From the NCBI GenBank assembly GCA_963798485.1, contig CAWCTR010000014.1, forward strand, positions 32,001 to 96,000: a DNA stretch of 64,000 nt. Reading direction: 5' to 3'. The notes beneath the pieces are model-generated. The model saw nothing but the letters and a program-made list of their open reading frames with translations, searched no databases and was not told where the DNA came from. The translations under genes were made by a program, and so were the position numbers. Origin of the DNA: an uncultured delta proteobacterium (GTDB taxonomy: Bacteria > Desulfobacterota > Desulfomonilia > UBA1062). Positions 1 through 64,000 of the stretch are shown piece after piece. Numbering within the stretch: position 1 is the first letter of the stretch; each line of letters begins with the position of its first letter.

Positions 1-737
1 ATGCGGTTGCGTCCCTCGCAGATCTCCTTCAGTTTGTCCCAGTCCATGCGGCCGGGCGTGTGTTCCTCAAGCCATGCGATCATCCCCTTCAAATCGTCGG
101 CAAAGAGCTTATCCGCCCGTTCATTGTAAAAAATCGAGGGGACATCCAGGCGATAGATGGGCGTGCCATGCTCCCTGTGTATAAGGGCGTATGAGGCCAT
201 GCCGGCGTCACAGGGCATATTGGAGCTTACCATGGCAATGCCCTTGGGCATATGACCCTTGAGGACCATGCCCACGGTGGCCTTGGGCAGGCTGCAGGCA
301 TCGGGATTGATACCGGCATTTTCCGCCTCGTCTATGTATTTGAGGTCACTCTGGGCTGATAGAATCGGCAGCAGGATACCCATGGCCTCCAGTAGCCAGA
401 CCTTCAGGCCCATGGCACGGGCGATGTCGGGCGGTACCATCTCCTCGTTTATGATGAGTCGGTCCTGGTGGTAGAACAGGTCTTCCAGGTTTTCAGCCAG
501 CGTAACAGCAATGGTGTGTATGGTCATGCAGATGGATTCGAGGTATAACCCGCTCCGCCCCCGGGTGAGACGGCGCATCAGGCCCGTCACCTTTAAGAGG
601 TGCAGCATCCACGGATAGCGCCAAAGTTCTCGCACAAAACCAGGCCCCCTTCTGATGACAAGTTTAGCAATACACATCCAGATGAGCAGCCAGTATTTCG
701 CGTAGACCAGAAAATCTCCGGCAGAAAGGGCACTCAT
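1..737 (-). CDS. 2-hydroxyacyl-CoA dehydratase / benzoyl-CoA reductase B-type subunit (3' end runs off the window)
   Basis: Manual translation from ATG 737: MSALSAGDFLVYAKYW...YIDEAENAGINPDACSLPKATVG...SSNMPCDAG...IYRLDVP...LFADDLKGMIAWLEEHT..MDWDKLKEICE. The Cys motifs fit the HgdA/FldB/BcrB family. Not in the ORF track because it has no stop in the window. Confidence 0.85.
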   Translation of the reverse strand, partial: MSALSAGDFLVYAKYWLLIWMCIAKLVIRRGPGFVRELWRYPWMLHLLKVTGLMRRLTRGRSGLYLESICMTIHTIAVTLAENLEDLFYHQDRLIINEEMVPPDIARAMGLKVWLLEAMGILLPILSAQSDLKYIDEAENAGINPDACSLPKATVGMVLKGHMPKGIAMVSSNMPCDAGMASYALIHREHGTPIYRLDVPSIFYNERADKLFADDLKGMIAWLEEHTPGRMDWDKLKEICEGRNR

Positions 738-826
738 GTCATGGAAAAAAACAACCAGAGAATGTTGGAAAAAGTGCTTTACCCGGCCGGGCACGCTCCG
801 AAGGGATAATTGGAAAAGTCCGAGAT

Positions 827-897
827 TGTCATTCCCGCGGAAGCGGGAATCCAGTCTTTTAAAAAACTTCTGGACCCCCGCCTTCGCGGGGGTGACA
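827..897. repeat. REP/REPIN-like palindromic pair (GTCATTCCCGC..GCGGGAATCCA type)
   Basis: tgtcattcccgcggaagcgggaatccag (827-854) and inverted partner ctggacccccgccttcgcgggggtgaca (870-897); each half is itself a hairpin. Confidence 0.85.
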
Positions 898-990
898 CTC
901 TTTTTTATGTTTTGCAATTGGGTTAAAATTATGGGTTTTGCCATAATCAGTATGTCTTTTGGTGTCATTACCTATCCTCCCGCCTGCACA

Positions 991-2124
991 TCATTTGCCC
1001 ATACTTTCGATAAAGGCCTGGACCCGGGTACGCTGCTGTCCTTCAGAACCCAGACGGTATTCCCGTTCCAGCTTCAGCACCGGTATCCCCTCTTTGCGCA
1101 AAGCGCTTACCATGGGCATTGCATCCACACCCCAGAGGTCGCAGAACTTGATGATCTCGATGATTACGCCGTCCACCTTGTATTCCTTTACGGTGTCTAT
1201 GATGGTTTGCAGCCTGCGATCGAAATCTTCCATCATCCGCGGGCACAAGGTCTTCTTGAAGGAATGTTCGGCAAGGGTCCTGAAGGGATCACCCTTCATC
1301 TCTATGGGCATGAGCCCGGGGATGGAGCCGGTACAGAAACGGTCCGCCACAACAAGACCGCCTTGGGACTCAATGACCCTAATGAATTCCGGGTCGTGAA
1401 GATGCCCGCCCACCACCATTAAGCGGGCTCGGTAATTGTGGGTGCCATGGAGATTTTCTATCTCTTTTTTGTAATCAAGTATTTTCGGGAGGATCAGATC
1501 CTTGGGCGATACCAGTGAAGCCATGAGCAGCCCGTGGAACTCGGTGCCGGTGATGGGCGGGTTCGGTTTTTTACGCAGCTCGCCGATTGATTGTATGACT
1601 TCTGCAAAGTTGTTCCACTCATCAATGGCCTTCATGAGAGAGCTGTCGCCCATATCCACGCCGAAGTGCGACGAGAGCCGCTCAGCGAGCATCCTGAGCT
1701 CCTCGGCCATCCAGGCAGTAGTGACCTCGTTCACCTTGCGGGGCACATCGAGAACATGGTTGAAATCGGGTTTCTTGAGGTACTCCAGGTTATCATAGAG
1801 CCGTTGCATGTGTGCACATGAGGGGACGAAGATCCACCCCTTTATCAGGTCAAACCGGTCGTCCATGGCGAATTCGAGGAGGCTGCGCACATAGGAGCAG
1901 GTGAAGTTGGAAAGATAGTTGTCTGCGATCTCGGTGCCGGCAACCCCCGGGGCCCGCAAACGTACGGGAAACAGTCTGTCTGCCATGAGGAGGGCCTCGG
2001 GCACGAAGGAGCAGGAATACCCGATGGGTATGCGCCCGTTCAGGGCAGCCTGTTCGACCAGGCTGTTCTGCGGGGTTTCAAGAAGACCTTCGAATATACG
2101 CATCGTCTTACCGGTCGTCGTCAT
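991..2124 (-). CDS. 2-hydroxyacyl-CoA dehydratase / BcrC-type subunit
   Basis: IGYSCSFVPE, CSYVRS, PSCAHMQRL, VVADRFCTG, CPRM, KFCDLWG, RTRVQAFIE. Start placed at ATG 2124 after a GGGGGAAG SD-like sequence (ORF track starts at 2178). Confidence 0.9.
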   Translation of the reverse strand: MTTTGKTMRIFEGLLETPQNSLVEQAALNGRIPIGYSCSFVPEALLMADRLFPVRLRAPGVAGTEIADNYLSNFTCSYVRSLLEFAMDDRFDLIKGWIFVPSCAHMQRLYDNLEYLKKPDFNHVLDVPRKVNEVTTAWMAEELRMLAERLSSHFGVDMGDSSLMKAIDEWNNFAEVIQSIGELRKKPNPPITGTEFHGLLMASLVSPKDLILPKILDYKKEIENLHGTHNYRARLMVVGGHLHDPEFIRVIESQGGLVVADRFCTGSIPGLMPIEMKGDPFRTLAEHSFKKTLCPRMMEDFDRRLQTIIDTVKEYKVDGVIIEIIKFCDLWGVDAMPMVSALRKEGIPVLKLEREYRLGSEGQQRTRVQAFIESMGK

Positions 2125-2174
2125 AACACTTCCCCCGGTTCCATTACCGCAGGATGGTGGACAATGTGACTCTT

Positions 2175-2945
2175 TCATGGCAACAACCCGACCTTCTCGA
2201 GGATGTGTGCGACCTTAACAAGAGCAGGTGAGGTTTCAGGCATGCCGGTCAGCGGTTCGCCCCTGAAGTCCAACGATCTGATCAGGTCATCGTCGTCAAG
2301 CCATCCGTACATTTCAAGGTCTGTCCTGCGCCTGATGTCGTCCACCTCGGAGAGGTCCCTCACCCTGTTGAGAACGAGCCCCATGCCCTTGAAGTCAACA
2401 GCCTTCTTCTCGTTCGCAACGTGCGCTATGGTATTAGCAACGCCAAGACCTTTTACCGAGGTGTCCGACACCAGGACCAGGTGGTCCACGGTCTTCATCA
2501 CCCGCCTGTTGATCTGCTCGATGCCCGCCTCTCCGTCGATGAGCACGATATCAAACCGGCAGGCAAGGTCACCTATGATATCCTTGAGGAGGTTGTTCAC
2601 CTTGCAGAAGCAGCCTTCGTCCTCAGGCCTGCCGATGGACAGGAGGGCGTATCCGTCACGCTCATGGAGGGCATCGAAGACCTCATAGTCCAGGAGCTTG
2701 AGAGTCTCCCGGCCACCCTGGAGCCCGCCTTTCCGGATGTCTGCAACCAGTCCCTTTCTGATGTCGTCAACGGTCTTTTTCACGGTAATGCCCAGGGCCG
2801 ATGCCAGTCCCACGGCCGGGTCCGCGTCTATGGCGAGGATCTTCCGCTCGTTCCCGCCGGCCAGCAGCTTCACCATGAGGGCCGCAACAGAGGTCTTGCC
2901 GACCCCCCCCTTGCCGCACAGCGCGATGATCTTTGTATCAGTCAT
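2175..2945 (-). CDS. cooC: CooC/AcsF-family nickel-insertion ATPase
   Basis: Deviant Walker A GKGGVGKT, IDADP, CxC metal site GRPEDEGCFC, DGEAGIEQINRR. Confidence 0.85.
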   Translation of the reverse strand: MTDTKIIALCGKGGVGKTSVAALMVKLLAGGNERKILAIDADPAVGLASALGITVKKTVDDIRKGLVADIRKGGLQGGRETLKLLDYEVFDALHERDGYALLSIGRPEDEGCFCKVNNLLKDIIGDLACRFDIVLIDGEAGIEQINRRVMKTVDHLVLVSDTSVKGLGVANTIAHVANEKKAVDFKGMGLVLNRVRDLSEVDDIRRRTDLEMYGWLDDDDLIRSLDFRGEPLTGMPETSPALVKVAHILEKVGLLP

Positions 2946-3619
2946 GCAATACCCCTCGTGGAGTTTATTTCCAGCGCTCTTTCTGTCTCCTCAAGGACAG
3001 TGACCGCCGACTCCGCATAACCATCCGCCCCGTACTTTTCTGCCAATTGCCGGTCCAGCGGGGCTCCGCCTACCATGATAACCGTCCCCGGGCACTTCTG
3101 TCTTATTGTTCTGATTATGTCCGGCATACAGACCATGGTTGTGGACATCATGGCCGACAGAGCCAGGATCTCGGCTTTATTTTCGAGAACTGCACGCCCG
3201 AACTCTTCTGCCCTCACCTGCACACCCAGATCAACAACCCGGTAACCGCATGCCCTGTATACCCCTGAAATTATGCTCTTGCCTAAATCGTGCGGGTCAC
3301 CCTCGACCACGCCTATGACGATGGTCAAAGCCCCCTTATCTCCGGCGTCTCCGAATTCAGAGAGTTTCGCCAGCCCCTGTGTCGCTGCATCGATACAGAG
3401 GAGGAATTCGGGCAAAGAGGTATGATTCGACATCAAATTCCTTCTCAGAAGGTTGAGACCATCGAGGATAGCGTGGCGCACATCTTTCGTGGAAAGACCG
3501 GAATCCATCGCTCTGGTCGTCAGCACCACGGTTTCATCCACCTGGTAAGCAGCTACCGCTGCTTCGATATTTTCCATAAGTCCAACTTCTCTCTTATCCA
3601 TCCGGGTCCCTCTTTTCAT
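2942..3619 (-). CDS. Corrinoid (B12-binding) protein, MtaC/MtbC-like
   Basis: N-terminal cap helices plus DxHxxG motif (GVVEGDPHDLGK), LSAMMSTT, MVGGAP, GADGY. Confidence 0.9.
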   Translation of the reverse strand: MKRGTRMDKREVGLMENIEAAVAAYQVDETVVLTTRAMDSGLSTKDVRHAILDGLNLLRRNLMSNHTSLPEFLLCIDAATQGLAKLSEFGDAGDKGALTIVIGVVEGDPHDLGKSIISGVYRACGYRVVDLGVQVRAEEFGRAVLENKAEILALSAMMSTTMVCMPDIIRTIRQKCPGTVIMVGGAPLDRQLAEKYGADGYAESAVTVLEETERALEINSTRGIA

Positions 3620-4782
3620 CTATACACCTCTACTGCCTTGACCATGGCATATGCATTTTCAAGGGGGGCATTCTGGGGGAACTCGCAGCCGGGTGAAAGG
3701 ATATAACCCCCGCCGGGAGCGAGGTCATCGATCTGTTTCCTGCATTCCTCCATGACATCGTAAGGGGTGCCGCGCGTCAGCAGCGGGGTGTCTATCATGC
3801 CAATCAGCACAATGTGGTCTCCATAACGTTTCTTCAGCTCCTTACGGTTCGAACAGTCGTCCGGGAGGTGTGCGAAGCTTATTGCACAGGGCTCCATGCT
3901 TCGAATCTGTGCATCGAAATAAATCCCGTGACCGCAGTTGTGCACACCCACCAGGCAACCCTTTCTTCGGATTGCCGAGGCTATTTCCCGCGCAAACGGC
4001 CCCTCGATCTTTTCCCAGAGCCCCTTTGACAACCCGTTCCATGATGCGAAGAGGGTGTCGATTACAACCATAACCACCCCGACGTCGCACTGCGCTTCTG
4101 CAAATTCAATGAGCACACCCGTGATGGCTTCACACGCTGCCATGACATCCCCGGGTTGAGTAACACAGTCCTTGAAGAGTTCCTGTGTCCCTCGCATCAT
4201 GTTGAGCACACCCAACGGGCCGAAAAGAAATCCGGCTACAAACCCTTTGAGGCCTATCCTGCGAACCATTATGGATAGCGCCTTGGCATGCCCCTGCATG
4301 CGTACGGCATGCTTGAAATCAATCGGCTTGAGCTTTCTGTAATCCTCAATGTTCTTGATCACAGGGTTCGCGTAGTCGGGATGTGCGGTAGAGTTGTCCG
4401 GGTAAATAACCTTCTGTCCGAAATCGGCGGCCTCTATTGAGAGGTCCACCAGTGCGACCAAGCCGTCACCGCCGATGAGATTGAACCCGGCCAGAAAGGA
4501 CTCCGCAGCAATTACGGGGTCGGCGCAGAACTCCGCATAGGTGTTTCCGATAAGCCGTCTGCCTGCGCCGCATATTATGGGGCAGCAGGGGACACGGTCC
4601 GGCTCCTTGTGCCGGAGAGTCACCAGCATCCTCTCGAAATTTGTAAGGTTGCTGATGCGTCCCCTGGCACTGCATAAGCCCCCTGCAGCATCCAGAATGA
4701 AATCCGGCAGCAACGCGGGCGAGGGGGGTATCCCTTCAGCAAGGGTCTTGAGTGCCCTCCAAATATCCTTTGTGTCAGCCAT
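3616..4782 (-). CDS. MtaA/CmuA-like (UroD-fold) methylcobamide methyltransferase
   Basis: EPDRVP, DLSIEAADFG, Zn ligands VHNCG and SPGCE; adjacent to the corrinoid protein gene. Confidence 0.85.
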   Translation of the reverse strand: MADTKDIWRALKTLAEGIPPSPALLPDFILDAAGGLCSARGRISNLTNFERMLVTLRHKEPDRVPCCPIICGAGRRLIGNTYAEFCADPVIAAESFLAGFNLIGGDGLVALVDLSIEAADFGQKVIYPDNSTAHPDYANPVIKNIEDYRKLKPIDFKHAVRMQGHAKALSIMVRRIGLKGFVAGFLFGPLGVLNMMRGTQELFKDCVTQPGDVMAACEAITGVLIEFAEAQCDVGVVMVVIDTLFASWNGLSKGLWEKIEGPFAREIASAIRRKGCLVGVHNCGHGIYFDAQIRSMEPCAISFAHLPDDCSNRKELKKRYGDHIVLIGMIDTPLLTRGTPYDVMEECRKQIDDLAPGGGYILSPGCEFPQNAPLENAYAMVKAVEVYR

Positions 4783-5512
4783 GCAGTGCCTCTTTTGATT
4801 TTTCCATGAGTTTATCCCTCATGCCTTTAAGTCCGTCGGCCTCATCGCACACATCCTGGTAGTCACAGCTCCCGCACTCAAAATCCATTTCCGAGGCCAT
4901 CTTGTTCATGGCAGCGATAATCTTCTCCGCAGGAACGGTGATCTCCTTGAGCCTGCGTACATCATCCGTGCTGGAGGTGAAGAAGATCACCTCCACAGCC
5001 TTCACATAGGGCCTGTCTCGAAAAAGTCTTATCAGTGATGAACCCAGGGTCCTGGCGGAGAAGCCGCGTGAGAGAGCATCGCGGCTGATCCTGCACCATT
5101 CCCTCATGTACTGGGACACCGCCCGCATCATGAACCCTTTGAGGTCGAGCTCGTAGCGGAGGAAATCCATGTCCTTGTGCCTGTCATAGGCATTGTCCTC
5201 GTCGAATCCCTCCACCCCTGCCAGCACTACCTTGCCGAAGGCCAGGCTCTTGCCCATGCACTCCGGGAAGTCCGGGCCCACCAGCGTTATCCTCCCGTCA
5301 GTGATACGTGAATGATCCCCGGTCCACAGGAGGCAGGATACGGAATCCATTTCCGGGCTGCCCAGTTCGAGTCCCATGTCCTCCTTCAGGACGATGTTCC
5401 TGCCCCCGCCTGGCGGCCACCCGTAATTCAAGGCCTCGATCCATGTCCTGCAAGAGGACCTTGTATCCACAAAGGTCCGCACCGCCTCGATGGTATGGTT
5501 AAAGAGCTCCAT
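4775..5512 (-). CDS. Short acetyl-CoA synthase beta-subunit (AcsB/CdhC)-like protein with C-terminal Cys motif
   Basis: LELGSP, ITDGRITLVGPD, LKGFMMRA..EWCRISRDAL.RGFS, VKAVEVIFFT resemble the ACS middle domain; ends CGSCDYQDVC. Start placed at ATG 5512. Confidence 0.7.
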   Translation of the reverse strand: MELFNHTIEAVRTFVDTRSSCRTWIEALNYGWPPGGGRNIVLKEDMGLELGSPEMDSVSCLLWTGDHSRITDGRITLVGPDFPECMGKSLAFGKVVLAGVEGFDEDNAYDRHKDMDFLRYELDLKGFMMRAVSQYMREWCRISRDALSRGFSARTLGSSLIRLFRDRPYVKAVEVIFFTSSTDDVRRLKEITVPAEKIIAAMNKMASEMDFECGSCDYQDVCDEADGLKGMRDKLMEKSKEALHG

Positions 5513-5519
5513 GGGCCGG

Positions 5520-6305
5520 TCACTTCCCCTTGCCGGCAGCCTGGCGGGCAATGAGTGCCGCACCCAGGGCCCCGATGATCTGCGGGTCGGTCGCTATCTT
5601 CCTGAGCTTCACCCCCAGGGCCTCCTCAAGGGCCGCGAACATGCCGATGTTTTTTGCCACCCCTCCGGTCATGGTGATTTCGCTTTCGAGCTCTATACCC
5701 CTGGCAAGAGCAGCCACCCGGTGGGCCAGTGACTTGTGCAGCCCCGCCACGATATCGGGGAGGTTGTTGCCTGCATTGATCAGCGAGATGATCTCCGTCT
5801 CTGCGAAGACCACGCACTGGTTGGAGATGGAAAGGGGGTTCTTTGCCGTGGAGGATATTTCTCCCATATCTTCGAGATTGACCCCCATTGCCCCTGACAT
5901 CACCTCCAGGAACCTGCCCGTGCCGGATGCACACCGGTCGTTATAGGCAAAACGGATGACATTGCCGCGCTCATCCAGCCTGATGGCCTTGGCGTCCTGA
6001 CCACCGATATCGATCACCATATGTACTTCAGGCATGAGCCACTGGGCCCCTTTGCCGTGGCATATGATCTCCGACTCCACGGCATCGGCAAAGGGGATGG
6101 AGTTCCTGCCGTAGCCCGTGCCCACGCAGTATGAGATGTCTGCCAGACAAAGCCCTGCCTTATCGAGGGCCTTTTCCATCACCTCCCGGGCCGAATCCCC
6201 GGGCTCGGGCCGTGCGAATATCACGTGCGAGGCCAGTACATCGCCATTCTTCATGATGAGGGCCTTGGCGCTCAAAGAGCCGACGTCACATCCTGCGGTA
6301 AACAT
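5520..6305 (-). CDS. Acyl-CoA dehydratase activase (HgdC/BcrA/D-type ASKHA ATPase) 1
   Basis: MFTAGCDVGSLSAKA, GTGYGR, IDIGGQD, DRCASGTGRF, QCVVFAE, TGGVAKN. Start at 6305 overlaps the upstream stop. Confidence 0.92.
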   Translation of the reverse strand: MFTAGCDVGSLSAKALIMKNGDVLASHVIFARPEPGDSAREVMEKALDKAGLCLADISYCVGTGYGRNSIPFADAVESEIICHGKGAQWLMPEVHMVIDIGGQDAKAIRLDERGNVIRFAYNDRCASGTGRFLEVMSGAMGVNLEDMGEISSTAKNPLSISNQCVVFAETEIISLINAGNNLPDIVAGLHKSLAHRVAALARGIELESEITMTGGVAKNIGMFAALEEALGVKLRKIATDPQIIGALGAALIARQAAGKGK

Positions 6306-7087
6306 TAATCCCCTCCCATCTTCTCTTTGGCAAATACGGCAGCCCCCAGGGCGCCCATGACCTGAGGGTCCACCCTGAGCCTGCGCATGGGCACGCCCAG
6401 CTGTTTTTCCATGGCCTCGAGCACCCCGGCGTTCTTTGCAACACCGCCAGTCATGCACACATCCTTCTCAACACCTACTGACTTGGCCAGGATCGCAATC
6501 CTGGCCGCCATGGCCTGGTTGATGCCAGAAGCCAGGTCTGCCTTTGAGGTGTTCGAGTTGAGATGCATAATGACCTCGGCCTGGGCCCAGGCCGTGCAGG
6601 TAGCAGCCAGGGTGATGGGGTTTCTGGCTTGTGCGGATAGGCTGCCAAGGTCGTCCAACTCCAGGCCGAGGAGTTTTGCCATGACCTCAAGGAACCTGCC
6701 GGTACCCGACGCGCACTTGTCATTGGTGATGAACCTGACGATGTTTCCCTTCTCATCGAGGCGGATGGCCTTGCAGTCCTGCCCTCCGATGTCGATGACG
6801 GTCCTCACCGATTGCAGGAGCCAGTGGGCGCCCTTGGCATGGCAGGCGATCTCGGAGACGGCCTTGCCCACAAAGGGTATCCGCTCCCTGCCATAACCGG
6901 TCCCTACGCAGAACCCGATGTCCTTCATGGTGAGCCCGGCAGTGCTCAATGCCATATCCATAACTTCAGGCGCGGATTTTTCAGGGTTGAAGGATGAGGG
7001 GATCAGCGCATGGCTGATGACACGAGTGTTGTTGAGGATCACCGCCTTGGTGGTCAGTGATCCCACGTCACAGCCTGCAACGATCAT
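6305..7087 (-). CDS. Acyl-CoA dehydratase activase 2
   Basis: MIVAGCDVGSLTTKA, GTGYGR, IDIGGQDCK, DKCASGTGRF, TCTAWAQ, TGGVAKN. True start about 7087. Confidence 0.92.
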   Translation of the reverse strand: MIVAGCDVGSLTTKAVILNNTRVISHALIPSSFNPEKSAPEVMDMALSTAGLTMKDIGFCVGTGYGRERIPFVGKAVSEIACHAKGAHWLLQSVRTVIDIGGQDCKAIRLDEKGNIVRFITNDKCASGTGRFLEVMAKLLGLELDDLGSLSAQARNPITLAATCTAWAQAEVIMHLNSNTSKADLASGINQAMAARIAILAKSVGVEKDVCMTGGVAKNAGVLEAMEKQLGVPMRRLRVDPQVMGALGAAVFAKEKMGGD

Positions 7088-8490
7088 GACAAAATCCCCC
7101 TTACGTGCATGAACTCGCTGATCTTGTCCACACAGTGCTCCCATGATGCGACCCTGTCGTCGAAGGCATCGGCAAAGAGCAGCATGGTCGGCAGGCCTTC
7201 GCGCTCGCAATCGCGCTGGATAAGCTTGTTCGCGCCCCAGCTGTTGCGGCACCCCATGCTCCCTACATAGACAAGGAAGTCGGGCTTCATGATCTTCGAC
7301 ATGAAGAGGAGGTCGTCGCGCCACATTCCTTTCGCGTCATACGGCCCCCTGAGCTGTTTGACCATGGGCATGCGGGAATTGAGATCTGCCAGGGAGTCGA
7401 TCATGGTGTCAAGGGTGGAGGTGTCTATATGGTAGGTCTCGTCTTCGCGGCCCTTTGTATATTCATGGCCCTCGTTCCAGAAGTTGAATATGAGTGTAGG
7501 CAGGAGGCTGATATCCTGGGAATCGACCCATTCCCAGAACCGTGCATCCGTGGTGTAGTGGTCGATGTAGCACATGAGGAGCCGTGCCCGCTCCTTTTTC
7601 GAACCCGTGCCGGCATACCCGTGTGCTGCATTTTCACGTACGACTTTGAGCATGGACTCGAGCACGGCGGTGTATGATTTCCTGCCCGGCATGCTAAGCC
7701 TTCCGGCATAGATGAACAGGGTGAAGATGGGAGGGACCGGGCATGGTCTGAGCCTCATGAGGTCATAGAGTTCGATAGCGAGCTCATCCTGGCGTTTTTG
7801 CTCTTCGAGGAGATCTTTCAGCTTGTCCTCGTTCAGGCGTGACCCCGATTGCTCCTCGATAAAGGAGATGAGGGCCTTGTAGTCCTTGCGGTGATAGTCG
7901 TCGATCCTCTCCCCCGTGAGCTTTGAGGGAAAGTTGAGCTGGAACATGGGGAGGTCGAGGTAGGATGAAAGAAATTGGACCGCATTGCCATTCGTATCGC
8001 AGATGCCGGGAGATCCGCAGATGAGAAAATCGGGCTTCTCGGCAAGGCCTGCCAGGTACGCCCCGAACGACCCGCGCTGGGCAGAGCAGGATGTCTCGGT
8101 GAATCCCACCTCGCAGCAATAGTCCATGTACTCGGCCGTACCCTTCCTCAGTACCAGCGTACCGAATACGGTCATGATCTCCGCCCAGGCGGGCACCACG
8201 TTGTCAAAGGCGAAAAGCAGGTGTTTTGCCGAGACAAAGGTGCCGAGGCACAGCTTCTTCCCCTGATCATGCGCGGTCATGACGTCGGTGAGGTATTCGG
8301 CCGCCATCTTCATGAAGAGCACGCCTGGCTCTCCGTGCCGTAACATCGCGCCCAGGACGTTCTTGAAGTTCGGTATGACCCGTTTCAGGCCTTCATACTC
8401 TTTTTGAGTCCCGTCAAGGGATGCTGCAGCAGCACTGATTGTGGACCAGAGCATCCAGTCGTAGTTATACTCGCGCGTTTCCTTCTTCAT
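7084..8490 (-). CDS. 2-hydroxyacyl-CoA dehydratase / BcrB-type subunit
   Basis: ETSCSAQRG, PGICDTN, GSMGCRN motifs; AGGAGG SD upstream of ATG 8490. Confidence 0.85.
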   Translation of the reverse strand: MKKETREYNYDWMLWSTISAAAASLDGTQKEYEGLKRVIPNFKNVLGAMLRHGEPGVLFMKMAAEYLTDVMTAHDQGKKLCLGTFVSAKHLLFAFDNVVPAWAEIMTVFGTLVLRKGTAEYMDYCCEVGFTETSCSAQRGSFGAYLAGLAEKPDFLICGSPGICDTNGNAVQFLSSYLDLPMFQLNFPSKLTGERIDDYHRKDYKALISFIEEQSGSRLNEDKLKDLLEEQKRQDELAIELYDLMRLRPCPVPPIFTLFIYAGRLSMPGRKSYTAVLESMLKVVRENAAHGYAGTGSKKERARLLMCYIDHYTTDARFWEWVDSQDISLLPTLIFNFWNEGHEYTKGREDETYHIDTSTLDTMIDSLADLNSRMPMVKQLRGPYDAKGMWRDDLLFMSKIMKPDFLVYVGSMGCRNSWGANKLIQRDCEREGLPTMLLFADAFDDRVASWEHCVDKISEFMHVRGILS

Positions 8491-8503
8491 ACATGATACC
8501 TCC

Positions 8504-9646
8504 TCAAACTGAGATCCTCTCCATAAAAGCATCAAGGCGCATCATGATCCTGCCCGTCTCCACCAGGGGGCCGTACTCTCTCTCGAGCCGCATGCAGGGG
8601 ATGCCTGCGGCCTCGAGGTCGCGCTCAAGCACACCGTTCTCCGAACCGTGAAGGTCGCAGAAGCGCACGTTCTGAAGGATGACTCCGTCTACCGAGGCCT
8701 TGTTCACGAGGTCCATGATGTAGGAGCGCCGGTCCTTGTAATAGCCGAGCATGCGCGGGCAAATGCTGTTGTTCAGATAATGTGAAGCAAGCGTATGGAC
8801 GGGGTCTGCCTTATCATCCACCAGGTTTGCATAGGTGCGTGACCCGAAGCATACGGTGTCTGCAACGACAATGGCGCCGCCATCCTCGACCAGCCTGATG
8901 AAATCCACATCGTCATTGGCGCTCCCGATAAGCATGAGGCGCTTCTTATGGTCCGATACGGACGGCGCCTTCTCAAGAGAGGCAATGATATCTTCGAGCA
9001 TGGTTCCCCAAACCTCGCGCGGCATGGCATGGCCTGCTATGAGGATTGCCATGGCATCCGATCCCGTGATGGGAACCTCCTCATGGTACCTGAGACCGTC
9101 GAGTTTATTCAAGAGAACCCTGCCCTGGTTGTAGACCTTGATGGATTTTTTCAGTGCCTTGTCCGTGATCTTGACCTTGAAGTGTTTTTCCAGGGTGGCG
9201 ATCATATCCTTGAGCTCTTGTGCGTAAAAATCGATGCTGTAATCCACTGACTTGTGAGGTACCGAGAAGTACTCATAGTATTCCGGCAGGGTGCCCGGGT
9301 AATCTTCGCTCGCCTTTCTCCAGCACTCCTCCAGCCTGCGCATGGAGTCACAGCCGTTACTGATGATGGCGCCGTCTAAAAACGTATACGAACCCTGCCC
9401 TGCGAGCTGAAGCATGCACTTTGGCAGGCTGCAGTTTACCGGACCGAAGTATGAATCACCGATGGAGACTTTCGTGGTGCCGACACCGCGTAATCTGAAG
9501 GGAAGCAGCCCTGCGGCATGAAGGATCTCTTCGGGTATGAAGGTGCACGAGTAACCCACAACCTTGCCCCCGTCCTTCTTCCACTTCTGTATAAATTCAT
9601 TATTCAAGCCCGTTGCAGCACTTTGAAGTTTATCCATCATTTTCAT
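8504..9646 (-). CDS. 2-hydroxyacyl-CoA dehydratase / BcrC-type subunit
   Basis: VGYSCTFIPEE, NCSLPKC, NGCDSMRR, ICPRM, RFCDLHG, RLDAFME; paralogous to 991-2124. Confidence 0.9.
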   Translation of the reverse strand: MKMMDKLQSAATGLNNEFIQKWKKDGGKVVGYSCTFIPEEILHAAGLLPFRLRGVGTTKVSIGDSYFGPVNCSLPKCMLQLAGQGSYTFLDGAIISNGCDSMRRLEECWRKASEDYPGTLPEYYEYFSVPHKSVDYSIDFYAQELKDMIATLEKHFKVKITDKALKKSIKVYNQGRVLLNKLDGLRYHEEVPITGSDAMAILIAGHAMPREVWGTMLEDIIASLEKAPSVSDHKKRLMLIGSANDDVDFIRLVEDGGAIVVADTVCFGSRTYANLVDDKADPVHTLASHYLNNSICPRMLGYYKDRRSYIMDLVNKASVDGVILQNVRFCDLHGSENGVLERDLEAAGIPCMRLEREYGPLVETGRIMMRLDAFMERISV

Positions 9647-9649
9647 TTC

Positions 9650-10933
9650 TCACCCCCTGCTGCCTGCGGCCAGGGCTGTCCTTAAAGACTCCATGGCCTG
9701 CTTGTGCTCCGGACTCGCATAGCCCTCATCAGGGCTTATCAGCTCACTTAAGGACTTGATGAAAAGCGGCATCACGGTTGTTGCCAGGGGCTTGATGGCA
9801 GCAACCACATCGGGGACCATCCATTGGACAGTTCTTTTGATCTCTTCGGAATCCAAGGAATCTACTACCCCGCTCAAGGTGTTGCTTACGATGTCCGGCT
9901 TGGCATCATGGATCCTGTTCGCGACCCTGCATGCAGTATTCACGAGGCCGGCTATCTCGTAGGTGTCAAGATCCGACATGCTCTCGGATACAGCCGCCTT
10001 CAGGCCATCAGGGTCGATCTCCTCGATGATGCCTAGTTTGCGGGATTGAGCTTTGATGTCGGAGGTCTTCATTGACCCAAGAGATGCCAGGCAGGATAAG
10101 GTTATTTCGGGATTGTCAGTGAGTGCCTCTGCCATGGCATTTGCTATGGCCCCCCTGTCCTGGGCGAATATGATGCGGATCTTTTTCGCCAGCTCCGGGT
10201 CCATCTCAGGGAGGCAGTCATGGAGAAAGTCAGTGAGGTAGATCTGGAACAGGGGCTTGCCGCCCTTTCCGAGCAGGAGGCTGCCGGTGTGGACCCTGCG
10301 GATGACCTCGCATACGGAATTGATGAGCTTTGCGGTGTCCGCGCCGTTGATACCCTTGATGACGGAGAGCATGATGTCTGCCAGCAGGTCGGGGCCGATT
10401 TTCTTCTCGATGGGGACCAGGATCTCTCGGGAACCTTTTATGAAGGTGTTTATAAGTGGGATGATGGTCGCAACCAGGGTACCCACCTTGGCAGGGTATT
10501 TCCAGAGCTGCTCGTTGAAAGCCTCCAGGGTCTTGATCACGTACGGGTCCGATCCTTCAACCATCTCCCTGATCTCGCCGAAGTCGGTATTCTTCAGGAA
10601 GCTGTGGATGGCATCACCGCGCGTTCCGATGCGACAGGCGGTATCAGCCGCATGGTCGGCATTGACCTTCTTCGCCCATACGGTCAGGAGCCTGCCCACA
10701 TCGGCTGATATACCTTTATTGTTCCCATTTTTGCCCGGCCGCAGGAGTCTTGACACGATCCATTTGGCGCTAGGGGCAATCCTGGCCCTGATACCACCCT
10801 TGTCCGCCCATGAGTTGATAAGGTCTTTAACGAGCTCGGCAAGTAAGGTCTTGGTGCCCGAAGCACGTATGATCTCTGTGATGATCCTGGCAGAGACCTG
10901 TGCAAGTTCATCTTTATTTTCAGTGGTATTCAT
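9650..10933 (-). CDS. Hypothetical alpha-helical repeat protein
   Basis: 427-aa ORF co-oriented inside the operon, GGGAGG SD; internal repeat shared with the two smaller ORFs upstream. Confidence 0.75.
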   Translation of the reverse strand: MNTTENKDELAQVSARIITEIIRASGTKTLLAELVKDLINSWADKGGIRARIAPSAKWIVSRLLRPGKNGNNKGISADVGRLLTVWAKKVNADHAADTACRIGTRGDAIHSFLKNTDFGEIREMVEGSDPYVIKTLEAFNEQLWKYPAKVGTLVATIIPLINTFIKGSREILVPIEKKIGPDLLADIMLSVIKGINGADTAKLINSVCEVIRRVHTGSLLLGKGGKPLFQIYLTDFLHDCLPEMDPELAKKIRIIFAQDRGAIANAMAEALTDNPEITLSCLASLGSMKTSDIKAQSRKLGIIEEIDPDGLKAAVSESMSDLDTYEIAGLVNTACRVANRIHDAKPDIVSNTLSGVVDSLDSEEIKRTVQWMVPDVVAAIKPLATTVMPLFIKSLSELISPDEGYASPEHKQAMESLRTALAAGSRG

Positions 10934-10938
10934 CCTTA

Positions 10939-11613
10939 TTAACCTCCCGAGTCATCTATTTCTGATTCAGCTCTCGCCTTTTTCCCTGCTTCAGATAAAT
11001 ACGATTCGAACATGGTGTTGCTGAGCGAAGTGAGCATGCCGATGGCCTCTTCCCGGGTAAATTTCTCCTCCATGAGAAAGCTGTGGCCGAGGTGCATGGC
11101 CATGCCTACCACTGCATAGGCCAGGGTATGGGGATTCACCTTGGCGATGATGCCGATATCCAGCCATACCTGGATGTCATCGGCCAGGTCCTGGGCGATG
11201 TCGCTGTAGTGGCGCCATACATTTCCGTCCAGTTCCTCGTCGATGCCGAAGCTGCCGCGAAGCAGGATGAGGAACTGCTGGCGGTGGCTGTTGATGTAGT
11301 CGAAATAGGCGGTATAAGTCTCATCGAGTTTTGCCAGGCGATCGATGCGATCCCATATGTTCACCGGTTCCCGGAGCTTCTTGATGCGGGCCCTGAAGTC
11401 TTCGAAATTCCGGGAGGTGAGCTGTTCGAACAGGTCTCTCTTGTCCTTGAAGTAATTATAAAAGGTGCCGGCTGACATGCCAGCAGCCTTGACGATGTCC
11501 ATGACCTGGGTGTTGTGGTACCCGTGCTGGCTGAAAAGCTCCTCAGCCGCCTCGATGATCATGTCCTTGGTGTACTGTCGTTTTTTCTCTATAAGACTAG
11601 CCATCTGTTCCAT
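10939..11613 (-). CDS. TetR/AcrR-family transcriptional regulator
   Basis: IIEAAEELFSQHGYHNTQVMDIVKAAGMSAGTFYNYFKDKRDLF helix-turn-helix. Confidence 0.93.
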   Translation of the reverse strand: MEQMASLIEKKRQYTKDMIIEAAEELFSQHGYHNTQVMDIVKAAGMSAGTFYNYFKDKRDLFEQLTSRNFEDFRARIKKLREPVNIWDRIDRLAKLDETYTAYFDYINSHRQQFLILLRGSFGIDEELDGNVWRHYSDIAQDLADDIQVWLDIGIIAKVNPHTLAYAVVGMAMHLGHSFLMEEKFTREEAIGMLTSLSNTMFESYLSEAGKKARAESEIDDSGG

Positions 11614-11637
11614 TTCCTCGCCGATAATTTAAACTGT

Positions 11638-11720
11638 GTAGGAGCGCCTTCAGGCGCGATAAGCAACGGCCGCAGCTTTAAGCCGTATCTGCTCTCCATC
11701 GCGGCTTAAGCCGCTCCTAC
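11638..11720. repeat. GTAG-family REP pair (REPIN)
   Basis: gtaggagcgccttcaggcgcgat ... atcgcggcttaagccgctcctac; a second copy lies at 17423-17477. Confidence 0.85.
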
Positions 11721-12370
11721 GATTTATTCAATCTTTTGCGAACCCTGCCTTTTACAAGCTGCCATGCCCACGAGATGAGGCGCCACTTCTGGTCAAGGAA
11801 TGCCCCGGCCAGGGTAAGGGAGGCCTTGCTGACCTCCGGGCCGTCGATGTTCCTGAGCACCGAAGCGATGAAGGTGCTGAAGGCCTGCGGATTGTTATGG
11901 GTTACCGCGTTGACGAACCGCGCCAGGGAGTTGATGGCCCCTGCCTTTATCTTGGGGCCTGAAGAGAGGATGAATCCCGCGGCAGCCTGCCTGAGTTCAG
12001 GTGATGCACTCCACAGGGAAGAGAGCAACTCCATCCATCTTTTTCCGCATTGTCTGGCTGCATCCTTGTCGATGTCCTCGGCCAGGCTCATGAGGAACGA
12101 TTTCAGCATCTCGGGGGGATACTTGTCTTTGAGCTGGACGGCGAGCTCAGTGAATGCACTGATCAGGGTATTGATAAGCACGGGCAGGCTGCTGATGAGG
12201 TCGAAGAAGACCTCAGGGTCCTGGCCGAGAAGGGTTTTCACCATCTGACTGCCGGTTTTGGGATCCATCTCGTTCAGGTTCACCCTGAGTATGTCCTTAA
12301 ACAGGGGAGAACGGATGAGCTCTCTCAAGATGCCTGACCTATCCCTGGTGGGTGATTCCCTATGCATCAT
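11717..12370 (-). CDS. Hypothetical protein (paralogue of 12367-12798)
   Basis: ELIRSPLFKD.LR..L..MDP.TGSQMVKTLLGQDPEV aligns by eye with ELFAKTAFKDSLRLFLKSIDPDSSPQLVRTLLGTDIEV. Confidence 0.75.
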   Translation of the reverse strand: MMHRESPTRDRSGILRELIRSPLFKDILRVNLNEMDPKTGSQMVKTLLGQDPEVFFDLISSLPVLINTLISAFTELAVQLKDKYPPEMLKSFLMSLAEDIDKDAARQCGKRWMELLSSLWSASPELRQAAAGFILSSGPKIKAGAINSLARFVNAVTHNNPQAFSTFIASVLRNIDGPEVSKASLTLAGAFLDQKWRLISWAWQLVKGRVRKRLNKS

Positions 12371-12798
12371 AAACCCCCCTTATCCTGGACAGACTTTCCC
12401 TCCATGGCCCTTAAGGCAACCAGGAAGACAGGTTCCAGATCCTTACCCAGGTCCCTTATTTCCGTGATGAGACGGGCAAGGGTATCCTTGTCTATGTCTT
12501 GAAGGAGCGATTCCACAAAGCCTGCAAGCAAAGGCGGTGGGAACTTCCCTCGCACCTGCACGACGAGCTCCATGCCTGCCTTGATAAAGCAATTCGCGAT
12601 AGCAGGAAGCGCCCCCACCACGGCCAGGGGCACCTCGATATCCGTGCCCAGCAATGTTCGTACGAGCTGTGGGCTGCTGTCCGGATCTATGCTCTTCAGG
12701 AAAAGGCGAAGGCTGTCTTTGAAGGCGGTCTTTGCGAAAAGCTCTTCGAGGACCCTGCTCCTGGATTCGATCAATCCTGTGTTCGTGGTTTCTTCCAT
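12367..12798 (-). CDS. Hypothetical protein (paralogue of 11717-12370)
   Basis: GAGGTG SD; overlapping start/stop with the next gene; shared motif. Confidence 0.75.
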   Translation of the reverse strand: MEETTNTGLIESRSRVLEELFAKTAFKDSLRLFLKSIDPDSSPQLVRTLLGTDIEVPLAVVGALPAIANCFIKAGMELVVQVRGKFPPPLLAGFVESLLQDIDKDTLARLITEIRDLGKDLEPVFLVALRAMEGKSVQDKGGL

Positions 12799-12807
12799 GG
12801 CATCACC

Positions 12808-14082
12808 TCACAGGGTTTCACAGTTGAAAAAGTATCTGGCGGCCTCCATCTGGCAGAGCTGCTTGCCGCCCATCCAGAGCTGAACGATCTTCACATCCCG
12901 CCAGTGCTTCTCGATGTCCCAGTCGCGGTCTGCACCATAGTGACCGAGCACGTCCATGGCCTTGCCGAAGCATTCGATGGCCCGGTCGGACACGAAGTCC
13001 TTGATGTTGCGGATCCTTCCCACCACGTCTTCCGAGATCAGCGGCTTGCCATAGGGCTTGTTCCTGCGGTCGCCGATCATGGCCGCCTCATGACCGAGGA
13101 TGCGGCAGATGTCGATGTCGCCGGCAATACGACCGATAATGGCGGCAATGGCATCATTTTCCTTTAAGGGACGATTGTTGTAGGTTCGGGTAGACACAAA
13201 TTCGTACAGTCTTTCATACAGGTTCAGCATGGCGCCGGTAAGGAACGAACAGCTCATGACCTGTCCGAAGGATATGAGCTGGTAAAAGGCCTCGGCGTCT
13301 TTGCCCGGACCGTGTGCCCGGTACCAGCTGGGTACGCGGACATCCTCGAACCATATATCGCCGTTCTTATCCGCAGCCATGCCCGCCTTTTCGTAGGCCC
13401 CGCCCTGGGTAACACCCGGTAAGTCGGCAGGGACAAAGATAAAGGCAAAATCCTTAGGGTCGCTGGAGCCGAGCTTGGTGGTGCATGGAACGCCGAAGAG
13501 CTTCGAGACCCCGCCGGAGTTCGTGGGCCAGAGCTTATGGCCGTTGATCACCCATTCGTCACCATCGAGGCGGGCCGTGGTGCGGATGGTTTTGCCTCCC
13601 AGCAGGCCAAGGTTCTCGATGTCAGCCCCGCCTTGTGGCTCGGTCATGGCATTGGCTGCAAACACGGCCTTCTTTGCATTGCAGAACATGGGTGCAAACT
13701 CGGCTATGAGCCGCTCGTTCTCGTAGGGCTCCACCATGATCACGAGCAGGGGCCAGAAGGTTACGGCCAGTGCCACTGCCATGCCCGTATCCGCCCTTCC
13801 GAGCTCCTCGCAGAGCATGTACCCAACCCGGAAGACATAATCTGACTTTGCCAAGCCCCAACCGCCGTACTCCTGGGGAAAGAGAGATTTTTGAAGACCC
13901 AGGTCGGCCATGAGTTTGTCAAAGGCGGGTTCTATGAAGTGGTGGTCCTTCCAGTCCTCGTCGTATTTGCGGCGCTCGGGCATGACCCATTCATCAATAT
14001 GCTTCCTGATGAGGCGCCTGAAATGCTTGTCGAAGGGGGATATGTATTCCTCGGGGCGTGAAAATTCATCGAAATGGTTCAT
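12808..14082 (-). CDS. Acyl-CoA dehydrogenase family protein
   Basis: AMTEPQGGAD, WVINGHKLWPTN, FEDVRVP, GHYGADRDWDIEKHWRDVK. Confidence 0.92.
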   Translation of the reverse strand: MNHFDEFSRPEEYISPFDKHFRRLIRKHIDEWVMPERRKYDEDWKDHHFIEPAFDKLMADLGLQKSLFPQEYGGWGLAKSDYVFRVGYMLCEELGRADTGMAVALAVTFWPLLVIMVEPYENERLIAEFAPMFCNAKKAVFAANAMTEPQGGADIENLGLLGGKTIRTTARLDGDEWVINGHKLWPTNSGGVSKLFGVPCTTKLGSSDPKDFAFIFVPADLPGVTQGGAYEKAGMAADKNGDIWFEDVRVPSWYRAHGPGKDAEAFYQLISFGQVMSCSFLTGAMLNLYERLYEFVSTRTYNNRPLKENDAIAAIIGRIAGDIDICRILGHEAAMIGDRRNKPYGKPLISEDVVGRIRNIKDFVSDRAIECFGKAMDVLGHYGADRDWDIEKHWRDVKIVQLWMGGKQLCQMEAARYFFNCETL

Positions 14083-14092
14083 GATTTCCTCC

Positions 14093-15334
14093 CTAGATCT
14101 CAGTGCAGTTGAAAAAGAAACGGGCAGTGTCCATCTTCACCGGGGCCTCGGCGCCGACGCCGCAGAGCACGGACTGTATGGTCTTCACATCCCTCCAGTG
14201 TTTTTCCACGTGCCACTCCTTGGAATATCCTGCAGAGCCCATGAGCTCCAGGCCCCGGTTCATGGCTCGAAGAACGCCCTGTTGCGCCCGGCTCCCGATC
14301 ATCTCGGCAAAGGTGAAGGTCCTTGTTATGTTGCCGCCTGACATTTCTCCAGGCCTGGCAATGATCCGGGCCAGGTCGAAGAGCAGCAACTTGGCGAGCG
14401 CGATCTCCTCTGCCACATCCGCTAGAACAGAGGCACACAGGGGATTTTCCTTCAGGGTGGTGCCGCCCTTGATGACCCGTGTTTCTCCCCAATCATTGAT
14501 CAGCTCAAAGAAGTTCACGGCAGCACCGACGCTCACGCCGCCCAGGAACAGGTTGAGCCAGATATAGAACTCCTCTACGATGCCGTCTTCCTCGATAACG
14601 TTTTCCTTGGGGACCTTAACTTCATGGAAGGTCACATCAGTGTTCACACAGGCATTCAGGCCGGTCGTCAGCAACGGTGAGCCCAGGGTAACCCCTTGTG
14701 CATCCGCCGGGACAAAGGCGATGCAGGGCGTGCCCTTTTTCCCGGCACACACAACACAGAAGAGATCGGCCATGAAGCCTGCAAACAGGGGCCTGAGACT
14801 GGTGCCCATGATGGTATATCCATCCTTTACTGCCTTTGCCTCGGCAAGGATTGCCCTGCCTTTAAATAATGGGTGCGTGGTGCCTGCTATACCGGGCCCG
14901 GCAACGATAGGGCAAGGGGTTCTGATATTACTGCCGGTATACGCACGAGCAATAGCGGTAGCGAGTTTCTTGTTAAGATGGTGTTCCATGGCGATCATGG
15001 CAAAGGCAGTGCAGGTTGCCGCTGAGAGCACACCGAGCGCGGCATCGGCCCTGCCGATCTCGGTAAGGATGGTGAGCATTCCCGCTCCATTGGAAAGGCT
15101 GTTCCATCCGAAACCACCGAGATCCGCAGGTATAACAAGTTTCTGGAGGCCGATGTCGAGGTTAAGCTTCTTCCTTTTTTCTTCGAAGAGCCTGTCGTAG
15201 TTCTCCCTGTACTCCATTCTCTTGGAGATGATCTCTTTATCAGCCCACTGCCTGACAAGGCGGACTACGCTTGCGCTTTCGTCATCAATCACCTGCCCCG
15301 GATACACAAAAAGGTCATCCACATTCCTGCTCAT
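14093..15334 (-). CDS. Acyl-CoA dehydrogenase family protein, degenerate (probable partner subunit)
   Basis: IPADLGGFG, EIGRADA, FHEVKVP, GSAGYSKEWHVEKHWRDVK; the FAD-binding TEP..GSD motif is missing. Confidence 0.88.
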   Translation of the reverse strand: MSRNVDDLFVYPGQVIDDESASVVRLVRQWADKEIISKRMEYRENYDRLFEEKRKKLNLDIGLQKLVIPADLGGFGWNSLSNGAGMLTILTEIGRADAALGVLSAATCTAFAMIAMEHHLNKKLATAIARAYTGSNIRTPCPIVAGPGIAGTTHPLFKGRAILAEAKAVKDGYTIMGTSLRPLFAGFMADLFCVVCAGKKGTPCIAFVPADAQGVTLGSPLLTTGLNACVNTDVTFHEVKVPKENVIEEDGIVEEFYIWLNLFLGGVSVGAAVNFFELINDWGETRVIKGGTTLKENPLCASVLADVAEEIALAKLLLFDLARIIARPGEMSGGNITRTFTFAEMIGSRAQQGVLRAMNRGLELMGSAGYSKEWHVEKHWRDVKTIQSVLCGVGAEAPVKMDTARFFFNCTEI

Positions 15335-15552
15335 AATTCCTCCACGTAGTGGTGCTGTGATAAGGTAGTATTTCCATGAATGGCTTGCTCATGCAAAAAA
15401 AAGGTGGCAGAACGGTTATGTCCCCGCACAGAATCCTCCCTTAGGCAATCAGATGCCTCTTTCAGATTAATCACAAAAACAGAGAGTTACCTTTCACCCA
15501 TTGGAGCACATGGAAAAAGGCAATCACCAATAATGAAGATTCACTATCCTGA

Positions 15553-15580
15553 ATAGTAATTATCATTACTCGCTTGTCAA
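15553..15580 (-). promoter_or_regulatory. sigma70-type promoter for the catabolic operon, overlapped by a palindromic candidate TetR operator
   Basis: TTGACA (15580-15575), 16 nt, TACTAT (15558-15553); TGAATAGTAATTATCA (15550-15565) overlaps the -10. Confidence 0.6.
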
Positions 15581-15665
15581 GGGAAGCAAAAAATAAATTT
15601 TTCAAGGAATGTGCATTCAGGGGTTAGCCTTGTTCAGAATACAATTCATATCAAGGTGATTATTG

Positions 15666-16349
15666 TTACGTTAAAGAGGCATTGGCGCTCTGTTGCCTTG
15701 TTATTTCCAGGGCCTTCCTGCCCTCTTCGGTGAGATACGCCTCGAACATGGCGAGAACCATCTTTATCAGGTTTTCAATGATTTCTTTGCGCGTGTACTG
15801 CTTTTCAACAAGATAGTTGTGGATAAGCTGGAGACTCATGCCGATAACGGCAGTCCCGAACATCATAGGGTCTATCCCTTCGATGACCCCCATGTTTATC
15901 CACTTCGCCAGATCTTCGCTTGCATCATAGGCGAAACCCTGAAAATATTTCCATACATTTACATCCAGGTCCGTGTCGATGCCGAAACTCCCCCTCAAGA
16001 TCATAAGGAGCTGTTGGGGGTTGTTGTCAACGTAATCAAAGACAGCGTTAAATGTCGCCAGCAGTGTCTTTGCCCTTTCCTCATGATTCCAGATATCAAC
16101 CGGCTCACGCATGAGCTTTACTGTTATCCTGAGGCTCTCGAGACTTTCCATGGTGATCTGCTCGAAGAGGTCTCTCTTGTCTTTGAAATGATTATAGAAT
16201 GTTCCGGCAGACATGCCCACAGCCTTGACAATGTCCATAACCTGGGTGTTATGGTACCCGTATTTGCTGAAAAGCTCGCATGCAGCCTCGATGATCTTTT
16301 CCTTGGTCTCTTCTCTTCTTTTATCTGATGTCTTTGCCATGTTTTCCAA
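15666..16349 (-). CDS. TetR/AcrR-family transcriptional regulator (paralogue of 10939-11613)
   Basis: Near-identical HTH ELFSKYGYHNTQVMDIVKAVGMSAGTFYNHFKDKRDLFEQ; AAGGAG SD before TTG start. Confidence 0.93.
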   Translation of the reverse strand: MENMAKTSDKRREETKEKIIEAACELFSKYGYHNTQVMDIVKAVGMSAGTFYNHFKDKRDLFEQITMESLESLRITVKLMREPVDIWNHEERAKTLLATFNAVFDYVDNNPQQLLMILRGSFGIDTDLDVNVWKYFQGFAYDASEDLAKWINMGVIEGIDPMMFGTAVIGMSLQLIHNYLVEKQYTRKEIIENLIKMVLAMFEAYLTEEGRKALEITRQQSANASLT

Positions 16350-16391
16350 CTAACTCCTTGAAAGGGAAGCATAAATACATTTTATTGCGGA

Positions 16392-16420
16392 AGAATATGT
16401 CCTAAGGGTCAAGATGTCAA
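16392..16420 (-). promoter_or_regulatory. sigma70-type promoter of the tetR gene
   Basis: TTGACA (16420-16415), 17 nt, TATTCT (16397-16392). Confidence 0.55.
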
Positions 16421-16547
16421 GTCAAATGCTTGTGATGATGTACTCCGTAAGGATATGGACGTCATACTTAATTCATGGTACTCACCTTCGATAGTAATAT
16501 TCAAGCTACTGCAAGCGAAGTCAAAAATTATGTGAGGAAAAAAAGCT

Positions 16548-17312
16548 ATGAGGCGCTTCAGTATTACCGTCACAGTATGTTTTATTCTTGGGTTATTTAT
16601 TGCGGTAGTTGCACCAACGGTTCTATGGTCGGCAGCCCCAATGAAAACTATTGTTATAGCAACAGATGCCACTTGGCCTCCTATGGAGATACTCGATGCC
16701 AACAAAAATATCGTCGGGTTTGACATAGACCTCTTAAATGCCGTGGCCAAAGAGGCAGGATTCAAGGTGGAGCTCAAGAACACCGCGTGGGATGACATCT
16801 TTGGCGGACTTGATCTTGGCAAATATAACGCCATCATCTCGTCGGTCACCATCACGGATGAGCGCAAAAAGAAATACGACTTCTCTTTGCCTTACATCAA
16901 TGCAGGTCAGGTGCTTGTAGTACCCAAGACCACAAAGGGCGTGAAGAAGGTCGCTGACATGAAAGGCAAAAAGATAGGAGCTCAGATCGGTACCACCGGC
17001 GCCATGGAAGTACAGAAAATCAAAACCGTCGAACTCAAGAATTATGACGAGATTGGCCAGGCCTTTGAAGACATGGCTGTGGGCAGGATCGATGGTTTAG
17101 TGTGCTACACGACTGTGGCTGCTGACTATGCATTGCAGAGGGCAGAGTACAAGGCCAAATTCATGATAGTTGGCGAGCCTTTCACCAAAGAACAGTACGG
17201 GATCGTGGTTAAGAAGGGCAACAAGCAGTTGCTCGACCTTCTCAACAAGGGCATCAAGGCAGTGCAGAAAAAAGGCTTAGACAAAGAGATTGAAAAGAAG
17301 TGGCTGAGATAG
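16548..17312 (+). CDS. Polar/basic amino-acid ABC transporter substrate-binding protein (SBP family 3)
   Basis: Signal peptide; ATDATWPPME, GFDIDL, ITDERKKKYDFSLPY, GAQIGTTG, EQYGI. Confidence 0.92.
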   Translation: MRRFSITVTVCFILGLFIAVVAPTVLWSAAPMKTIVIATDATWPPMEILDANKNIVGFDIDLLNAVAKEAGFKVELKNTAWDDIFGGLDLGKYNAIISSVTITDERKKKYDFSLPYINAGQVLVVPKTTKGVKKVADMKGKKIGAQIGTTGAMEVQKIKTVELKNYDEIGQAFEDMAVGRIDGLVCYTTVAADYALQRAEYKAKFMIVGEPFTKEQYGIVVKKGNKQLLDLLNKGIKAVQKKGLDKEIEKKWLR

Positions 17313-17331
17313 GCTTCAGAAAGAAGAAAAA

Positions 17332-17426
17332 GATAGAGGTATCATCCTTGAAGATGTTCACCCGAGCACTTCTTCAAGAATCCTACACATGAGCGTGCAC
17401 AGCAGTTTATGAGGCAGATCCTGTAG
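17332..17426 (+). pseudogene. C-terminal remnant of a GlnQ-like amino-acid ABC ATPase
   Basis: DRGIILED / frameshift / SPEHFFKNPTHERAQQFMRQIL* matches the typical end of polar amino-acid ABC ATPases; no start codon and no permease gene. Confidence 0.75.
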
Positions 17427-17477
17427 GAGCGTTTTCAGGCGTGACTGGACCGGAATCGCGGCTGAAACCGCTCCTAC
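17423..17477. repeat. GTAG-family REP pair (REPIN), copy 2
   Basis: gtaggagcgttttcaggcgtga ... atcgcggctgaaaccgctcctac. Confidence 0.85.
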
Positions 17478-17544
17478 AATATTAGGGTTACAGCTCCTAA
17501 ATCATTGACAACTCCCCAATGTGTATGCCAAAAACATCACCTGT

Positions 17545-17616
17545 GCCAGCGTAGCTCAGTGGTAGAGCAGCTGATTCGTAATCAGCAGGTCCGGGGTTCG
17601 ACCCCCCGCGCTGGCT
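17545..17616 (+). tRNA. tRNA-Thr(CGT)
   Basis: GCCAGCG acceptor stem pairs with CGCTGGC; TAGCTCAGTGGTAGAGC D arm; CTGAT-TCGTA-ATCAG around the anticodon; GGTTCGAC T loop; CCA not encoded. Confidence 0.95.
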
Positions 17617-17676
17617 TAGTATTTAAGCCAATCTATAGACAATTACACAATTCAATTTAATCTACTGGAGGTAGAG

Positions 17677-17796
17677 ATGAAGAAGCTTTTCATGCAAATT
17701 ATAGTTCTCGGCATTCTGGCTGGCGTTGGATACCTTGCTTGTAAAAAGTTTTGCAATAAGGGCAATTGTAGTTGCAGTGGCAAAAAAGAGGCTTAA
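17677..17796 (+). CDS. Small Cys-rich membrane peptide (39 aa)
   Basis: GGAGGT SD; MKKLFMQIIVLGILAGVGYLACKKFCNKGNCSCSGKKEA. Below the ORF-track cutoff. Confidence 0.6.
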   Translation: MKKLFMQIIVLGILAGVGYLACKKFCNKGNCSCSGKKEA

Positions 17797-18151
17797 AACA
17801 TAAATCGTATAAGTTGACTTTCAAATCTTAAAACCAACATATCAGTTCCCACCCTCCTCACATAAAAAATCAGGCCATTTGCTGGCCTGATAAAGAGGAG
17901 GTTCTACGGGGAATGAATCTTGAAGAACCTACTATACTCATCGGCGTAAATCGGATTTGCATGAGTATCGTTATGATCACCCAAATTCTATCGCGTTCCC
18001 CATCTCCACAGAGATCCCACCATTCAAATACGAGGGTACCGGGAGGCATCCACACGATACAGCATTAGAGAGTATATCTGCATTAAATCTTGATCATGGC
18101 CGGGCGGCGATTATATTTAGAAATATACAAAAGGAGCAAAGCGTAAAGGAT

Positions 18152-18711
18152 CACCCATTAAAAGGCCCCTGTCAATAAAAACATAGTTCACCATCGCACA
18201 TTTTTTTGCAGGTCTAACGTACAGCCAGCTTGGACCATTCCAATGATTCCTTTTCTGCGCCCTGTTTTTCGGTATTTATGGTTGCGATACGATCCGCACC
18301 AGGCACCCATCCGGCTTTAGACTGTACAATGAGAGGATGAGATTAGAGGAGTAGCCCTCTCAACCTGCACGTCCCTGACAGCATCTGCTGTCCCAGAAAA
18401 ATATCGGTTCCTTGCCATGTTCAATTGTGAGTTACACGATAAAAGGCTCTTCCGGCCACACCATAAAGACTCATGGCAAAGGCAGATCTGAACCATAGAA
18501 AGTTCCTCGCTGAATTCTTGTTTATATGAGAGGGGGAAACGGCGGAGCAACTACAAAAATGGTTCTTAGCCACCAAACACACAGTCTCGCCGCTTTCCCC
18601 TGCTCAGCAAAAGAGCATCTCTTCCTTGAACTCAACTCCATCCCTGAGGATATAGTAGCAGGCCCTGGCCAGCTTACTTGCTATGGTCTTGACCGCTACC
18701 ATCATATTAGA
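18152..18711 (-). mobile_element. IS110-family remnant: transposase C-terminus, about 450-nt 3' non-coding region and right end
   Basis: 18705-18604 reads MMVAVKTIASKLARACYYILRDGVEFKEEMLFC*, the typical IS110 C-terminus. The element ends TTGACAGGGGCCTTTTAATGGGTG with an outward-facing -35. Confidence 0.8.
18200..18603 (-). ncRNA. Putative IS110/IS1111 bridge (seek) RNA region
   Basis: Several stem/internal-loop/hairpin modules; one loop carries ATGGGTG (18310-18304), identical to the element end (18158-18152). Boundaries approximate. Confidence 0.55.
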
Positions 18712-18747
18712 CATATCATCCGAATCCGTTTGCATGAGGAGGCAATT

Positions 18748-19146
18748 GTGAAAATGCTGCATACCAAACGATTATCTTCCAACGCAATGGCTCTGCTGCT
18801 TCTCATACTATTGTTTGTTATACCCTTGCCCTCCCATGCGGCGTATGTCTACACGTATACGGGCAACCCTTTCACCGGCGGTACCTTGTCACCCCCTTGC
18901 GGAGATAATTTGATGATGCAGTTAACAGTGCAAACCCCCATTACAGCCAACTATACCGCATACATCGATGAAACTTTGTCACCCTCCGCCCTGCTGACCA
19001 TTGTTACCGGGACGGTAACTCCCTTTACCCAAACACTCTCCCTGACCAAAGTCATGATCTACGCGACAGGATCTAACGGGCAACCTACATCGTGGTACAT
19101 AGACACAGGAGGGATACCATACGGCAACGAATCCATATGGTTTTGA
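18748..19146 (+). CDS. Exported Thr-rich protein, probably truncated
   Basis: GAGGAGG SD then GTG 18748; signal peptide ending PSHA-A, then YVYTYTGNPF. Confidence 0.55.
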   Translation: MKMLHTKRLSSNAMALLLLILLFVIPLPSHAAYVYTYTGNPFTGGTLSPPCGDNLMMQLTVQTPITANYTAYIDETLSPSALLTIVTGTVTPFTQTLSLTKVMIYATGSNGQPTSWYIDTGGIPYGNESIWF

Positions 19147-19195
19147 AAAACCCAACTTAGTTCGTCGCCTATGGTAGAGGATGTTACTATGAGAG

Positions 19196-21514
19196 TTAAT
19201 GATTCTCCAATAAACTATCAAAGTATTTGGTATTCCTCAAGTTGTCTAGATCATGATCTTTTTTTAGCAGATCCCAGTTATTGAAACCTTTCTTTATCGC
19301 CTTATCTAGAAAATTTCTCGACTCTTTTAATTTGTTCTGTCTGCAGGAGATACATGCTAAATTGTAATAAATCTCTGGATTTTCAGGTGTTATGCTTAGT
19401 TCTTTCATAAAATAATCAATTGTTCTATTGTATTGCCCCTTCATTGAATAATATACAGCCAAAGAGTTTAGTATCTTCAGATCATGTGGATTGTATCTCA
19501 AGACATCTTCGAGCTTTGATATGGATGCATCAATCTTTTTCATCTGAGCCGTCAAAAGGGGAAGGTATTTTTGTGCAGTGTCAAGATCTGGTCTTAGTTT
19601 CAGAGCATCAGTATACTCCCTAACAGCATCACCAATTTGATTTACGCTCATAAGAGAATAGCCAAGATTCTGGTGAATCATAGCAAGGTCTGTATAAATG
19701 TCATCGCCCCACAAATAATTAGCTAATGGATAATTCTGGACTATCTTTATAGCATCTGAGTAAACTCCGATCGCATCATTATATTTCCTTTGGGCAAGAA
19801 GGGTATTGCCGACATGGAGCTTTCCATTAATTGCCAACCTTGCCTGCAGGGAACAAAGCGGATTTGGTTCCATCGCCTTTACAATATTTTTTGCAACTTC
19901 AAGATCACCAACCGATAAGGCAAACTTCATAATATTATAAGCCTTATAAATGCCGACCTTATATATGGATCCTGCAAAGGAAGGGGTTTGTTGAGATAAA
20001 TTTATTCTATTTGATCGGAAGATGCATGCTGAAGGCCCATAGTAAACAAGCTTCCAATCTGGAGAGGTAATGAAATATTGGAGTACTGGTGTGTCATAGG
20101 AGAGGCACCATAGATCGCAATTATATTTTTTTAATAGAACTTCTATTGTTGCTTTATCTTCACTATCTTCGAATTTATTTTCTTCATCATACCATTTAGA
20201 ATATGGGAAATATCTTGCATCAATAAATATCTTTTTGTCAGGCCATAACGACCAAAGCAAATATGATCCGCAGTAGTAATCATTACCTACGTTTTGATAT
20301 GGATAATTCATATGTATAAAGCTTGATTCTTGTTTTGGACTTATATAATCAGTGTTGAATCCGATAGCTGGAATACAATAAGTCTCATATAGAGCTCGTG
20401 TAGAAAAAAATAACAAAAGGATAATTGTAATGCTATGGATAGCAATTTTCAGTGGTTTTATTATAAATAGTTCCGAATTATCCTGAGACAACTTTTTCAT
20501 TAAGTAACTAGATGAAAAGGCAAAGATAACTGCCCAAAAATATGTTGCCCTCAAGTATTTAATGTATATGATCAGGAATGATGCATTTACCAACAGCAGT
20601 GCCCAATCAGTTCTATTTCGTCTTAATTGAGCAATCATGAGAATGATAAGTATTCCTGAAGAAACTATCATGTAATCTATGAAATGCAAAGTTAATGCTT
20701 GAGGAAAAAAGATAGACTGATATTCAGCTATGGTTATCATATGTCTTCTAATTTCTTCAGGATTAACAACTAGATTATTTAATAATTGGATTGGGTATTG
20801 CATTCCATATGGCGTTATCAACAAAGCAAGGCTACTTAATATAATTGATATAAATAGGTGCTTTCTAAATCTGGAATCGAGCTGTTCTGACGACCCCAAA
20901 AGCCAATTTAATACTTCACCTGTTAAAACCAGATCCAGGAATAAGATCCCGAAAATGAAACCGCCATGAGAGTTAACCCATATCAAAATAAGTATTGGGA
21001 ATAAATAAAATAGAGGCCAAGCTTTGTCTGGTTGGGTCTTGATTCTGAGCCAAGCCCATACCATAATCGTCATCAATAAAAATGAGAAAAGTTCGGCTTT
21101 TATACGAAGCCCAGCATAGGACATGAGTATACTAGTCAGGCCTATGAAAAATATAGATGGAAAGAAGCCAGGGTGATATTTTTTAGGATATGAAAAAGCT
21201 AGCAATATGAATACCGTGATGAACAGATACCTGAGAGCATAAAGCATCTGCAGGCCTCCTGCTTTAAAAAGCAAATAAAAGAAGATCTCAGGTATCCATG
21301 CACAATAGATAGTGGTATTTTCAGCAGGTGTCCAACTGAAGATAGAATGATCAGGTATTAGCGTATGGTTTGCCAAAAAATATCGACCATAAGCGAGATG
21401 AAACCAGATATCTCCATCAGTTATAGGTTCTGCATATCTAAGAGCAATTGTAGCAAGCACTACAATTCCAAGAAGAATAAGAAATAGTTGGGTACTATAA
21501 CGATATTTACTCAT
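19196..21514 (-). CDS. Multi-pass membrane protein, GT-C glycosyltransferase-like, with C-terminal TPRs
   Basis: DGDIWFHLAYGRY in the first loop, about 11-12 hydrophobic segments, WVNSHGGF, TPR repeats and a YYNLAC...DLDNLR tail; AT-rich. Confidence 0.7.
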   Translation of the reverse strand: MSKYRYSTQLFLILLGIVVLATIALRYAEPITDGDIWFHLAYGRYFLANHTLIPDHSIFSWTPAENTTIYCAWIPEIFFYLLFKAGGLQMLYALRYLFITVFILLAFSYPKKYHPGFFPSIFFIGLTSILMSYAGLRIKAELFSFLLMTIMVWAWLRIKTQPDKAWPLFYLFPILILIWVNSHGGFIFGILFLDLVLTGEVLNWLLGSSEQLDSRFRKHLFISIILSSLALLITPYGMQYPIQLLNNLVVNPEEIRRHMITIAEYQSIFFPQALTLHFIDYMIVSSGILIILMIAQLRRNRTDWALLLVNASFLIIYIKYLRATYFWAVIFAFSSSYLMKKLSQDNSELFIIKPLKIAIHSITIILLLFFSTRALYETYCIPAIGFNTDYISPKQESSFIHMNYPYQNVGNDYYCGSYLLWSLWPDKKIFIDARYFPYSKWYDEENKFEDSEDKATIEVLLKKYNCDLWCLSYDTPVLQYFITSPDWKLVYYGPSACIFRSNRINLSQQTPSFAGSIYKVGIYKAYNIMKFALSVGDLEVAKNIVKAMEPNPLCSLQARLAINGKLHVGNTLLAQRKYNDAIGVYSDAIKIVQNYPLANYLWGDDIYTDLAMIHQNLGYSLMSVNQIGDAVREYTDALKLRPDLDTAQKYLPLLTAQMKKIDASISKLEDVLRYNPHDLKILNSLAVYYSMKGQYNRTIDYFMKELSITPENPEIYYNLACISCRQNKLKESRNFLDKAIKKGFNNWDLLKKDHDLDNLRNTKYFDSLLENH

Positions 21515-21696
21515 CTTCAGCTTATAAAAATATATTGAAATAATAATAAGATATACAATTGATCCATTTTGTACAATATCGAATATTATAAACCAAAAAC
21601 GTTAACGAAAGATTGAACTTGTTTGTGTAAAATACAAACAAAATGAACTACTCCAATATCAAAAAATATTTACCGTTTCGATTTCCCTTTGTGCAC

Positions 21697-22848
21697 CTAT
21701 AGAGATCGATAAAAACCTTTGATCTTCTCAACAACATAGCTAACATCATTCTCACTCATTTCATAATACAGCGGCAGTCTGAGTAGACGGTTACTGATGT
21801 CATTGGTCACATCCATGGTACCGCTCACCCTACAATACTGCATGCCTGCTTTGGACGAATGTAGTGGCACATAGTGGAATACAGAGCATATACCTGACTT
21901 CTTCAGGTGCTCGATAAGCTTTGTCCGTTCAGCGAGTGAGTCGGATATGATGTAGAATATGTGGCCATTGCTTGCACAATTACAATCTATAAAGGGAAGT
22001 CGTATAAGCCCTTTATCTGCAATGGGCTTCAATAAGGCATAATATTGATCGAATAACGCCCTCCTCTTGGCAATGATCTGATCCGCCAGATCCATCTGAG
22101 CATAGAGGAATGCACTCACAAGCTCACTGGGTAGGTACGATGATCCGATATCCACCCAACTGTATTTATCGATCTCCCCCCTGAAGAAGCGAGCCCTATC
22201 GGTCCCTTTTTCACGGATGATCTCAGCACGCTTTATAAACTGTTCGTCATTTACTAGCAAAGCACCCCCCTCACCGCTGATGATATTCTTGGTCTCGTGG
22301 AAGCTCAAAGCCCCAAGATGCCCGATGGTGCCCAGGAATTTCCCCTTATAGGTCGACAGCAGGGCCTGAGCTGCATCCTCTACAACAAGCAGTCCGTGAT
22401 CATTGGCAATACGCATGATCTCATCCATGGCACAAGGAACACCTGCATAATGCACTGGGACGATAACTCTGGTCCTTCCTGTAATAGCATCTTCAATCTG
22501 TCTTTCATCGATGTTAAGAGTATCAGGCCTTATATCAATGAATACAGGAACTCCTCCCCTGAGAACAAAGGCATTCGCAGAAGAGACGAATGTGAATGAA
22601 GGCAAAATAATCTCATCTCCATGATTGATATCACAAAGAATAGCAGACATCTCAAGAGCAGCTGTACAGGAATGGGTGAGCAGGGCTTTTGAACAACTTA
22701 ACTTATTTTCAAGCCATGCATGACATTGTTTTGTATATTCTCCATCTCCGGCAAGATGTCCCTTGAGAACCGCCTGGGCTATATTGTATAGTTCTTTGCC
22801 TGCAATAAAAGGCTTATTGAATGGAATACAGATCCTACTGTCATCCAT
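21697..22848 (-). CDS. wecE: dTDP-4-amino-4,6-dideoxygalactose transaminase
   Basis: IPFNKP, SCTAALEM, PSFTFVSSANAF, VEDAAQ, SFHETKN (PLP lysine), GEGG, REKGTDR. Confidence 0.92.
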   Translation of the reverse strand: MDDSRICIPFNKPFIAGKELYNIAQAVLKGHLAGDGEYTKQCHAWLENKLSCSKALLTHSCTAALEMSAILCDINHGDEIILPSFTFVSSANAFVLRGGVPVFIDIRPDTLNIDERQIEDAITGRTRVIVPVHYAGVPCAMDEIMRIANDHGLLVVEDAAQALLSTYKGKFLGTIGHLGALSFHETKNIISGEGGALLVNDEQFIKRAEIIREKGTDRARFFRGEIDKYSWVDIGSSYLPSELVSAFLYAQMDLADQIIAKRRALFDQYYALLKPIADKGLIRLPFIDCNCASNGHIFYIISDSLAERTKLIEHLKKSGICSVFHYVPLHSSKAGMQYCRVSGTMDVTNDISNRLLRLPLYYEMSENDVSYVVEKIKGFYRSL

Positions 22849-22868
22849 ATGATTCCCTATAGTTGTTC

Positions 22869-23231
22869 CTAACCTTGTGCACTGATAATTATTCCACCAA
22901 TAATACATATTATGCCAATTATCTTTGCAATGTTAATTGGCTCATGGAAAAATGTAACGCTGAATACTAGTACAAGAACAAATGACAGGCTCATGAAAGG
23001 ATATGCAAAACTCAAATCAAATTTCGTCATGGCAGCCATCCAGCACAATGCAGCAAGAAATGCTGCAAGGAATGCAGATATGATCCAAAAATTCTTAAAC
23101 ATGGTCAAGAGAAAGATCAATTTATCAAACAATTGAGCAGGTAATGGAAGTGTCTTGGTCATTTGCCACTTTATAACTAATTGACCATACACTGTGAAGA
23201 ATACCGTACCAAGTATATAAAAGTATCTCAT
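22869..23231 (-). CDS. SMR/EamA small membrane protein (ArnE/F-like flippase)
   Basis: 120 aa, 4 TM segments, YGQLVIKW, LSFAYPFMSL. Confidence 0.8.
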   Translation of the reverse strand: MRYFYILGTVFFTVYGQLVIKWQMTKTLPLPAQLFDKLIFLLTMFKNFWIISAFLAAFLAALCWMAAMTKFDLSFAYPFMSLSFVLVLVFSVTFFHEPINIAKIIGIICIIGGIIISAQG

Positions 23232-23336
23232 AGTATTTTATTAGTTAGGGATACAAAATATCCCCATTATCTATCTCATCCACATGCGTATGTATCATCC
23301 TAAAGCTCAGATACTCCATTCTTAAGTACAACAATT

Positions 23337-24089
23337 TCATACATCCATAGTATCAAACCATTTGTGTAAGGTGTAATACGAGTCATTTGGCTCGAATCCA
23401 AGACGAGACCACACTTTCTGTACCGCAACATTTGTGACTTGTGTCGAAACGACCATCTTCTCACAACCTTGTTCAATGCACCACTTCATCCCGCCAGTTA
23501 TGAGGAGTCGATAGATCCCTTTTCCCTGGAATGAAGGAGCTACGGCAAAGAGCAAACCCTCTCCTTCATCCAGGCTGTTTATCCGCATAGTCCCAAAGCC
23601 CCCGATTTTCCCATCATATTCTGCTACTAGCACTTCATCAGCAATCTTGGTTGAGAGGCACGATCGATATGCCCAATCCATATATACCTCATCGCACTTT
23701 GCCTTATCCAGTCTTTGATCTGCATGATAATGGCCTAAGTAGCCTTTGAAAGTTTCGGCGGAAATTAATTTAATAATTTTTTCCTCACCGGCTCTTAAAG
23801 GCCTGATGTTTACTTCTGGGGTATATTCAGGTGGAAGGTTCTTCTTCAGATTGCATAAATAATATATAAGAGTATCCATGAGCAGGAAACCCAGGCCTTC
23901 CATTACCTGGACAAGGTTTAACTCCTTGGTCAAGCAACGGGCTATAAGTAGTTCCACCTTATTGTCATGACAAAATCTTAAAACCTCTGCAATGTCATGA
24001 ACCTTTAGCGCTAACGCTTTTGCGGTTTTTATCCCAAAATGCTCTTCATCTATTTGAGAAAGGATAACTGAAGAATTGTCTATAGTCAT
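23337..24089 (-). CDS. GNAT acetyltransferase, WecD-like
   Basis: D..HFGIK, RLDKAKCDEVYMDW, FQGKG, VSTQVTN..QKVWSRLGF. Confidence 0.8.
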   Translation of the reverse strand: MTIDNSSVILSQIDEEHFGIKTAKALALKVHDIAEVLRFCHDNKVELLIARCLTKELNLVQVMEGLGFLLMDTLIYYLCNLKKNLPPEYTPEVNIRPLRAGEEKIIKLISAETFKGYLGHYHADQRLDKAKCDEVYMDWAYRSCLSTKIADEVLVAEYDGKIGGFGTMRINSLDEGEGLLFAVAPSFQGKGIYRLLITGGMKWCIEQGCEKMVVSTQVTNVAVQKVWSRLGFEPNDSYYTLHKWFDTMDV

Positions 24090-25021
24090 GATTTCTCTTT
24101 GACAGACTCCCTGATCTCACGGATTACACTGCTTGGTCGGTCCATAGACCGAAAATGGACCCGGCCCAGGTATTCTCCGAAGATACCGAGCATCAGGAGT
24201 TGCACTCCTGAGAATATGGCAATAAGACATGCGAGGAAAGAAAAGCCCGGCACACTGCCCCCATGGATAAAGTAATTCCCTACTACATAGAAAAGAATAA
24301 TCAGCCCAAAGGCCGTGAACAAAAACCCAATTATGCTTGCAAGCTGCAGAGGCAAAGGGCTGAACCCTGTCATCATGTTTAAGGCATGATTTAGAAGCTT
24401 CCAGAGGGTGTAGTTCGATATCCCTGCCTTTCTTGGATCATGTCTGACAGGAACTGATGTGAAGCGTGTTGTGCCCCATGTAAGAAGTACATCCAGTGAA
24501 ACAAACGACCCTCGGTAATCGACAAAGGCATCACGCACCTGCGTACGAAATACCCTGAAGGCGCTTACCATTTGGGCTGTCCCCGCACCTATCGTTGCCT
24601 TCAACGAAGTCTTTGTGATGAATGAAGCCATATCTCTCCACAGGCCATGCTGCTGCTTTATGGGCGATCCATATACAACATCGAAGCCATTACCTAGCTT
24701 TTCTGTGAGCTTGGGGATCTCCTCTGGGGGATGTTGGAGATCGTCATCAATAGTGACAATTGTCTCAAGCCTTGCTTCTCTGATGCCGCAGAGGAGTGCA
24801 TTATGCTGTCCGTAATTCCGCATCAGATTGATGCCCCTTACCCAGGAGTGCTTATCTATGAGGGAGCATATGACCTCCCAGCTGTCATCTCTGCTTCCAT
24901 CATTAACAAGTATTAGCTCATATGAGAAATAGTACGCCGCCAAAACAGGTTCCAGCCTAGCAACGAGTTCAGAAAGAATACTGCTGCTATTATATACCGG
25001 TATGACAACAGATACATCCAT
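24086..25021 (-). CDS. GT2 polyprenol-phosphate glycosyltransferase (ArnC/GtrB-like)
   Basis: SVVIPVYN, VNDGSRD, RNYGQHNA, DDDLQHPPEEI, two C-terminal TM segments, GEYLGR. Confidence 0.92.
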   Translation of the reverse strand: MDVSVVIPVYNSSSILSELVARLEPVLAAYYFSYELILVNDGSRDDSWEVICSLIDKHSWVRGINLMRNYGQHNALLCGIREARLETIVTIDDDLQHPPEEIPKLTEKLGNGFDVVYGSPIKQQHGLWRDMASFITKTSLKATIGAGTAQMVSAFRVFRTQVRDAFVDYRGSFVSLDVLLTWGTTRFTSVPVRHDPRKAGISNYTLWKLLNHALNMMTGFSPLPLQLASIIGFLFTAFGLIILFYVVGNYFIHGGSVPGFSFLACLIAIFSGVQLLMLGIFGEYLGRVHFRSMDRPSSVIREIRESVKEKS

Positions 25022-25344
25022 ACTAATTGATCCCGTTAAATCTATATTGTAAGCTATATATTAACACGAATGTTTATCTAAGGATACGTGATTTCATGTA
25101 AGTGTACAAAACATACATGGGTCTACCACTTTGATAATTGCTGTATCTAAGCATAATATCCAATTACTAAGATCTTATTGGGTATTAATGCGGAGATTGT
25201 TGCTTTAAACGTTGATTGGATATCGGGCATTTTTATAGCCCAAAAATGTTACCCTATGGATTCGGGATTCACTGGGTCTCTTTTATATTTCATCCATATC
25301 ACAAAACCATTGATAACTTCGATAAAGTGCGCCACGAAGGCGCG

Positions 25345-25510
25345 GAGAGGTAGTCAGAAAAAACTACATTGGAGCAGCCATGCTGCATGGAAAATGAGGG
25401 GGAGGCCCCTCGGGATCGGGGTACAGGATCAGATTCCAAACCGCCTGGCGCTGCGTGGGGATAAGATCCCAGGTGGTGAGCGGTCCAGGAAAAGGCGAGG
25501 CAAGACCTCG
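25345..25510 (+). pseudogene. Possible fragment of a REP-associated tyrosine transposase-like gene
   Basis: GC-rich patch translating KLHWSSHAAWKMRGRPLG; WSS and GRPLG-like motifs occur in RAYT C-termini. Confidence 0.3.
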
Positions 25511-25511
25511 T

Positions 25512-25534
25512 CACCCATTAAAAGGTTCTGTCAA
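25512..25534 (-). mobile_element. Second IS110-type right end
   Basis: TTGACAGAACCTTTTAATGGGTG, nearly identical to the end at 18152-18175. Confidence 0.6.
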
Positions 25535-25545
25535 TGAGAAAGGTT

Positions 25546-27011
25546 CCTGGAGTTTCCTGAGTTTTATCACTGAACAGTAGATAACCTATTGAAATAAAGT
25601 AAGAAGCTTATTTTATCAAGATAACAACGTCTAAGCGTAAAAGATTCCTGAGATTCACCGGCTGATATGGTAGAAAGTAGCTCACATACAGGAGATGGAG
25701 ACGATATGGCCGGGAACTCCAGGATAGCAGCGGATATAAAAGGGCAGATAACGAGATTCTCAGGAATCATTTCCAAGGGATTACCCAAGTCGAAGCAGAA
25801 GCTCATTCGAGAGATGGTGTATGGGATACAGGCCGGGAAGGATATCAAGTTGTCCAGTGTGAGTCGTAGCCTGAATGAGGCCATGCCCCTGATCAAGACG
25901 GAGGACCGGTTATCGAGGAATCTGGATGATCGGGATTTTACGGATGCGATCAACCATGAGATATGCCGCCTTGGGAGCACGAAGGTGCTTGATGATATGG
26001 TGATAGCCATAGATCCTGGAGATATCCGTAAGAAGTATGCCTCGAAGATGGAGTGTCTCTGCAAGGTACATGATGGAAGTGAACATGAGATTGGTGAGGG
26101 GTACTGGCTCTGCAAAGGAGTGGCCGCGGACATTGAGCATAAGAAGGTGATACCGTTGTACCTGGAGGCATATTCGCAGGAAGCCGAGGATTTCAAGAGC
26201 GAGAACGATCAGCTCTTCAAAGTGATCGACACCGTGAGCTCCCATGTGGGGAGCAAAGGTATCTATGCCATCGACCGCGGAGGGGACAGGGGTAAGCTCT
26301 ATGACAAATTTCTTGAAAAGGGGAAGGCGAAGCGGTTTGTGATCCGTCTTAAGAAGAACAGAGATCTCATCCATAAAGGCGTCAAAAAGAATTGTCACTT
26401 TCTTGCCACGGCCTTGCCCTGTCCGCATGAAGCGGTCATGATCAAGTATGAGGAAGGGAAAGAACGCCAGGCAAGCGTTTTCTACAATGCCGTGGCGGTG
26501 AAACTACCCGGCCATGATGCTCCGTTGTTTCTCGTGGTGGCGAAAGGGTTCGGCAAGGAGCCGATGATGCTTTTGACAAGCTGCCCGGTTCACCTGAAGG
26601 ACCGCGAGACCATCTGGAGAATCGTTGAGATATACCTCACCCGCTGGAAATGCGATGAATCCTTCAGGTACATCAAACAGTGCTACAATCTTGAAGATAT
26701 CCGGGTGCGCCATTACACCAGCATCCGGAACATGGTGGTCCTTGTCCTTGCCGTCAGCTATTTCGCGGCAGTATATTTAGGGGATAACCTGAGACTCAAA
26801 ATGCTGGTTGAGAGAGTGTATATCGTATCCAAGAGGTTCTTCGGCATCCCCACCTTTTTCAATTATGCCATCGCTGATGGGCTCTATAAGCTCCTCTTCT
26901 CCGATAAAACCGGATTCAACAAGACGGCAAAACCAAAATATCCCGAGTTCCAACTGTGCTTCAGCTTCCTGGAGTGAGTGGGGTTAATTTGAAAACTCAG
27001 GAAACTCCAGG
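25546..27011 (+). mobile_element. IS4-family insertion sequence, intact
   Basis: Terminal inverted repeats CCTGGAGTTTCCTGAGTTTT / AAAACTCAGGAAACTCCAGG; direct repeat AAAGGTT on both flanks (25539-25545, 27012-27018). Confidence 0.9.
25706..26977 (+). CDS. IS4-family DDE transposase
   Basis: IAIDPGDI, AIDRGGD, YLTRWKCDESFRYIKQ (YREK-like motif); GGAG SD before ATG 25706. Confidence 0.9.
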   Translation: MAGNSRIAADIKGQITRFSGIISKGLPKSKQKLIREMVYGIQAGKDIKLSSVSRSLNEAMPLIKTEDRLSRNLDDRDFTDAINHEICRLGSTKVLDDMVIAIDPGDIRKKYASKMECLCKVHDGSEHEIGEGYWLCKGVAADIEHKKVIPLYLEAYSQEAEDFKSENDQLFKVIDTVSSHVGSKGIYAIDRGGDRGKLYDKFLEKGKAKRFVIRLKKNRDLIHKGVKKNCHFLATALPCPHEAVMIKYEEGKERQASVFYNAVAVKLPGHDAPLFLVVAKGFGKEPMMLLTSCPVHLKDRETIWRIVEIYLTRWKCDESFRYIKQCYNLEDIRVRHYTSIRNMVVLVLAVSYFAAVYLGDNLRLKMLVERVYIVSKRFFGIPTFFNYAIADGLYKLLFSDKTGFNKTAKPKYPEFQLCFSFLE

Positions 27012-27062
27012 AAAGGTTATTATTGCTCGTTCTAACCATATGATATATCGTTATTTTTCTAA

Positions 27063-27078
27063 TGGCATCGACATTGCA
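27063..27078 (+). promoter_or_regulatory. Candidate sigma54 (-24/-12) promoter
   Basis: TGGCATCGACATTGCA = GG-N10-GC; no intact downstream gene on this strand. Confidence 0.4.
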
Positions 27079-27395
27079 ACATATTCAGAGGGCCATTACT
27101 TTATATGATAATTACTTAAGCCAATATTTTTAAAGTACTTCAGGGAAAGACCTATACAGAAAGTGAGTGGAGATTTCAGGATGGAAATTAACATAAAACT
27201 TTAGCTTTCTTGAAAAACATAGATCACGTTATATTGCACACGGTCTGATCTGAAGTGTCTTGATTCATAGGTTTCAAACCAAGATCATCATTTTCCAGGC
27301 ACCTCAAGACCGTGGCGAAATCGCAGGATCTACAGTCTTATGTAATCTTCTATGACCAAGTTATCCAGACTAGACTATCCCTAAGCCTATAGCCC

Positions 27396-27953
27396 TCAGA
27401 GTTCTTTACCCATCTGGAAGGCCTGGCCCACTACCTCACCAAGCTTGTGGTAGGTCTCTGAAGAGGTCGAATAGATCAGGGGGTCTACCAAGAGGGCATC
27501 AATCTTCTTCCCCTGCATGCAATCCTGCCGGATATATGCTTGAATGATTTCACCGATTATCAGGGTATGGCTTCCCAGATCAAGGGTATGGAGCAGCTTG
27601 CATTCAAGATTTACCGGGCAATCATCAATGAGCGGGATACGAGGGTCTTCCCCCTTGCTGATGGTAAAAATGCCGGATTTGTCCCTGTCCTTACCGGAAT
27701 AGATTCCGCAGTAATCAACTATTTTCGCCATCTTGCTCGACGGTACATTTACCGAGAAACAATGATTCGCCTCTATCCCCTTAAGGGTATGGCGGCCTTT
27801 ACGTATGGCGACCGATACCGTAGGAGGCTGGTTCGATGCTATGCCGCACCAAGCTACGGTCATGAAATTGGCCTTACCATCCACCTCCGCACCGATAAGC
27901 ACCGAGGGCATGGGGAAAAGGATCGTCCGCGGACCCTGCTTTTGCTTGTTCAT
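27396..27953 (-). CDS. Flavin reductase/flavoredoxin family protein
   Basis: PMPSVLIG, NFMTVAW, FSVNVP, DYCGIYSG, CPVNLEC, LGSHTLIIGEI. Confidence 0.9.
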   Translation of the reverse strand: MNKQKQGPRTILFPMPSVLIGAEVDGKANFMTVAWCGIASNQPPTVSVAIRKGRHTLKGIEANHCFSVNVPSSKMAKIVDYCGIYSGKDRDKSGIFTISKGEDPRIPLIDDCPVNLECKLLHTLDLGSHTLIIGEIIQAYIRQDCMQGKKIDALLVDPLIYSTSSETYHKLGEVVGQAFQMGKEL

Positions 27954-27969
27954 GTGTTGCCTCCTTTCT

Positions 27970-28452
27970 TTACGATTTATACAGCCATTCCAGGGCCTTT
28001 ATATAGACATGGTAGCTTGCCTGGATCATGGATATGATCTCTTCCTTCGTATAAAGACGGCCTTGTCCGATACCGGGGCATTGCAGCAATGCATCGTCCC
28101 AGGCGGAAACAGAGCGCATGTTCTGAAACCAGAAGGGGAAGGTCATGCACTGGATTGGCCTGACAGGATAAATGACGCAGCCGTTCTCATAGAAGATGCA
28201 CCTGCCTCCTTCCGCTTCACGTGCCGTGTAGCCGTCCTTGAAGGGGTCGATCATCCTTTCTGTGAGGACATCAATAGGTATCTCAAGATATGAGGCGATT
28301 CGCTCTGCCTCATCTGGATCTATGAATACTATGCCCGGCTCGCCGGTACAGCATATACCGCATTGGGTACACTGGAACCTGACCCCTTTGTCGAAAAAGT
28401 AACTCCTGTGCCGGAGTGAATCAATAAATCCATCCTTTTTCTTGCTCATCAT
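27970..28452 (-). CDS. YkgJ-family cysteine-cluster protein
   Basis: FQCTQCGICC, CIFY..GCVIYPVRPIQCMTFPFW, CPGIG. Confidence 0.88.
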   Translation of the reverse strand: MMSKKKDGFIDSLRHRSYFFDKGVRFQCTQCGICCTGEPGIVFIDPDEAERIASYLEIPIDVLTERMIDPFKDGYTAREAEGGRCIFYENGCVIYPVRPIQCMTFPFWFQNMRSVSAWDDALLQCPGIGQGRLYTKEEIISMIQASYHVYIKALEWLYKS

Positions 28453-28641
28453 GATGTCCTAATCTTAATCATATTGTGTCAACCTTTTCATACCACAACC
28501 CTATTATTAAGTCAGGATCATTGCATTGCCTGTTTGAAAAATATAGTGCACAGACGTTATAAAATACCAAAAAAATACTTGCCATTTCATGATAATTCCT
28601 ATACCAACCAATCAGGATATCCAGAAAGGAGAGGTGCTACA

Positions 28642-28815
28642 ATGGCTTACGTAATTACTGATGAATGCATCGCCTGTGGAACTTGCATCGATGAATGTCC
28701 TGTTGAAGCTATCAGTGAGGGTGATGACAAGTACTCCATTGATCCTGAATTATGCACCGATTGCGGTGCCTGTGCGGACGCCTGCCCCACAGATGCGATA
28801 GAACCCGGGGAATAA
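28642..28815 (+). CDS. 2x[4Fe-4S] ferredoxin
   Basis: MAYVITDECIACGTCIDECP...CTDCGACADACP; AGGAGAGG SD. Confidence 0.95.
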   Translation: MAYVITDECIACGTCIDECPVEAISEGDDKYSIDPELCTDCGACADACPTDAIEPGE

Positions 28816-28830
28816 GGATACTTACATCAC

Positions 28831-28860
28831 AAGGCCCGGAGGCTGCAACCTTCGGGCCTT
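28831..28860. terminator. Hairpin terminator after the ferredoxin gene
   Basis: aaggcccggagg-ctgcaa-ccttcgggcctt. Confidence 0.7.
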
Positions 28861-29004
28861 ACAATCTTCCTTTAATTTTTTCTTTATTATCGTTCAGATG
28901 CAGTCTTTTTTCTCTCTCACCCCGACCGAATAAGGTTCCATAGGTGCCATAAAAGCCTACTCATGAAACGCGCGGCTTGGGTTATCCGGAGAATATCGCT
29001 GCTA

Positions 29005-29295
29005 TCAGCCCTTGCTGGTGAGCTTGGCCCTCAGCACATTGGATAGGGAGAAGGTGACCACCTTTCTTGGAGAAATGGTAATCTCCTTAGCGGTCTTCGG
29101 GTTCCGGCCGCGACGTGCCGATTTTTCTCTGATCTTCCATTTACCGAATCCGGATATGCTTACCGGCTCCTTCTTTGAAAGATTCCCCTTGATGATATCG
29201 ATGAATGTCTCGATCCCATCACTGGCCTCTTTCCTGGACAGGCCTGTATTCAGAACGATCTCATCAATGATACCGCTCTTTGTGAGGGTTCCCAT
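29005..29295 (-). CDS. ihfA: Integration host factor alpha-like protein
   Basis: LTKSGI, VSISGFGKW, RRGRNPKT, ISPRKVVTF. Confidence 0.8.
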   Translation of the reverse strand: MGTLTKSGIIDEIVLNTGLSRKEASDGIETFIDIIKGNLSKKEPVSISGFGKWKIREKSARRGRNPKTAKEITISPRKVVTFSLSNVLRAKLTSKG

Positions 29296-29399
29296 TTGGC
29301 ACTTACCTCCTTTGTGGTCGAGAGATATCTATAACTACATAAAATTATTAATGCAGATACATGCCCATGTCAATGAAGAAAAAGACGGATTTATTCTGA

Positions 29400-30755
29400 T
29401 CAGGACAGGATCTTTAACGCTGCCTTCACATGATCTGCGGCAATGATCTTCATGGCCCTCTGTTCTGAAAGGGTATCCCTGTTGGCATCGGGAATGACAG
29501 CCTGGGTGAAGCCCATTTTCATTGCCTCACGAATGCGCGACTCCATATGGTTCACCGGCCTGAGCTCGCCGGACAGGCCGATCTCCCCGATGAATACCGT
29601 CCCTTTGGGAACAGGCTTATCAAATGCACTTGAGGCAACAGCCATGACAAGGGCAAGGTCGACTGCAGGCTCGGTGACCTTGAACCCGCCAGCAATGTTC
29701 ACCACAATGTCGGACTGGGCCAGAAAAATGCCTGCCCTTTTTTCAAGGACTGCAAGGAGGACTGCCAGGCGGGATTGGTCCGAGCCCATGGCTATCCTCC
29801 GGGGCATACTGAATGTCGTCCTGCTCACCAGGGCCTGGACCTCCACCACAAAGGCCCTGCTGCCCTCGATGGTTGCCATGACCGCGCTGCCGGGAACCTC
29901 TCCACCGAGACCATGGATAAAGATGGAGGAAGGGTCTTTCACCTCGGAAAGCCCGCCGGCCTTCATCTCGAACACCCCGATCTCGCCGCTTGTTCCGAAG
30001 CGGTTCTTTACGGTGCGCACGATACGGTATGCACCGGTATCGTCGCCCTCAAAGGTCAGCACGGTGTCCACCATGTGTTCCAGCATCTTGGGCCCGGCTA
30101 TCCAGCCATCCTTTGTCACATGGCCTACTATGAAGACACTCACCCCTTTGCCCTTGGCTATCTCCATAAGTATCCCGGCACAGTGCCTTATCTGGGATAC
30201 ACCGCCTGGAGGGGCCTCTATGGAGGATGAAAAGATCGACTGGATGGAATCGATGATGACAATATCAAAATTCATGCCCTCTATCTCATCCCTGATCCTC
30301 TCCAGGACTACCTCCGGGTATACCATGATCCCATCAGAATCAATGCCGAGCCTAAGGGCACGGATCTTCAGCTGCGGGGCCGACTCCTCACCGCTTACAT
30401 AAAGAACCCTCATGCCGTTTGCGGCAAGCCGGTGAGCCATTTGGAGCATGAGCGTGGATTTGCCGATGCCCGGATCACCACCGATAAGCACAAATGATCC
30501 GTCAACAACCCCTCCGCCGAGCACCCGGTCGAGTTCGCCGATCCCGCATGCCTTTCTGCAGGTTTCATGGGACGCAATATCTTTAAGATTGATGGGTCTT
30601 GCCTGGCCGGGACTGCGGAGACTGATGTTCTTTTCTTCCTCGATAAAGTCTTCTTCGAGGGTGTTCCAGAGGCCACACTGGTTGCATCTTCCCATAAACT
30701 GCGGGTGCGTGAATCCGCACGATGAGCAGCGAAAGATCTTTTTAGGCTTGGCCAT
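29400..30755 (-). CDS. radA: DNA repair protein RadA/Sms
   Basis: C4 zinc finger, GDPGIGKST, KNRFG motif, Lon-like C-terminal domain. Confidence 0.96.
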   Translation of the reverse strand: MAKPKKIFRCSSCGFTHPQFMGRCNQCGLWNTLEEDFIEEEKNISLRSPGQARPINLKDIASHETCRKACGIGELDRVLGGGVVDGSFVLIGGDPGIGKSTLMLQMAHRLAANGMRVLYVSGEESAPQLKIRALRLGIDSDGIMVYPEVVLERIRDEIEGMNFDIVIIDSIQSIFSSSIEAPPGGVSQIRHCAGILMEIAKGKGVSVFIVGHVTKDGWIAGPKMLEHMVDTVLTFEGDDTGAYRIVRTVKNRFGTSGEIGVFEMKAGGLSEVKDPSSIFIHGLGGEVPGSAVMATIEGSRAFVVEVQALVSRTTFSMPRRIAMGSDQSRLAVLLAVLEKRAGIFLAQSDIVVNIAGGFKVTEPAVDLALVMAVASSAFDKPVPKGTVFIGEIGLSGELRPVNHMESRIREAMKMGFTQAVIPDANRDTLSEQRAMKIIAADHVKAALKILS

Positions 30756-32452
30756 TACTGCTGGGTGACCCGCAGGACCTCTTCAATGGTGGTGACCCCG
30801 TCCTCAACCTTTCGTGCACCGTCTTCCCGCAGCGTATGGAGCCCCTCGGCCACGCCCTGTTTCTTGATGATATTGGAATCAGAGGTCTTCAGAATAGTGG
30901 TCTTGATAGCATCACTAATCATAAGGATTTCATAGATACCGGTCCTGCCTTTGTAACCTGTACCGAGACATTCCTTGCATCCGGTGCCCCGCCAGAGAAA
31001 CCCTTCCCTTCCGAGCATCTCCTGGGACAGGCCGATCTCCAAGAGGGTCTCGCTTTCCGGGAAGTACTGCTGTTTGCAGATAGGGCAGATCTTTCGGGCC
31101 AGCCTCTGGGCCACAATGGCATTGACGGACGAGGTGACGAGGAATGGCTCAATGCCCATGTCTATAAGCCTTGTTATGGCGCTGGCCGAATCATTCGTAT
31201 GCAGGGTTGAAAAGACAAGGTGACCGGTGAGTGCGGCCTGGATGGCGATCTCGGCAGTCTCCAGATCGCGGATTTCCCCCACGAGGATAACATCAGGGTC
31301 CTGTCGAACTATGGAGCGAAGCCCCGAGGCAAAGGTAAGGCCGACCTTTGCGTTTACCGGTATCTGGCCGATACCCTTGAGCTGGTACTCGATAGGGTCT
31401 TCTATGGTGAGGATATTCTTGTCTGGGGAGTTGATCTTGTTGAGCATGGAATATAATGACGTCGTCTTGCCGGAACCTGTCGGCCCGGTCACCAGGATGA
31501 TGCCGTGCTCCTGTTTGATGAGGTGCTCTATGATGGCAAGGTCATCCGGATAATATCCAAGCTCTTCCAGGCCTAACAGGACTGAAGACTTATCAAGTAT
31601 CCTCATGACGACCCGCTCGCCGTTAACGGTGGGCACCGTAGAGATCCTCAGGTCTACCGAGTGGTCGCCGAGCTTGATGCCGATCCTACCGTCCTGGGGG
31701 AGGCGCTTCTCTGCGATGTTCAGGGTCGCCATAACCTTGATGCGTGATACCACTGCCGGATGGAGCCTTTTGGGGAGGCTCAGAACGTCGTGCAGGATGC
31801 CGTCCACCCTGAAACGGATCTTCATGTCATTGGGATAAGCCTCGACATGAATATCGGATGCGCGTTCCCGAAACGCCTGTACCATAACCCGGTTCACCAG
31901 GCGGATGATGGGCGCCTCGGTTTCCATGGCCGTGATGTCCTGGATGCTTTCGAGGTCCTTGAGAATCTCGTCTTCTTCCTCCTCGATATCATCCATGATG
32001 TCCTTGGCGCTGTCATCCTTCATCTCGATCAGCCGGTTGATGGCGCTTAAGATTTCCTGTTTCGGTGCGAGGATACGCTTGATGTCCTTGAGGTGCATGA
32101 TACGCGAGATGTCGAAAAACGCCTCTTGCTCACCAGGGTCATGTACGGCCACTACCATGGTATCTTGCAGCATTTTTACCGGTACCATGACATACTTTCT
32201 GAGATAGTTCACCGGCAGTTTGTCAAGCACGGCAGGATCCACCTCCAACGCGCTGATGGTCTGGACTGAAGGGATGTCCCACTGTCTTGAAAGCGCACTG
32301 ACCATGTCATGGTCGTTTACCGCGCCGGTAATCACCAGGGCGTCCTTCAGCGGAATGCCTCGTTCACTCTGCACGGATCTGGCCTTTTCGAGGGAGGCCA
32401 CATCAAGTAGCTGCATTTCGAACAGCACGTTCTCAAGGCTTGTTCTTATCAT
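30755..32452 (-). CDS. gspE: Type II secretion ATPase GspE
   Basis: [43 protein letters not shown], tetracysteine motif. Confidence 0.93.
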   Translation of the reverse strand: MIRTSLENVLFEMQLLDVASLEKARSVQSERGIPLKDALVITGAVNDHDMVSALSRQWDIPSVQTISALEVDPAVLDKLPVNYLRKYVMVPVKMLQDTMVVAVHDPGEQEAFFDISRIMHLKDIKRILAPKQEILSAINRLIEMKDDSAKDIMDDIEEEEDEILKDLESIQDITAMETEAPIIRLVNRVMVQAFRERASDIHVEAYPNDMKIRFRVDGILHDVLSLPKRLHPAVVSRIKVMATLNIAEKRLPQDGRIGIKLGDHSVDLRISTVPTVNGERVVMRILDKSSVLLGLEELGYYPDDLAIIEHLIKQEHGIILVTGPTGSGKTTSLYSMLNKINSPDKNILTIEDPIEYQLKGIGQIPVNAKVGLTFASGLRSIVRQDPDVILVGEIRDLETAEIAIQAALTGHLVFSTLHTNDSASAITRLIDMGIEPFLVTSSVNAIVAQRLARKICPICKQQYFPESETLLEIGLSQEMLGREGFLWRGTGCKECLGTGYKGRTGIYEILMISDAIKTTILKTSDSNIIKKQGVAEGLHTLREDGARKVEDGVTTIEEVLRVTQQ

Positions 32453-34652
32453 CCGACTTTCCCTTTTTCGAGGTGTCCAACGTTTCCTTTATCATCTCAG
32501 CTTCACGGTCCTTCTCACGGTAGAGAACCTGCGCCTTATCATTCGTATCGATGATGTAGGGTGTGAGGAAGATATAGAGATTGGTCTTCTGCCTTGTCCT
32601 GCTAATCGTTTTAAACAGATAGCCCAGGATCGGTATGTCCCCGAGGAACGGCACCCGGTTATTGCCCAGCGAGAGGGTATCACCTATGAGGCCGCCGATG
32701 ACCATAGTGGAACCATCGTGCACGTTCACCACCGTGCTGGCGGACCGTTTCAGGGTTGTCGGGGCGTACAGCTGAGATCCGGTGCCTTGCACAAGGGTGG
32801 AAGTTTCCGTGTAGAGCTTCATGCGTATATCGCCCTGTTGGTTGATCTGGGGGGTGAGCTTCAGGGTAACCCCCACATCGCGGTAATCGAAGGTCTGTAC
32901 CGTATTGTTTAGGTTGGTCGTGTCCGTAGTCTGATTCGTAAGGTAAGGGACATTCGAACCTACCTTGATCTCCGCCTCCTGGTTGTCCATGGTGAGGATC
33001 TGGGGTGTGGAAATAACGTTCACATCCGTGTCATTGGCCATAGCATTGATAAAGGAGGACATATTGGGGAAGGTGAGCGAAGTGCTTCCTTGTTTAATGG
33101 TGATGGCCTCACCTATAACACCCAGAAGCGGACCGGTAGGGAGATCGCTTGGGCTGGTGATAAAGCTGCTTCCGGTTCTCCCGATAACCGCCCCTGTCTT
33201 GTTTTGTTGATCATAATTAAACTCACTTGCCAAGGTCGACTGCACCCCAAAATTAAAGTCATGTTCGGTGTTCACCTCCATGATAAGGGCCTTGACATAG
33301 ACCTGCTTTCGCTGGATGTCGAGATACTTGATGGTCTCTAACAGGCTCTTATAGGCATAGGGGTCTGCATAGATTATGAGTGAATTCGTCTCCTTGTCCG
33401 GACTGATCTTGATGTTCTGCTCCTTCAGGGCAGGATTCTGGGTTGTCTTTGGTGCTGCCGGTTGTTGTGGTTGTGGCACCCCTTTCTGGCCTGCTGATGG
33501 TGTCACCGGCGCCTCAGGGTTCGCGGGTGTTGGTATTTCGGTTAAGACCTTGGCCATGTCTTCTGCATTGGCATACTGGAGATAGACTACGTGAATATCC
33601 TCTTTTCCTGACGGGGTAGGTATATCGAGTTTCTTGATAAGCTCTTCGATGCCGCTGACATCAGGGGGTGCCGCCAGCACGATGAGTGAATTGGTCCTCT
33701 CATAGGGAATTATCTTTGTTGCGATTTTTGCCCCGGTCGCATCCGGCTGGCGCATGGTCCTCAACCGCTGCGCCTCATCCTGCTTTCCCTCGGAGAGGAT
33801 GTCATTGAGCTTGGATGCAAGGTCTGCCGCCGAGGCATAGGTGAGCGGGTATATTTTCACTTCCTGGGCAAACCCGGCCACATCAACCACCTTGAGTATA
33901 TCCATGAGTTTCTTGATGTTCGACTTGTTGTCGGTGACGATCAGGACATTGCTCTGGGGGTATGACAGAAGCTGGGATGAGGCCTTGGACATGAGCGGTG
34001 AGAGCAGGTTTTTAATGTCATTGGCGTCTACATACTTGAGCTGGATGATCTGGGTGACCATGGTGTCGTCTTTCTGCTGTGGAGGTTCCATGGTGGTTTC
34101 CAGGCTCTTGGTTATGGCATCTGCGGACCTGACAATCTTTGTTACCCCGCCCATATCGACCGTGCCGAAACCGTTTACCTCCAGCACACTCAAGAATACC
34201 CGGTATGCTTCGTCCAATGACATTTTCCTCGGAGAGATAACCGTAATCTTGCCGGTAACCTTGTCGTCGATGATAAAGTTCTTGCCGGTAATGTCAGCGA
34301 TGAACTTGATAAAAACCTTGATATCCACCCCGTCAAAGTCCATGGTTATGAACTGTCCGCCCGAGCCTGCCGCGTTTCTTGTGATCGGCTGTCTTGTATT
34401 GGCGGCCGTCGTGGTTGCCGAAGAATCACTCTGGGGGGTAAGGGCCTCTTGAGAGGTGCTGTTGTTTGTTCCAACCTTGGATTTCTTTATGACCGGCTGC
34501 TTTACCGTGCTTGCAGCCTTGGGCTTCTCAGGCGTGGTCTGCTGTGGTACAGGCGCAGGCGCATCATCCTCGATAAGCCTGGCAGCCCATACACCGGAGA
34601 CGCACACAACCAAGATCAGAACAGCAACAGATATGACCCTGTGTATATCCAT
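32433..34652 (-). CDS. gspD: Type II secretion secretin GspD
   Basis: DFDGVDI N0 domain, N repeats, QVYVKALIMEV, VPFLGDIPILGYLF. Confidence 0.94.
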   Translation of the reverse strand: MDIHRVISVAVLILVVCVSGVWAARLIEDDAPAPVPQQTTPEKPKAASTVKQPVIKKSKVGTNNSTSQEALTPQSDSSATTTAANTRQPITRNAAGSGGQFITMDFDGVDIKVFIKFIADITGKNFIIDDKVTGKITVISPRKMSLDEAYRVFLSVLEVNGFGTVDMGGVTKIVRSADAITKSLETTMEPPQQKDDTMVTQIIQLKYVDANDIKNLLSPLMSKASSQLLSYPQSNVLIVTDNKSNIKKLMDILKVVDVAGFAQEVKIYPLTYASAADLASKLNDILSEGKQDEAQRLRTMRQPDATGAKIATKIIPYERTNSLIVLAAPPDVSGIEELIKKLDIPTPSGKEDIHVVYLQYANAEDMAKVLTEIPTPANPEAPVTPSAGQKGVPQPQQPAAPKTTQNPALKEQNIKISPDKETNSLIIYADPYAYKSLLETIKYLDIQRKQVYVKALIMEVNTEHDFNFGVQSTLASEFNYDQQNKTGAVIGRTGSSFITSPSDLPTGPLLGVIGEAITIKQGSTSLTFPNMSSFINAMANDTDVNVISTPQILTMDNQEAEIKVGSNVPYLTNQTTDTTNLNNTVQTFDYRDVGVTLKLTPQINQQGDIRMKLYTETSTLVQGTGSQLYAPTTLKRSASTVVNVHDGSTMVIGGLIGDTLSLGNNRVPFLGDIPILGYLFKTISRTRQKTNLYIFLTPYIIDTNDKAQVLYREKDREAEMIKETLDTSKKGKSDDKNKP

Positions 34653-34668
34653 GTTCCCCCCTTATTCA

Positions 34669-35388
34669 TCACTGCGCGCGAATAATGTCTTCAAATTCCC
34701 TACTGCCTTTGAGCGAAGCCAGGTCGGGATCACGCCGCGCCCATAGCCTCGCCTCAGGCTGCATGCTGCATGCCTGTCGTAAAGATGAAAGCGCTGCATC
34801 ATTCTTTTTCAGTCTCGCATAGGCGCAGGCCATGTTGTAAAAGGGTTCCACATAGTCTGCCGAATATCTTCGCGCCTGGATGAAAAATGTCAACGCCTTT
34901 GCAGGATCTCCTTTAGCTAATAGCACACTCCCCATATTATTCAATAACCGGGCATCATTCGGTTTAAGCTTCCTCACGGTTGTATAGGTTTCAAATGCCT
35001 TATCATAGAACTTGATCTCATAGTAGAGGCTGCCGAGTCTCAGGTATGCCTCGGCAAATGCGGGATTCCTGGAGATGACCTGAGAATACGCATGAATGGC
35101 GTCCGTCATCTGTCCCTTGGAGCGCAGCCTGTCGGCTTTATTCATGAGGTCGAGAATCCGACCCGTATCCTCCTGTACCGGTTGTTCCACTTCATGGCCG
35201 ACAGTACGGGCCTTACCGATAATCCCGATGCCGTAGAGTAATGCCGTGGTAAGTGCCGAACCCAAAAGAATAGCTGCAATGATAATCCAGTAGATCCTGT
35301 GTGACCGGCCCCCCTCACTCACAATCGCACTGGACGCAACGTGCCTGTTCATCTGGGTCCTCTTGAGGGCCTCGTAAATGGAGCTCAT
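34669..35388 (-). CDS. Membrane-anchored TPR protein (ExeB/GspB-position partner)
   Basis: MSSIYEALKR N-terminus, one TM segment, TPRs, directly after exeA. Confidence 0.75.
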   Translation of the reverse strand: MSSIYEALKRTQMNRHVASSAIVSEGGRSHRIYWIIIAAILLGSALTTALLYGIGIIGKARTVGHEVEQPVQEDTGRILDLMNKADRLRSKGQMTDAIHAYSQVISRNPAFAEAYLRLGSLYYEIKFYDKAFETYTTVRKLKPNDARLLNNMGSVLLAKGDPAKALTFFIQARRYSADYVEPFYNMACAYARLKKNDAALSSLRQACSMQPEARLWARRDPDLASLKGSREFEDIIRAQ

Positions 35389-36941
35389 CTGCCACCTTCT
35401 GCGATATTACGTAAAAGCACCAAGGTCTCTGGGCCCGTGATGCCATCCCTCTTGAGACCGAAGACCTCCTGAAATTTTTCCACCCCGTGTACCGTCTCAA
35501 CCCCGTATACCCCGTCAGGCATAATGGCAAGCATACCGAGGCGGAACAGGACTTTCTGTATTTTCTCCACCTCATCACCGGCCGTGTTTATGCTGTATAT
35601 GGTCTCATGAAGGGGTTTCGCATAGGGGACCATGACATTCCACCGGTAAAGGTTCTTGAATTCATCTAGGGGGATCTCAATAACAGCCCTGTTTTTTCCA
35701 ACCACCCGGACAAATGACGCCTCCGTCTTAAGCATGACGAGATAACCGCCGTCCATGGAAACAATTGCCGATGATGGAAGGTACTTGAGGTAATCCGGCT
35801 GGGGATGAAGGTTCAGGGCATCGGGCCCGGCAAGCCCGTCGGGCAGCTGGCTTAAGATATCCAAGGCGACGTTATAGTCCGACATTATCCAGTCCTTTGA
35901 ATCATGCCTTGGCGGCACATGCCCCTTTGCAGGCACATCGGAGGGGGCCTGCGGTGTTACGGATGCCTCCTGAACCGATGCCGCTGTTTTCTGGTCTTTT
36001 ACACTCACCTTAGCTCCCGGCATTTCAAAGCGGTGTGGAAAAACTCCAGGCCAGACAATGACGGCCATCAATACCGCCAGGGCACTGAGCACGGGCACTA
36101 TTAACTTATGTATGATCTTGGGTCGGGAGTAGTTTCCTCGGAGTTCCCGGATGGCGCCGAGCACAATGCGTGAGGTAATCCTTTTTGTGGCCTTTAAATA
36201 ACCAATGAGCAACGAGCGCTCTGCAACCGCATTGATCCTTCTTGGTATACCACGGGAATGACGATAGATGAGTCTGAGTGCCAAGGCAGTAAAGGTAATA
36301 TCACCACGGGCCCCCGATATGATAAGCCTGTGATTGATGTAGCTTTTTGTGTCCCTTAGGCTCAAAGGCCAAATATGGTATCTCAGTACTATCCTGTCAT
36401 CGAGCTGCTTCATGTTAGGTGAGGCCAGGACCTTTACAAGCTCGGGTTGCCCAACCAGGACGATCTGGAGGAGTTTTTCCTTTTCGGTCTCCAGGTTCGA
36501 CAGCATACGGATCTGCTCGAGGACATCCATTGAGAGATTCTGGCACTCATCGATGATGAGCACGGCATTCTCTCCTGCAACGAATACGTTGATGAGGAAG
36601 TCGTAGAGCTCATCAAGCAAGGCCTTTTTCGAGCTGGACAAAGCATTTAAACCGAAATCCTGGTTGATTGTCTGAAGAAGCTCTATGTCCGACAGCGCAG
36701 GGTTCAATACGAGTGCCGTACGCACCGTCTTGGGAAGGATTCCGAGCAAGGCCCTGCAGATGGTTGTTTTGCCTGCGCCCACTTCGCCGGTTATCATGAT
36801 GAAGCCTTTGCGCTGATCTATCCCATAGCGCAGATATGACAGCGCTTCCTCGTGCGCCTTGGACAAAAAGAGGAACTTCGGATCCGGGGTGACATTGAAA
36901 GGGTTCTCTGATAACCCGAAGTACTGCTCAAACATGCTCAT
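35385..36941 (-). CDS. exeA: ExeA/GspA AAA ATPase with peptidoglycan-binding domain
   Basis: YFGLSENPF..PDP, GEVGAGKTT, IIDECQ, LVGQPEL, C-terminal DGVYG..FQ..DGITGPET. Confidence 0.88.
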   Translation of the reverse strand: MSMFEQYFGLSENPFNVTPDPKFLFLSKAHEEALSYLRYGIDQRKGFIMITGEVGAGKTTICRALLGILPKTVRTALVLNPALSDIELLQTINQDFGLNALSSSKKALLDELYDFLINVFVAGENAVLIIDECQNLSMDVLEQIRMLSNLETEKEKLLQIVLVGQPELVKVLASPNMKQLDDRIVLRYHIWPLSLRDTKSYINHRLIISGARGDITFTALALRLIYRHSRGIPRRINAVAERSLLIGYLKATKRITSRIVLGAIRELRGNYSRPKIIHKLIVPVLSALAVLMAVIVWPGVFPHRFEMPGAKVSVKDQKTAASVQEASVTPQAPSDVPAKGHVPPRHDSKDWIMSDYNVALDILSQLPDGLAGPDALNLHPQPDYLKYLPSSAIVSMDGGYLVMLKTEASFVRVVGKNRAVIEIPLDEFKNLYRWNVMVPYAKPLHETIYSINTAGDEVEKIQKVLFRLGMLAIMPDGVYGVETVHGVEKFQEVFGLKRDGITGPETLVLLRNIAEGGR

Positions 36942-36958
36942 CCGTCCCAGTCATAACG

Positions 36959-37810
36959 TCACTTCAGCGGCACACTCACCGTGGTGGTTGTTCCTTGCCG
37001 CTCGATCTCCACTTGCACATTTGTATTGCTCTGGAGTTCCTGGTAGGCATTCAGGGCATCCTGCGGGGTGCGGATAGGCACGCCGTTTATTGACTTGATT
37101 ATATCGCCGGTGCGCACACCGAGCTCATAAACCTTCGCTCCTTCAGCAACGTCGCTCACCCTGAATCCATAGGGCTGACCTCCACGATAGTATGGGACTA
37201 CCCGGGCGCTCCCTAATAACTGGTCCATGTTTTTCATGGCATCCGGCACACCGCCGGCGCCTGCAACAGAGTTTCCAACTGGGAATCTCGGATTTCTGCC
37301 CGTCCTGGCGGTCCTTGAAGCAAGCCCTGGTCCGGATTTAGTTTCTTCAATCACAAGCATTTTCTGCTGGCCGTTCACATCCATGATCACCTTGTTTCTG
37401 AATATTGCTATGAGAGTTGCCCCCTTAAGGGTATCGCCGATACGGTAGAGTTTTTGAGCGTTCGACTCCTCAATGATGGCCCTGGCAATTTCGCTGGGGC
37501 CTGTTATGGTGCCTTTAAGAAAAATCCCCATTTCAGCAAGCGGCCTTTCCGCATCGCCGGCAATGGGCTGATCCTGGCCTGTGGGCCGCGCCTTGGCAAC
37601 CTTGAGGAGGTCACGGTTGAGGATAACCTCGTAAGTGCCCTTGGTCTTCAGTGGTTTGTTTAGGCTTAAGCCGGCCGCCGGGGCAACCTTCTGGGGCCTA
37701 GGTGGGTTATAGAGTGCATGGCCTAATATCGTGGTTATGATCCCTGCAAGCACCCATATGAACAAGGTGATCATCACCATTGTTGCAATCAGCTTATAGC
37801 GTCTGTCCAT
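36959..37810 (-). CDS. gspC: Type II secretion protein GspC (PDZ)
   Basis: N-terminal TM, HR domain LKGTITG..AII, PDZ GVRTGDIIKSING. Confidence 0.85.
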   Translation of the reverse strand: MDRRYKLIATMVMITLFIWVLAGIITTILGHALYNPPRPQKVAPAAGLSLNKPLKTKGTYEVILNRDLLKVAKARPTGQDQPIAGDAERPLAEMGIFLKGTITGPSEIARAIIEESNAQKLYRIGDTLKGATLIAIFRNKVIMDVNGQQKMLVIEETKSGPGLASRTARTGRNPRFPVGNSVAGAGGVPDAMKNMDQLLGSARVVPYYRGGQPYGFRVSDVAEGAKVYELGVRTGDIIKSINGVPIRTPQDALNAYQELQSNTNVQVEIERQGTTTTVSVPLK

Positions 37811-37817
37811 CTATAGT

Positions 37818-39836
37818 CTAGACCCTGTCAAACCCATAGAACCTCATGCTGAAGCTCCCCCTTCCTCGTGTCAATGACCGCAGGGCGGTGGAATAGCCAA
37901 AGGTGTTCGACAAGGGAATATATGCCTTGATTTGGTGATATTTCCCCTTGATGACCACACCCTCTATGCTCGCCTTCCGGGCCGATAGATCTCCCACAAC
38001 ATCCCCCACATAGTCTTCAGGAGCTAATGCGTCAAGCTCCATAATGGGCTCAAGCTGGATCACACCGGATTTTTTCATGGCATCCTGCAGGGCCATTTGA
38101 GAGGCAATCTTCAGACCCTGGCCGGTGGTCTTGTCGGTAAGCACCACCTTATCCACGTGAACATCAATGTCCACCACCTCGTAACCGAACATGGGATCGG
38201 CCAGGCATGCCTCCGCAAGGCCGTTCATGAGATAATCTTTTAAACCGTTTTCAAGTGCCTGGTCCAGATGGAACGAATTTCCGATGCCTCTCTTGGCAGG
38301 TTTTATATTCAGCTCTACATGCCCGTAATGTGCGTTATCGCCGATGAGCTTATCGAATATCTTCTGGGCCTGTGAAGGTTTATCGATAGATGCACAATAC
38401 AGCACCTGGGGCTTGCCCACATTGATGTCCACCCCAAAAGCAGTCTTGAATCGATCAAGGGCGATCTCCAGGTGAAGCTCCCCCATGCCGGCAAGTATCA
38501 CCTGGCCGGTATCCGGGTCTTCATGAACCTTGATTGTCGGGTCTTCCTCCATGATCTTGCGCATGGCCTCAAAAAGACGCTCGGATGACTCCGAGGTCTT
38601 GGGTTCGATGGCAACCGATATAACGGGCTTCTGTACGTCAATGGTCTCAAGCACCAACGTTTCGCCCTGGATCATGATGGTGTCGCCTGTTACAGAGTCC
38701 TTCAGGCCTACGGCAGCAACAATGTCGCCTGCCGATGCCTGTTCGATACGCTGCTTCTGATGGGCATGCATGGAGAACAGGCGTGCGACCTTCTCGGATG
38801 TCTCCCGTGTGCTGTTGTATACATCATCACCTACATGGAGCGTTCCGGAATACAACCGTAAGTATACCATCCTCCTGCCTTCATCCATGTATACCTTGAA
38901 TACGTATGCAACAAGGGGCCCTTTCGGGTCCGGATGGATGAGGACCTCTTCAAGAGATTTTTTTGAATGGGCTACAACAGGCTTTACTTCCATCGGTGAA
39001 GGCAGGTAATCTATCACCGCATCGATCAGGGTCTGGATACCTTTGTTCTTCAGTGCGGAACCGCACAGTACAGGGACCAGTTTCTCGTCTATCGTGACCT
39101 TGCGTATGGCCTGCTTTATCTTTTTTTCATCCGGCTGTTCACCGGCAAGAAACTTTTCCATAATCTCGTCGTTAAAGTCAGAGAGCCTCTCCAGCATATT
39201 ATCACGGGCCAGCACAGCCTCTTGGACGATCTCTTCGGGTATGGGCGATGCCACGAAATTGGCCCCTAAGGTATCATCGTCCCAGACAAGCCTCTGCATG
39301 GTTATGAGGTCAATGACACCCTTGAAGGTATCCTGCTCATAGTAGGGGATCTGGATGGGAAGCGGCGTCACCTCCAAGCGTGTCCTGATCTGATCGAGCA
39401 CGGATTTGAAGTCGGCCCCCATGCGGTCCAGCTTATTGATGAAGGCCATGGCCGGGACATGGTATTTCCTGGCCTGCTGCCATACAGTCTCGGTCTGGGC
39501 CTCAACACCGCCGACAGCGCAGAGGATTACCACCGCCCCATCGAGCACCCGCAGCGACCGCTCGACCTCGATGGTAAAATCCACATGGCCGGGTGTGTCG
39601 ATGATGTGGATATCATGGTTGTTCCATTCACAGGTCGTGACGGCCGAGGTGATGGTGATGCCTCGCTCCTGCTCCTGAGGCATCCAGTCCATGGTGGCCT
39701 GGCCGTCGTGCACCTCGCCCATGCGGTGGATCTTGCCGGTGTAGTAGAGGACCCTTTCTGTTACCGTTGTCTTGCCCGCATCGATATGGGCGACGAAACC
39801 AATGTTCCTCACCCTTGAGAGATTTCTTGTTTTCAT
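37818..39836 (-). CDS. fusA: Elongation factor G (second copy, outside the str operon)
   Basis: AHIDAGKTT, QERGITI, DTPGHVDF, NKLD, GMGELHL, GYSTALRSLT. Confidence 0.93.
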   Translation of the reverse strand: MKTRNLSRVRNIGFVAHIDAGKTTVTERVLYYTGKIHRMGEVHDGQATMDWMPQEQERGITITSAVTTCEWNNHDIHIIDTPGHVDFTIEVERSLRVLDGAVVILCAVGGVEAQTETVWQQARKYHVPAMAFINKLDRMGADFKSVLDQIRTRLEVTPLPIQIPYYEQDTFKGVIDLITMQRLVWDDDTLGANFVASPIPEEIVQEAVLARDNMLERLSDFNDEIMEKFLAGEQPDEKKIKQAIRKVTIDEKLVPVLCGSALKNKGIQTLIDAVIDYLPSPMEVKPVVAHSKKSLEEVLIHPDPKGPLVAYVFKVYMDEGRRMVYLRLYSGTLHVGDDVYNSTRETSEKVARLFSMHAHQKQRIEQASAGDIVAAVGLKDSVTGDTIMIQGETLVLETIDVQKPVISVAIEPKTSESSERLFEAMRKIMEEDPTIKVHEDPDTGQVILAGMGELHLEIALDRFKTAFGVDINVGKPQVLYCASIDKPSQAQKIFDKLIGDNAHYGHVELNIKPAKRGIGNSFHLDQALENGLKDYLMNGLAEACLADPMFGYEVVDIDVHVDKVVLTDKTTGQGLKIASQMALQDAMKKSGVIQLEPIMELDALAPEDYVGDVVGDLSARKASIEGVVIKGKYHQIKAYIPLSNTFGYSTALRSLTRGRGSFSMRFYGFDRV

Positions 39837-39856
39837 CGGGCTACTCACACCCTCTA

Positions 39857-40654
39857 TTATACACAAAGATCTACATCATATACATATTTCATTTCACGTC
39901 CGAGAAAATGCTCACCAAGCTCAATGAACCTCGGTGATGAGTCTGAAAGGTAATAGCTTATGTCCGAGCTCCCTGAACAATCACCCTGAGGTCCTACAAT
40001 CCCCTTGACCTCCCGTGCCGTGGAGAGCGCAGAGTCCACTATGGTTACGCCTTTTCCCATAACCTTTGAAAGAATATTTTTAAGCAGGGGATAATGGGTG
40101 CATCCGAGCAGGAGTGTGTCCACCCTTGAATGAATAATGTCTTTCAGGTAACGCCTGGCCACCTGCTCGGTGATCTCATCTTCATACCAGCCCTCCTCGA
40201 CCAAAGGTACGAATAGGGGGCATGCCTGGGGAAAGATCTCAAGACCTTGTTTTAAGGACCTCAACGTTTCCTCGTATGCATGGCTCTTTATGGTTGACGA
40301 GGTGCCGATGACACCGATCCTGCTTACAGCGCATTCCACGGCAGCCCTGGCTCCCGCCTCCACCACCCCGATGACCGGGAAGTGAAACTCGTCCTTCAGG
40401 GCGGTTATGGCATGGGCGCTTGCCGTATTACAAGCAATCACCAACATGTCGATATCCATGGAGGCAAGAAAGCGCGCGCACTGAAGGCTGTAGCGGATAA
40501 TGGTCCTGGACGACTTGGTGCCATAGGGCAGCCTCGCCGAGTCCCCGAGATAAACCATGTCCACACCGGGAACCAGCTCAAGAAGACACTTGAGGACCGT
40601 AAGCCCCCCTATTCCCGAATCGAACACTCCGATACGTGAGATCTTTTTATCCAT
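39857..40654 (-). CDS. murI: Glutamate racemase
   Basis: FDSGIGGL, PYGTK, ACNTA, LGCTHYP. Confidence 0.96.
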   Translation of the reverse strand: MDKKISRIGVFDSGIGGLTVLKCLLELVPGVDMVYLGDSARLPYGTKSSRTIIRYSLQCARFLASMDIDMLVIACNTASAHAITALKDEFHFPVIGVVEAGARAAVECAVSRIGVIGTSSTIKSHAYEETLRSLKQGLEIFPQACPLFVPLVEEGWYEDEITEQVARRYLKDIIHSRVDTLLLGCTHYPLLKNILSKVMGKGVTIVDSALSTAREVKGIVGPQGDCSGSSDISYYLSDSSPRFIELGEHFLGREMKYVYDVDLCV

Positions 40655-40873
40655 ACGGAATCAGCTTTCGCGCAGTTTAGCGTTAGAAAATTGGTTATCT
40701 GTCTAGTGCTTTTGCAAAGTACTGTCAAGAAAAGTCGATAAGCTTTTCGGGGACACAATACTCAGTGTTACACAAAATAATTGACTTTTTTGCTAATATC
40801 ATATGGTATTAAGTATCTATTTTCTTTGTTGGACATTGTAAGAGATGTGATGAATGAGGAGGATGTATTCTCT

Positions 40874-41962
40874 ATGAAAACTATTCGCATCATACATGCC
40901 GCCGCGTCATTAATCCTTTCCCTTTTTCTCCTCTATCCATCCGGGGCATATGCCGAGCTCAAACCTGGTACCATTAATATTACCCCATCTCTGGGCGGTT
41001 ACGATGTGGGCGGCGGTCTGCACTATGCCAGCGGAATGGACTGGGGTATAGGGGCCGGCTTGAACTTCTCTGAAGAACTTGGGAGTGAATTCAACTTTAA
41101 CTCAATTGAATCAAGAAGCGGCGGAGACAGCGGTAGGATCCTGCTTTATAGGTTCGACCTCCTCCTTCACCTGAAGGGCCTCCTTTCGGACAACACAGTT
41201 CCCTATGTTTCCCTCGGCCCCGGGTTAACCTCATATAAAAACAACGGCCTCGGCAACCAGAAGGGATATGACTTCATACTCGACCCCGGGTTCGGTCTGA
41301 AGCACTACCTCTTAAAGAACTTGGCCTTGAGGGGTGATGCGCGGTATATTATGGATTTCACGGGAAAGAATCTTCATCACAATCTGCTCTATAATGCCGG
41401 CCTCACCTTTGAATTCGGCCTGGATGACGAAAAACCCGCAGCCCCTGCGCCTGTTGAACCTGTTGCGGAAGAGATATGCCCTCCCGGACCTGACGGTTGT
41501 GTAGAAAAAGATTGGTGCAAGAAAGACAGCGATGGGGACGGGGTTCCTGACTGTCTTGACAAATGTCCGGATACTCCCAAAGGGATCAAGGTAGATGCCA
41601 ATGGCTGTCCGCCTGCTGCTGAGCAGGGCGTAATCATCTTCAGGAACATACTCTTCGACTTTGACAAGTCGAACATCAAACCGGAATCTTTTGCTGTCCT
41701 GGATGAGGTTGTTGAATATCTGGCGACAAACAAGGGTCTTAAGATGGAAATTCAGGGCCACACGGATAACAAAGGCACGGATGAATACAATATGAAACTA
41801 TCCTATAAACGCTCAGACTCAGTGAGAAACTATATCGTGGGCAAAGGGATCGCCCCGGAACGATTGAAGGTAAGCGGTTTCGGCTTTAGCAAGCCTGTTG
41901 CACCCAATGACACCGAAGAGAACAGGACCAGGAACAGGAGGGTGGAGTTCAAGCCCATCTAA
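40874..41962 (+). CDS. OmpA-family outer-membrane protein (beta-barrel, TSP3 repeats, OmpA-C)
   Basis: Signal peptide, DSDGDGVPDCLDKCP, FDFDKS, GHTD, NRRVE. Confidence 0.92.
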   Translation: MKTIRIIHAAASLILSLFLLYPSGAYAELKPGTINITPSLGGYDVGGGLHYASGMDWGIGAGLNFSEELGSEFNFNSIESRSGGDSGRILLYRFDLLLHLKGLLSDNTVPYVSLGPGLTSYKNNGLGNQKGYDFILDPGFGLKHYLLKNLALRGDARYIMDFTGKNLHHNLLYNAGLTFEFGLDDEKPAAPAPVEPVAEEICPPGPDGCVEKDWCKKDSDGDGVPDCLDKCPDTPKGIKVDANGCPPAAEQGVIIFRNILFDFDKSNIKPESFAVLDEVVEYLATNKGLKMEIQGHTDNKGTDEYNMKLSYKRSDSVRNYIVGKGIAPERLKVSGFGFSKPVAPNDTEENRTRNRRVEFKPI

Positions 41963-41981
41963 AGTAACAGTTACCCTATCT

Positions 41982-42013
41982 AAAGAGAGCGGGTGAATAA
42001 GCCTGCTCTCTTT
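41982..42013 (+). terminator. Rho-independent terminator
   Basis: aaagagagcggg / cctgctctcttt followed by a T-rich run. Confidence 0.75.
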
Positions 42014-42094
42014 CTTTTAGTTTTTTTATAGTGGCGATACAAACGATCCTTGAGGTATAAGTCTCATAATTCTTTATTAGTGTCCGGAGGGACT

Positions 42095-43348
42095 ATGGAA
42101 CACCGTATAGGGGTAATCGGACTTGGGTATGTGGGTCTGCCCCTAGCTGTTGAGTTCGGTAAAAAATACTCAACTGTGGGTTTTGATATTAATGAGACGA
42201 GGATATCCGAGCTCAAGGCATTCTCAGACAAGACCCTCGAAGTAACCAGCAACGAACTGCAGGCCTCAAACCTTTTGAACTTCACCACAAAATCTGAAGA
42301 CCTCAGGCCCTGTACGGTTTTTATCGTAACCGTGCCCACCCCCATTGACGTATCCAACAGGCCCGACATCTCCTTGCTGCTCAAGGCGAGCGAGACCGTG
42401 GGCAAGGTCATAAAGAAAGGCGACATCGTTGTCTATGAATCCACGGTCTATCCGGGCGCCACGGAAGACGACTGCGTGCCGGTCATTGAAAAGACATCAG
42501 GGCTGGTATTCAACCGCGACTTCTTCTGCGGATACAGCCCTGAGCGCATTAACCCGGGCGACAAGGCGCATCGTCTTACAAACATAACGAAGGTCACATC
42601 AGGGTCCACCCTTGAAGTCGCCAAGATTGTCGATGAACTCTATCGATCCATTATTACGGCAGGCACCCACCTCGCCCCATCCATCAAGGTGGCTGAGGCG
42701 GCCAAGGTCATTGAGAACGCCCAGCGAGACATCAATATCGCCTTTGTCAACGAACTGGCAATGATCTTCGCCCGAATGGACATCAAGACCGCTGACGTGC
42801 TCAAGGCGGCAGGGACAAAATGGAACTTTCTGCCGTTCTCTCCGGGACTGGTGGGAGGGCACTGTATAGGCGTAGATCCCTATTACCTGACCCATAAAGC
42901 CGAGAGCCTCGGGTACATACCCCAGGTGATCCTGGCCGGCCGCAGGATCAATGACGGTATGGGCAGGTATGTGGCCACCCAGCTCATCAAGATGATGATT
43001 AAGAAATGCCATCGCATCACAGACACGAAGATCCTGGTGCTCGGCATTACCTTCAAGGAGAATTGCCCTGACATCAGAAATTCAAGGGTCATTGATGTTA
43101 TCAGCCAGCTCAAGGACTTTGACTGTACGGTGGAAATATTCGATCCCGTGGCGGATCCTCATGAGGTAAGACACGAGTACGGCATCGATATCATATCCCG
43201 GCAAGACCAACTCACTTCATATGAGGGCATCATGGTGGCTGTGGCCCATGATGAATTCAAAACCCTTGACCTTGATAAGCTCAAGGCCAGGAACTGTGTG
43301 GTGTACGATGTGAAAAACATCTGCCCCAATGCAGAGGCAACGTTATAA
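42095..43348 (+). CDS. UDP-N-acetylhexosamine 6-dehydrogenase (TviB/WbpO-like)
   Basis: [42 protein letters not shown]. Confidence 0.92.
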
Positions 43349-43387
43349 AGCTCATAAAAACACAATCGAGGAGGAACGTATTACGCT

Positions 43388-43855
43388 ATGAACAATATCT
43401 GGGCGCCATGGAGGATTGAATATATAACTTCACCAAAGGACCTCTCGTGCGTCTTCTGCACTGCCCCTGAGGCAAAAGACAAGCTCATTCTTACTTCAGG
43501 CAGGCTCTGCTTTGCCATCATGAACCGCTTCCCGTATACCGCAGGTCACTGTATAGTCGCCCCCTACAGGCATGTTGCGGATCTTACCGAACTGGGCACT
43601 GAAGGGCTTTGCGAGATCATGACAATGACACAGTCGATCCTTACCGCAATGAAGTCTGCCTTGAAGCCCGAAGGGTTCAATGTCGGGTTCAACCTGGGCG
43701 ACGTCGCCGGCGCCGGGATTGCAGACCACCTGCACATGCACATCGTGCCCCGTTGGAAGGGTGACACCAACTTCATGCCGGTCCTGGGTGACACGCATAT
43801 AATCTCAGAACACATCGACAACACCCGGGACAAAATTATGAGGAACCTCCCTTGA
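43388..43855 (+). CDS. HIT-family hydrolase
   Basis: WAPWR, CVFC, HLHMHIVPRW. Confidence 0.93.
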   Translation: MNNIWAPWRIEYITSPKDLSCVFCTAPEAKDKLILTSGRLCFAIMNRFPYTAGHCIVAPYRHVADLTELGTEGLCEIMTMTQSILTAMKSALKPEGFNVGFNLGDVAGAGIADHLHMHIVPRWKGDTNFMPVLGDTHIISEHIDNTRDKIMRNLP

Positions 43856-44181
43856 GATACCTTAAGGCAGCCATCTTTTTTATCCTTGCAGTTGCCGGTA
43901 TCCTTTTTGGTATATCCAACCAGGATAGCGCCACGGTACATGTCTTCTGGTACTACTCAAGATCCTACCCCTTGTATCTCGTCCTCTTTGCCTGTTTCCT
44001 TGCAGGGACCATAACAGCAATCCTCTATGCTTTCATGTCGGGAGGCGACCTGAAAAATGAGGAGCGCCGCCTGAACAAGCGTCTGGAGGATCTCAATGGC
44101 AGGATTGTTCAGGCCCAGGCCGCAAGAAGATCCCTCACCCCGCCGGGGGGTACTGATGGACCATCCGGAACCACCCCATAA
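43852..44181 (+). CDS. LapA-family small membrane protein
   Basis: Two TM segments with F..SN and PL..VLF, then a coiled-coil tail. Confidence 0.7.
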   Translation: MRYLKAAIFFILAVAGILFGISNQDSATVHVFWYYSRSYPLYLVLFACFLAGTITAILYAFMSGGDLKNEERRLNKRLEDLNGRIVQAQAARRSLTPPGGTDGPSGTTP

Positions 44182-45073
44182 CCCGCTACCCCGGCTGCCC
44201 GGGTGGCTGAAAAAAAACAGAGACCTCTCTACGCTGCACCACCTGAAGGCAAAATTCCGGCACTCCGGGCTCTCCACGGTGTGTGAAGAGGCAAGGTGCC
44301 CCAATATCTGTGAATGTTTCCATGAACCCACTGCAACATTCCTCATCCTCGGGGATGTGTGCACCCGTTGTTGTTCCTTCTGTTCGATTCGCAAGGGAAC
44401 CCCGGCTCCCGTAGACCGCAATGAACCTTTCCTTGTCGCACAGACTGCAGAAGAAATGGGGTTGGGACATGTAGTCATCACCTCGGTCACTCGAGATGAC
44501 TTGCCGGACAAGGGCGCTTACGGATTTACTTCGACTATCCGGGCCATCAGGGATCTCATACCTGCATGCGCTATTGAAATACTCTCCCCTGACTTTTCCG
44601 GCAGGCAGGACCTGCTGGAGATCGTTCTGGGCGAGAAACCCGATGTGTTCGGCCATAATGTTGAGATGCCGGAGAGGCTCTATCCTTCAATCAGGCCATG
44701 CTCAAGCCTGACAAGGAGCCTTGATGTGCTCAGGGTTATCAAAAAAATCTCTCCGGAGACAATAGTCAAATCTGGGTTCATGGTAGGACTCGGCGAGTCT
44801 GAATCGGAGATAAAGGATCTTCTGGGGTCTCTAGCTGATGCCCGGTGTGATGTGGTGACCATCGGCCAGTACCTGAGACCCACCAGGTTACAGATACCGG
44901 TCGCTCGCTACTGGGAACCTGATTTTTTTACAAGCTGGTCCAATCTTGCGAAATCACTTGGTATAGGCTATTGTATTGCAGGACCGTTTGTGAGGAGCTC
45001 CTACCGCGCCAAGGAGGTCCTTAAAGATATACGATATTCACAGCACAATATGTGTAAGGATAAGAGTGAGTAA
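44156..45073 (+). CDS. lipA: Lipoyl synthase
   Basis: CEEARCPNICEC, CTRCCSFC, TSVTRDDL, GQYLRP, PFVRSSY. Confidence 0.95.
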   Translation: MDHPEPPHNPLPRLPGWLKKNRDLSTLHHLKAKFRHSGLSTVCEEARCPNICECFHEPTATFLILGDVCTRCCSFCSIRKGTPAPVDRNEPFLVAQTAEEMGLGHVVITSVTRDDLPDKGAYGFTSTIRAIRDLIPACAIEILSPDFSGRQDLLEIVLGEKPDVFGHNVEMPERLYPSIRPCSSLTRSLDVLRVIKKISPETIVKSGFMVGLGESESEIKDLLGSLADARCDVVTIGQYLRPTRLQIPVARYWEPDFFTSWSNLAKSLGIGYCIAGPFVRSSYRAKEVLKDIRYSQHNMCKDKSE

Positions 45074-45083
45074 AGGAGAACAC

Positions 45084-46409
45084 ATGGATACGATTCAGAT
45101 CGGGCTCATCGGCTTAGGCACCATCGGAACCGGGGTCGCCAAGACTTTGCTGGAGAACAAGGCGCTTCTGGAGGACCGGCTCGGTTTCTCTTTAACCCTG
45201 AAAGGGATTGCCGACATCGATATAACCAAAGACCGTGGTATCAGCATCCCTACAGGGCTGCTCACCACAGATGCCAATAAGCTCATCGATGACCCTGAGA
45301 TCGACATCATTATCGAGCTCATCGGTGGGATTGAGACTGCAAAGACCTTCATACTGAAAGCCCTGAAGAGGGGAAAGCATGTAGTGACCGCCAACAAGGC
45401 GCTTCTTGCATCCCATGGCAAAGAACTGTTCGACGCCGCCCAGACATATGGGAAAGACCTCTACTATGAGGCCGCAGTAGGCGGAGGAATACCCATCATC
45501 AAAACCCTGCGTGAGGCCTTTATCGCAAACAACTACACCTTTATTTACGGGATATTAAACGGTACTTGCAACTACATCCTCACCGAGATGGGTGAGAAAG
45601 GCTCATCCTTCCAGAAGGCATTGGCCCAGGCCTCAAAGCTTGGTTATGCAGAGGCCGACCCTACCTTGGATATAGAAGGCATCGATGCAGCACATAAGCT
45701 CGCACTGGTAACCAGCCTCGCCTATGGCGTACCGCCTGACATGCATGGTGTATATGTTGAGGGGATAAGCAACCTTGACAAACTCGATGTAACCTTTGCC
45801 CGGGACCTGGGCTATAAGGTAAAGCTGCTGGCCTTGGCCATTGACAGGGGCGACAAGGTTGAGGCCCGTGTACATCCGACGCTTGTTCCCCTGAATTACC
45901 TTTTGTCCAAGGTCGACGGCGTATTCAACGCCTTTTATGTGCGGGGAGACATTGTAGACTCCACCCTCTTTTACGGTAGGGGAGCAGGGATGATGCCCAC
46001 AGCCTCGGCCGTAGTGAGCGACCTTGCAGATATCGGGAGAAATATTCGTGCAGGCATCGCAGGCCGGATCCCCCACCTGGGATATCGCAAGGACATTTCG
46101 AATCCTAAAAAGTACATGCCCATCGACGACATCCAAACAAATTATTACCTGAGGATAAATGCCTCGGACAAACCGGGCGTGCTGGCAAAGATAGCGGGCA
46201 TCTTGGGAGAGCGTGACATCAGCATTGTCTCTGTAATCCAGAAGGCGGGTGAAGATAAGGATTTCACACCCGTTGTCTTGCTGACGCACGAGGCAAAGGA
46301 ATCGAATGTAAGGAAGGCCATTATAACTATATCCGCCCTTAAAGAGGTAAAAGGGACCCCTGTGGTGATCCGTGTAGAGGACAGGAAGCTGAAGAACAGA
46401 CCTGCATAA
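45084..46409 (+). CDS. hom: Homoserine dehydrogenase with ACT domain
   Basis: GLGTIG, VVTANK, EAAVGGGIP, GILNGTCNYIL, EADPT.D, ACT DKPGVL. Confidence 0.96.
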   Translation: MDTIQIGLIGLGTIGTGVAKTLLENKALLEDRLGFSLTLKGIADIDITKDRGISIPTGLLTTDANKLIDDPEIDIIIELIGGIETAKTFILKALKRGKHVVTANKALLASHGKELFDAAQTYGKDLYYEAAVGGGIPIIKTLREAFIANNYTFIYGILNGTCNYILTEMGEKGSSFQKALAQASKLGYAEADPTLDIEGIDAAHKLALVTSLAYGVPPDMHGVYVEGISNLDKLDVTFARDLGYKVKLLALAIDRGDKVEARVHPTLVPLNYLLSKVDGVFNAFYVRGDIVDSTLFYGRGAGMMPTASAVVSDLADIGRNIRAGIAGRIPHLGYRKDISNPKKYMPIDDIQTNYYLRINASDKPGVLAKIAGILGERDISIVSVIQKAGEDKDFTPVVLLTHEAKESNVRKAIITISALKEVKGTPVVIRVEDRKLKNRPA

Positions 46410-46486
46410 TGAGTACCCTCTAAGCATTTCAACATAACTAGTGGTACTATTTTTAATGGTAACTGCACAAAAGGAGACTGAAAGAC

Positions 46487-47689
46487 TTGAAATACATTAT
46501 CCTGCTCGGCGATGGAATGGCTGATGAGCCTTTGGCAGAGCTTGACGCCAGGACCCCGCTTGAAGTCGCCCAAACACCCTACATGGACTCCCTTGCCTCC
46601 CAGGGAGAATTGGGCTTGGTATGCACCGTAAAAAAGGGTTTCCCTCCGGGTAGTGATGTGGCGAACATGACAGTGCTGGGTCTGGATCCGTCCCAATACT
46701 ACACAGGCCGGGCTCCTATCGAGGCCGTGAGTATGGGCGTTGATCTTGCCCCTACAGATACAGCCTTCAGAATCAATCTCGTAACGATCACGCCAAAAGA
46801 TGGCCACCTGATTATGGAGGACTACTGTTCGGACCACATAACCACCGATGAGGCCCGTGAACTCATCGTGAATCTCTCCGGAATCGCGGCCGACAATCCT
46901 GCAATAGCCATGTATCCGGGCATCGAGTACCGGCACCTCATGGTCATTCACGGTTATCACATGCCCGACTTGAGGACTACGCCGCCTCATGATATCACCG
47001 GTGAGCGTATAGATCGGTTTCTCCCCAATGATCCTATGCTGGTCGATATCATCAAAAAATCCATGGTATTTCTGAAAGACCAGCCCATTAATGCAAAAAG
47101 AAAGAAAATGGGTAAACGTCAGGCCACATCACTGTGGCCCTGGGGTGAAGGAAAGGCCATGCAGGTCCCTACCCTCCAGAAAGAATACACCATATCCGGG
47201 GCCATGATCTCTGCTGTGGATCTTCTCAAAGGGCTTGGGAGGCTCAGGGGCATGGAGGTGATCAACGTGCCTGGCGCCACAGGCTGGATCGACACCAACT
47301 ACCTTGGCAAGGCTGAGGCTGCCATAGATGCGCTGAATCGCCATGATTTCGTTTATGTCCATGTAGAGGCCCCGGACGAAGCCGGACACGGGGGACATTT
47401 AAAAGAGAAGATTAAGGCCATCGAGGATTTTGATTCCAAGATCGTTGGGCACATACTTGACAGACTGAATACGGGCAACTCTTCCTTCAGGCTCCTGGTC
47501 CTTCCTGACCACCCAACCCCCATATGCAAGAAAACCCATACATCCGACCCGGTGCCTTATGTGCTCTATGACAGTACCCATGGAACAAATACAAAGCGTT
47601 GTTTCACAGAGAATACTGCCGGCAGCACCGGTGTCTTTATAGAGGAAGGTCATACCTTGCTGAAGAGGCTCTTGAAATCCTTTCAATGA
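46487..47689 (+). CDS. apgM: Cofactor-independent phosphoglycerate mutase family protein (ApgM; proposed homoserine kinase type)
   Basis: GDGMAD, PGSDVAN, HVEAPDEAGH, PDHPTP. Confidence 0.88.
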   Translation: MKYIILLGDGMADEPLAELDARTPLEVAQTPYMDSLASQGELGLVCTVKKGFPPGSDVANMTVLGLDPSQYYTGRAPIEAVSMGVDLAPTDTAFRINLVTITPKDGHLIMEDYCSDHITTDEARELIVNLSGIAADNPAIAMYPGIEYRHLMVIHGYHMPDLRTTPPHDITGERIDRFLPNDPMLVDIIKKSMVFLKDQPINAKRKKMGKRQATSLWPWGEGKAMQVPTLQKEYTISGAMISAVDLLKGLGRLRGMEVINVPGATGWIDTNYLGKAEAAIDALNRHDFVYVHVEAPDEAGHGGHLKEKIKAIEDFDSKIVGHILDRLNTGNSSFRLLVLPDHPTPICKKTHTSDPVPYVLYDSTHGTNTKRCFTENTAGSTGVFIEEGHTLLKRLLKSFQ

Positions 47690-47742
47690 CCCTGCTTATT
47701 TTCCGGAGTTTTTGCGTAGAAAGGAATGTTCAGATCGCTTCA

Positions 47743-48642
47743 CTAATTCCTTTTAAATGCCGTCATAAAGCTGCCCTGTCTCTCGATCTCAATATCGAGC
47801 TGGGACATAAGTGATACGATGTCTTCAGTAGAAAAGTGATGCCTGCGTTCCTGTATTATCGGCAAAATATCCCGGTCAACAGTAATGAAGTGTCTGTCCT
47901 TCAATGGCGTTATCCCCTTGGCGGTGCACAAAACGTCAGCCAGATGCACACATATGGTGAAGATGGGATCGACATCTGACAGCACCGGGGTATGATGATG
48001 AGCAACCGTATTCACTACATCAGGAGGAAACATCCATGAATTGAGTAAAATTTGCCCGACTTCTGCATGGGTAATTCCGAAAATTCTCTTCTCAACTGCA
48101 TGATAGCTATAATTGTTGCCATCTTCCTCAATGGCATCAAGAAGCCTGCTAAAGGTATCGGCCATATACTGAGATATGAATATTTTTCCCACATCATGGA
48201 GAAGCCCTCCAACAAAGTACTTACCATCTATCTTCAGATTCAGGTACTGGGCGATCATCCTGGTGCCGACTCCAACAGAAAAGCTGTGCCTCCACAACTG
48301 TTCCGAAAACTCAGACCCTTTCCTGTTAAACATCTGGAGCACAGACATGCCCAGGGCAATATTCTGGATCTCTTTGAATCCGAGGACAACGACAGCATGA
48401 GATATAGTGGAGATCTTCTTCACAAACCCATAGTATGCCGAATTCGCCACGGTAAGAATCCTTGCCGTAAGGGCGGGATCGCTCTCGATGATATTGGTAA
48501 GGTCTGAAGCGGATGAGTTTTTCCTGGAGATCACATCCATGATCTCATTGATAATGCTGGGCAGGGTGAGAATGTCCGGGGCCCTGTCCAGAATCTCCAT
48601 GATGCGTTCCCGTTCAGTGTCGGGATTAATGTTCCCTTCCAC
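47743..48642 (-). CDS. HDOD-domain protein
   Basis: DPALTARIL.VANSAYYG, LWRHS, GLLHDVGK, HAEVG..W.FP, HH. Confidence 0.9.
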   Translation of the reverse strand: MEGNINPDTERERIMEILDRAPDILTLPSIINEIMDVISRKNSSASDLTNIIESDPALTARILTVANSAYYGFVKKISTISHAVVVLGFKEIQNIALGMSVLQMFNRKGSEFSEQLWRHSFSVGVGTRMIAQYLNLKIDGKYFVGGLLHDVGKIFISQYMADTFSRLLDAIEEDGNNYSYHAVEKRIFGITHAEVGQILLNSWMFPPDVVNTVAHHHTPVLSDVDPIFTICVHLADVLCTAKGITPLKDRHFITVDRDILPIIQERRHHFSTEDIVSLMSQLDIEIERQGSFMTAFKRN

Positions 48643-48698
48643 ATTAAATCAGTCGGTAAAATGGGTATGTTTCTTAATTGTTACTCGTTAATTATCCT

Positions 48699-48726
48699 TA
48701 AAGAGCCGTTTCTCATATCCCGATAA
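48699..48726 (+). promoter_or_regulatory. Candidate sigma28 (FliA) promoter
   Basis: TAAA-N16-CCCGATAA just upstream of the plus-strand HDOD gene. Confidence 0.45.
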
Positions 48727-48731
48727 GATCT

Positions 48732-49784
48732 TTGATGGATATTCATGTTTTTTTATGGTCTCTAATAATCGTCTCTGTGTGCATTGGGGCCTATATTGCC
48801 TTCACCAGCATAAGGACCGAAAAGAAGAAACCAATCCTTAAAAAATCGCCGGCCCGTTATGTCACAGTCCCATCTGATGAGGCTATCCATACATTTCATG
48901 ATGCATATAATCTGGAATGGAAACCTCTTCGTGACGAAAATCGACAGATACCTCCGCAGATTCAAGAAATAGTCAACAAGATCGAAAATATTTCTCCTCT
49001 CATTACGGAACTATCATCCAAGCTTAATGATCCTGATATAGACCCAAAGCAAATCAGCAAGATAATTATTCAGGACCAGGGACTCACCTCTTTTATCCTG
49101 AAGCGGGTGAATTCGCCCTATTATGGACTCCTGCAGAAGGTGGACAACATCTACAACGCTATTGTCATCCTCGGTTATAACGAGATCTACCGGATTGTTA
49201 TGGAAGAAAGGACCCACAAGATCGGTATTAAACCGGACAAGGTAGAATGGGTACATGCGAATCTGACATCAAGCATTGCTGCTTACCTTGCCAGCGCCAG
49301 CCGGCTTGGCGTGCAAGGCGGAACAATGGTTACCCTTGGCATGCTCCATGATATTGCACGAACCATCATGATACAGTCTCTTGCTCCTCCTCCCAATGCG
49401 TTATCGGTAGATCCTAGGCAAAGGCTGAAACAGGAGATTGATCATTTCGGGGTCGATCATGCAACACTTGGGGCTGTCCTTGCCAAACGCTGGGGCATGC
49501 CTCCTCGTCTTGTCTCGTGTATTGAGCGGCATCACTGGCCCATGTTCTGGCCCTTACGAGAGATAGGCCAATCCTGTAACGATATTCTCAAGGAACTATC
49601 AATCTTAACCATATCCGACATTGCGGCCAAGAACTTCACCCAAGAGATAAAGGGCCCCTATATCGGCGATGACTATTACCGTTATATCAACAGGCAACCC
49701 AAAATGGAGAGTATCCTCGTCCCTGAAATCACAAGAGATCTGAGGCGGATCCACAGGGTCATGCTTGATCCTGAACAACTCTAG
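48732..49784 (+). CDS. Membrane-anchored HDOD-domain protein
   Basis: N-terminal TM; DQGLTSFILKRVNSPYYG, GMLHDI, DHATLG..WGMP, HH. Confidence 0.88.
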   Translation: MMDIHVFLWSLIIVSVCIGAYIAFTSIRTEKKKPILKKSPARYVTVPSDEAIHTFHDAYNLEWKPLRDENRQIPPQIQEIVNKIENISPLITELSSKLNDPDIDPKQISKIIIQDQGLTSFILKRVNSPYYGLLQKVDNIYNAIVILGYNEIYRIVMEERTHKIGIKPDKVEWVHANLTSSIAAYLASASRLGVQGGTMVTLGMLHDIARTIMIQSLAPPPNALSVDPRQRLKQEIDHFGVDHATLGAVLAKRWGMPPRLVSCIERHHWPMFWPLREIGQSCNDILKELSILTISDIAAKNFTQEIKGPYIGDDYYRYINRQPKMESILVPEITRDLRRIHRVMLDPEQL

Positions 49785-49895
49785 ATATTACAAGTGGTGG
49801 GGGTATGTGAAGTATAAAGGCAACAATCCACGATCACTTTGTGCCTGTGCCCCTTTACCTTTGGGGATTCCCCGAAGGTATGTTATAGGGCTTAC

Positions 49896-50162
49896 TCAGC
49901 TGATAACTTTTGATACTCGTTGAGAATTAAGGCTGTACAGTCCTGAAGAGACGTTTTCAATGCCCTTGGTCACATTAGAGAGAATCTTTTTTGCCTCTTC
50001 AACATTTTCTACTCGGGACCCTGATGCCTGTTTGTTTTCAACTGACACAATATCTGCAATCCGGTCCTGGGATTGTACATCTTGTGTCTTCTTCTTGTAT
50101 TCAGAGTCTTTCTCTTTCGTTATAAGATTGATTACATTCCCCAATTCAGGATTGACCTTCAT
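49896..50162 (-). CDS. Small protein resembling the flagellin C-terminal helix
   Basis: ENKQASGSRVENVEEA...LNSQRVSKVI resembles flagellin EN..A..SRI.D.D.A...N.....V..L; AGGGGA SD; sigma28 promoter upstream. Confidence 0.65.
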   Translation of the reverse strand: MKVNPELGNVINLITKEKDSEYKKKTQDVQSQDRIADIVSVENKQASGSRVENVEEAKKILSNVTKGIENVSSGLYSLNSQRVSKVIS

Positions 50163-50194
50163 GGCGGTCCCCTTTCAAGTGTTCTCCCTTTAAC

Positions 50195-50221
50195 TTATCG
50201 GTGGTCATTCACAATACTTTA
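50195..50221 (-). promoter_or_regulatory. sigma28 (FliA) promoter
   Basis: TAAA-gtattgtgaatgacc(15 nt)-ACCGATAA. Confidence 0.7.
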
Positions 50222-51049
50222 CTCTTTTTTTAGATTGATAAGCATTTTATATAATTCATTCCTGCCGATACCTGTCTCCTGGGAGAGCACATGGAGGACA
50301 TCCTTCCTGGAATGACCCAATCCCAACAGAGATATCGCACGGTCCTTTATTGACTCATGATCAAGGGTATCACTATTGGGTGCACCGCTGACAATTACTG
50401 TCACCTCTCCCTTGATCTCATGGTCTTCAAGTCGGGAAATCAACTCATCGGCGGTACCTCTGATATATTCCTCATGGATCTTGGTAAGCTCTCTTGCCAC
50501 GCATAATGTCCGCTCAGGCATAAATCCCTTGATCAATTTCATCAAGGACAGTAGCCTCCGTGGTGACTCATAGCAGATGGTCACATCGGTCGATGCCTTC
50601 ATCCTTAAGAGCTCTTTTTCAGTTAAGTCTTTCTGCCTGGGGAAAAAACCGATGAAACGAAAAGGGGCCTCAAAGCCTGATGCTGATAATGCGGTAATAC
50701 AGGCACACGGTCCCGGTAAGGCTTCCACCCTGCCCCCTTTGGCACGTACTTGTGCTACAAGCCTGGATCCAGGGTCTGAAATGGTAGGTGTGCCTGCATC
50801 ACTCACCAGCGCAATATTCTTTCCCCTATCAAGTTGATCGAGGATATAAGCAGTCTTCCTTGCCTCACTGAAACGTTCGCAACTTACAAGAGTCTTATTA
50901 ATTCCATAATGGGTTAAAAGCTTTTTCGTGTGCCTGGTGTCCTCGCAGAGGATTAGATCCACCTTTTCAAGAATATCGATGGCCCTCAACGTTATGTCCT
51001 TGAGATTACCAATGGGTGTAGGGACGAGATACAGAGTCGATTTATCCAT
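50219..51049 (-). CDS. rsmI: 16S rRNA C1402 2'-O-methyltransferase
   Basis: LYLVPTPIGNLKDIT, CEDTR, VSDAGTP.ISDPG, YESP.R, RELTK.HEE. Confidence 0.96.
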   Translation of the reverse strand: MDKSTLYLVPTPIGNLKDITLRAIDILEKVDLILCEDTRHTKKLLTHYGINKTLVSCERFSEARKTAYILDQLDRGKNIALVSDAGTPTISDPGSRLVAQVRAKGGRVEALPGPCACITALSASGFEAPFRFIGFFPRQKDLTEKELLRMKASTDVTICYESPRRLLSLMKLIKGFMPERTLCVARELTKIHEEYIRGTADELISRLEDHEIKGEVTVIVSGAPNSDTLDHESIKDRAISLLGLGHSRKDVLHVLSQETGIGRNELYKMLINLKKE

Positions 51050-51136
51050 AAACTTTTAATACTTTCTCCTTTTTACCAATGCCTGTCTTATGGTATATAT
51101 GTTTTTTACCGCTAAGGGAAGAAAGAGACCTCTGAA

Positions 51137-52849
51137 ATGGAGTCACTTAAGCTCGGCGGGAAGCCGATAGAAAAGATGATCGAGAGTACTCCGGAATATA
51201 TGAAGAAGCTCTTCATAATGCCCGACTCGTCGGACAGGTTCGTGGAGTTCGGCATTCATCTGCTCGACCTTATTCATGATTTTTTTAAAGAGAAGGGCGG
51301 GATTCATTCTTCCGTATCTATGGAAGATCTGGCAAGAATATTCAGCAATATCGAGATGCCTTGTGATCCTCATCTCATCAAGGATGTCCTTGATGAGATC
51401 AAGCATAATATCGTCAAGCATTCGGTAAAAGTTGCCAACCCTTATTATATCGGCCACATGACAAGCGCTATTCCCTATTTCATGATCCTGCTTGAGATGA
51501 TTGCCGTGAGCCTCAACCAGAACCAGGTGAAGATAGAGAGCGCCAAGGCATCTTCCTTTGTAGAAAGGGAGTTCCTGTGCTGGATTCACCGGCTCATCTA
51601 TAACAGCAATGCTGATTTCTATAAGAAACATATACAGAACCCTAAAATTGCCCTGGGCAATATCACCTCGGATGGGACAGTCGCCAACATCACTGCCTTG
51701 ACCCTTGCCATGGCCAAGGCCTTTCCCCCCGATAATAGGGGATTCAGGGGGGTCCGGGTTGAAGGGCTCGCCAGGGCGCTGGATCACTACGGTTACAGAC
51801 AGGCACTCATCCTCGTTTCCAAGCGTGGGCATTACTCCATCTGCAAGGCAGGCACCATACTCGGTATCGGCGAGCAGGGGGTAATACGCACCCCTGTCCA
51901 ACCCTGCATCAATAAGATTGATATCAACAAGCTTCAGTGCATTGTAGAGAAGATCAGGAAAGAAGACAAGATTGTCGGGAAACCAACGAAATTCGTGGCC
52001 ATCGTAGGTATCGCCGGGACAACAGAGACAGGAAACATTGATGACCTTGATTCTCTGGCTGAAATCGCGCAGCAACTCGGCGCCCATTTCCATGTGGATG
52101 CCGCATGGGGCGGCGGGGCGCTGCTCATGGATGGAGCACGGGGGATGATGCGGGGAATCGAGAAGGCCGACTCCGTAACCATGGATGCCCATAAGCTCCT
52201 TTATGTCCCAAACAGCTTAGGCGTATGCGTATTCAAGGATGTGGAGGATTCCAGGTTCCTCTACCATACATCAAACTACATTATCCGCGAAGGTTCAGTG
52301 GACCAGGGCAGGTTCACCATTGAAGGGTCACGGTCTTTTTCTTGCCTCAAACCATGGGCGTCCATAAAGATCTTCGGTAAAAACGGCTACAAGATCATCT
52401 TTGACCATGCGCGCGATCTGCAAAACACCTTTGTTGAATTCATCGAGCGGGATCCCCTTTTCGAACTGATGAATAAACCCGAACTCTTTATAATTAATTA
52501 CCGGTTCATCCCTGAAGAGTTAAGATCGTTGCTTAACGAGTTGATGAAGAATTCCAGAAAGAATTCGGATCGCATCACCACCATCAACAAGCTTATCAAC
52601 AACCTTAACATAGAGCTGCACAAGACCATACGTGATCATGATATGTCTTTCGTATCCCGCACCAGGATAGAGTCTACCAAATACGCCCCAAGAAAGATCG
52701 TAGTGCTCAGGGCCATAACCATCAACCCTAACACGGAACGATATATGCTCAAACAGATACTGAATGAGCACAGAAGCATGGGAATCAGATTATGGCGGAA
52801 CATGAAGAAGGGCTGCCTTGACTCCAACGGGGTTCTCAAGACTGCATAG
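51137..52849 (+). CDS. panP: PLP-dependent decarboxylase, aspartate 1-decarboxylase PanP-like
   Basis: YIGHMTSA, LNQNQVKIE, HYS..KA..LGIG, AGTTETG, HVDAAWGG, DAHK, TIEGSR. Confidence 0.8.
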   Translation: MESLKLGGKPIEKMIESTPEYMKKLFIMPDSSDRFVEFGIHLLDLIHDFFKEKGGIHSSVSMEDLARIFSNIEMPCDPHLIKDVLDEIKHNIVKHSVKVANPYYIGHMTSAIPYFMILLEMIAVSLNQNQVKIESAKASSFVEREFLCWIHRLIYNSNADFYKKHIQNPKIALGNITSDGTVANITALTLAMAKAFPPDNRGFRGVRVEGLARALDHYGYRQALILVSKRGHYSICKAGTILGIGEQGVIRTPVQPCINKIDINKLQCIVEKIRKEDKIVGKPTKFVAIVGIAGTTETGNIDDLDSLAEIAQQLGAHFHVDAAWGGGALLMDGARGMMRGIEKADSVTMDAHKLLYVPNSLGVCVFKDVEDSRFLYHTSNYIIREGSVDQGRFTIEGSRSFSCLKPWASIKIFGKNGYKIIFDHARDLQNTFVEFIERDPLFELMNKPELFIINYRFIPEELRSLLNELMKNSRKNSDRITTINKLINNLNIELHKTIRDHDMSFVSRTRIESTKYAPRKIVVLRAITINPNTERYMLKQILNEHRSMGIRLWRNMKKGCLDSNGVLKTA

Positions 52850-52894
52850 CAATCCCTGTCAATATCACTTCGCACATATTCTTGCGCACACTGA

Positions 52895-52923
52895 TTGACA
52901 AGCTCATCATACACCTTTATCTT
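52895..52923 (+). promoter_or_regulatory. sigma70 promoter immediately before the ATG (leaderless candidate)
   Basis: TTGACA, 17 nt, TATCTT, 8 nt, ATG 52932; no SD. Confidence 0.6.
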
Positions 52924-52931
52924 AAAACAAT

Positions 52932-54812
52932 ATGATCCTCAATTGGCAGTCAACCTATTCAAGCAGGCTCACCGATGCAAGGACCGCGCTTTCCCGTATT
53001 AGGAGAGGTGCGAGGATCTTCATAGGCTCTGCATGCGGCGAGCCACAGCTCCTTGTTAAGACCCTCATCGATGTGGCGGAGAACCTTACAGACACCGAGA
53101 TCATCCACTTTTTGGATCTCGGCATCGCGCCGTATACCGATGAGAAATATGACTCTAATTTCCGTCATAACGCCCTTTTTATCGGATCGAGCACCAGGGC
53201 CGCAATCAAAGAAGGCAGGGCCGACTATACGCCCATCTTCCTCTCCGAGATACCGCTACTCATGCACCAGGGCAGCATGCCCATCGATGTTGCCCTCATC
53301 ACCGTTTCGCCACCCGACAATAACGGATATGTAAGTCTGGGGATCTCGGTCGATATCACCAAGACTGCCGCTGAGGTGGCAAGCTATGTGGTAGCAGAGG
53401 TTAATCCGAACATGCCCCGCACACTGGGTGACAGTTTCCTCCATGTGACCGAGATCAATGCCTTTGTAGAGAACGATATTCCCCTGTTGGAGTTTGTTCA
53501 GAAAGCACCGGGAGACATAGCCAAGGCTATCGGTGAGCATATTGCTGATCTCATTGAAAATGAGTCCACCATTCAGACTGGTGTAGGAAGGATCCCCAAC
53601 TCGGTATTCCCATACCTTATGAATAAAAGGGACTTGGGCATCCATACTGAGACCTTCACCGAAGGTCTCATTGATCTTATCGAAGCGGGTGTCATCACCT
53701 GTAGGAAGAAGACCCTCTATCCGGGAAAGATTGTTGCAGCCTTCTGCATGGGCACCAAGCGCCTGTACGATTATGTGCACAATAATCCCTTGTTCGAGTT
53801 CCGTCCATGCCAATATGTCAATGACCCCTATGTGATCGCACTTAATGACAAGATGGTCTCCATCAATTCCGCGCTGACTATTGACCTGACCGGACAGGTA
53901 TGCTCCGATTCCCTTGGCTTTGAGTTTTATAGCGGCATCGGCGGGCAGGTGGATTTTGTACGGGGCTCTGCCATGTCAAGGAGGGGCAAGTCCATCATGG
54001 TGCTCCCTTCCACCACGGATGATGGGAAGAATTCCAGGATAGTCCCCTATCACTATCCTGGCAGCGGTGTCGTCGTCACCAGGGGGGATATCCATTATGT
54101 AGTCACGGAATATGGCGTTGCCTATGTGCATGGAAAATCCATACGTGCAAGGGCCATAGCACTTATCAACATCGCGCATCCGAACTTCCGTGAGGAACTC
54201 CTTCAAGCAGCCAAAAAACAAGGCTATGTATATAAAGATCAGATCCTGCCCGTAGAGATCTATCCAAGAGAATATGAAACCTACTGGACCGACAAAAAAG
54301 GGACCGAGATCTTCTTCCGTCCTGTCAAGGCCACTGATGAGCGGGCCATCCAGGACGAGATGTATGCCTTGCCGGAACAGGACATCTACACAAGGTTCTT
54401 TCACAATTTGAAATCTTTCCCCCATAAACTTGCTATGCCGCTTGCGGCCATAGACTATAATGATAAGATGGCCATTGCTGCGGTTACAGGCAAAGAGGAG
54501 CCTGAAAGCCGGGAACAGATTGTTGCTGTAGGGCATTACATACGAGACCCACAGAATAGTTTTGCCGAGGTCGCCTTCACCACACACCAGGATTGGCAGA
54601 ACCGGGGCATCGGCACATTTCTCCTGCAGTATCTTATCCGTATTGCCAAAGAAAAGAATATCAAAGGGTTCACGGCCGATGTCCTGGCACGGAACACCCC
54701 GATGATGAAAGTATTCACCAAGGCAGGATATCCCCTTAAGGCACATCTTGAATATGGCGTTTATGAGCTTGAGATCCCCTTCATTGATGAGGAGCACAAG
54801 GACGAGCGTTAG
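52932..54812 (+). CDS. Acetyl-CoA hydrolase/4-hydroxybutyrate CoA-transferase fused to a GNAT domain
   Basis: GRADYTP, GIHTE (catalytic Glu), SGIGGQVDF, VTEYG; C-terminal AEVAF..WQNRGIGT. Confidence 0.9.
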   Translation: MILNWQSTYSSRLTDARTALSRIRRGARIFIGSACGEPQLLVKTLIDVAENLTDTEIIHFLDLGIAPYTDEKYDSNFRHNALFIGSSTRAAIKEGRADYTPIFLSEIPLLMHQGSMPIDVALITVSPPDNNGYVSLGISVDITKTAAEVASYVVAEVNPNMPRTLGDSFLHVTEINAFVENDIPLLEFVQKAPGDIAKAIGEHIADLIENESTIQTGVGRIPNSVFPYLMNKRDLGIHTETFTEGLIDLIEAGVITCRKKTLYPGKIVAAFCMGTKRLYDYVHNNPLFEFRPCQYVNDPYVIALNDKMVSINSALTIDLTGQVCSDSLGFEFYSGIGGQVDFVRGSAMSRRGKSIMVLPSTTDDGKNSRIVPYHYPGSGVVVTRGDIHYVVTEYGVAYVHGKSIRARAIALINIAHPNFREELLQAAKKQGYVYKDQILPVEIYPREYETYWTDKKGTEIFFRPVKATDERAIQDEMYALPEQDIYTRFFHNLKSFPHKLAMPLAAIDYNDKMAIAAVTGKEEPESREQIVAVGHYIRDPQNSFAEVAFTTHQDWQNRGIGTFLLQYLIRIAKEKNIKGFTADVLARNTPMMKVFTKAGYPLKAHLEYGVYELEIPFIDEEHKDER

Positions 54813-54823
54813 TTAGAGGCATA

Positions 54824-54848
54824 AGGGAGGGCAAATAGTGCCCCCCCT
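54824..54848. terminator. Hairpin between convergent genes
   Basis: agggagggca / tgccccccct. Confidence 0.6.
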
Positions 54849-54857
54849 CTTTAGGTT

Positions 54858-55766
54858 TTATTTCTTCCCTTTGTGGAAGAGGAGAACAAACGGGGCTGCG
54901 ATATAGATTGAGGAATATGTCCCTGTGACGACGCCGATCAGCATGGCAAAGGCGAACCCGTGGATCACGTCTCCTCCCATGAGGTAAAGACAAAGCACGA
55001 TTATAAACACGGTCATGGAGGTGAGGATCGTCCTGCTCAGGGTCTGGCTGACACTGTCGCTCATCAGGCTCGCCATGTCATATGAACCTGTCTGTTTCTT
55101 CATATTCTCCCTGATCCTGTCAAAGACCACTATTGTGTCGTTCAGGGAGTAACCAAGCAAGGTAAGCAGTGCTGCAATAACCGTCAGCGATATCTCTTTG
55201 CCGGTTAAAGAGAATATGCCTACCGTAAGGGTTATATCATGCACCAGGGACAGTATGGCCCCTATGGAAAAACTGAACTCGAATCGAAACCAGATATATG
55301 CAATCAGGCCTATACATACATACAGGCACGATAGTAATCCCTTGGTCTTCAGGTCTCTGCCGACTTCCGCCCCGACCACTTCGACCCTTCTAATGTCTAC
55401 CTTGTCTTTCCCGAAGGCCGAGTTCAGGACATTCTGGATCCTTGTAGACTCATTTTCCTTAGAACCGCTCTGAACCTTTTGCATCCTGATAAGGAATTCA
55501 TTGCCTTGGGCATTGGCGCCGGTAATACTTTGTATCCGCGCATCGCCAAAACCTATTTTAGCAAGGGCCTTTCTCAATTCCTCGGTCTGCACAGGATTTT
55601 TAAAGGCAACCTGCATCTCGAGTCCTCCGGAGAAATCTATTCCATAATTCAACCCTCTCCAAAAGATGGAGATGAGGCCTATTGAAATAAGAACTGCTGA
55701 AAAAACATAGGCATATTTTCTGTAGCCTATGAAATCAATTCGTGTACCCGGTCGTATGAGCTCCAT
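54858..55766 (-). CDS. secF: Protein translocase subunit SecF
   Basis: GIDFSGG, HD, GYSLNDTIVVFDRIRE, GTYSS. Confidence 0.96.
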   Translation of the reverse strand: MELIRPGTRIDFIGYRKYAYVFSAVLISIGLISIFWRGLNYGIDFSGGLEMQVAFKNPVQTEELRKALAKIGFGDARIQSITGANAQGNEFLIRMQKVQSGSKENESTRIQNVLNSAFGKDKVDIRRVEVVGAEVGRDLKTKGLLSCLYVCIGLIAYIWFRFEFSFSIGAILSLVHDITLTVGIFSLTGKEISLTVIAALLTLLGYSLNDTIVVFDRIRENMKKQTGSYDMASLMSDSVSQTLSRTILTSMTVFIIVLCLYLMGGDVIHGFAFAMLIGVVTGTYSSIYIAAPFVLLFHKGKK

Positions 55767-55777
55767 GAAAACCTCCT

Positions 55778-57352
55778 CTAGATACTGATCCGCTCGATTT
55801 TTCTGTTATTAACCATCCACTCCATGATCCATCTGCAGAACACTAACGCTGTAAACAATGTTGCAAGAATACCAACACTTAATGTAACAGCGAAGCCCTT
55901 TATAGGCCCAGTGCCGAACTGGAACAGAACCAAGGCAGCGATCAGGGTTGTGATATTGGCATCGAGAATAGCTGACAGTGCGTTATTATACCCGGCTTCA
56001 ATGGCCATTTTTGGTGTTCGGCCTAGCCTCAGCTCCTCTCGTATGCGTTCGAATACGAGGATGTTTGCATCCACGGCGATACCGATGGTGAGCCCCATAC
56101 CGGCAATGCCGGGCAGTGTTAAAACCGCGCCAAAGATTGCCATAACACCGACAACGATAATAATATTCCAGATAAGGGCAAAATCAGCAAGAGAACCTGA
56201 CCACCTGTAATAGATAACCATGAATATGATAACCAGCAGACCACCCACCAAGGCTGCATGGATACCCATATTAATGGAATCCTTACCCAAAGACGGTCCT
56301 ACTGTCCGCTCTTCCAGGATATCAACAGGGGCAGGAAGGGCGCCTGCCCTGAGCACGATAGCCAGGTCCTTGGCCTCAGCATCGTTGAACCTTCCCTCGA
56401 TCATGGCCTTGCCGCCCGAAATGGCATCCCTGATTACAGGGGCTGAGTACACCTTTCCATCAAGGAGGATTGCAAGCCTTTTGCCTATGTTCTCTCCGGT
56501 GACCCTTTCAAATATACGCGCACCTTCAGGGTTGAAGGATATGGACACATACGGTTCATTATAAGTGGCCTTGATGCTAACTCGTGCATCATCGATCATA
56601 CTGCCGTTCAGTACGGTCTGCTGCCTAAGGAGAATGGGCTGCTTGCCATCCTTCATATACGCAACATAGCTGCCTTCAGGCACATCACCTGAAACCGCCT
56701 TTTCCACCGAATGTTCCTCGTCAACCAGCTTGAATTCGAGCGCTGCGGTCTTTCCGATGATCTTCTTGGCCCTCTCAGGATCGGTAAGTCCGGGGATCTG
56801 GACAACAACCCGTTCCTTTCCTTCGGGAATGACGGAAGTCTCACTTATCCCAAGCCCATTGATTCGGTTCCGGATGGTCTCAATCGCCTGCTCAACGGCC
56901 TGTTCCTGTATCTTCAGCACCTCTTGGGCCTTCATCTGATAGGTAAAGGATGTTGACCCCTCTTCAGTCTTGCTGTCTACCTCCGTAAGGAACGGGTAGG
57001 AGTCATTCATGATTTTTGACAGGGCGTCAGCATCTTCCTTGCTCCTGACCTGTATGATAAGTTTATCAGGTGCTTCAGGAGCGACCTTGGTGTAATGAAT
57101 GCGTGAACTTATCATCTGCGGTTTTATATCACCTGCAATGATATTAAGCCTTCCTTCAACCGCTTTAATTGATTCCACCTTCAGGACTAAATGGATGCCG
57201 CCCTGCAGGTCAAGACCCAGCCTGATCTTTGATTTGGGCCCGATCCAGCCCTGGGGCAGCTCCGCCTTTCCAAGGAAGCTGGGGATGGCAAAGACCAGCC
57301 CAACAACCACCACTGCCAGGATGAGTATCCCCCTGAATTTGAAGTTATCCAT
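55778..57352 (-). CDS. secD: Protein translocase subunit SecD
   Basis: LGLDLQGG, LRAGALP, VGPSLG, VDANILVFERIREE. Confidence 0.96.
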   Translation of the reverse strand: MDNFKFRGILILAVVVVGLVFAIPSFLGKAELPQGWIGPKSKIRLGLDLQGGIHLVLKVESIKAVEGRLNIIAGDIKPQMISSRIHYTKVAPEAPDKLIIQVRSKEDADALSKIMNDSYPFLTEVDSKTEEGSTSFTYQMKAQEVLKIQEQAVEQAIETIRNRINGLGISETSVIPEGKERVVVQIPGLTDPERAKKIIGKTAALEFKLVDEEHSVEKAVSGDVPEGSYVAYMKDGKQPILLRQQTVLNGSMIDDARVSIKATYNEPYVSISFNPEGARIFERVTGENIGKRLAILLDGKVYSAPVIRDAISGGKAMIEGRFNDAEAKDLAIVLRAGALPAPVDILEERTVGPSLGKDSINMGIHAALVGGLLVIIFMVIYYRWSGSLADFALIWNIIIVVGVMAIFGAVLTLPGIAGMGLTIGIAVDANILVFERIREELRLGRTPKMAIEAGYNNALSAILDANITTLIAALVLFQFGTGPIKGFAVTLSVGILATLFTALVFCRWIMEWMVNNRKIERISI

Positions 57353-57366
57353 TATAACCCCCGCAA

Positions 57367-57687
57367 TTATTTTTGAGTCGCATCTGCACTCTTCTTGTGC
57401 GCAATGAATTCTCTGGAGACCTTGATCTTTACTTTGTCTCCTACGTCAAGGGTAAGGACATTGTCCGTAATGCCAACGACCTTGCCATGAATGCCCCCGC
57501 TGGTAATAACATCGTCCCCCTTGTCAATACTCTCCAGCATCTGTTTTTGTTCCTTGGCCTTCTTCTGCTGGGGCATGATAAGGAGAAAATAGAATACAAT
57601 AAATATCAGGACCAGGGGGGCCACACTCATGAGAAAGCTCATAGTATCTCCGCCGCCAAGTCCTGCTGCATTTGCAACGCTAATCAT
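57367..57687 (-). CDS. yajC: Preprotein translocase subunit YajC
   Basis: FYFLLIMPQQK, GDDVITSGGIHG. Confidence 0.95.
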   Translation of the reverse strand: MISVANAAGLGGGDTMSFLMSVAPLVLIFIVFYFLLIMPQQKKAKEQKQMLESIDKGDDVITSGGIHGKVVGITDNVLTLDVGDKVKIKVSREFIAHKKSADATQK

Positions 57688-58789
57688 CGTATATCTCCTT
57701 AATCCTTTTTTTCAAATCGCTAAATTTTTGTTCCCTAATGGAATGCCGTATATCAAACATTAATTCAAGATAGAAATGCAAATTATGAATGGTATTCAGG
57801 ATTGAACTGAGTATTTCACCTGATACAAAGAGGTGTCGCAGGTAGGCCCTGGAGAAATTTCTACAGGTGTAACAGGTGCAGAATTCATCAGGAGGAGCTG
57901 GGTCCTGGCGGTATTGTGCCTGTTTCAGTGACATTTTCCCATTCCTTGTAAAGAGCATCCCATTCCTGGCATTGCGGGTCGGCAGGACACAGTCAAACAT
58001 ATCGACCCCTTGGGCAACCGCTTCAACGATATCCACAGGAGTGCCTATGCCCATGAGGTACCGGGGTTTGTTCCCGGGTAGATGATTCACCGTCTGATCG
58101 AGCATGTGTACCATTGTGTCGTGTCCTTCCCCGACCGAGAGCCCACCTATGGAATAACCATCAAAAGGTAGCGCGGTGATGTCATGTGCACTCTTCTCCC
58201 TCAGATCGGGGTACATGCCACCCTGGACGATGCCGAACAGGGCGGCATCCGTCTTTTTCGCGTCCAGGCTCTTCATGGCCCACAAGCTTGTCCTGTCAAC
58301 AGAGGTTTCCACATATTCCCTTGTACTCGGAAAGGCAACGCACTCATCAAGGCACATCATGATGTCTGATCCCAGGTCTTCCTGAATCTGAACAGCCTTT
58401 TCCGGCGTAAGCATCCTTCGACTGCCGTCGATATGGGAGGCGAACTGGACCCCCTCATCGGAAATCTTCATAAATCTCGCCAGGCTGAATACCTGATATC
58501 CCCCGCTATCGGTAAGGATAGGACCATCCCATCCCATGAAGGTATGCAGCCCGCCGAGTGTCTTTATCAAATCCTCCCCCGGCCTCAAATGGAGATGGTA
58601 CGTGTTTGATAATATAATCTGTGCCCCGATGGATGTAAGCACCTCAGGTGTCACGGCCTTCACGGTGGCGGCAGTGCCTACCGGCATAAAGGCAGGGGTA
58701 TCTATGCTGCCGCGGCGTGTTACGATCTTCCCGCACCGTGCTGGACCATCTTCGATCTCCAGATTATAACTAAATAATGAGCATGGCAT
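57680..58789 (-). CDS. tgt: tRNA-guanine transglycosylase
   Basis: TPAFMPVGT, NTYHL, TDSGGYQVFSL, DMFDCVLPTR, CxCxxC zinc site; start uncertain. Confidence 0.96.
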   Translation of the reverse strand: MPCSLFSYNLEIEDGPARCGKIVTRRGSIDTPAFMPVGTAATVKAVTPEVLTSIGAQIILSNTYHLHLRPGEDLIKTLGGLHTFMGWDGPILTDSGGYQVFSLARFMKISDEGVQFASHIDGSRRMLTPEKAVQIQEDLGSDIMMCLDECVAFPSTREYVETSVDRTSLWAMKSLDAKKTDAALFGIVQGGMYPDLREKSAHDITALPFDGYSIGGLSVGEGHDTMVHMLDQTVNHLPGNKPRYLMGIGTPVDIVEAVAQGVDMFDCVLPTRNARNGMLFTRNGKMSLKQAQYRQDPAPPDEFCTCYTCRNFSRAYLRHLFVSGEILSSILNTIHNLHFYLELMFDIRHSIREQKFSDLKKRIKEIYDD

Positions 58790-59777
58790 CGCCATAACTG
58801 TAAAACCTATACCTTCGTTCAACGGCCTCTTTATAAGCCTTCATAATCCGATCATGCCCGCCAAAGGCACTCACCAGCATCAGGAGTGTGGAGCAAGGCA
58901 GGTGAAAGTTGGTCAGTAGCGCGCCGACTGACTTGAATGAAAATCCATTATAGATGAATATGTCTGTTGATCCTTTTCCAGGGGAGATCCTTCCTTGGGA
59001 ATGCATGAGGTGTTCCAGCACCCTGGTGGTCGTGGTGCCCACAGATACTATCCTCTTTCCTTTTGCCCTGGCATTATTAATGGCATCAGCTGCCTTGTGT
59101 GTTACAGCGAATTCTTCGGGGTGCATGGTATGTTCTTCTATTGACTCTGTGCGTACAGGGGTAAAGGTTCCAGGACCAACGTGCAGGGTCACATACACGA
59201 TCTCTATTCCTGATGATTCAATATTCCCAAGCATGTCTTTAGTGAAATGGAGACCGGCTGTAGGTGATGCTACAGAACCGTCATGACGTGCATATACCGT
59301 CTGATATGATTCTGAATCCTTTTCTTCTGGTTCCCGGTCGATATAGGGCGGCAGCGGAATCTTGCCTATACTCAGCACCTTTTTTTCTTCTGAGAAGGTC
59401 AACACACAGTCCTTACCTTCCCTATTCTCCACGAGCGCCTCAAGATTGTCGGCAAACATGATGACAGCACCCGCCCTCGTGGGTTTTGAGGCGCTTACGA
59501 GACATCTCCACTTCGTACCCTCTATTTGTTTGAGCAGGAGCACCTCCACCTGCCCCCCTGTCACTTTCCTGCCCAGGAGTCGCGCCGGTATAACCTTTGT
59601 ATCGTTCAGGACAAGCACATCTCCGGGATGAAGATAGGCAGGGAGGTCACTGAATTGTTTATGAAAAATCTTTCCCGTGTCCCGCTCCACGACAAGGAGC
59701 CGCTCCATGCCCCTCTCAAGGGGGTATCCGGCAATGAGTTGCCTTGGCATGTTATATGAGAATAGCTCAGTTTTCAT
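58770..59777 (-). CDS. queA: SAM:tRNA ribosyltransferase-isomerase
   Basis: NDTKVIPAR, PLPPYI, PTAGLHF, TLHVG, TNFHLP, YSYGDAM. Confidence 0.96.
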   Translation of the reverse strand: MKTELFSYNMPRQLIAGYPLERGMERLLVVERDTGKIFHKQFSDLPAYLHPGDVLVLNDTKVIPARLLGRKVTGGQVEVLLLKQIEGTKWRCLVSASKPTRAGAVIMFADNLEALVENREGKDCVLTFSEEKKVLSIGKIPLPPYIDREPEEKDSESYQTVYARHDGSVASPTAGLHFTKDMLGNIESSGIEIVYVTLHVGPGTFTPVRTESIEEHTMHPEEFAVTHKAADAINNARAKGKRIVSVGTTTTRVLEHLMHSQGRISPGKGSTDIFIYNGFSFKSVGALLTNFHLPCSTLLMLVSAFGGHDRIMKAYKEAVERRYRFYSYGDAMLII

Positions 59778-59844
59778 GCTTGCTCTATAATGCTGAGAAA
59801 ATAATCCATAGGTGTGGTCTTATATCTAAGATGATATGAAGGCG

Positions 59845-60864
59845 TCAATCCCGGAAAGACTTACAGTATCCTTCAGAAAATACCGGGGCTGCAATGGATT
59901 GTACCAGGCAGAGCGGATCGGGGCCGTAAACAACCCTATGACCTGAAGTACCCTTTGCCTTACTATATCTGAGGCATATGCCGGCTGCCCAGGCAAGATT
60001 CTCATCCGTATCGTGACCCCTTAATATGCAGAGTGGCCCGGGCACATCGTCTATCTTCAAAAAAGTATTGCCCGGATAGACAATGGTTGAGATAATCTCG
60101 TTTTCTTTCTCATCCCTCCCGACAATGAGTATGGTCCCTCTATTCAACACAAACTCCCTGCCAAGTACATCGGCAACGAGATCAGCCTTCTCAGGAAGGG
60201 CAGGTGAAAATCTGGCAAAGGTCCTCTTTACTTTATTTGAGATCTGCTCATCCGTAAGCAGACACCCACCTGCAGGCGTTGGCATATCTTCCTTTTTGAT
60301 GCCGTATGCAAGTGCACGCTCTATCTGTATCTTCCTCCCCCTGCCCGTTATGTTCCAGAGCCCTTCTCTTCTGACGATAACCATCCGCTCAGGTAGCGTC
60401 TCGATTAATTGCCGGGCGCATAAAGGTCTCAGGAGAATATCCTCCAGTCCGGACTCCCTCTCGATAACCTTCATGGTATCAGAGCGTTGCGACATTGGAC
60501 GCTGTCCAAGTACTTCACCGGTTATGACAAATGATGCATCCATTTTATCGATCAGTTCTTTTGTTTTCCTGAGCATTCCAATCTTGCAGTCGATACATGG
60601 GTTGAGGTGTTTTCCAAAACCATGGGCGGGCTTATTCACAATACGGATAATGTCATTCGTATAATCTATGATATGAATGTTAATATTATACTTATCCGCA
60701 TGTGCCTTTTTGAATTTCTCAGGATCTCGGAGGGCATCGAATCCAAAGAAAGGTGTGCAGAAATACAAGGGAATAACATCGATCCCCTGTTCTTCCATGA
60801 GCTTGATGGCAAGGATGCTGTCAAGCCCCCCGGAATACAGTGCAATACATCGCCTTGGCATCAT
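59845..60864 (-). CDS. PP-loop tRNA thiolase-like protein (ThiI/DUF814 type)
   Basis: SGGLDS, NPCIDCK, TGEVLGQRPMSQ, PAGGCLLT, GRDEKEN. Confidence 0.82.
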   Translation of the reverse strand: MMPRRCIALYSGGLDSILAIKLMEEQGIDVIPLYFCTPFFGFDALRDPEKFKKAHADKYNINIHIIDYTNDIIRIVNKPAHGFGKHLNPCIDCKIGMLRKTKELIDKMDASFVITGEVLGQRPMSQRSDTMKVIERESGLEDILLRPLCARQLIETLPERMVIVRREGLWNITGRGRKIQIERALAYGIKKEDMPTPAGGCLLTDEQISNKVKRTFARFSPALPEKADLVADVLGREFVLNRGTILIVGRDEKENEIISTIVYPGNTFLKIDDVPGPLCILRGHDTDENLAWAAGICLRYSKAKGTSGHRVVYGPDPLCLVQSIAAPVFSEGYCKSFRD

Positions 60865-60893
60865 CTATACTAACTTTAATAAGAAAAAAATAA

Positions 60894-60928
60894 AGTCTAT
60901 ACCTCACTACTCACGTGAGGTATAGACT
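60894..60928 (-). terminator. Terminator of the tRNA pair
   Basis: 14-bp perfect stem agtctatacctcac / gtgaggtatagact followed by a T-rich run on the minus strand. Confidence 0.8.
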
Positions 60929-60933
60929 ACTCC

Positions 60934-61009
60934 TGGCGGGAGCGACGAGACTTGAACTCGCGACCTCCGGCGTGACAGGCCGGCGTTATAACCACTTAAC
61001 TACGCCCCC
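60934..61009 (-). tRNA. tRNA-Asp(GTC)
   Basis: GGGGGCGTAGTTAAGTGG...CCGGCCTGTCACGCCGG...GTTCAAGTC...CCCGCCA. Confidence 0.96.
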
Positions 61010-61026
61010 TTAATCCATCATCACTC

Positions 61027-61102
61027 TGGTAGGCGGAACAGGGATTGAACCTGCGACCTTCGGCTTGTAAGGCCGACGCTCTCCCAACTGAGCTACCCGC
61101 CC
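61027..61102 (-). tRNA. tRNA-Val(TAC)
   Basis: GGGCGGGTAGCTCAGTTGG...TCGGCCTTACAAGCCGA...GGTTCAATCC...CCTACCA. Confidence 0.96.
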
Positions 61103-61126
61103 TGATTCTTATTTTATCAGAAAGAA

Positions 61127-61402
61127 CTACTTGTTTACGACTTCCTTGAACGCCTTGCCGGGTCTGAAGCGAGGTGCCTTTGAAGCCTTGATCTTGATGG
61201 TCTCTCTGGTCCTGGGATTTACTCCCTGTCGTGCGGCCCTCTGGGCAACATCAAACGTACCAAAACCAACTAACGTAACCTTATCCCCCTTTTTGAGTGC
61301 CGTCTGGATGGCCTCTGTGGTTGCATTAATCGCCTTCTCAGCAGCAGCCTTGGGGATCCCCGCCTTATTTGCCACAACGGATATCAACTCTGTCTTCGTC
61401 AA
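61127..61402 (-). CDS. hup: DNA-binding protein HU
   Basis: MTKTELI, VTLVGFGTF, RQGVNPRT, PRFRPGK; AGGAGG SD with TTG start. Confidence 0.95.
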   Translation of the reverse strand: MTKTELISVVANKAGIPKAAAEKAINATTEAIQTALKKGDKVTLVGFGTFDVAQRAARQGVNPRTRETIKIKASKAPRFRPGKAFKEVVNK

Positions 61403-61453
61403 AGCATACCTCCTATAAATGATATTTGTTTTCCCATGCCCCAGTGCACCTGA

Positions 61454-61482
61454 AAACTAACAACATTTATAATGGCTGTCAA
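61454..61482 (-). promoter_or_regulatory. sigma70 promoter of hup
   Basis: TTGACA, 17 nt, TAGTTT. Confidence 0.6.
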
Positions 61483-61486
61483 TAGC

Positions 61487-61615
61487 TCAGTTAAGGGCAC
61501 ATGCGATTATCTGGTCCATGTGTTCCACAAGATTGACCTGTCTTCCGTGTAACATATCCGTTGGAGTCTCGTGCAGGTCCTTCTCGTTATCCACAGTGAT
61601 GATCACAAGCTCAAA
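61487..61615 (-). pseudogene. lon: C-terminal remnant of Lon protease
   Basis: FELVIITVDNEKDLHETPTDMLHGRQVNLVEHMDQIIACALN* matches the Lon end (VIIP..NEKDL.EIP......I..VEHMDEVL..AL) and sits in the canonical clpX-lon-hup slot. Confidence 0.8.
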
Positions 61616-61618
61616 ATT

Positions 61619-62872
61619 TTATGCCTGAGAGGTCTTTCTCTCGTACACAATAATAGGCGGTTTACCCTTGAGCACCACATCCTGGCTGATGATGCATTCT
61701 TTGACCCCTTCCATGTCAGGGATATCGTACATGATGTCGAGCATGATCCCTTCCATGATTGATCTCAGGCCTCTCGCGCCGGACTTGCGCTTCATGGCTT
61801 CGGTAGCGACGGCCTTCAGTGCGTCTTTGGTAAAGGTAAGGTCCACCCCTTCGAGCTTCAACAGGGCCTGATACTGCTTCACAAGGGCGTTCTTGGGTTC
61901 GGTGAGGATAATAATAAGGGCATCTTCGTCAAGTTCATGGAGCGTGGAAACCACTGGCATGCGGCCGACAAACTCGGGGATCATCCCGAACTTGATAAGG
62001 TCTTCCGGTTGTACGTTCTTCAGTATCTCTCCGATATCGTGCTCTTTCTTTCCTGAGATCTCAGCAACAAAACCGATGGTCTTCTTGTCCAGTCTCTGAG
62101 AAATTATCTTATCGAGGCTGATGAATGCCCCTCCGCAAATGAAGAGGATATTGGACGTGTCGATCTGGATGAACTCCTGCTGGGGGTGTTTGCGCCCGCC
62201 TTTGGGTGGGATCGAGGCCATGGTGCCCTCAATCATCTTGAGCAGGGCCTGCTGCACACCCTCGCCTGATACATCCCTGGTGATGGATGGATTGTCGCCC
62301 CTTGAGGCAATCTTGTCGATTTCATCAATATATACGATGCCCTTCTGGGTACGCTCCACATCATAATCAGCATTCTGGAGGAGGTTCACTATAATGTTTT
62401 CCACATCCTCCCCGACATATCCCGCCTCGGTAAGCGTTGTGGCGTCTGCAATGGTGAAGGGTACATCAAGGATCTTGGCCAGTGTCTGCGCAAGCAGGGT
62501 CTTACCGCTTCCCGTGGGACCGATGAGCATTATGTTACTCTTGCTTATCTCCACCCCTCCGATGTTGGTGTTCGATTCAATCCGTTTATAATGGTTATGA
62601 ACCGCCACGGACAGGATACGCTTTGTCATCTCCTGGCCGATGACATACTCATCGAGAACCTCTTTTATCTCAGAGGGCTTGGGGATATTGGATGATGTGC
62701 TGAAATGCCGGTACTCACCCTCCTCTTCAGCGAGGATCTCGTTGCAAAGGGCGATGCACTCGTCACAGATGTATACATCAGGCCCCGCGATAAGCTTCCG
62801 GACCTCTTCCTGTGACTTTCCACAGAACGAGCACCTCAGCCCGGGCCTGTAGTGGTCATTAATTTTTGGCAT
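61619..62872 (-). CDS. clpX: ATP-dependent Clp protease ATPase subunit
   Basis: CSFCGK zinc finger, [25 protein letters not shown] loop. Confidence 0.97.
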
Positions 62873-63482
62873 CCGCCTTCTCCCCTTCTTTCTCCTTGGT
62901 GGGTCTCTTGAAGATGACGTGATCTATTATACCATACTTATGCGCTTCTGTCGCATCCATGAAAAAATCGCGTTCCGTATCGGTTGCTATCTTATCTATA
63001 GGCTGTCCGGTATGTTTTGACAAGATCTTGGTGAGGGCATCTTTGAGACGCGACATCTCTGCAACCTGGATATTCACGTCCGTGACCTGCCCCTGGGCTC
63101 CACCAAGAGGCTGATGGATCAAAATACGCGAATGCGGCAAAGCATAGCGCATGTCTTTTTCTCCTGCGGCAAGGAGTAATGCGGCCATGGACGCCGCCTG
63201 TCCGATACAGATTGTACTCACCTTGGACTTGATGTACTGCATAGTATCATAAACCGCCAATCCTGCAGTCACCGAACCTCCCGGCGAGTTGATGTAAAAG
63301 AAGATGTCCTTGTCAGGGTCTTCGGATTCCAGAAAGAGAAATTGGGCCACAAGAAGGTTGGCAATATCGTCATCGATCTCGGTTCCAAGCATGACAATCC
63401 TGTCCTTGAGCAACCGAGAATAGATGTCGTAGGAACGCTCCCCGCGGCTTGTCTGCTCCACTACTATGGGAACCAGTGTCAT
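62859..63482 (-). CDS. clpP: Clp protease proteolytic subunit
   Basis: [27 protein letters not shown]. Confidence 0.97.
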
Positions 63483-64000
63483 GCGGTCTTCTCCTCAATG
63501 CTAGCCACCTCTATGATGGTTGAATTTGTTATAATATAGTCATACACCTTTCGCTCCAATATGCCGAATCTCATCTCTTCCAGGCTTCCCCTCTCTTCGA
63601 AGCTCTTTCGAACAGCATCAGGTGTCATAGAGTACTTTTCGGCCATTGATGCAATTTCCTTGTCTAAATCTTCATCGGTAGCCTCAATGGCATTTGCCTT
63701 CGCTATGGCCTCGATGAGCAAGGTGGTCTTCACAAGCTTCTCAGCGGATGTCATGGTCTCTTCCCTCAGCGCTTCGCCATCGGGATAGACATCCTGCATC
63801 CTGACCCCCTGGGATGAAAGCCTCTGGGATATCCCCTGGAGCATCATCATGGCCTGGAACCTGACCATTGACTCGGGAACATCGAACGGGTTGGCCTCCA
63901 TGAGCTTGTCTGAGAGCTGTTTCTCCATGTATGTCCTGGAATCAGCCTCGAGCCGCCCGATAAGATCTTCCCCAATGGCCTTCCTGAGCTCGTCCACGTT
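63479..64000 (-). CDS. tig: Trigger factor (C-terminal part; start lies beyond the window)
   Basis: [21 protein letters not shown]; canonical tig-clpP-clpX order. Confidence 0.9.

What the first reader, a model, noticed from the sequence alone, without database searches (positions are those of the whole stretch)
1..15334. Uncharacterised catabolic operon joining ATP-driven ketyl-radical enzymes with a corrinoid/nickel mini acetyl-CoA-synthase module
Seen: one mostly tightly coupled minus-strand unit with ACAD, ACAD, two hypotheticals, TetR, a third hypothetical, a dehydratase pair, two activases, an AcsB-like fragment, MtaA/UroD, a corrinoid protein, CooC and a second dehydratase pair. Known: HgdABC/FldBCI/BcrABCD use ASKHA activases for low-potential electron transfer to CoA thioesters; MtaA plus MtaC transfer methyl/alkyl groups via B12; CooC/AcsF inserts Ni into CODH/ACS. 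No pathway I know combines them. Inference: a new anaerobic acyl-CoA transformation. Options are B12-dependent (de)methylation or alkyl transfer on a radical/enolate intermediate, ACS-like (de)carbonylation of an acyl chain, or the activase/dehydratase modules serving as the Co(II) to Co(I) reactivation system (no RACE/RamA gene is in the window).
Basis: partly seen in the sequence, partly recalled or inferred. Interest (0 to 1): 0.85.

Follow-up and report, generated by a model that had tools for sequence, protein, structure and literature searches.

The report
Radical-enzyme operon with CooC and AcsB-like partners
An uncultured sediment bacterium carries an operon of ATP-driven iron-sulfur radical enzymes for an unknown CoA-bound acid, joined to a nickel-chaperone-like ATPase and a cut-down acetyl-CoA-synthase domain, a partnership also seen in gut bacteria that I found described in no paper.

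Summary
The gene list is real and tightly coupled. The operon runs about 5.3 kb past the window's left end, adding a Cys-rich ferredoxin protein, a third activase, an AOR and a polyferredoxin.

The "mini acetyl-CoA synthase" reading fails. The 245-aa AcsB-like protein is only the CoA-binding A2 domain of ACS (Z 20) plus the first three A-cluster cysteines. It lacks the fourth Cys and the Cys-Gly-Cys nickel site.

The MtaA/corrinoid pair is a lineage-specific insert. It occurs in the window and 3 of 21 related loci and in 0 of 29 Firmicutes loci.

What is conserved is a module of CooC-like ATPase, HGD-D beta, HGD-D alpha, one activase and the AcsB-like protein. It occurs in Desulfomonilia-type MAGs, other families of the phylum and gut/rumen Oscillospiraceae and Lachnospiraceae. 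A fold model supports CooC-like dimer binding to the AcsB-like protein (0.65 against 0.00 in controls).

Best reading: a CoA-ester catabolic operon with one Bzd-type reductase-like enzyme and one double-cubane-type enzyme that carries a new metallochaperone/CoA-binding accessory pair. The substrate is unknown. I rate it a new variant of a known kind.

The parts
14093..15334 (-). ACAD1. Acyl-CoA dehydrogenase-like protein with no hit to the ACAD middle domain; probably the non-catalytic partner of a heteromeric ACAD (inference).
   Evidence: Pfam Acyl-CoA_dh_N/_1/_2. Conserved next to ACAD2 in related loci.
12808..14082 (-). ACAD2. Acyl-CoA dehydrogenase with all three ACAD domains.
   Evidence: Pfam. 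Best NCBIfam hit is cyclohexane-1-carbonyl-CoA DH at 111.5 bits against a cut-off of 650. PDB hits are generic ACADs.
12367..12798 (-). hyp143. Helical protein of unknown family.
   Evidence: No Pfam or NCBIfam hit. Paralogue of hyp217. Conserved in related loci.
11717..12370 (-). hyp217. Paralogue of hyp143.
10939..11613 (-). TetR-family regulator inside the operon.
   Evidence: Pfam TetR_N 1.1e-19. Its 5' part is 82% identical over 175 nt to a second TetR gene at 15666-16349.
9650..10933 (-). hyp427. Unknown helical protein, weakly similar to hyp217.
   Evidence: No family hit. BLASTP E 6e-5 to hyp217. The Atlas search returned only 'hypothetical protein' clusters.
8504..9646 (-). HGD-D A1. 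BzdN/BcrC/HadC/DCCP-like beta subunit with the six-Cys double-cubane-type motif.
   Evidence: Pfam HGD-D 1.1e-85. PDB hits HadC 1.3e-38 and BzdN 5.7e-38. Six Cys invariant in alignment A7.
7084..8490 (-). HGD-D A2. Divergent BzdO/HadB-like alpha subunit (the ORF is open up to 8535).
   Evidence: Pfam HGD-D 4.7e-40. BzdO E 0.0021, with three Cys aligned to BzdO C95, C128 and C380 but Asn at the His131 position.
6305..7087 (-). ATPase1. BcrAD/BzdQ-like activase subunit (the ORF is open up to 7324).
   Evidence: Pfam BcrAD_BadFG 6.5e-60. TIGR00241 232.7 bits against a cut-off of 125.4.
5520..6305 (-). ATPase2. Second, distinct BcrAD/BzdQ-like activase subunit (the ORF is open up to 6458).
   Evidence: Pfam 3e-56. 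TIGR00241 244.1 bits.
4775..5512 (-). AcsB-like protein of 245 aa: the ACS A2 (CoA-binding) domain plus a C-x2-C-x5-C motif. It has no Ni site.
   Evidence: Pfam CdhC 2.4e-11. Family of 556 representative clusters. AF2 model pLDDT 93. VIA Z 20 to ACS residues 316-495. Cys alignment to full-length AcsB.
3616..4782 (-). URO-D/MtaA-family methyltransferase. Accessory insert.
   Evidence: Pfam URO-D 5.8e-57. MtaA structure 4AY7 E 5.3e-12, with the HxC and C positions aligned. Present in 3 of 21 related loci.
2942..3619 (-). MtaC/MtbC-type corrinoid protein with DxHxxG. Accessory insert.
   Evidence: Pfam B12-binding 2.2e-23. NCBIfam MtbC 112 bits against a cut-off of 350. Sequence.
2175..2945 (-). 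CooC-family P-loop ATPase with an invariant C112-x-C114 motif.
   Evidence: CooC1 structure 3KJE E 2.8e-18, with CXC aligned. Alignment A5 of 25 sequences from two phyla. Complex model with the AcsB-like protein.
991..2178 (-). HGD-D B1. Beta subunit of the conserved module, with the six-Cys motif.
   Evidence: Pfam 4.4e-83. NF040772 double_cubane 154.6 bits against a cut-off of 350. Alignment A7.
1..968 (-). HGD-D B2. Alpha subunit of the conserved module, cut by the window end. The first roughly 60 codons of the ORF are a translated repeat element at about 830-900.
   Evidence: Pfam HGD-D. MbdO E 7.3e-8, with three Cys aligned. Repeat sequence.

Best explanation
The region is a catabolic operon for an unidentified carboxylic acid handled as its CoA thioester, in an uncultured Desulfomonilia/Syntrophales-labelled bacterium. 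It has four layers.

(1) Module A is a Bzd-type, four-subunit enzyme resembling class I benzoyl-CoA reductase: beta A1, alpha A2 and two different BcrAD ATPases.

(2) Module B is a second HGD-D enzyme: beta B1, alpha B2 and one activase. It always travels with a CooC-family ATPase and a 245-aa AcsB-like protein, and in this lineage also with a Cys-rich 2x[4Fe-4S] protein.

(3) Beta-oxidation-type and feeder enzymes: an ACAD pair here, plus an AOR, CoA ligases, ECH, SDR and a thioesterase in relatives.

(4) In a few lineages, an MtaA/corrinoid pair is inserted exactly between the AcsB-like and CooC-like genes.

Inferred mechanism, from the known enzymology of HgdABC/HadBCI, BzdNOPQ and DCCP: reduced ferredoxin loads the [4Fe-4S] cluster of the ASKHA ATPase dimer. 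ATP hydrolysis then drives the electron to the six-Cys [8Fe-9S]-type cluster of the beta subunit. From there it passes to the three-Cys [4Fe-4S] cluster of the alpha subunit, which reduces or dehydrates the thioester-conjugated substrate by radical chemistry.

The AcsB-like protein is not an acetyl-CoA synthase. I read it as a CoA/acyl-CoA-binding accessory subunit carrying a three-Cys metal site: an Fe-S cluster with one open position, possibly with a bridged Ni. The CooC-like dimer would load or mature that site. The B12 pair most likely removes or transfers a methyl group on a methoxylated variant of the substrate, with the corrinoid re-reduced by RACo proteins encoded elsewhere.

What is shown: gene content, conservation, folds, motifs and a supportive interface model. 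What is inferred: the substrate class, the metal identity, the role of the accessory pair and the role of the B12 pair.
For: Gene families and coupling.

Conserved order. The order ACAD-ACAD-hyp-hyp-TetR-hyp-A1-A2-ATPase-ATPase-AcsB-like-CooC-B1-B2-Fer4-ATPase recurs in 21 related loci. CooC-like directly follows the AcsB-like gene in 17 of them, follows after MtaA/CorP in 3, and 1 locus is cut.

Cross-phylum module. Of 29 Oscillospiraceae/Lachnospiraceae loci with at least 5 kb on both sides, 15 have CooC-like plus HGD-D plus ATPase, 7 have CooC-like adjacent only, 1 has HGD-D plus ATPase only and 6 have none (gene order; Pfam). The module ATPase is 58-59% identical between the phyla.

Other families of the phylum. 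In the 15 loci where tblastn sees the AcsB-like gene, HGD-D is adjacent in 14, an ATPase in 13 and CooC-like in 10. The same trio occurs in a sister-family genome (L115).

AcsB-like protein:
- The family has 556 representative clusters at E<=1e-3 and 386 at E<=1e-10.
- C213, C216 and C222 are each present in 39 of 40 aligned sequences, R141 in 39 of 40 and W139 in 31 of 40.
- The profile hits only ACS chains in the PDB, at E about 1e-16.
- Structure comparison gives Z 20, rmsd 2.0-2.3 A over 172 residues, matching ACS residues 316-495.
- The three Cys align with the first three A-cluster Cys of two full-length 735-aa AcsB proteins.
- In ACS, acetyl-CoA binds mainly to the A2 domain and its adenine stacks on Trp405 (bioRxiv 10.1101/2024.08.05.606187, passages seen). 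That Trp is the W of the family's REWxRISK motif (alignment).

CooC-like protein. It aligns over its full length with CooC1, with CXC aligned. The P-loop and C112/C114 are invariant in 25 sequences from both phyla.

Complex model (CooC-like dimer plus AcsB-like):
- Median score 0.65 (runs 0.51, 0.65, 0.68) against a best control of 0.00.
- That mark was reached by 58 of 80 solved complexes and 2 of 110 mismatched pairs in the tool's calibration.
- The runs share at least 56% of contacts, and the partner's pLDDT is at least 79.
- The interface list includes residue 115 of the second CooC copy, next to the CXC motif, and W139 and C222 of the AcsB-like protein.

Beta subunits. Six Cys are invariant in 7 sequences, at positions aligned to Cys of BzdN. 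BzdN binds an [8Fe-9S] cluster through six Cys (PMC11971306, section 8 read).

CoA-ester context in relatives: SDR, 4HBT thioesterase, ECH, an ADP-forming acyl-CoA synthetase and an AMP-dependent ligase.

RACo homologues lie elsewhere in the genome.
Against: - There is no biochemical, genetic or expression evidence. No RNA run holds the locus.
- No catalytic subunit reaches an NCBIfam equivalog cut-off, for example BzdN 147 bits against 453.8 and double_cubane 173 bits against 350.
- A2 and B2 are very distant from solved alpha subunits (E 2e-3 to 7e-8). A2 has Asn where BzdO has the catalytic His131. Ring reduction is therefore not established and the substrate is unknown.
- None of the associations is obligate at locus level. 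The AcsB-like gene lacks a nearby CooC-like gene in 7 of 29 Firmicutes loci and in 5 of 15 phylum loci.
- A second cluster in the same genome has HGD-D pair, two ATPases, CooC-like and the Fer4 protein but no AcsB-like gene. CooC-like may therefore serve the HGD-D enzyme rather than the AcsB-like protein.
- W139 is replaced in 9 of 40 family members.
- The locus sets are top hits and kin, not random or independent samples. Three of the 21 related loci come from one MAG.
- The complex score is a model's own confidence, and the job (own alignments, three chains) differs from the tool's calibration.
- The metal in the three-Cys site is unknown.
Confidence: 0.55

Rival explanations
1. Maturation-factor reading. 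The CooC-like ATPase, with or without the AcsB-like protein, is not part of the working enzyme. It assembles or repairs the complex Fe-S clusters of the HGD-D enzymes (the [8Fe-9S] double cubane), much as NifH matures the nitrogenase P-cluster.
For: - CooC-like travels with an HGD-D pair and ATPases without any AcsB-like gene in a second cluster of the same genome.
- The six-Cys double-cubane-type motif is invariant in the beta subunits.
- CooC proteins are known metallocentre maturases (established knowledge; similarity to CooC1).
- The review PMC7317905 stresses the likeness of the double cubane to P-cluster precursors (passages seen).
Against: [quoted passage not shown]
- CooC-like and AcsB-like stand alone as an adjacent pair, with no HGD-D gene within 5 kb, in 7 of 29 Firmicutes loci.
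- The conserved CoA-binding-type domain of the AcsB-like protein has no obvious role in cluster assembly.
- The complex model places the AcsB-like protein on the CooC-like dimer. This fits a client as well as a co-chaperone.
Confidence: 0.2
2. First reader's reading. The AcsB-like protein, CooC-like ATPase, MtaA and corrinoid protein together form a miniature Ni/B12 acetyl-CoA-synthase-like unit. It performs methyl or alkyl transfer, or (de)carbonylation, on an acyl-CoA radical or enolate made by the HGD-D enzymes.
For: - The four genes are translationally coupled here.
- The MtaA/CorP pair sits precisely between the AcsB-like and CooC-like genes in the window and in 3 related loci.
- A distant URO-D gene again follows the AcsB-like gene in two genomes of another family.
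- The A2 domain is the CoA-binding domain of ACS.
- The CXC metal motif of CooC is conserved.
Against: - The AcsB-like protein lacks the fourth [4Fe-4S] Cys and the Cys-Gly-Cys ligands of both nickels, and it ends about 20 residues after the third Cys.
- MtaA/CorP is absent from 17 of the 20 related loci that cover the junction, from 9 of 11 loci with full flanks and from 29 of 29 Firmicutes loci.
- The two other URO-D loci show no B12-binding protein and no CooC-like gene.
- Only one methyltransferase is present, whereas a methyl-transfer system needs a donor-side and an acceptor-side enzyme (established knowledge of Mta and O-demethylase systems).
Confidence: 0.1
3. The activase/HGD-D modules serve as the ATP-dependent Co(II)-to-Co(I) reactivation system for the corrinoid protein.
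For: - No RACo gene lies in the window (one search places both homologues on other contigs).
- ASKHA ATPases and RACo use related ATP-driven uphill electron transfer (PMC7317905 abstract).
Against: - Two RACo homologues exist in the genome. One lies beside a second MtaA/corrinoid cluster on contig C17.
- The HGD-D/ATPase modules occur without corrinoid genes in most loci.
- One relative has RACo plus a B12 protein next to a cluster that lacks the insert (L017).
Confidence: 0.03

Closest known systems
Bzd-type class I benzoyl-CoA reductase (BzdNOPQ; MbdONQP)
   Same: - Module A has the same four-gene make-up: an N-type beta subunit, an O-type alpha subunit and two different BcrAD ATPases.
- The six Cys of the beta subunit align with those of BzdN.
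- Three Cys of the alpha subunit align with BzdO C95, C128 and C380.
   Different: - Scores are far below the NCBIfam equivalog cut-offs.
- A2 matches BzdO only at E 0.0021 and has Asn at the His131 position.
- No BzdM-type ferredoxin gene or downstream dienoyl-CoA pathway genes were seen in the window.
Double-cubane cluster protein DCCP with its reductase DCCP-R, and 2-hydroxyacyl-CoA dehydratases (HadBC/HadI, HgdAB/HgdC)
   Same: - Module B has a beta/alpha HGD-D pair and a single activase gene.
- The beta subunit carries the six-Cys motif.
- The best NCBIfam model for B1 is double_cubane.
   Different: - It is heteromeric with a long alpha subunit. As I recall it (no call), DCCP is a homodimer.
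- It is always accompanied by a CooC-like ATPase and an AcsB-like protein, which I found described for none of these enzymes.
- Scores are below the cut-offs.
Acetyl-CoA synthase AcsB/CdhC with its Ni-insertion ATPase AcsF/CooC
   Same: - The A2 domain fold (Z 20).
- The conserved WxRISK-type CoA-binding segment.
- The first three A-cluster Cys.
- A CooC-family ATPase with the CXC motif next door.
   Different: - There is no A1 or A3 domain, no fourth cluster Cys and no Cys-Gly-Cys Ni-Ni site.
- It is not linked to CODH or to a CFeSP.
- The genome's CODH-like gene has its own CooC paralogues elsewhere.
MtaA/MtaC-type and O-demethylase-type corrinoid methyltransferase systems
   Same: - A URO-D-fold methyltransferase with the His-x-Cys and Cys positions aligned to MtaA.
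- A corrinoid protein with the DxHxxG motif.
   Different: - Only one methyltransferase is present and there is no activator in the operon.
- Scores are below the NCBIfam cut-offs.
- The pair is embedded in an acyl-CoA radical-enzyme operon.

Membership tests
Acetyl-CoA synthase (AcsB/CdhC) | A2 (middle, CoA-binding) domain fold | tested here: met
   VIA Z 19-20, rmsd 2.0-2.4 A, about 172 residues aligned, model 27-206 = ACS 316-495; the next unrelated hit has Z 3.4. Foldseek E 1e-10. Profile against PDB E 1.7e-16.
Acetyl-CoA synthase (AcsB/CdhC) | Four Cys ligands of the A-cluster [4Fe-4S] cube | tested here: not met
   Only the first three are present, as C-x2-C-x5-C against C-x2-C-x8-C in AcsB. 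The stretch holding the fourth Cys is absent.
Acetyl-CoA synthase (AcsB/CdhC) | Cys-Gly-Cys motif binding the proximal and distal Ni | tested here: not met
   The protein ends about 20 residues after the third Cys. Two full-length 735-aa AcsB proteins in the same alignment carry the CGC segment. The residue numbering of the Ni ligands is recalled.
Acetyl-CoA synthase (AcsB/CdhC) | Genomic partnership with CODH (CooS/AcsA) and CFeSP (AcsCD) | tested here: not met
   None lies in the operon. The CODH-like gene lies on contig C19 with its own CooC paralogues.
CooC/AcsF Ni-insertion ATPases | Deviant Walker A P-loop and full-length similarity to CooC1 | tested here: met
   GKGGVGKT is invariant. 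3KJE E 2.8e-18 over residues 7-253.
CooC/AcsF Ni-insertion ATPases | Cys-x-Cys metal-binding motif at the dimer interface | tested here: met
   C112 and C114 align with the CyC of CooC1 and are invariant in 25 sequences from two phyla.
CooC/AcsF Ni-insertion ATPases | Nickel binding and delivery to a client | not testable with these tools
   Only an interface model with the AcsB-like protein is available: 0.65 against 0.00 in controls.
Class I benzoyl-CoA reductase, Bzd type | Four subunits: beta, alpha and two distinct BcrAD ATPases | tested here: met
   A1, A2, ATPase1 and ATPase2 are adjacent and coupled.
Class I benzoyl-CoA reductase, Bzd type | Six-Cys [8Fe-9S] site in the N subunit and three-Cys [4Fe-4S] site in the O subunit | tested here: met
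   compared with PMC11971306 section 8. This is sequence alignment only.
Class I benzoyl-CoA reductase, Bzd type | Catalytic His131 of BzdO | tested here: not met
   Asn is aligned at His131. The alignment is weak (E 0.0021). Glu65 lies outside the aligned stretch and was not tested.
Class I benzoyl-CoA reductase, Bzd type | NCBIfam equivalog cut-offs (BzdN, BzdO, BzdQ) | tested here: not met
   147.3 against 453.8, 22.6 against 448.6, and 204/198 against 380.2.
Double-cubane cluster protein (DCCP) | NF040772 equivalog score | tested here: not met
   172.9 bits (A1) and 154.6 bits (B1) against a cut-off of 350.
2-hydroxyacyl-CoA dehydratase (HadBC/HgdAB) | NCBIfam HadB/HadC equivalog scores | tested here: not met
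   154 against 700 (A1), 95.9 against 700 (B1), and 35.8 and 29.7 against 750 (A2, B2).
MtaA/CmuA methylcobamide methyltransferases | URO-D fold with His-x-Cys...Cys zinc ligands | tested here: met
   Pfam URO-D 5.8e-57. HxC and PGC align to MtaA 4AY7. The identity of the Zn ligands is recalled. The subfamily cut-off is not reached: 94.3 against 235.4.
MtaC/MtbC-type corrinoid proteins | B12-binding domain with DxHxxG | tested here: met
   Pfam 2.2e-23. DPHDLG is in the sequence. TIGR02370 109.9 against a cut-off of 215.3.

The most novel reading that the evidence does not exclude
The CooC-like ATPase installs nickel, or another metal, at the three-Cys site of the AcsB-like protein. This would create a previously unknown Ni-Fe-S, CoA-binding subunit that gives ATP-driven HGD-D radical enzymes organometallic, ACS-like C-S or C-C chemistry on acyl-CoA substrates. 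In the lineages with the MtaA/corrinoid insert, it would accept or donate a methyl group. If so, this would be a new nickel enzyme class present both in anoxic sediments and in abundant gut Oscillospiraceae.
Probability: 0.15. Interest if true: 0.9.

Novelty: new variant of a known kind. Interest (0 to 1): 0.66.

Why it matters
HGD-D-family enzymes (2-hydroxyacyl-CoA dehydratases, class I benzoyl-CoA reductases, double-cubane proteins) perform some of the most reducing chemistry in biology. So far they are understood as catalytic subunits plus an ASKHA activase.

This locus shows a conserved subclass that also keeps a CooC-type metallochaperone and a stand-alone ACS A2-domain protein. The subclass is found in two phyla, including common gut and rumen Clostridia.

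It gives CooC-family ATPases a client outside CODH/ACS. It defines a large family (556 representative clusters) of ACS fragments that annotation pipelines name acetyl-CoA synthase. It also points to an untested cofactor or subunit type that can be examined directly by co-expression.

For annotation, the result warns that PF03598 hits of about 245 aa are not evidence of the Wood-Ljungdahl pathway.

Tried and rejected
- Five literature searches found no paper joining CooC or AcsB-like genes with HGD-D/BCR enzymes. A sixth, on Desulfomonilia, peat and benzoyl-CoA, also found nothing relevant. The 'CooC' hits in PMC10134865 were the word 'cooccurrence'. The library lacks most subscription journals, and I opened no supplements.
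The smaller alignment A3 worked.
- No RNA holder was listed for window:2000-9000, and no reads were laid.
- The AF2 model of the 436-aa Fer4 protein was unusable, with pLDDT 42.8, so no fold search was made with it.
- Atlas searches gave only automatic names.
- An apparent 546-571-aa 'fusion' of the AcsB-like gene in a relative was a stop-to-stop frame artefact. The ATPase and AcsB-like hits lie in different frames.
- No phylogeny against Hgd, Fld, Had, Bcr or Bzd reference sequences was built, because no reference sequences were at hand. NCBIfam scores and PDB alignments were used instead.
- The rest of the window (21.5-64 kb) holds housekeeping and envelope genes and no further catabolic genes.
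- I considered that the AcsB-like gene is a decaying ACS remnant and rejected it. It belongs to a large family with near-invariant residues and gives a confident fold.

Full report
**Observation**

The window is G000:C14:32001-96000. Bases 1-15334 hold 16 consecutive minus-strand ORFs.
- two acyl-CoA dehydrogenases
- two small proteins of no family, which are paralogues
- a TetR regulator
- a 427-aa protein of no family
- an HGD-D pair (A1, A2)
- two BcrAD-type ATPases
- a CdhC/AcsB-like protein
- a URO-D/MtaA-like protein
- a B12-binding corrinoid protein with DxHxxG
- a CooC-like ATPase
- a second HGD-D pair (B1, B2)

Junctions are overlaps of 4-8 nt or spacers of 13 nt or less, apart from 103 nt upstream of TetR. 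Several ORFs carry spurious 5' extensions. The start of B2 is the translation of a repeat element.

The unit does not end at base 1. In the genome it continues with the rest of B2, a 436-aa Cys-rich protein with two [4Fe-4S] motifs, a third BcrAD ATPase, an AOR-family protein and a 154-aa polyferredoxin. An IS701/IS4-like transposase follows. The rest of the window is housekeeping.

**What is conserved**

Using the AcsB-like protein as probe, 21 loci came back from MAGs labelled Desulfomonilia, Syntrophales, Smithellaceae or 'Deltaproteobacteria'. tblastn with all operon proteins gives the same order in these loci: ACAD-ACAD-hyp-hyp-TetR-hyp-A1-A2-ATPase-ATPase-AcsB-like-CooC-B1-B2-Fer4-ATPase.

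CooC-like follows the AcsB-like gene directly, with a 4-nt overlap, in 17 loci. One locus is cut. Only three loci (L013, L014, L031; the last two from one MAG) carry the MtaA/corrinoid pair between them, as the window does.

In L014 the MtaA-CorP-CooC segment is 86-93% identical to the window's, while A1 and A2 are only 71-72% identical. This suggests the segment moves between paralogous clusters.

**The AcsB-like protein belongs to a large stand-alone family**

An exhaustive search found 556 representative clusters at E<=1e-3 and 386 at E<=1e-10. Most are 235-250 aa long.

A sub-branch alignment recovered more than 565 loci in gut and rumen Oscillospiraceae and Lachnospiraceae MAGs, of which 80 were kept. 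Of the 29 with at least 5 kb on both sides:
- 15 have CooC-like plus an HGD-D pair plus one BcrAD ATPase
- 7 have CooC-like adjacent only
- 1 has HGD-D plus ATPase only
- 6 have none of these
- none has MtaA or a corrinoid protein

The usual order there is CooC - beta - alpha - ATPase - AcsB-like. The proteins match B1, B2 and ATPase3 best, the last at 58-59% identity.

In a sample of 201 genomes of the window's phylum, the small form occurs at 27 places in 19 genomes. I fetched 16 of these places from 11 other genomes, and tblastn sees the AcsB-like gene in 15 of them. In those 15, HGD-D is adjacent in 14, an ATPase in 13 and CooC-like in 10. A sister-family genome shows HGD-D - CooC - AcsB-like - ACAD.

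The conserved unit is therefore module B together with CooC-like and AcsB-like, not the B12 genes.

These locus sets are top hits and include kin, so the fractions are descriptive only.

**What the AcsB-like protein is**

The family profile hits only ACS/CdhC chains in the PDB (E about 1e-16, ACS residues about 308-498). The AF2 model is confident, with pLDDT 93.1. Foldseek returns only ACS chains at E<=1e-3. VIA-align gives Z 19-20 and rmsd 2.0-2.4 A over about 172 residues, with model residues 27-206 matching Moorella ACS 316-495. The next unrelated hit has Z 3.4. That region is the A2 domain.

I aligned the family with two full-length 735-aa AcsB proteins from class relatives. The near-invariant C213, C216 and C222 (39 of 40 each) fall on the first three cysteines of the A-cluster cube motif. 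The small proteins then end, lacking the fourth Cys and the Cys-Gly-Cys segment.

It therefore cannot hold a Ni-Ni A-cluster, and the 'mini-ACS' label fails two defining features.

In the C. autoethanogenum structure, acetyl-CoA binds mainly to A2, with its adenine stacked on Trp405 (bioRxiv 10.1101/2024.08.05.606187, passages seen). That Trp is the W of 'TWVRIGKEA'. It aligns with the family's REWxRISK segment, where W is kept in 31 of 40 sequences and the Arg in 39 of 40. A CoA-binding role is a reasonable inference but is not shown.

**The CooC-like protein**

It aligns over its full length with CooC1 (3KJE, E 2.8e-18), and its Cys-x-Cys lies on CooC1's. The P-loop and both Cys are invariant in 25 module-linked sequences from both phyla.

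The genome's CODH-like gene on contig C19 has its own CooC paralogues, at 31-36% identity. Module-linked proteins from Firmicutes are 41-47% identical to the window's.

A complex model of a CooC-like dimer with the AcsB-like protein gave these results:
- Score 0.65 (runs 0.51, 0.65, 0.68) against 0.00 in all three controls.
- That mark was reached by 58 of 80 solved complexes and 2 of 110 mismatched pairs in the tool's calibration.
- The runs share at least 56% of contacts, and the partner's pLDDT is at least 79.
- The interface list includes residue 115 of the second CooC copy, next to the CXC motif, and W139 and C222 of the partner.

I recall no solved CooC-ACS complex, so a pass from memory seems unlikely. 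This is still a model, and the job differs from the calibration.

Against a simple chaperone-client picture, a second cluster in the same genome (contig C5) has ACAD, AOR-like, an HGD-D pair, two ATPases, CooC-like and the Fer4 protein, but no AcsB-like gene. The genome has only one AcsB-like gene.

**The radical enzymes**

A1, B1 and five Firmicutes homologues share six invariant cysteines. These lie at positions aligned to cysteines of BzdN. In BzdN, six Cys hold the [8Fe-9S] double cubane (PMC11971306, section 8 read).

A2 and B2 keep three Cys aligned with the [4Fe-4S] ligands of BzdO and MbdO. They are very distant from those proteins (E 2e-3 and 7e-8), and A2 has Asn at the His131 position.

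No catalytic subunit reaches an NCBIfam equivalog cut-off. Only the domain model TIGR00241 for activases is passed.

Module A has the Bzd-type four-gene make-up. Module B has the single-activase make-up of dehydratases and DCCP. The electron path ferredoxin -> ATPase cluster -> beta cluster -> alpha cluster -> substrate is inferred from those enzymes.

**Substrate context**

Flanks in relatives encode an SDR, a 4HBT thioesterase, an enoyl-CoA hydratase, an ADP-forming acyl-CoA synthetase, an AMP-dependent ligase followed by AOR and a ferredoxin, a flavodoxin-ferredoxin fusion between CooC-like and B1, and a GMC oxidoreductase. In Firmicutes, an OYE plus pyridine-nucleotide-disulphide reductase of about 690 aa sits beside the module in 3 of 5 loci scanned. 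This fits CoA-ester catabolism of an acid, possibly aromatic or alicyclic, but does not name it.

**The B12 pair**

The MtaA-like protein aligns with MtaA (4AY7) including the HxC and C positions. The corrinoid protein is MtaC/MtbC-like.

RACo homologues exist on contigs C21 and C17, the latter beside another MtaA/corrinoid cluster. The activases are therefore not needed as the Co(I) regenerator.

I read the pair as an accessory demethylation or methyl-transfer step for a methylated or methoxylated substrate variant. This is inference with low confidence.

In two genomes of another family, a URO-D gene (Pfam 2e-65 and 5e-63; 22-24% identical to the window's) again follows the AcsB-like gene. 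Neither locus has a B12-binding hit or a CooC-like gene.

**Verdict**

The locus is best described as a CoA-ester catabolic operon with two HGD-D-family, ATP-driven Fe-S enzymes. One of them belongs to a conserved, cross-phylum subclass that carries a CooC-family ATPase and a stand-alone ACS A2-domain protein with a three-Cys site.

I found no description of this module in print. The library lacks most subscription journals, and I opened no supplements.

I rate it a new variant of a known kind, with interest 0.66. The boldest reading that the evidence does not exclude is a new Ni-Fe-S, CoA-binding subunit with ACS-like chemistry, at a probability of about 0.15.

Noticed in passing
window 830-900 (minus strand), between HGD-D B1 and B2: A GC-rich palindromic repeat element lies in the B1-B2 spacer. 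Its translation (…TPAKAGVQ…LDSRFRGND…) forms the false N-terminus of the B2 ORF. I recall this peptide signature from many deltaproteobacterial genomes.
   Followed up: partly
window 11416-11590 and 16152-16326: A 175-nt direct repeat at 82% identity. It is the 5' part of two TetR paralogues, one inside the operon and one just upstream of it (15666-16349).
   Followed up: partly
window 16000-24000: GC content drops from about 0.55 to 0.35-0.45 over a stretch with a solute-binding protein, a TPR protein, an aminotransferase, a GNAT and a glycosyltransferase. This may be an acquired envelope-sugar island.
   Followed up: no
L011 11113-12423 (G000:C14:25113-26423): An IS701/IS4-like transposase lies directly after the operon's last gene, the polyferredoxin.
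   Followed up: no
L136 (G000:C5:122700-134717): A second paralogous cluster in the same genome runs off the contig end: ACAD, AOR-like, HGD-D beta and alpha, two BcrAD ATPases, CooC-like (37% identical) and a Fer4_436-like protein (64-66%). It has no AcsB-like gene.
   Followed up: partly
L014, L015, L031 (one MAG, CAWAUM01): One MAG carries at least three copies of the cluster (one search lists three loci; one search shows four matches in G007). Two copies have the MtaA/CorP insert and one does not. In L014 the insert plus CooC-like is 86-93% identical to the window's, while A1 and A2 are 71-72% identical. This suggests cassette exchange.
   Followed up: partly
L124 8429-9511 and L126 8799-9845: URO-D family genes directly follow the AcsB-like gene in two genomes of another family of the phylum. 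Neither locus has a detectable corrinoid protein or CooC-like gene.
   Followed up: partly
L034 1650-3920, L063 9832-11925, L097 1725-3785: In gut and rumen Firmicutes, a roughly 690-aa Oxidored_FMN plus Pyr_redox_2 protein (of the enoate/2,4-dienoyl-CoA reductase type) sits next to the CooC/HGD-D/ATPase/AcsB-like module.
   Followed up: no
G000:C17:206356-213176: A separate corrinoid methyltransferase cluster in the same genome has two URO-D-like genes, two corrinoid proteins and a RACo homologue.
   Followed up: no
L012 11593-12426, L014 13429-14259, L031 13383-14225: A 276-280-aa flavodoxin plus 2x[4Fe-4S] fusion protein is inserted after the CooC-like gene in some relatives, before B1 in L012 and L031 (L014 has no B1). 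It is absent from the window and may be a dedicated electron donor.
   Followed up: no

Follow-up and report, generated by a model that had tools for sequence, protein, structure and literature searches.

A small relative of the acetyl-CoA synthase A2 domain, paired with a CooC-type ATPase, among the genes of HGD-D/BcrAD radical enzymes

Acetyl-CoA synthase (ACS) and its Ni insertase are usually seen as specialists in CO2 fixation and acetate cleavage. The 64,000-nucleotide stretch of DNA from an uncultured delta proteobacterium that was analysed here (the window) encodes a short protein, mini-ACS, which resembles part of ACS and lies near a CooC-type ATPase gene among genes for radical enzymes, and this raises the question of what a cut-down ACS does in such company. 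An earlier interpretation of the locus, the sequence-only reading, took the protein to be a stand-alone ACS middle domain with its own cysteine tail beside a dedicated CooC, and suggested a small metalloprotein or an adaptor for a corrinoid partner. The gene and its cysteine codons are as follows.

4775..5512, minus strand: mini-ACS (CdhC-small), 245 aa, an ACS A2-like domain with a C-terminal tail carrying C-x2-C-x5-C
4847..4876, minus strand: codons for CGSCDYQDVC (residues 213-222; C213, C216 and C222), the first two of these cysteines corresponding to Cys506 and Cys509 of M. thermoacetica ACS

The containing open reading frame spans 4775-5563 (minus strand), and the ATG at 5512, which gives the 245-residue protein, is a start common to the homologues, whose N-terminus reads MELF...; it lies 7 nt past the stop (5520) of the upstream BcrAD-type ATPase gene. 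The Pfam family CdhC (PF03598) matches residues 57-198 of the 262-residue frame at 44.2 bits (cut-off 24), while the NCBIfam ACS/CdhC equivalogs all fall below their cut-offs (46.1 against 372, 39 against 800, 34.6 against 356 and 33.6 against 809 bits). Searches of the PDB with phmmer aligned residues 41-190 with residues 17-163 of CdhC (9c0s_E, E=2.3e-9) and residues 28-197 with residues 322-484 of M. thermoacetica ACS (1oao, E=1.7e-8), and a profile of the family reached ACS at E of about 2e-19. The AlphaFold2 model (pLDDT 83.1, pTM 0.83) gave 23 Foldseek matches in the PDB at E≤0.001, and all those listed are ACS or CODH/ACS entries; the best has E=9.9e-12 and a TMq of 0.56, and the next match after the 23 has E=0.29. 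Pfam, phmmer and Foldseek agree that mini-ACS is homologous only to the middle (A2) domain of ACS, and the earlier claim of a stand-alone protein, without the CODH-docking domain and without most of the A-cluster domain, holds in sequence and in the modelled structure. Compared with ACS (AcsB/CdhC; PF03598; 1oao, 3git, 9c0s), mini-ACS has the A2 fold, the core motifs ELG, GPD and W-x-R-[IV]-S and the first two A-cluster cysteines (C506 and C509), but lacks A1, A3 past its first ~30 residues, Cys528 and the Cys595-Gly-Cys597 Ni site, and its gene stands among HGD-D/BcrAD genes, not those for CODH or CFeSP.

In the alignment of the family with ACS, the stretch DCesCe falls on SCVLCQ of ACS and ends at residue 509 of 3i04 (510 of 1oao). 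Cys506 and Cys509 of M. thermoacetica ACS are A-cluster ligands, the complete set being four [4Fe-4S] cysteines and a Cys-Gly-Cys for Ni in the C-terminal A3 domain. Mini-ACS does not hold that full set, since the alignment stops at Cys509 and the protein ends 23 residues past C222; for the same reason the statement that it ends in CGSCDYQDVC was right about the motif but not about its place at the very end. Conservation of the three cysteines, which the sequence-only reading had named as a check, is clear: among 119 diverse family members (a subset of a 121-row selection) C213, C216 and C222 are each present in 118, and their spacing is always x2 and x5. Other positions kept in the same 119 are R141 (115), R130 (110), D or E at 212 (106) and W139 (95). 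C60 and C140 were considered as extra ligands, being invariant in 21 close homologues, but are found family-wide in only 10/121 and 31/121, respectively, and therefore neither is a family ligand. With only three conserved cysteines the canonical [4Fe-4S] site is incomplete, and the four-ligand arrangement of a ferredoxin is likewise absent; a fourth ligand might come from the conserved D/E at 212. The cysteine tail is the lowest-confidence part of the AlphaFold2 model (pLDDT 55-65). The A2 residues that contact CoA in ACS are retained; in C. autoethanogenum ACS, acetyl-CoA is bound mainly by A2, where Trp405 stacks against the adenine and a Lys/Arg patch holds the diphosphate (10.1101/2024.08.05.606187). 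That mini-ACS carries a redox-active or Ni-containing site is a tentative assignment, to which we give slightly less than even odds.

The second member of the pair lies at some distance from mini-ACS in the window, on the same strand.

2175..2945, minus strand: CooC/AcsF-type P-loop ATPase, 256 aa, with GKGGVGKT and C112-F-C114 (GCFC), matched in Pfam and the PDB

This ATPase combines the deviant Walker A motif of a SIMIBI P-loop protein with a CxC, the hallmarks of CooC/AcsF; its best PDB match is CooC1 (3kje, E=2.8e-18), with the CxC motifs aligned, and C[FY]C is found ~101 residues past the P-loop in 31/31 CooC-like neighbours of mini-ACS. A CooC-like gene is present in 21 of 23 close loci, the two exceptions being contigs that end too early, and in 10 of 20 divergent loci (chosen from 48 small-family places in the sampled genomes); as the other ten have none within the fetched stretch, CooC cannot be obligatory in cis. 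Of the four CooC-family genes in the genome, two adjoin the genuine CODH/ACS, and the one in the window is indeed an extra CooC, dedicated to its neighbour as had been supposed. Its product is only 35-38% identical to the other paralogues. The pair resembles AcsF/CooC with ACS/CODH (CooC1, 3kje), where Ni is inserted at the expense of ATP, in setting a CooC-family ATPase with deviant Walker A and CxC beside an ACS-derived protein, but differs in that the client lacks the ACS Ni ligands and in that the ATPase has family-specific invariant residues, D86 and Y87, at the modelled interface.

A model of the complex of mini-ACS with this ATPase scored 0.75 (runs of 0.75, 0.75 and 0.17), against 0.00 for the best of three controls; a score that high was obtained for 116 of 157 solved complexes and for 2 of 215 mismatched pairs, counts that are only approximate here because the alignments were our own. 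At least 34% of contacts are common to the runs, and the pLDDT of the partners is at least 80. CooC residues 83-100, including D86 and Y87, are placed against R130 and W139 of mini-ACS, and the interface excludes both the cysteine tail and the CxC. W139, R130 and R141 are kept in 20/20 divergent loci, whether or not a CooC gene is nearby, which does not discriminate between CoA binding and CooC docking. On the strength of the model, it is rather probable that mini-ACS binds its companion. The three cysteines (118/119), the extra CooC paralogue and the complex model (0.75) together favour a small metalloprotein with a dedicated CooC, its metal still putative.

The genes on either side of the pair are of another kind altogether.

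5520..6305, minus strand: BcrAD/BadFG-type (HgdC-like) ATPase 2, start inferred from MFTAGCDVGS; Pfam 191 bits, NCBIfam acyl-CoA dehydratase activase 244 bits (above cut-off)
6305..7090, minus strand: BcrAD/BadFG-type ATPase 1, start inferred; Pfam and NCBIfam matches
7084..8490, minus strand: HGD-D subunit (HadB/BzdO-like), ~468 aa; Pfam HGD-D 138.6 bits
8504..9646, minus strand: HGD-D subunit (HadC/BzdN-like), 380 aa; Pfam 288.7 bits, PDB HadC 3o3m_B 1.3e-38 and BzdN 8s02_B 5.7e-38
9650..14082, minus strand: conserved upstream part of the operon, delimited by synteny (unknown 427-aa protein, TetR regulator, unknown 217-aa and 143-aa proteins, acyl-CoA dehydrogenase)
991..2178, minus strand: subunit d of a second HGD-D module (BzdN / double-cubane-protein-like), 395 aa; Pfam and NCBIfam matches
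3..968, minus strand: subunit e of the second HGD-D module, running off the window start

The mini-ACS/CooC pair is thus placed between two HGD-D modules, and on the contig downstream of subunit e there follow a Fer4 protein, a third BcrAD ATPase, an AFOR (BamB-like) protein and a 4-cluster ferredoxin. HGD-D genes accompany mini-ACS in 22 of the 23 close loci and 19 of the 20 divergent ones, and a BcrAD ATPase gene in 18 of the latter, i.e. the constant partners of mini-ACS are HGD-D/BcrAD radical-enzyme genes, which the sequence-only reading had left unnamed. Taken jointly, the identity of the family, its architecture and this gene association are very probably as described here. The absence of CODH from the window, noted earlier, is confirmed: three profile searches found no match to the Prismane/CODH family among 12, 3 and 42 ORFs. 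The genome's canonical CODH, ACS and two CooC genes are on another contig, and at the mini-ACS locus the genomic partnership of ACS with CODH and the corrinoid iron-sulfur protein is missing. Of 401 genomes sampled from the phylum, 34 carry members of the small family (at least 118 bits), and many of these 34 have no second, ACS-type match; together with the separate CODH/ACS/CooC locus of the window's genome, this indicates independence from the Wood-Ljungdahl genes.

The same families of catalytic subunits and ATPases make up class I benzoyl-CoA reductase BzdNOPQ, the 2-hydroxyacyl-CoA dehydratases with their HgdC-type activators and the double-cubane cluster protein; the HGD-D subunits in the window are about equally distant from HadC and BzdN. 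To our knowledge, no ACS fragment or CooC is among the components of the characterised BzdNOPQ and HgdC-type systems. Neither is mentioned for such radical enzymes in the accessible portion of PMC11971306, and the portion of PMC12016498 that could be consulted has no mention of ACS, CooC or nickel.

Our explanation, to which we assign as a whole, mechanism included, a probability of about 0.45, is that mini-ACS comprises the CoA-binding A2 domain and the first stretch of the A-cluster motif (C-x2-C-x5-C), with no other part of ACS, and would form with the CooC/AcsF-type ATPase a conserved two-gene module that is accessory to ATP-driven HGD-D/BcrAD enzymes and neither to CODH nor to corrinoid methyltransferases. 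In the first, modelled step, the ATPase would dock on the conserved A2 face (R130, W139). By analogy with CooC/AcsF acting on CODH/ACS, a metal centre may then be loaded at Cys213/216/222 in an ATP-driven reaction, the metal centre being either Ni or an Fe-S cluster whose fourth ligand site is open or acidic. In the third step, suggested by gene context, the loaded mini-ACS might serve the radical enzyme as a CoA-thioester-binding metallo-subunit or as an electron relay. Whether mini-ACS would be a stable subunit rather than a maturation factor is a separate matter, and the former is somewhat doubtful. A bolder version, in which an AcsF-like ATPase loads Ni and the site performs ACS-type organometallic or thioester chemistry on acyl-CoA together with the ATP-driven radical enzyme, is improbable; the reactions conceivable under it are activation of the acyl-S-CoA bond and, in variants with the cassette described below, methyl exchange with a corrinoid protein.

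If the proposed role is right, cut-down relatives of ACS and CooC would be a conserved accessory of the ATP-driven Fe-S radical enzymes that reduce or dehydrate acyl-CoA thioesters. A metallated site would mean an unrecognised cofactor or subunit in the ATP-driven HGD-D/BcrAD enzyme class, and may help to explain why some members of the class have resisted heterologous production. The bolder version would give A-cluster-like Ni chemistry a second use in biology, beyond the Wood-Ljungdahl pathway.

Several other roles have to be weighed against this one. CooC and AcsF are maturation factors, and mini-ACS and its ATPase could by that precedent be a transient scaffold and an insertase which build or repair the HGD-D metal cluster and stay outside the working enzyme. 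The position of the genes between two HGD-D modules fits this, as does the finding that in 8 of 14 loci mini-ACS shows the lowest conservation among six core genes, with a median identity of 69.8% where the others have 71-78%, lower conservation being typical of accessory factors. The use of a CoA-binding domain as a scaffold would however be left unexplained, and BzdNO, according to PMC11971306, obtained both its [8Fe-9S] and its aqua-[4Fe-4S] ([4Fe-4S]-OH2) clusters when produced in E. coli, with no such factors present. HGD-D-type enzymes do not as a rule depend on helpers of this sort, and a pair devoted to maturation is accordingly unlikely.

Gene order offers another possibility, namely that the three-cysteine site holds a [4Fe-4S] cluster and feeds electrons to the bridging cluster of the BcrAD/HgdC-type ATPases in place of a ferredoxin. 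In the window and in most of the 23 close loci the mini-ACS gene comes immediately after one for a BcrAD ATPase, the same order recurs in the divergent loci L060, L062, L068-L071, L073 and L074, and the three cysteines descend from [4Fe-4S] ligands of ACS. Only three are conserved, however, the cluster already contains Fer4 ferredoxin genes, and a 200-residue domain of CoA-binding type with a CooC-type ATPase would be superfluous for a ferredoxin, so that we think an electron carrier of this sort quite unlikely. Still less can be said for a metal-free or Zn-only relic, in which the cysteine motif would form a zinc knuckle of structural importance and the protein would either sense CoA or acyl-CoA or be a subunit with a structural function only: three cysteines with D/E at 212 (106/119) would suit a Zn site and the CoA-contacting residues of A2 are kept, but the intact CxC of the ATPase in 31/31 neighbours and the modelled complex point to a metal that is actively loaded, and such a relic is hardly probable.

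There remains the corrinoid partner of the sequence-only reading, whose genes lie between mini-ACS and CooC in the window.

3616..4782, minus strand: MtaA/CmuA-like URO-D methyltransferase, 388 aa, cassette gene; Pfam URO-D 193.7 bits, NCBIfam MtaA/CmuA subfamily 94 bits (below cut-off), PDB MtaA 4ay7 E=5.3e-12
2942..3619, minus strand: corrinoid (B12-binding) protein, 225 aa, with DxHxxG (DPHDLG), cassette gene; Pfam 82.8 bits, NCBIfam MtbC-like 112 bits (below cut-off), PDB 1y80 2e-23 and MttC 7xcn 7e-21
4768..4793, no strand: left copy of a 26-nt imperfect direct repeat, at the junction of the mini-ACS stop and the URO-D start
2931..2956, no strand: right copy of the repeat, at the junction of the corrinoid-protein stop and the CooC start

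The mini-ACS, URO-D, corrinoid-protein and CooC genes share one strand, with stops and starts that overlap or abut, and overlaps of 4-8 nt suggest that mini-ACS is co-transcribed with these neighbours. The cassette resembles MtaABC-type and O-demethylase-type corrinoid systems in that its URO-D methyltransferase is MtaA-like and its corrinoid protein, which has DxHxxG, is MtaC/MttC-like, but the operon has one methyltransferase only and no RamA/RACE-type activator, and the cassette proteins stay below the NCBIfam cut-offs and are embedded in a radical-enzyme operon. Between mini-ACS and CooC the cassette is found only in the window and three of the 23 close loci; of the 20 divergent loci, none has the corrinoid protein and two (L063 and L064) have URO-D, after mini-ACS, which leaves some small chance of a link to methyl transfer. 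The repeat copies, 81% identical and spaced by 1837, form the largest repeat family in 2850-4850; a junction motif, GCATG.CTGA.AC.A, is common to 7/7 aligned junctions, and the URO-D and CooC proteins both begin M-[AT]-D-T-K (MADTK for URO-D in the window). The cassette is thus a 1,837-bp insertion placed exactly into the overlap of the mini-ACS and CooC genes, a lineage-specific add-on, which shows that this junction can acquire a new function with translational coupling preserved.

ACS receives its methyl group from a corrinoid protein, and an adaptor or methyl acceptor that stands to the corrinoid protein of the cassette as ACS does to the corrinoid iron-sulfur protein would draw on that precedent, on the translational coupling of mini-ACS to both cassette genes in the window and on the URO-D family genes of L063 and L064. 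As a function of the family it is unsupported and highly improbable, because the cassette is rare (its genes are absent from 20/23 close loci and the corrinoid protein from 20/20 divergent ones, leaving HGD-D/BcrAD as the constant partners and no constant co-occurrence with a corrinoid protein and methyltransferase) and is a repeat-flanked insertion, and because mini-ACS lacks Cys595 and Cys597, the Ni ligands of ACS that accept the methyl group.

Public sequencing runs were searched for the operon: none contained as much as half of the sampled words, with maxima of 0.38 and 0.29 among DNA runs. One metatranscriptome run (share 0.05) contained contigs 85-95% alike over parts of the operon, among them one of 689 nt across the corrinoid-protein/URO-D junction (3369-4057, 55 differences); these sequences come from relatives and, being contigs, show neither transcription nor co-transcription of the operon in the window.

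The family to which the proposed role would apply is large. A search limited to proteins of near length found 218 at E≤1e-3, and the cluster representatives number 646 at E≤1e-3, 484 at 1e-10 and 155 at 1e-30, the last all of about 230-270 aa. With its length in the range of ~230-270 aa, its A2 domain and a C-x2-C-x5-C close to the C-terminus, the window protein has the features of the family, and the only names given among the 801 members at E≤1e-20 are "hypothetical" and "CODH/ACS beta subunit". No fused form was found at E≤1e-10 in a search of 430-2000 aa, which is weak evidence for absence. In the full-text literature, supplements aside, no description of the small ACS family or of its pairing with CooC was found; PMC10936416 and PMC10134865, judged from the parts available, proved to be word matches by chance. 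The available part of PMC4443539 lists PF03598 among Pfam families with stand-alone "partial" domains, with no functional statement there, and names UniProt B8FZT4 as having the CATH 3.30.1650.10 part alone. Cultured carriers of the family therefore probably exist (cf. UniProt B8FZT4), and with a large and conserved family the question of what mini-ACS does is directly testable. Look-alike clusters in the ESM Atlas, a lead only, are named "CO-methylating acetyl-CoA synthase family protein", are ~245 aa long and are commonest in Bacillota or Thermodesulfobacteriota. The carriers of mini-ACS include many anaerobes from sediments, peat and digesters.

The mini-ACS protein, which resembles the middle (A2) domain of acetyl-CoA synthase (ACS), is encoded in the window in a tightly packed gene series, where consecutive genes overlap by 4–8 nt:

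4775-5563, minus strand: mini-ACS open reading frame; the ATG at 5512 gives 245 aa
3616-4782: MtaA-like URO-D methyltransferase, directly downstream of mini-ACS
2942-3619: corrinoid protein with a DPHDLG motif
2175-2945, minus strand: CooC-type ATPase with GKGGVGKT and CFC motifs
2931-2956 and 4768-4793: 26-nt direct repeat, 81% identity, spacing 1837
12677-17323 of L026 (a contig stretch just before window position 1): continuation of the operon

The methyltransferase, corrinoid protein and CxC CooC ATPase are thus as the sequence-only reading described them. The ATG at 5512 lies 7 nt past the stop of the upstream gene and is the start common to all homologues, which begin MELF. Sequence comparison indicates that the homology of mini-ACS to ACS is significant and limited to the middle domain: the Pfam CdhC model scores 44.2 bits (cut-off 24), the NCBIfam ACS/CdhC models only 34–46 bits (cut-offs 356–809), and the best phmmer matches in the PDB are CdhC (9c0s_E, 2.3e-9) and Moorella thermoacetica ACS (1.7e-8, residues 28–197 against 322–484). 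An AlphaFold2 model built with 21 homologues has a pLDDT of 83.1 and pTM of 0.83, with its tail, from about residue 210, at pLDDT 55–65. Foldseek returned 23 PDB matches at E<=0.001, all matches listed being ACS or CODH/ACS, and the next at E=0.29. The proposal of a stand-alone ACS middle-domain protein, including its structural similarity to ACS, is therefore confirmed by Pfam, phmmer and Foldseek alike.

The family profile matches ACS chains at E ~2e-19, in an alignment that spans the A2 domain into the SCVLCQ segment of M. thermoacetica ACS and ends at residue 509 of 3i04 (510 of 1oao). Because it reaches this segment, C213 and C216 of mini-ACS correspond to Cys506 and Cys509 of ACS; among the [4Fe-4S] ligands of the A-cluster these two come first, and Cys509 also bridges the proximal Ni. 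Mini-ACS lacks the remainder of the A-cluster domain, and with it the fourth cluster Cys and the nickel-holding Cys-Gly-Cys of ACS. The conserved W-x-R-[IV]-S motif of the family lines up with INWLRVSK in ACS. In a preprint on Clostridium autoethanogenum ACS (bioRxiv 10.1101/2024.08.05.606187), acetyl-CoA is described as bound mainly on A2, its adenine stacking on Trp405 and its diphosphate lying on a Lys/Arg patch; by position offset in the alignment, W139 of mini-ACS is probably the counterpart of this Trp405.

Database searches show mini-ACS to be one of a large family of free-standing proteins about 245 aa long. A search restricted to near-query lengths gave 218 proteins at E<=1e-3, and among the 120 listed almost all are 240–250 aa; profile searches gave 646, 484 and 155 matches at E<=1e-3, 1e-10 and 1e-30 among 1.84 billion cluster representatives, and 801 family proteins at E<=1e-20 in a word-indexed database. 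Their database names are only ‘hypothetical protein’ or ‘CO dehydrogenase/acetyl-CoA synthase beta subunit’. A full-text literature search found nothing on the function of this family or its pairing with CooC; a passing remark in a 2015 paper (PMC4443539) mentions the CATH 3.30.1650.10 part of PF03598 occurring alone in UniProt B8FZT4. Conservation was assessed from 150 listed cluster representatives, of which those of 225–275 aa, plus the query, made 121 rows; 119 were aligned, without fragments and long outliers. Each of C213, C216 and C222 is found in 118/119 of these diverse members, as is the C-x2-C-x5-C spacing, so that the three cysteines suspected from the sequence are indeed conserved. 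The motif CGSCDYQDVC does occur, at residues 213–222, but does not end the protein as had been stated, since 23 residues follow (the median after the third Cys is 19 across the 119). Other conserved positions are R141 (115), R130 (110), W139 (95) and a D/E at position 212 (106). C60 and C140, invariant in 21 close homologues, were rejected as family ligands, as Cys is found there in only 10/121 and 31/121 members.

The genes with which mini-ACS travels were examined in 23 close loci (55–79% identity), found by a genome-collection scan in Desulfomonilia, Syntrophales and Smithellaceae-type MAGs, with tblastn and phmmer searches using window proteins as queries. These share one gene order: ACAD, unknown proteins of 143 and 217 aa, TetR, an unknown 427-aa protein, then subunits a and b of benzoyl-CoA-reductase/2-hydroxyacyl-CoA-dehydratase type (HGD-D), BcrAD ATPases 1 and 2, mini-ACS, CooC, and HGD-D d and e. 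HGD-D genes occur in 22/23, the exception (L019) being a 5.8-kb contig ending inside mini-ACS, and CooC in 21/23, the contigs of L002 and L019 stopping too early. In a phylum sample of 401 genomes, 34 carry the small family (scores of >=118 bits, in open frames of ~220–550 aa), at 48 places in all; many of these carriers have no ACS-type match, and full ACS scored <=83 bits in the sample, in frames of ~420 or ~740 aa. Twenty of the more divergent places (34–225 bits) were fetched: HGD-D genes accompany mini-ACS in 19 (all but L075), BcrAD ATPases in 18 (all but L058 and L075), a CooC-like gene in 10, a URO-D gene in two and a corrinoid protein in none. Across both sets, then, genes of the ATP-driven HGD-D/BcrAD enzyme type form the constant context of mini-ACS, and a CooC-type ATPase is its frequent second partner; C[FY]C is found in 31/31 CooC-like neighbours, ~101 residues past the P-loop. 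The catalytic subunits in the window resemble HadC (1.3e-38) and BzdN (5.7e-38) to about the same degree.

The suggestion that mini-ACS is an adaptor for the corrinoid protein is not supported. Among the window and the 23 close loci, the methyltransferase/corrinoid cassette separates mini-ACS from CooC in just four cases, the window, L002, L003 and L022, and L003 and L022 belong to one MAG, which carries the whole cluster on three contigs, the third copy (L004) being cassette-free. Where the cassette is absent, there is an 8-nt overlap between the end of mini-ACS and the start of CooC. The mini-ACS-stop/URO-D-start and corrinoid-stop/CooC-start junctions are copies of each other, hence the MADTK start of URO-D and MTDTK start of CooC; the 26-nt direct repeat is the largest repeat family in 2850–4850, and GCATG.CTGA.AC.A is common to 7/7 aligned junctions, among them the intact mini-ACS/CooC junctions in L001 and L007. 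It follows that the gene overlap took up the cassette by an insertion that duplicated the junction and kept translational coupling, which argues against the corrinoid protein as the reason for the existence of mini-ACS. Compared with L003, the window shows 71–77% identity in the upstream genes up to and including mini-ACS, and 93%, 86% and 91% in URO-D, corrinoid protein and CooC, suggesting joint movement of the whole right-hand block. A second, independent juxtaposition is seen at the divergent loci L063 (8829-9911) and L064 (8999-10045), where a URO-D gene of a different subfamily (70–74 bits to that of the window), with no corrinoid protein nearby, directly follows mini-ACS, and mini-ACS may therefore have a functional affinity of some kind with enzymes of URO-D type. 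Several genes of L021 and L022 are broken into fragments in different frames, which may be assembly frameshifts or pseudogenes.

The claim of a dedicated CooC holds. None of the window ORFs scanned matched a CODH family, as had been noted; the canonical locus, where ACS (216 bits) and CODH (549 bits) stand with a pair of CooC paralogues, is on contig C19 of the same genome and a fourth paralogue on C5, so the window CooC, 35–38% identical to the others, is an extra copy. Co-folding this CooC (alignment of 21 rows) with mini-ACS (close-set alignment) gave a median score of 0.75 (runs 0.75, 0.75 and 0.17), against 0.00 for the best of three controls; 0.75 is reached by 116/157 solved complexes and 2/215 mismatched pairs, counts that apply only approximately, since the co-folding used alignments made for this analysis. 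At least 34% of contacts are shared between runs and partner pLDDT is at least 80. No solved CooC–ACS or AcsF–ACS complex is known, so this result probably does not stem from a structure already familiar to the predictor. Confident contacts join CooC 83–100 to mini-ACS 38–44, 113–120 and 130–139, taking in D86 and Y87, invariant among the aligned CooC sequences, and R130 and W139 of mini-ACS; the CooC CxC and the Cys tail both lie outside. The model supports binding of mini-ACS to its CooC and, like the cassette insertion with its junction repeat, is new here.

Building on the computed homology, truncation, conserved three-Cys motif, gene association and cassette insertion, a mechanism can be proposed in which CooC docks on the A2 face of mini-ACS and, by analogy with CooC and AcsF, would load metal at the three-Cys site. 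The A2 domain may still bind CoA; the known substrates of HGD-D enzymes are all CoA thioesters. Loaded mini-ACS would then work with the radical enzyme, as subunit or relay. Compared with ACS and AcsF, the pair would be a cut-down version moved to another enzyme system. The earlier idea of a small metalloprotein with its own CooC is accordingly plausible and partly supported; against the proposed mechanism stand the presence of three ligands only, the missing Ni ligands of ACS, the low modelled confidence of the Cys tail, and the absence of CooC near half of the divergent members. The report that BzdNO acquires its [8Fe-9S] and aqua-[4Fe-4S] clusters in Escherichia coli without helpers (PMC11971306) also counts against it. 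Conservation is a little lower in mini-ACS than in the catalytic genes (lowest of the six core genes in 8/14 loci; median identity 69.8% versus 71–78%), which fits an accessory role, subunit and maturation factor alike.

Several neighbouring genes deserve mention. In the divergent loci L068 (8701-9366), L069 (7360-8031) and L071 (8796-9464), a ~222-aa protein without Pfam match, which may be an alternative partner, follows mini-ACS instead of CooC, and is itself followed by a PALP-family enzyme, with an aldehyde dehydrogenase also in L068 and L069. In another genome (L065, 5003-6955), an Oxidored_FMN and Pyr_redox_2 enzyme of old-yellow-enzyme type, like 2,4-dienoyl-CoA or naphthoyl-CoA reductases, adjoins a CooC/mini-ACS pair. 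Past the window start, L026 encodes a 436-aa protein with 2x[4Fe-4S] (Fer4), a third BcrAD-type ATPase, a 154-aa poly-ferredoxin and a 674-aa AFOR-family protein, the family of the class II benzoyl-CoA reductase BamB; class-I-like and class-II-like ring-reductase gene types thus stand in one cluster. The 427-, 217- and 143-aa proteins (9650-10933, 11717-12370 and 12367-12798, all minus strand) have no Pfam or NCBIfam match; most of the 23 close loci show them in this order ahead of the HGD-D genes (29–84% identity), the N-terminal halves of the latter two being alike by eye. Finally, window 16000-28000, with a GC content of 0.35–0.47 against 0.51–0.57 in its flanks and genes for a DegT-type aminotransferase, GT2 glycosyltransferase, GNAT acetyltransferase and 772-aa TPR protein, looks like a surface-polysaccharide island.

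Follow-up and report, generated by a model that had tools for sequence, protein, structure and literature searches.

In the accessible part of PMC11187229, elements of the IS1111 group are described by subterminal inverted repeats of 7-17 bp, a longer non-coding region downstream of the transposase gene and a transposase of 330-350 aa. The reported seekRNAs are of 82-96 nt in the short form and 148-172 nt in the long form, respectively (accessible sections of PMC13604230), and many IS1111 RNAs with the donor-binding bases in a multi-loop structure were presented in the portion of PMC11208160 that is available. For IS621, dinucleotide handshake guides were reported to read the partner after strand exchange (PMC11208160 and PMC13626964, both available in part). 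The locus described here is very likely a dead copy, truncated at its 5' end, of an IS110-family element of the IS1111 type, in which the whole 3' non-coding region and the right end were kept.

The relic was localized to positions 18703-18152 of the window (the whole stretch of DNA that was analysed, 64,000 nucleotides in length) on the minus strand. Its 552 nt, with 89-92% nucleotide identity to five intact copies in the same genome, contain the 3' end of the transposase gene (last 33 codons), the entire 3' non-coding region and the right end. A first-pass annotation of the same DNA had given its span as 18152..18711; the boundary at 18152 was confirmed, the homology was found to start at 18703 instead of 18711, and all of the motifs quoted in that annotation were located on the minus strand where it had placed them. 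The features of the relic and of its right flank are as follows.

18604..18703, minus strand: transposase remnant, last 33 codons (..MVAVKTIASKLARACYYILRDGVEFKEEMLFC) and stop codon TGA (18606-18604), with 89-92% identity to the 3' end of the five intact 341-aa genes
18533..18600, minus strand: module 1, stem GGGGAAAGCGGCGAG (18600-18586) / CTCCGCCGTTTCCCC (18547-18533), from stem covariation and the covariance model R1
18585-18573, minus strand: predicted right-target guide of module 1, 5' loop strand
18572-18560, minus strand: inner hairpin TGG..CCA of module 1, between the loop strands
18559-18550, minus strand: predicted left-target guide, core and 2 nt of module 1, 3' loop strand
18410..18482, minus strand: module 2, stem CCTTTGCCATGAGTC (18482-18468) / GAACATGGCAAGG (18422-18410), the stem covarying
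18467-18458 and 18444-18435, minus strand: loop strands of module 2, flanking the hairpin at 18457-18445 (inner GGC..GCC)
18401-18393, minus strand: junction motif UUUUCUGG, an anchor in 48/49 elements
18392-18377, minus strand: junction hairpin GACAGCA/TGCTGTC, covarying, and then AGGG
18331..18361, minus strand: variable hairpin GAGAGG...CCTCTC, read from the sequence
18263..18314, minus strand: module 3, predicted donor loop, with short closing pairs and a GATGGGTG-type anchor in 47/49 elements
18311-18302, minus strand: 5' loop strand GATGGGTGCC of module 3, predicted right-end guide, core and 2 nt
18301-18279, minus strand: hairpin of module 3, GGUG-stem-bulge-CACC, in most of 33 single folds
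18278-18263, minus strand: 3' loop strand of module 3, holding a conserved GAAAA motif
18152..18262, minus strand: right-end tail, with TTGACA (18175-18170), GCCTTTTA (18166-18159) and the terminus ATGGGTG (18158-18152)
18130..18151, minus strand: right flank of the relic, half of the usual target site (ATCCTTTACGCTTTG..), from the alignment with ten close copies and their flanks

No Pfam match was obtained for the 52-aa ORF of the relic, and the assignment to the IS110 family was done by its nucleotide identity to the intact siblings. The protein of one of these (L002) matched PF02371 (Transposase_20, E 3.5e-16) and PF01548 (DEDD_Tnp_IS110, E 3.2e-9), and thereby the designation as an IS110 relic in the first-pass annotation was borne out. 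The five intact copies, of ~1,557 bp (1.56 kb) each and with an open 341-aa transposase gene in each, fall into two subtypes with ~87% likeness (L002/L003 and L004/L005/L006, respectively). They start with ATAATCATC-TAAAAGGC and finish with GCCTTTTA-ATGGGTG, and the 8-bp subterminal inverted repeats, TAAAAGGC on the left (bases 10-17) and GCCTTTTA on the right (8-15 from the end), were present in 5/5 of them; the relic retains the right repeat alone. Non-coding DNA of the intact copies amounts to 74-83 nt upstream versus 458-459 nt downstream of the transposase gene. The subterminal repeats, the long region downstream and the 341-aa transposase are as described for the IS1111 group. At the IS1111 motif GL-P----S(T)G of the C-terminal domain, the protein reads CVPTGRLSNGKSKG by eye, i.e. 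P-x4-S, then N and then G. The ISEc11 transposase was the only named relative compared, with ~28% identity over 62% of the query protein. Based on these features, and by features rather than by a tree, the relic is placed as an IS110-family element with IS1111-group features. The flanks of the intact copies are conserved (..GATAACG-TG on the left and CCA.. on the right), the insertion being at a specific site, and the predicted circle junction of an intact copy reads TTGACA-17 nt-GATAAT; both features are also given for the IS1111 group (PMC11187229 and PMC11208160).

For the comparison with relatives, a genome scan was performed in which 599 stretches were matched, 569 were confirmed as relatives and 80 were kept, and further relatives were taken from the host's own family. 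Their transposases are 49-63% identical, relatives of this kind being common, and the sources include Desulfobacterales, Nitrospirota, Acidobacteriota and other groups. The right end was located by a conserved motif in 49 of the 89 elements examined, and the length and anchor counts cover those 49. The non-coding region downstream of the gene was 368-667 nt in these relatives, so that the ~455 nt of the relic represents the family norm; the region had been described as unusually long, and this description was not upheld for a length of 455-458 nt at mid-range of the clade. The module order was fixed across the 49 elements, with GAUGGGUG (47/49) as an internal anchor in addition to UUUUCUGG, and the features of the right-end tail were conserved in all relatives with the end located.

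The single-sequence fold of the 455-nt region was not significant (MFE z = -1.54, 8/100 shuffles folding at least as well). Since the whole-region MAFFT alignment of the 49 non-coding regions was spoiled by insertions, the alignments were cut at the conserved anchors instead. In the anchored alignment of 36 sequences, 96.1% of the cells were paired in the outer stem of module 1, 97.2% in the outer stem of module 2 and 88.8% in the hairpin after UUUUCUGG, with 9/10, 9/11 and 6/8 pairs changed on both sides, respectively. The covariation score was reached by 0/500 shuffles for each of the three stems, and slid controls scored much lower. With a covariance model built from module 1 (R1), a full-length match just past the stop codon was obtained in 87/96 sources (E up to 6e-5), and the score of the relic (55.6 bits, E 9e-13) was similar to those of the intact siblings (55.4-61.3 bits). 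Conserved structure, which had been proposed as a check in the first-pass annotation, was therefore found as three stems covarying across 36 sequences. At the position of the variable hairpin, the relatives carry hairpins of very different length and sequence. The module 3 hairpin also differs in length among the relatives, and single folds were therefore used for it rather than RNAalifold; many different stem sequences were observed in the 33 folds, and the closing stem of this module is merely 2-4 bp with little variation.

In 23/23 elements with both flanks known, the dinucleotide preceding UG in the module 1 loop was identical to that preceding the TG core (positions -3 and -4). When the 3' strand of module 1 was compared with the left flank in 42 elements, 4.48 of 6 positions matched, versus 2.09 with shuffled flanks; for the 5' strand (reverse-complemented) and the right flank, the corresponding values were 4.83/6 and 3.05/6. 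A value as high was reached in 0/5000 permutations in either case; these counts overstate independence because the elements are related to one another, and the base-for-base identity is the real evidence. The covariation of loop sequences with insertion sites, proposed earlier as a further check, was thus observed for both strands of module 1. After UG, the loop reads AU or GU, the same as the first two bases of the left end. Module 1 is therefore identified by these matches as the target-binding loop, in which the 3' strand corresponds to the left flank, the TG core and the first two left-end bases. Two strands that pair with opposite strands of the left and right flanks were found in this loop for the family. 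Such pairing was not found for the relic's own right flank, and its left flank is lost. The left-target guide of this genome's own copies fits poorly (5-6/10 positions).

The loop AUGGGUG of module 3 is identical to the element terminus ATGGGTG, which had earlier been taken as a visible donor guide. This reading held, since the loop differs where the right end differs: the L088 group combines GATGGATG with AAATGGATG, and L040 combines GATAGGTG with CAATAGGT. For nine distinct pairs of loop and right-end junction (81 positions), 72 matches, 5 wobble-compatible positions (wobble meaning pairing with the bottom strand) and 4 mismatches were recorded, and three of the four true mismatches fall at junctions with the end probably mis-set. 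The base after GUG was the first right-flank base in 21/22. On this evidence module 3 is the predicted donor loop, with its 5' strand corresponding to the right end, TG and the first right-flank bases, and the last TG of the terminus is probably the core. The same-sense strands of modules 1 and 3 read across the post-insertion junctions, because each includes the core and partner bases. The two bases after the core in both modules may be equivalent to the IS621 handshake dinucleotides, as they appear to behave like them, with mismatches that are mostly wobble-compatible. By the covariation and the guide matches, the bridge-RNA-like region noted after the stop codon can be regarded as a bridge/seekRNA-coding region.

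In none of the modules did a conserved strand match the left end (ATAATCATC), whether by complementarity or by identity, and a search by k-mers against the circle junction, by the 3' strand of module 3 and by the linker between modules 1 and 2 gave short non-conserved matches only. A GAAA(U/A)AAC-type motif is conserved in the 3' strand of this module. Recognition of the left end may depend on the GAAAUAAC-type strand conserved in module 3, or on the protein via the subterminal repeats. The missing left-end guide sharpens the question of how IS1111-type elements recognise their ends. At the other terminus, tandem duplication was observed in some relatives, i.e. two copies of TTGACAGGAGCCTTTTAATGGGTG 44 nt apart in L060:2923-2993 and the last ~14 nt repeated at the right ends of L132 and L129.

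The layout of module 2 is that of module 1 (stem, loop strand, short hairpin and nine bases ending in UG), and R1 gave marginal partial matches to module 2 in relatives (E 0.026-0.38). The base 5' of its UG was the same as the base 5' of the target core in 38/42 elements, the exceptions being L058, L072, L090 and L100, and it tracks two switches within clades (L088 versus L096/L097/L101, and L033 versus its siblings). Where modules 1 and 2 differ, the flank agrees with module 1 by 13 to 0 at position -4, 3 to 0 at -3 and 11 to 5 at -5. Module 2 is therefore read as an old duplicate of the target loop that probably keeps the core-proximal match only and would provide no separate specificity. 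Its assignment as a donor loop was rejected, as no match to either end of the element was seen in its strands and the variable base tracks the target. In the relic and subtype A, module 2 contains GCCTTTTA (18447-18440, minus strand), the 8-mer of the right subterminal repeat, followed by a left-flank-like TCGTG; this copy is probably due to chance, because neither subtype B nor the more distant relatives have it.

Downstream of the stop codon, six relatives have a tandem pair of complete target loops, each a full-length R1 match (L071:2508-2764, L072:1286-1541, L080:1028-1288, L120:2506-2700, L079:2132-2327 and L135:2513-2756). Their guides were read in L071 and L072 only, and the two loops differ in each. 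L072 occupies a site that agrees with its second loop (TAAGATGTG), and its first loop (CAAGACTTG) agrees with left flanks at which other elements are inserted; one tandem-loop element could thus hold two target specificities. If both loops are used, this would be a natural recombinase RNA with more than one target, with a bearing on the design of multiplexed bridge editing. The earlier suggestion of extra guides was thus supported in part: module 2 is like a target loop and tandem target loops occur in six relatives, but module 2 itself adds no specificity.

[quoted passage not shown] It is a tentative and on balance doubtful extension of this scheme that the bridge RNA of the clade is ~350 nt or more in length with three or more guide-bearing loops, that module 2 co-reads core-adjacent bases, that module duplication represents ongoing gain of guides, and that orphan RNA regions loaded by sibling recombinases redirect or dampen insertion.

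The stems of the relic are intact in all modules. Seventeen private changes were counted at sites invariant in six sibling lineages, the lineages themselves having 2-13 each. Eleven of the 17 fall close together at 18271-18290, on the hairpin of module 3 and its 3' strand, where the hairpin still forms in a new register, and two lie in the left-target guide, in which 18552 G>A turns the core-pairing UG into UA. The same G-to-A change at the core is present in L134, whose transposase frame is open and near full length, and appears to be present in L098 as well, so the change in the relic is not callable as disabling. The right-target guide of the relic (reverse complement CCAAACACAC) mismatches its own right flank. 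The evidence for decay of the relic is mixed; an inert leftover is its most likely state. The statement that the RNA region has outlived its transposase and might act in trans was not supported in that form. Partners do exist, as five intact transposase genes in the genome, and the search for an intact transposase elsewhere in the genome, which had been proposed as a check, was thereby answered; no RNA of the relic was seen in the sequencing runs compared.

Of the other explanations, the one that survives best, though unlikely, is that the orphan RNA is still made (e.g. by read-through from the upstream 772-aa gene on the same strand), is loaded by the 92%-identical sibling transposases and acts in trans as a guide or competitor. 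The five intact genes would supply the protein; no damage is seen in the module 1 and module 2 stems, in the junction hairpin or in the donor strand GATGGGTGCC, and the R1 score is like those of the siblings; the minus strand showed no terminator-like site from 19196 (the upstream gene) to 18703; and, according to the available part of PMC11187229, a published seekRNA was supplied in trans and was not confined to closely related transposases. Against this, no promoter-like site was found on the minus strand at 17900-19400, the right-target guide is unfit for the relic's own flank, 18552 G>A alters the base that pairs with the core G, and 11/17 private changes are concentrated in module 3. Twenty sequencing runs contain small shares of the stretch, and contigs of four of them were compared with the window. 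The RNA-library contigs over the stretch, all from one metatranscriptome and with DNA carry-over possible, derive from another, intact relative at ~95% identity and continue into its transposase gene and a different flank; they carry no evidence on expression of the relic, nor on RNA ends, strand or protein binding.

As to the extent of the inert copy, the 70 nt past 18703 have no resemblance to any left junction, and the DNA on the left of the relic (18704-19195) is single-copy in the genome; because of both, the relic is interpreted as a plain 5' truncation. Unrelated DNA would have taken the place of the left end and of ~1,000 bp of the transposase gene. The left flank was also considered as a degenerate left target or left end, and this was rejected, the local alignment scores being inside the shuffled range. 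On the other side, the right flank of the relic aligns with the right flanks of the siblings (..ACGCTTTG) and is without the CC after the core, which was present in 9/9 readable sibling right junctions (ten close copies were aligned, one with its contig ending directly after CCA).

Several further observations were made around the relic. An ORF on the plus strand (18757-19146), with a signal-peptide-like start (MLHTKRLSSNAMALLLLILLFVIPLPSHA..), fills the DNA that replaces the 5' part of the element, and its listed 206-aa frame extends back into the relic, probably spuriously. Directly after the 772-aa gene, a dispersed repeat (AGGCGACGAACTAAGTTGGG..), located next to copy L006 as well, has a copy at 19170-19105 (minus strand) that holds a target-like stretch, GGATTCGT-TG-CCGTATGG, resembling an unoccupied site; at L004, an intact element lies ~65 nt beyond a gene paralogous to the 772-aa gene. 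No empty paralogous target sites spanning both halves were found, the flanks being part of dispersed repeats. A tRNA gene (17545-17616, plus strand; Rfam RF00005, 70.8 bits) lies 535 nt past the right end of the relic, and cmscan against Rfam over 17500-19300 (E up to 1) gave this tRNA and a chance match to MIR408 (17.1 bits versus a gathering score of 64) only.

A wrong join inside a repeated element of the draft genome (32 contigs), by which the truncation would be an assembly artefact, is very improbable. The draft state with 6.96% estimated contamination and the break inside a repeat family are in its favour, as is the result that none of the compared public contigs had 31 or more letters on both sides of 18703/18704. 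However, a collapsed repeat is excluded by the 8-11% difference between the 552 nt of the relic and each of the other copies in the genome; two DNA runs, which may be of the source sample, have error-free contigs crossing 18703/18704 with short sides of 11 and 18 letters, respectively; and other 5'-deleted remnants keeping the right end occur in this genome and in relatives.

Among the other remnants in the genome, those at G000:C10:122523-122601 and G000:C22:18515-18562 (L007 and L008) are reduced to the final 79 and 48 nt of the right end, respectively, and adjoin an intact left flank (GAAGATAACGTG.. and GAAGATTACGTG.., respectively) and a normal right flank; they resemble internal deletions, possibly from aberrant excision, in which the TG of the left flank is joined to a TG inside the element. 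A 66-nt internal fragment is located at C8:181037-181102, and further transposase-less remnants keeping the right end were found in the relatives G002, G007 and G011. In L069:3023-3320, an intact element is nested in the 3' end of a sibling transposase gene, with the frame G-Y-L|A-K-S-N-K-L-A-R spanning the insertion, and the orphan left downstream consists of ~27 codons and modules 1 and 2, ending after UUUUCUGG. Nested insertion is one route to relics like the copy in the window. That part of the long non-coding region is a separate passenger module like ssr9 in ISPpu9, moving or persisting without the transposase gene, is the least probable explanation: transposase-less remnants with the right end do recur (the relic, C10, C22 and the C8 fragment; G002, G007 and G011) and ISPpu9 circles containing the small-RNA gene alone are reported in the accessible text of PMC12288879, but there is no internal left-end copy and there are no end boxes between the modules, the order of the modules is the same across the 49 elements and the remnants differ in length rather than forming a discrete unit.

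With the plain 5' truncation of an IS1111-type element as the preferred reading, the family can be compared with the described systems; what appears to be new is the loop layout at the level of the family, the locus itself being regarded as an ordinary dead copy. As in the IS1111 elements with seekRNAs (ISEc11, ISPa11 and ISKpn4; PMC11187229 and PMC11208160, in the parts available), the non-coding region is downstream of a ~340-aa DEDD transposase and the inverted repeats are subterminal. The loop just after the gene and its order, the top-strand match 5' of the bottom-strand match and the two meeting at the insertion point, are also as reported for IS1111 seekRNAs (PMC11187229, available part), and the junction promoter that circularisation would form is shared with the IS1111 group. 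The non-coding region of the relic is longer than the 148-172-nt long seekRNAs (PMC13604230, accessible sections), than the non-coding region of ISEc11 (~267 nt) and than the 150-250 nt stated for the bridge RNAs of IS621 and the IS110 family. Unlike in the reported seekRNAs, ~290 nt separate the target loop from the predicted donor loop, and this interval holds another target-like loop, the conserved junction and the variable hairpin. The ISEc11 region has none of the conserved motifs of the family, and its transposase is ~28% identical.

The likeness to IS621 lies in the internal loops, of which two would carry guides for both strands with the core included, and in the left guides, which pair with the bottom strand. 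In contrast to IS621, in which the RNA is in the left end with a stated length of 150-250 nt, a CT core and two loops, the family has the RNA in the right end and a putative TG core; the guide order in the target loop is also reversed, and the right-donor guide was not found. ISPpu9 of Pseudomonas putida (PMC12288879, accessible text) is similar as an IS110-family element with a palindromic-repeat target, RNA-coding DNA downstream of the transposase gene and partial copies elsewhere. Its extra RNA is separable and dispensable for transposition according to the same text, whereas the modules of the present family are in a fixed order and appear to carry guides. Neither a second target-like loop nor tandem target loops were found to be described in the available parts of the IS1111 bridge RNA/seekRNA literature; similar loops may be contained in the supplements of PMC11187229 and PMC11208160. 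The layout proposed for the family therefore consists of a target loop, its degenerate twin, a conserved junction and a distant donor loop that would read the product junctions, with tandem full target loops in some relatives. Taken as a whole, this natural bridge-RNA layout appears larger and more modular than the two-loop examples from IS621 and ISEc11 that are being engineered.
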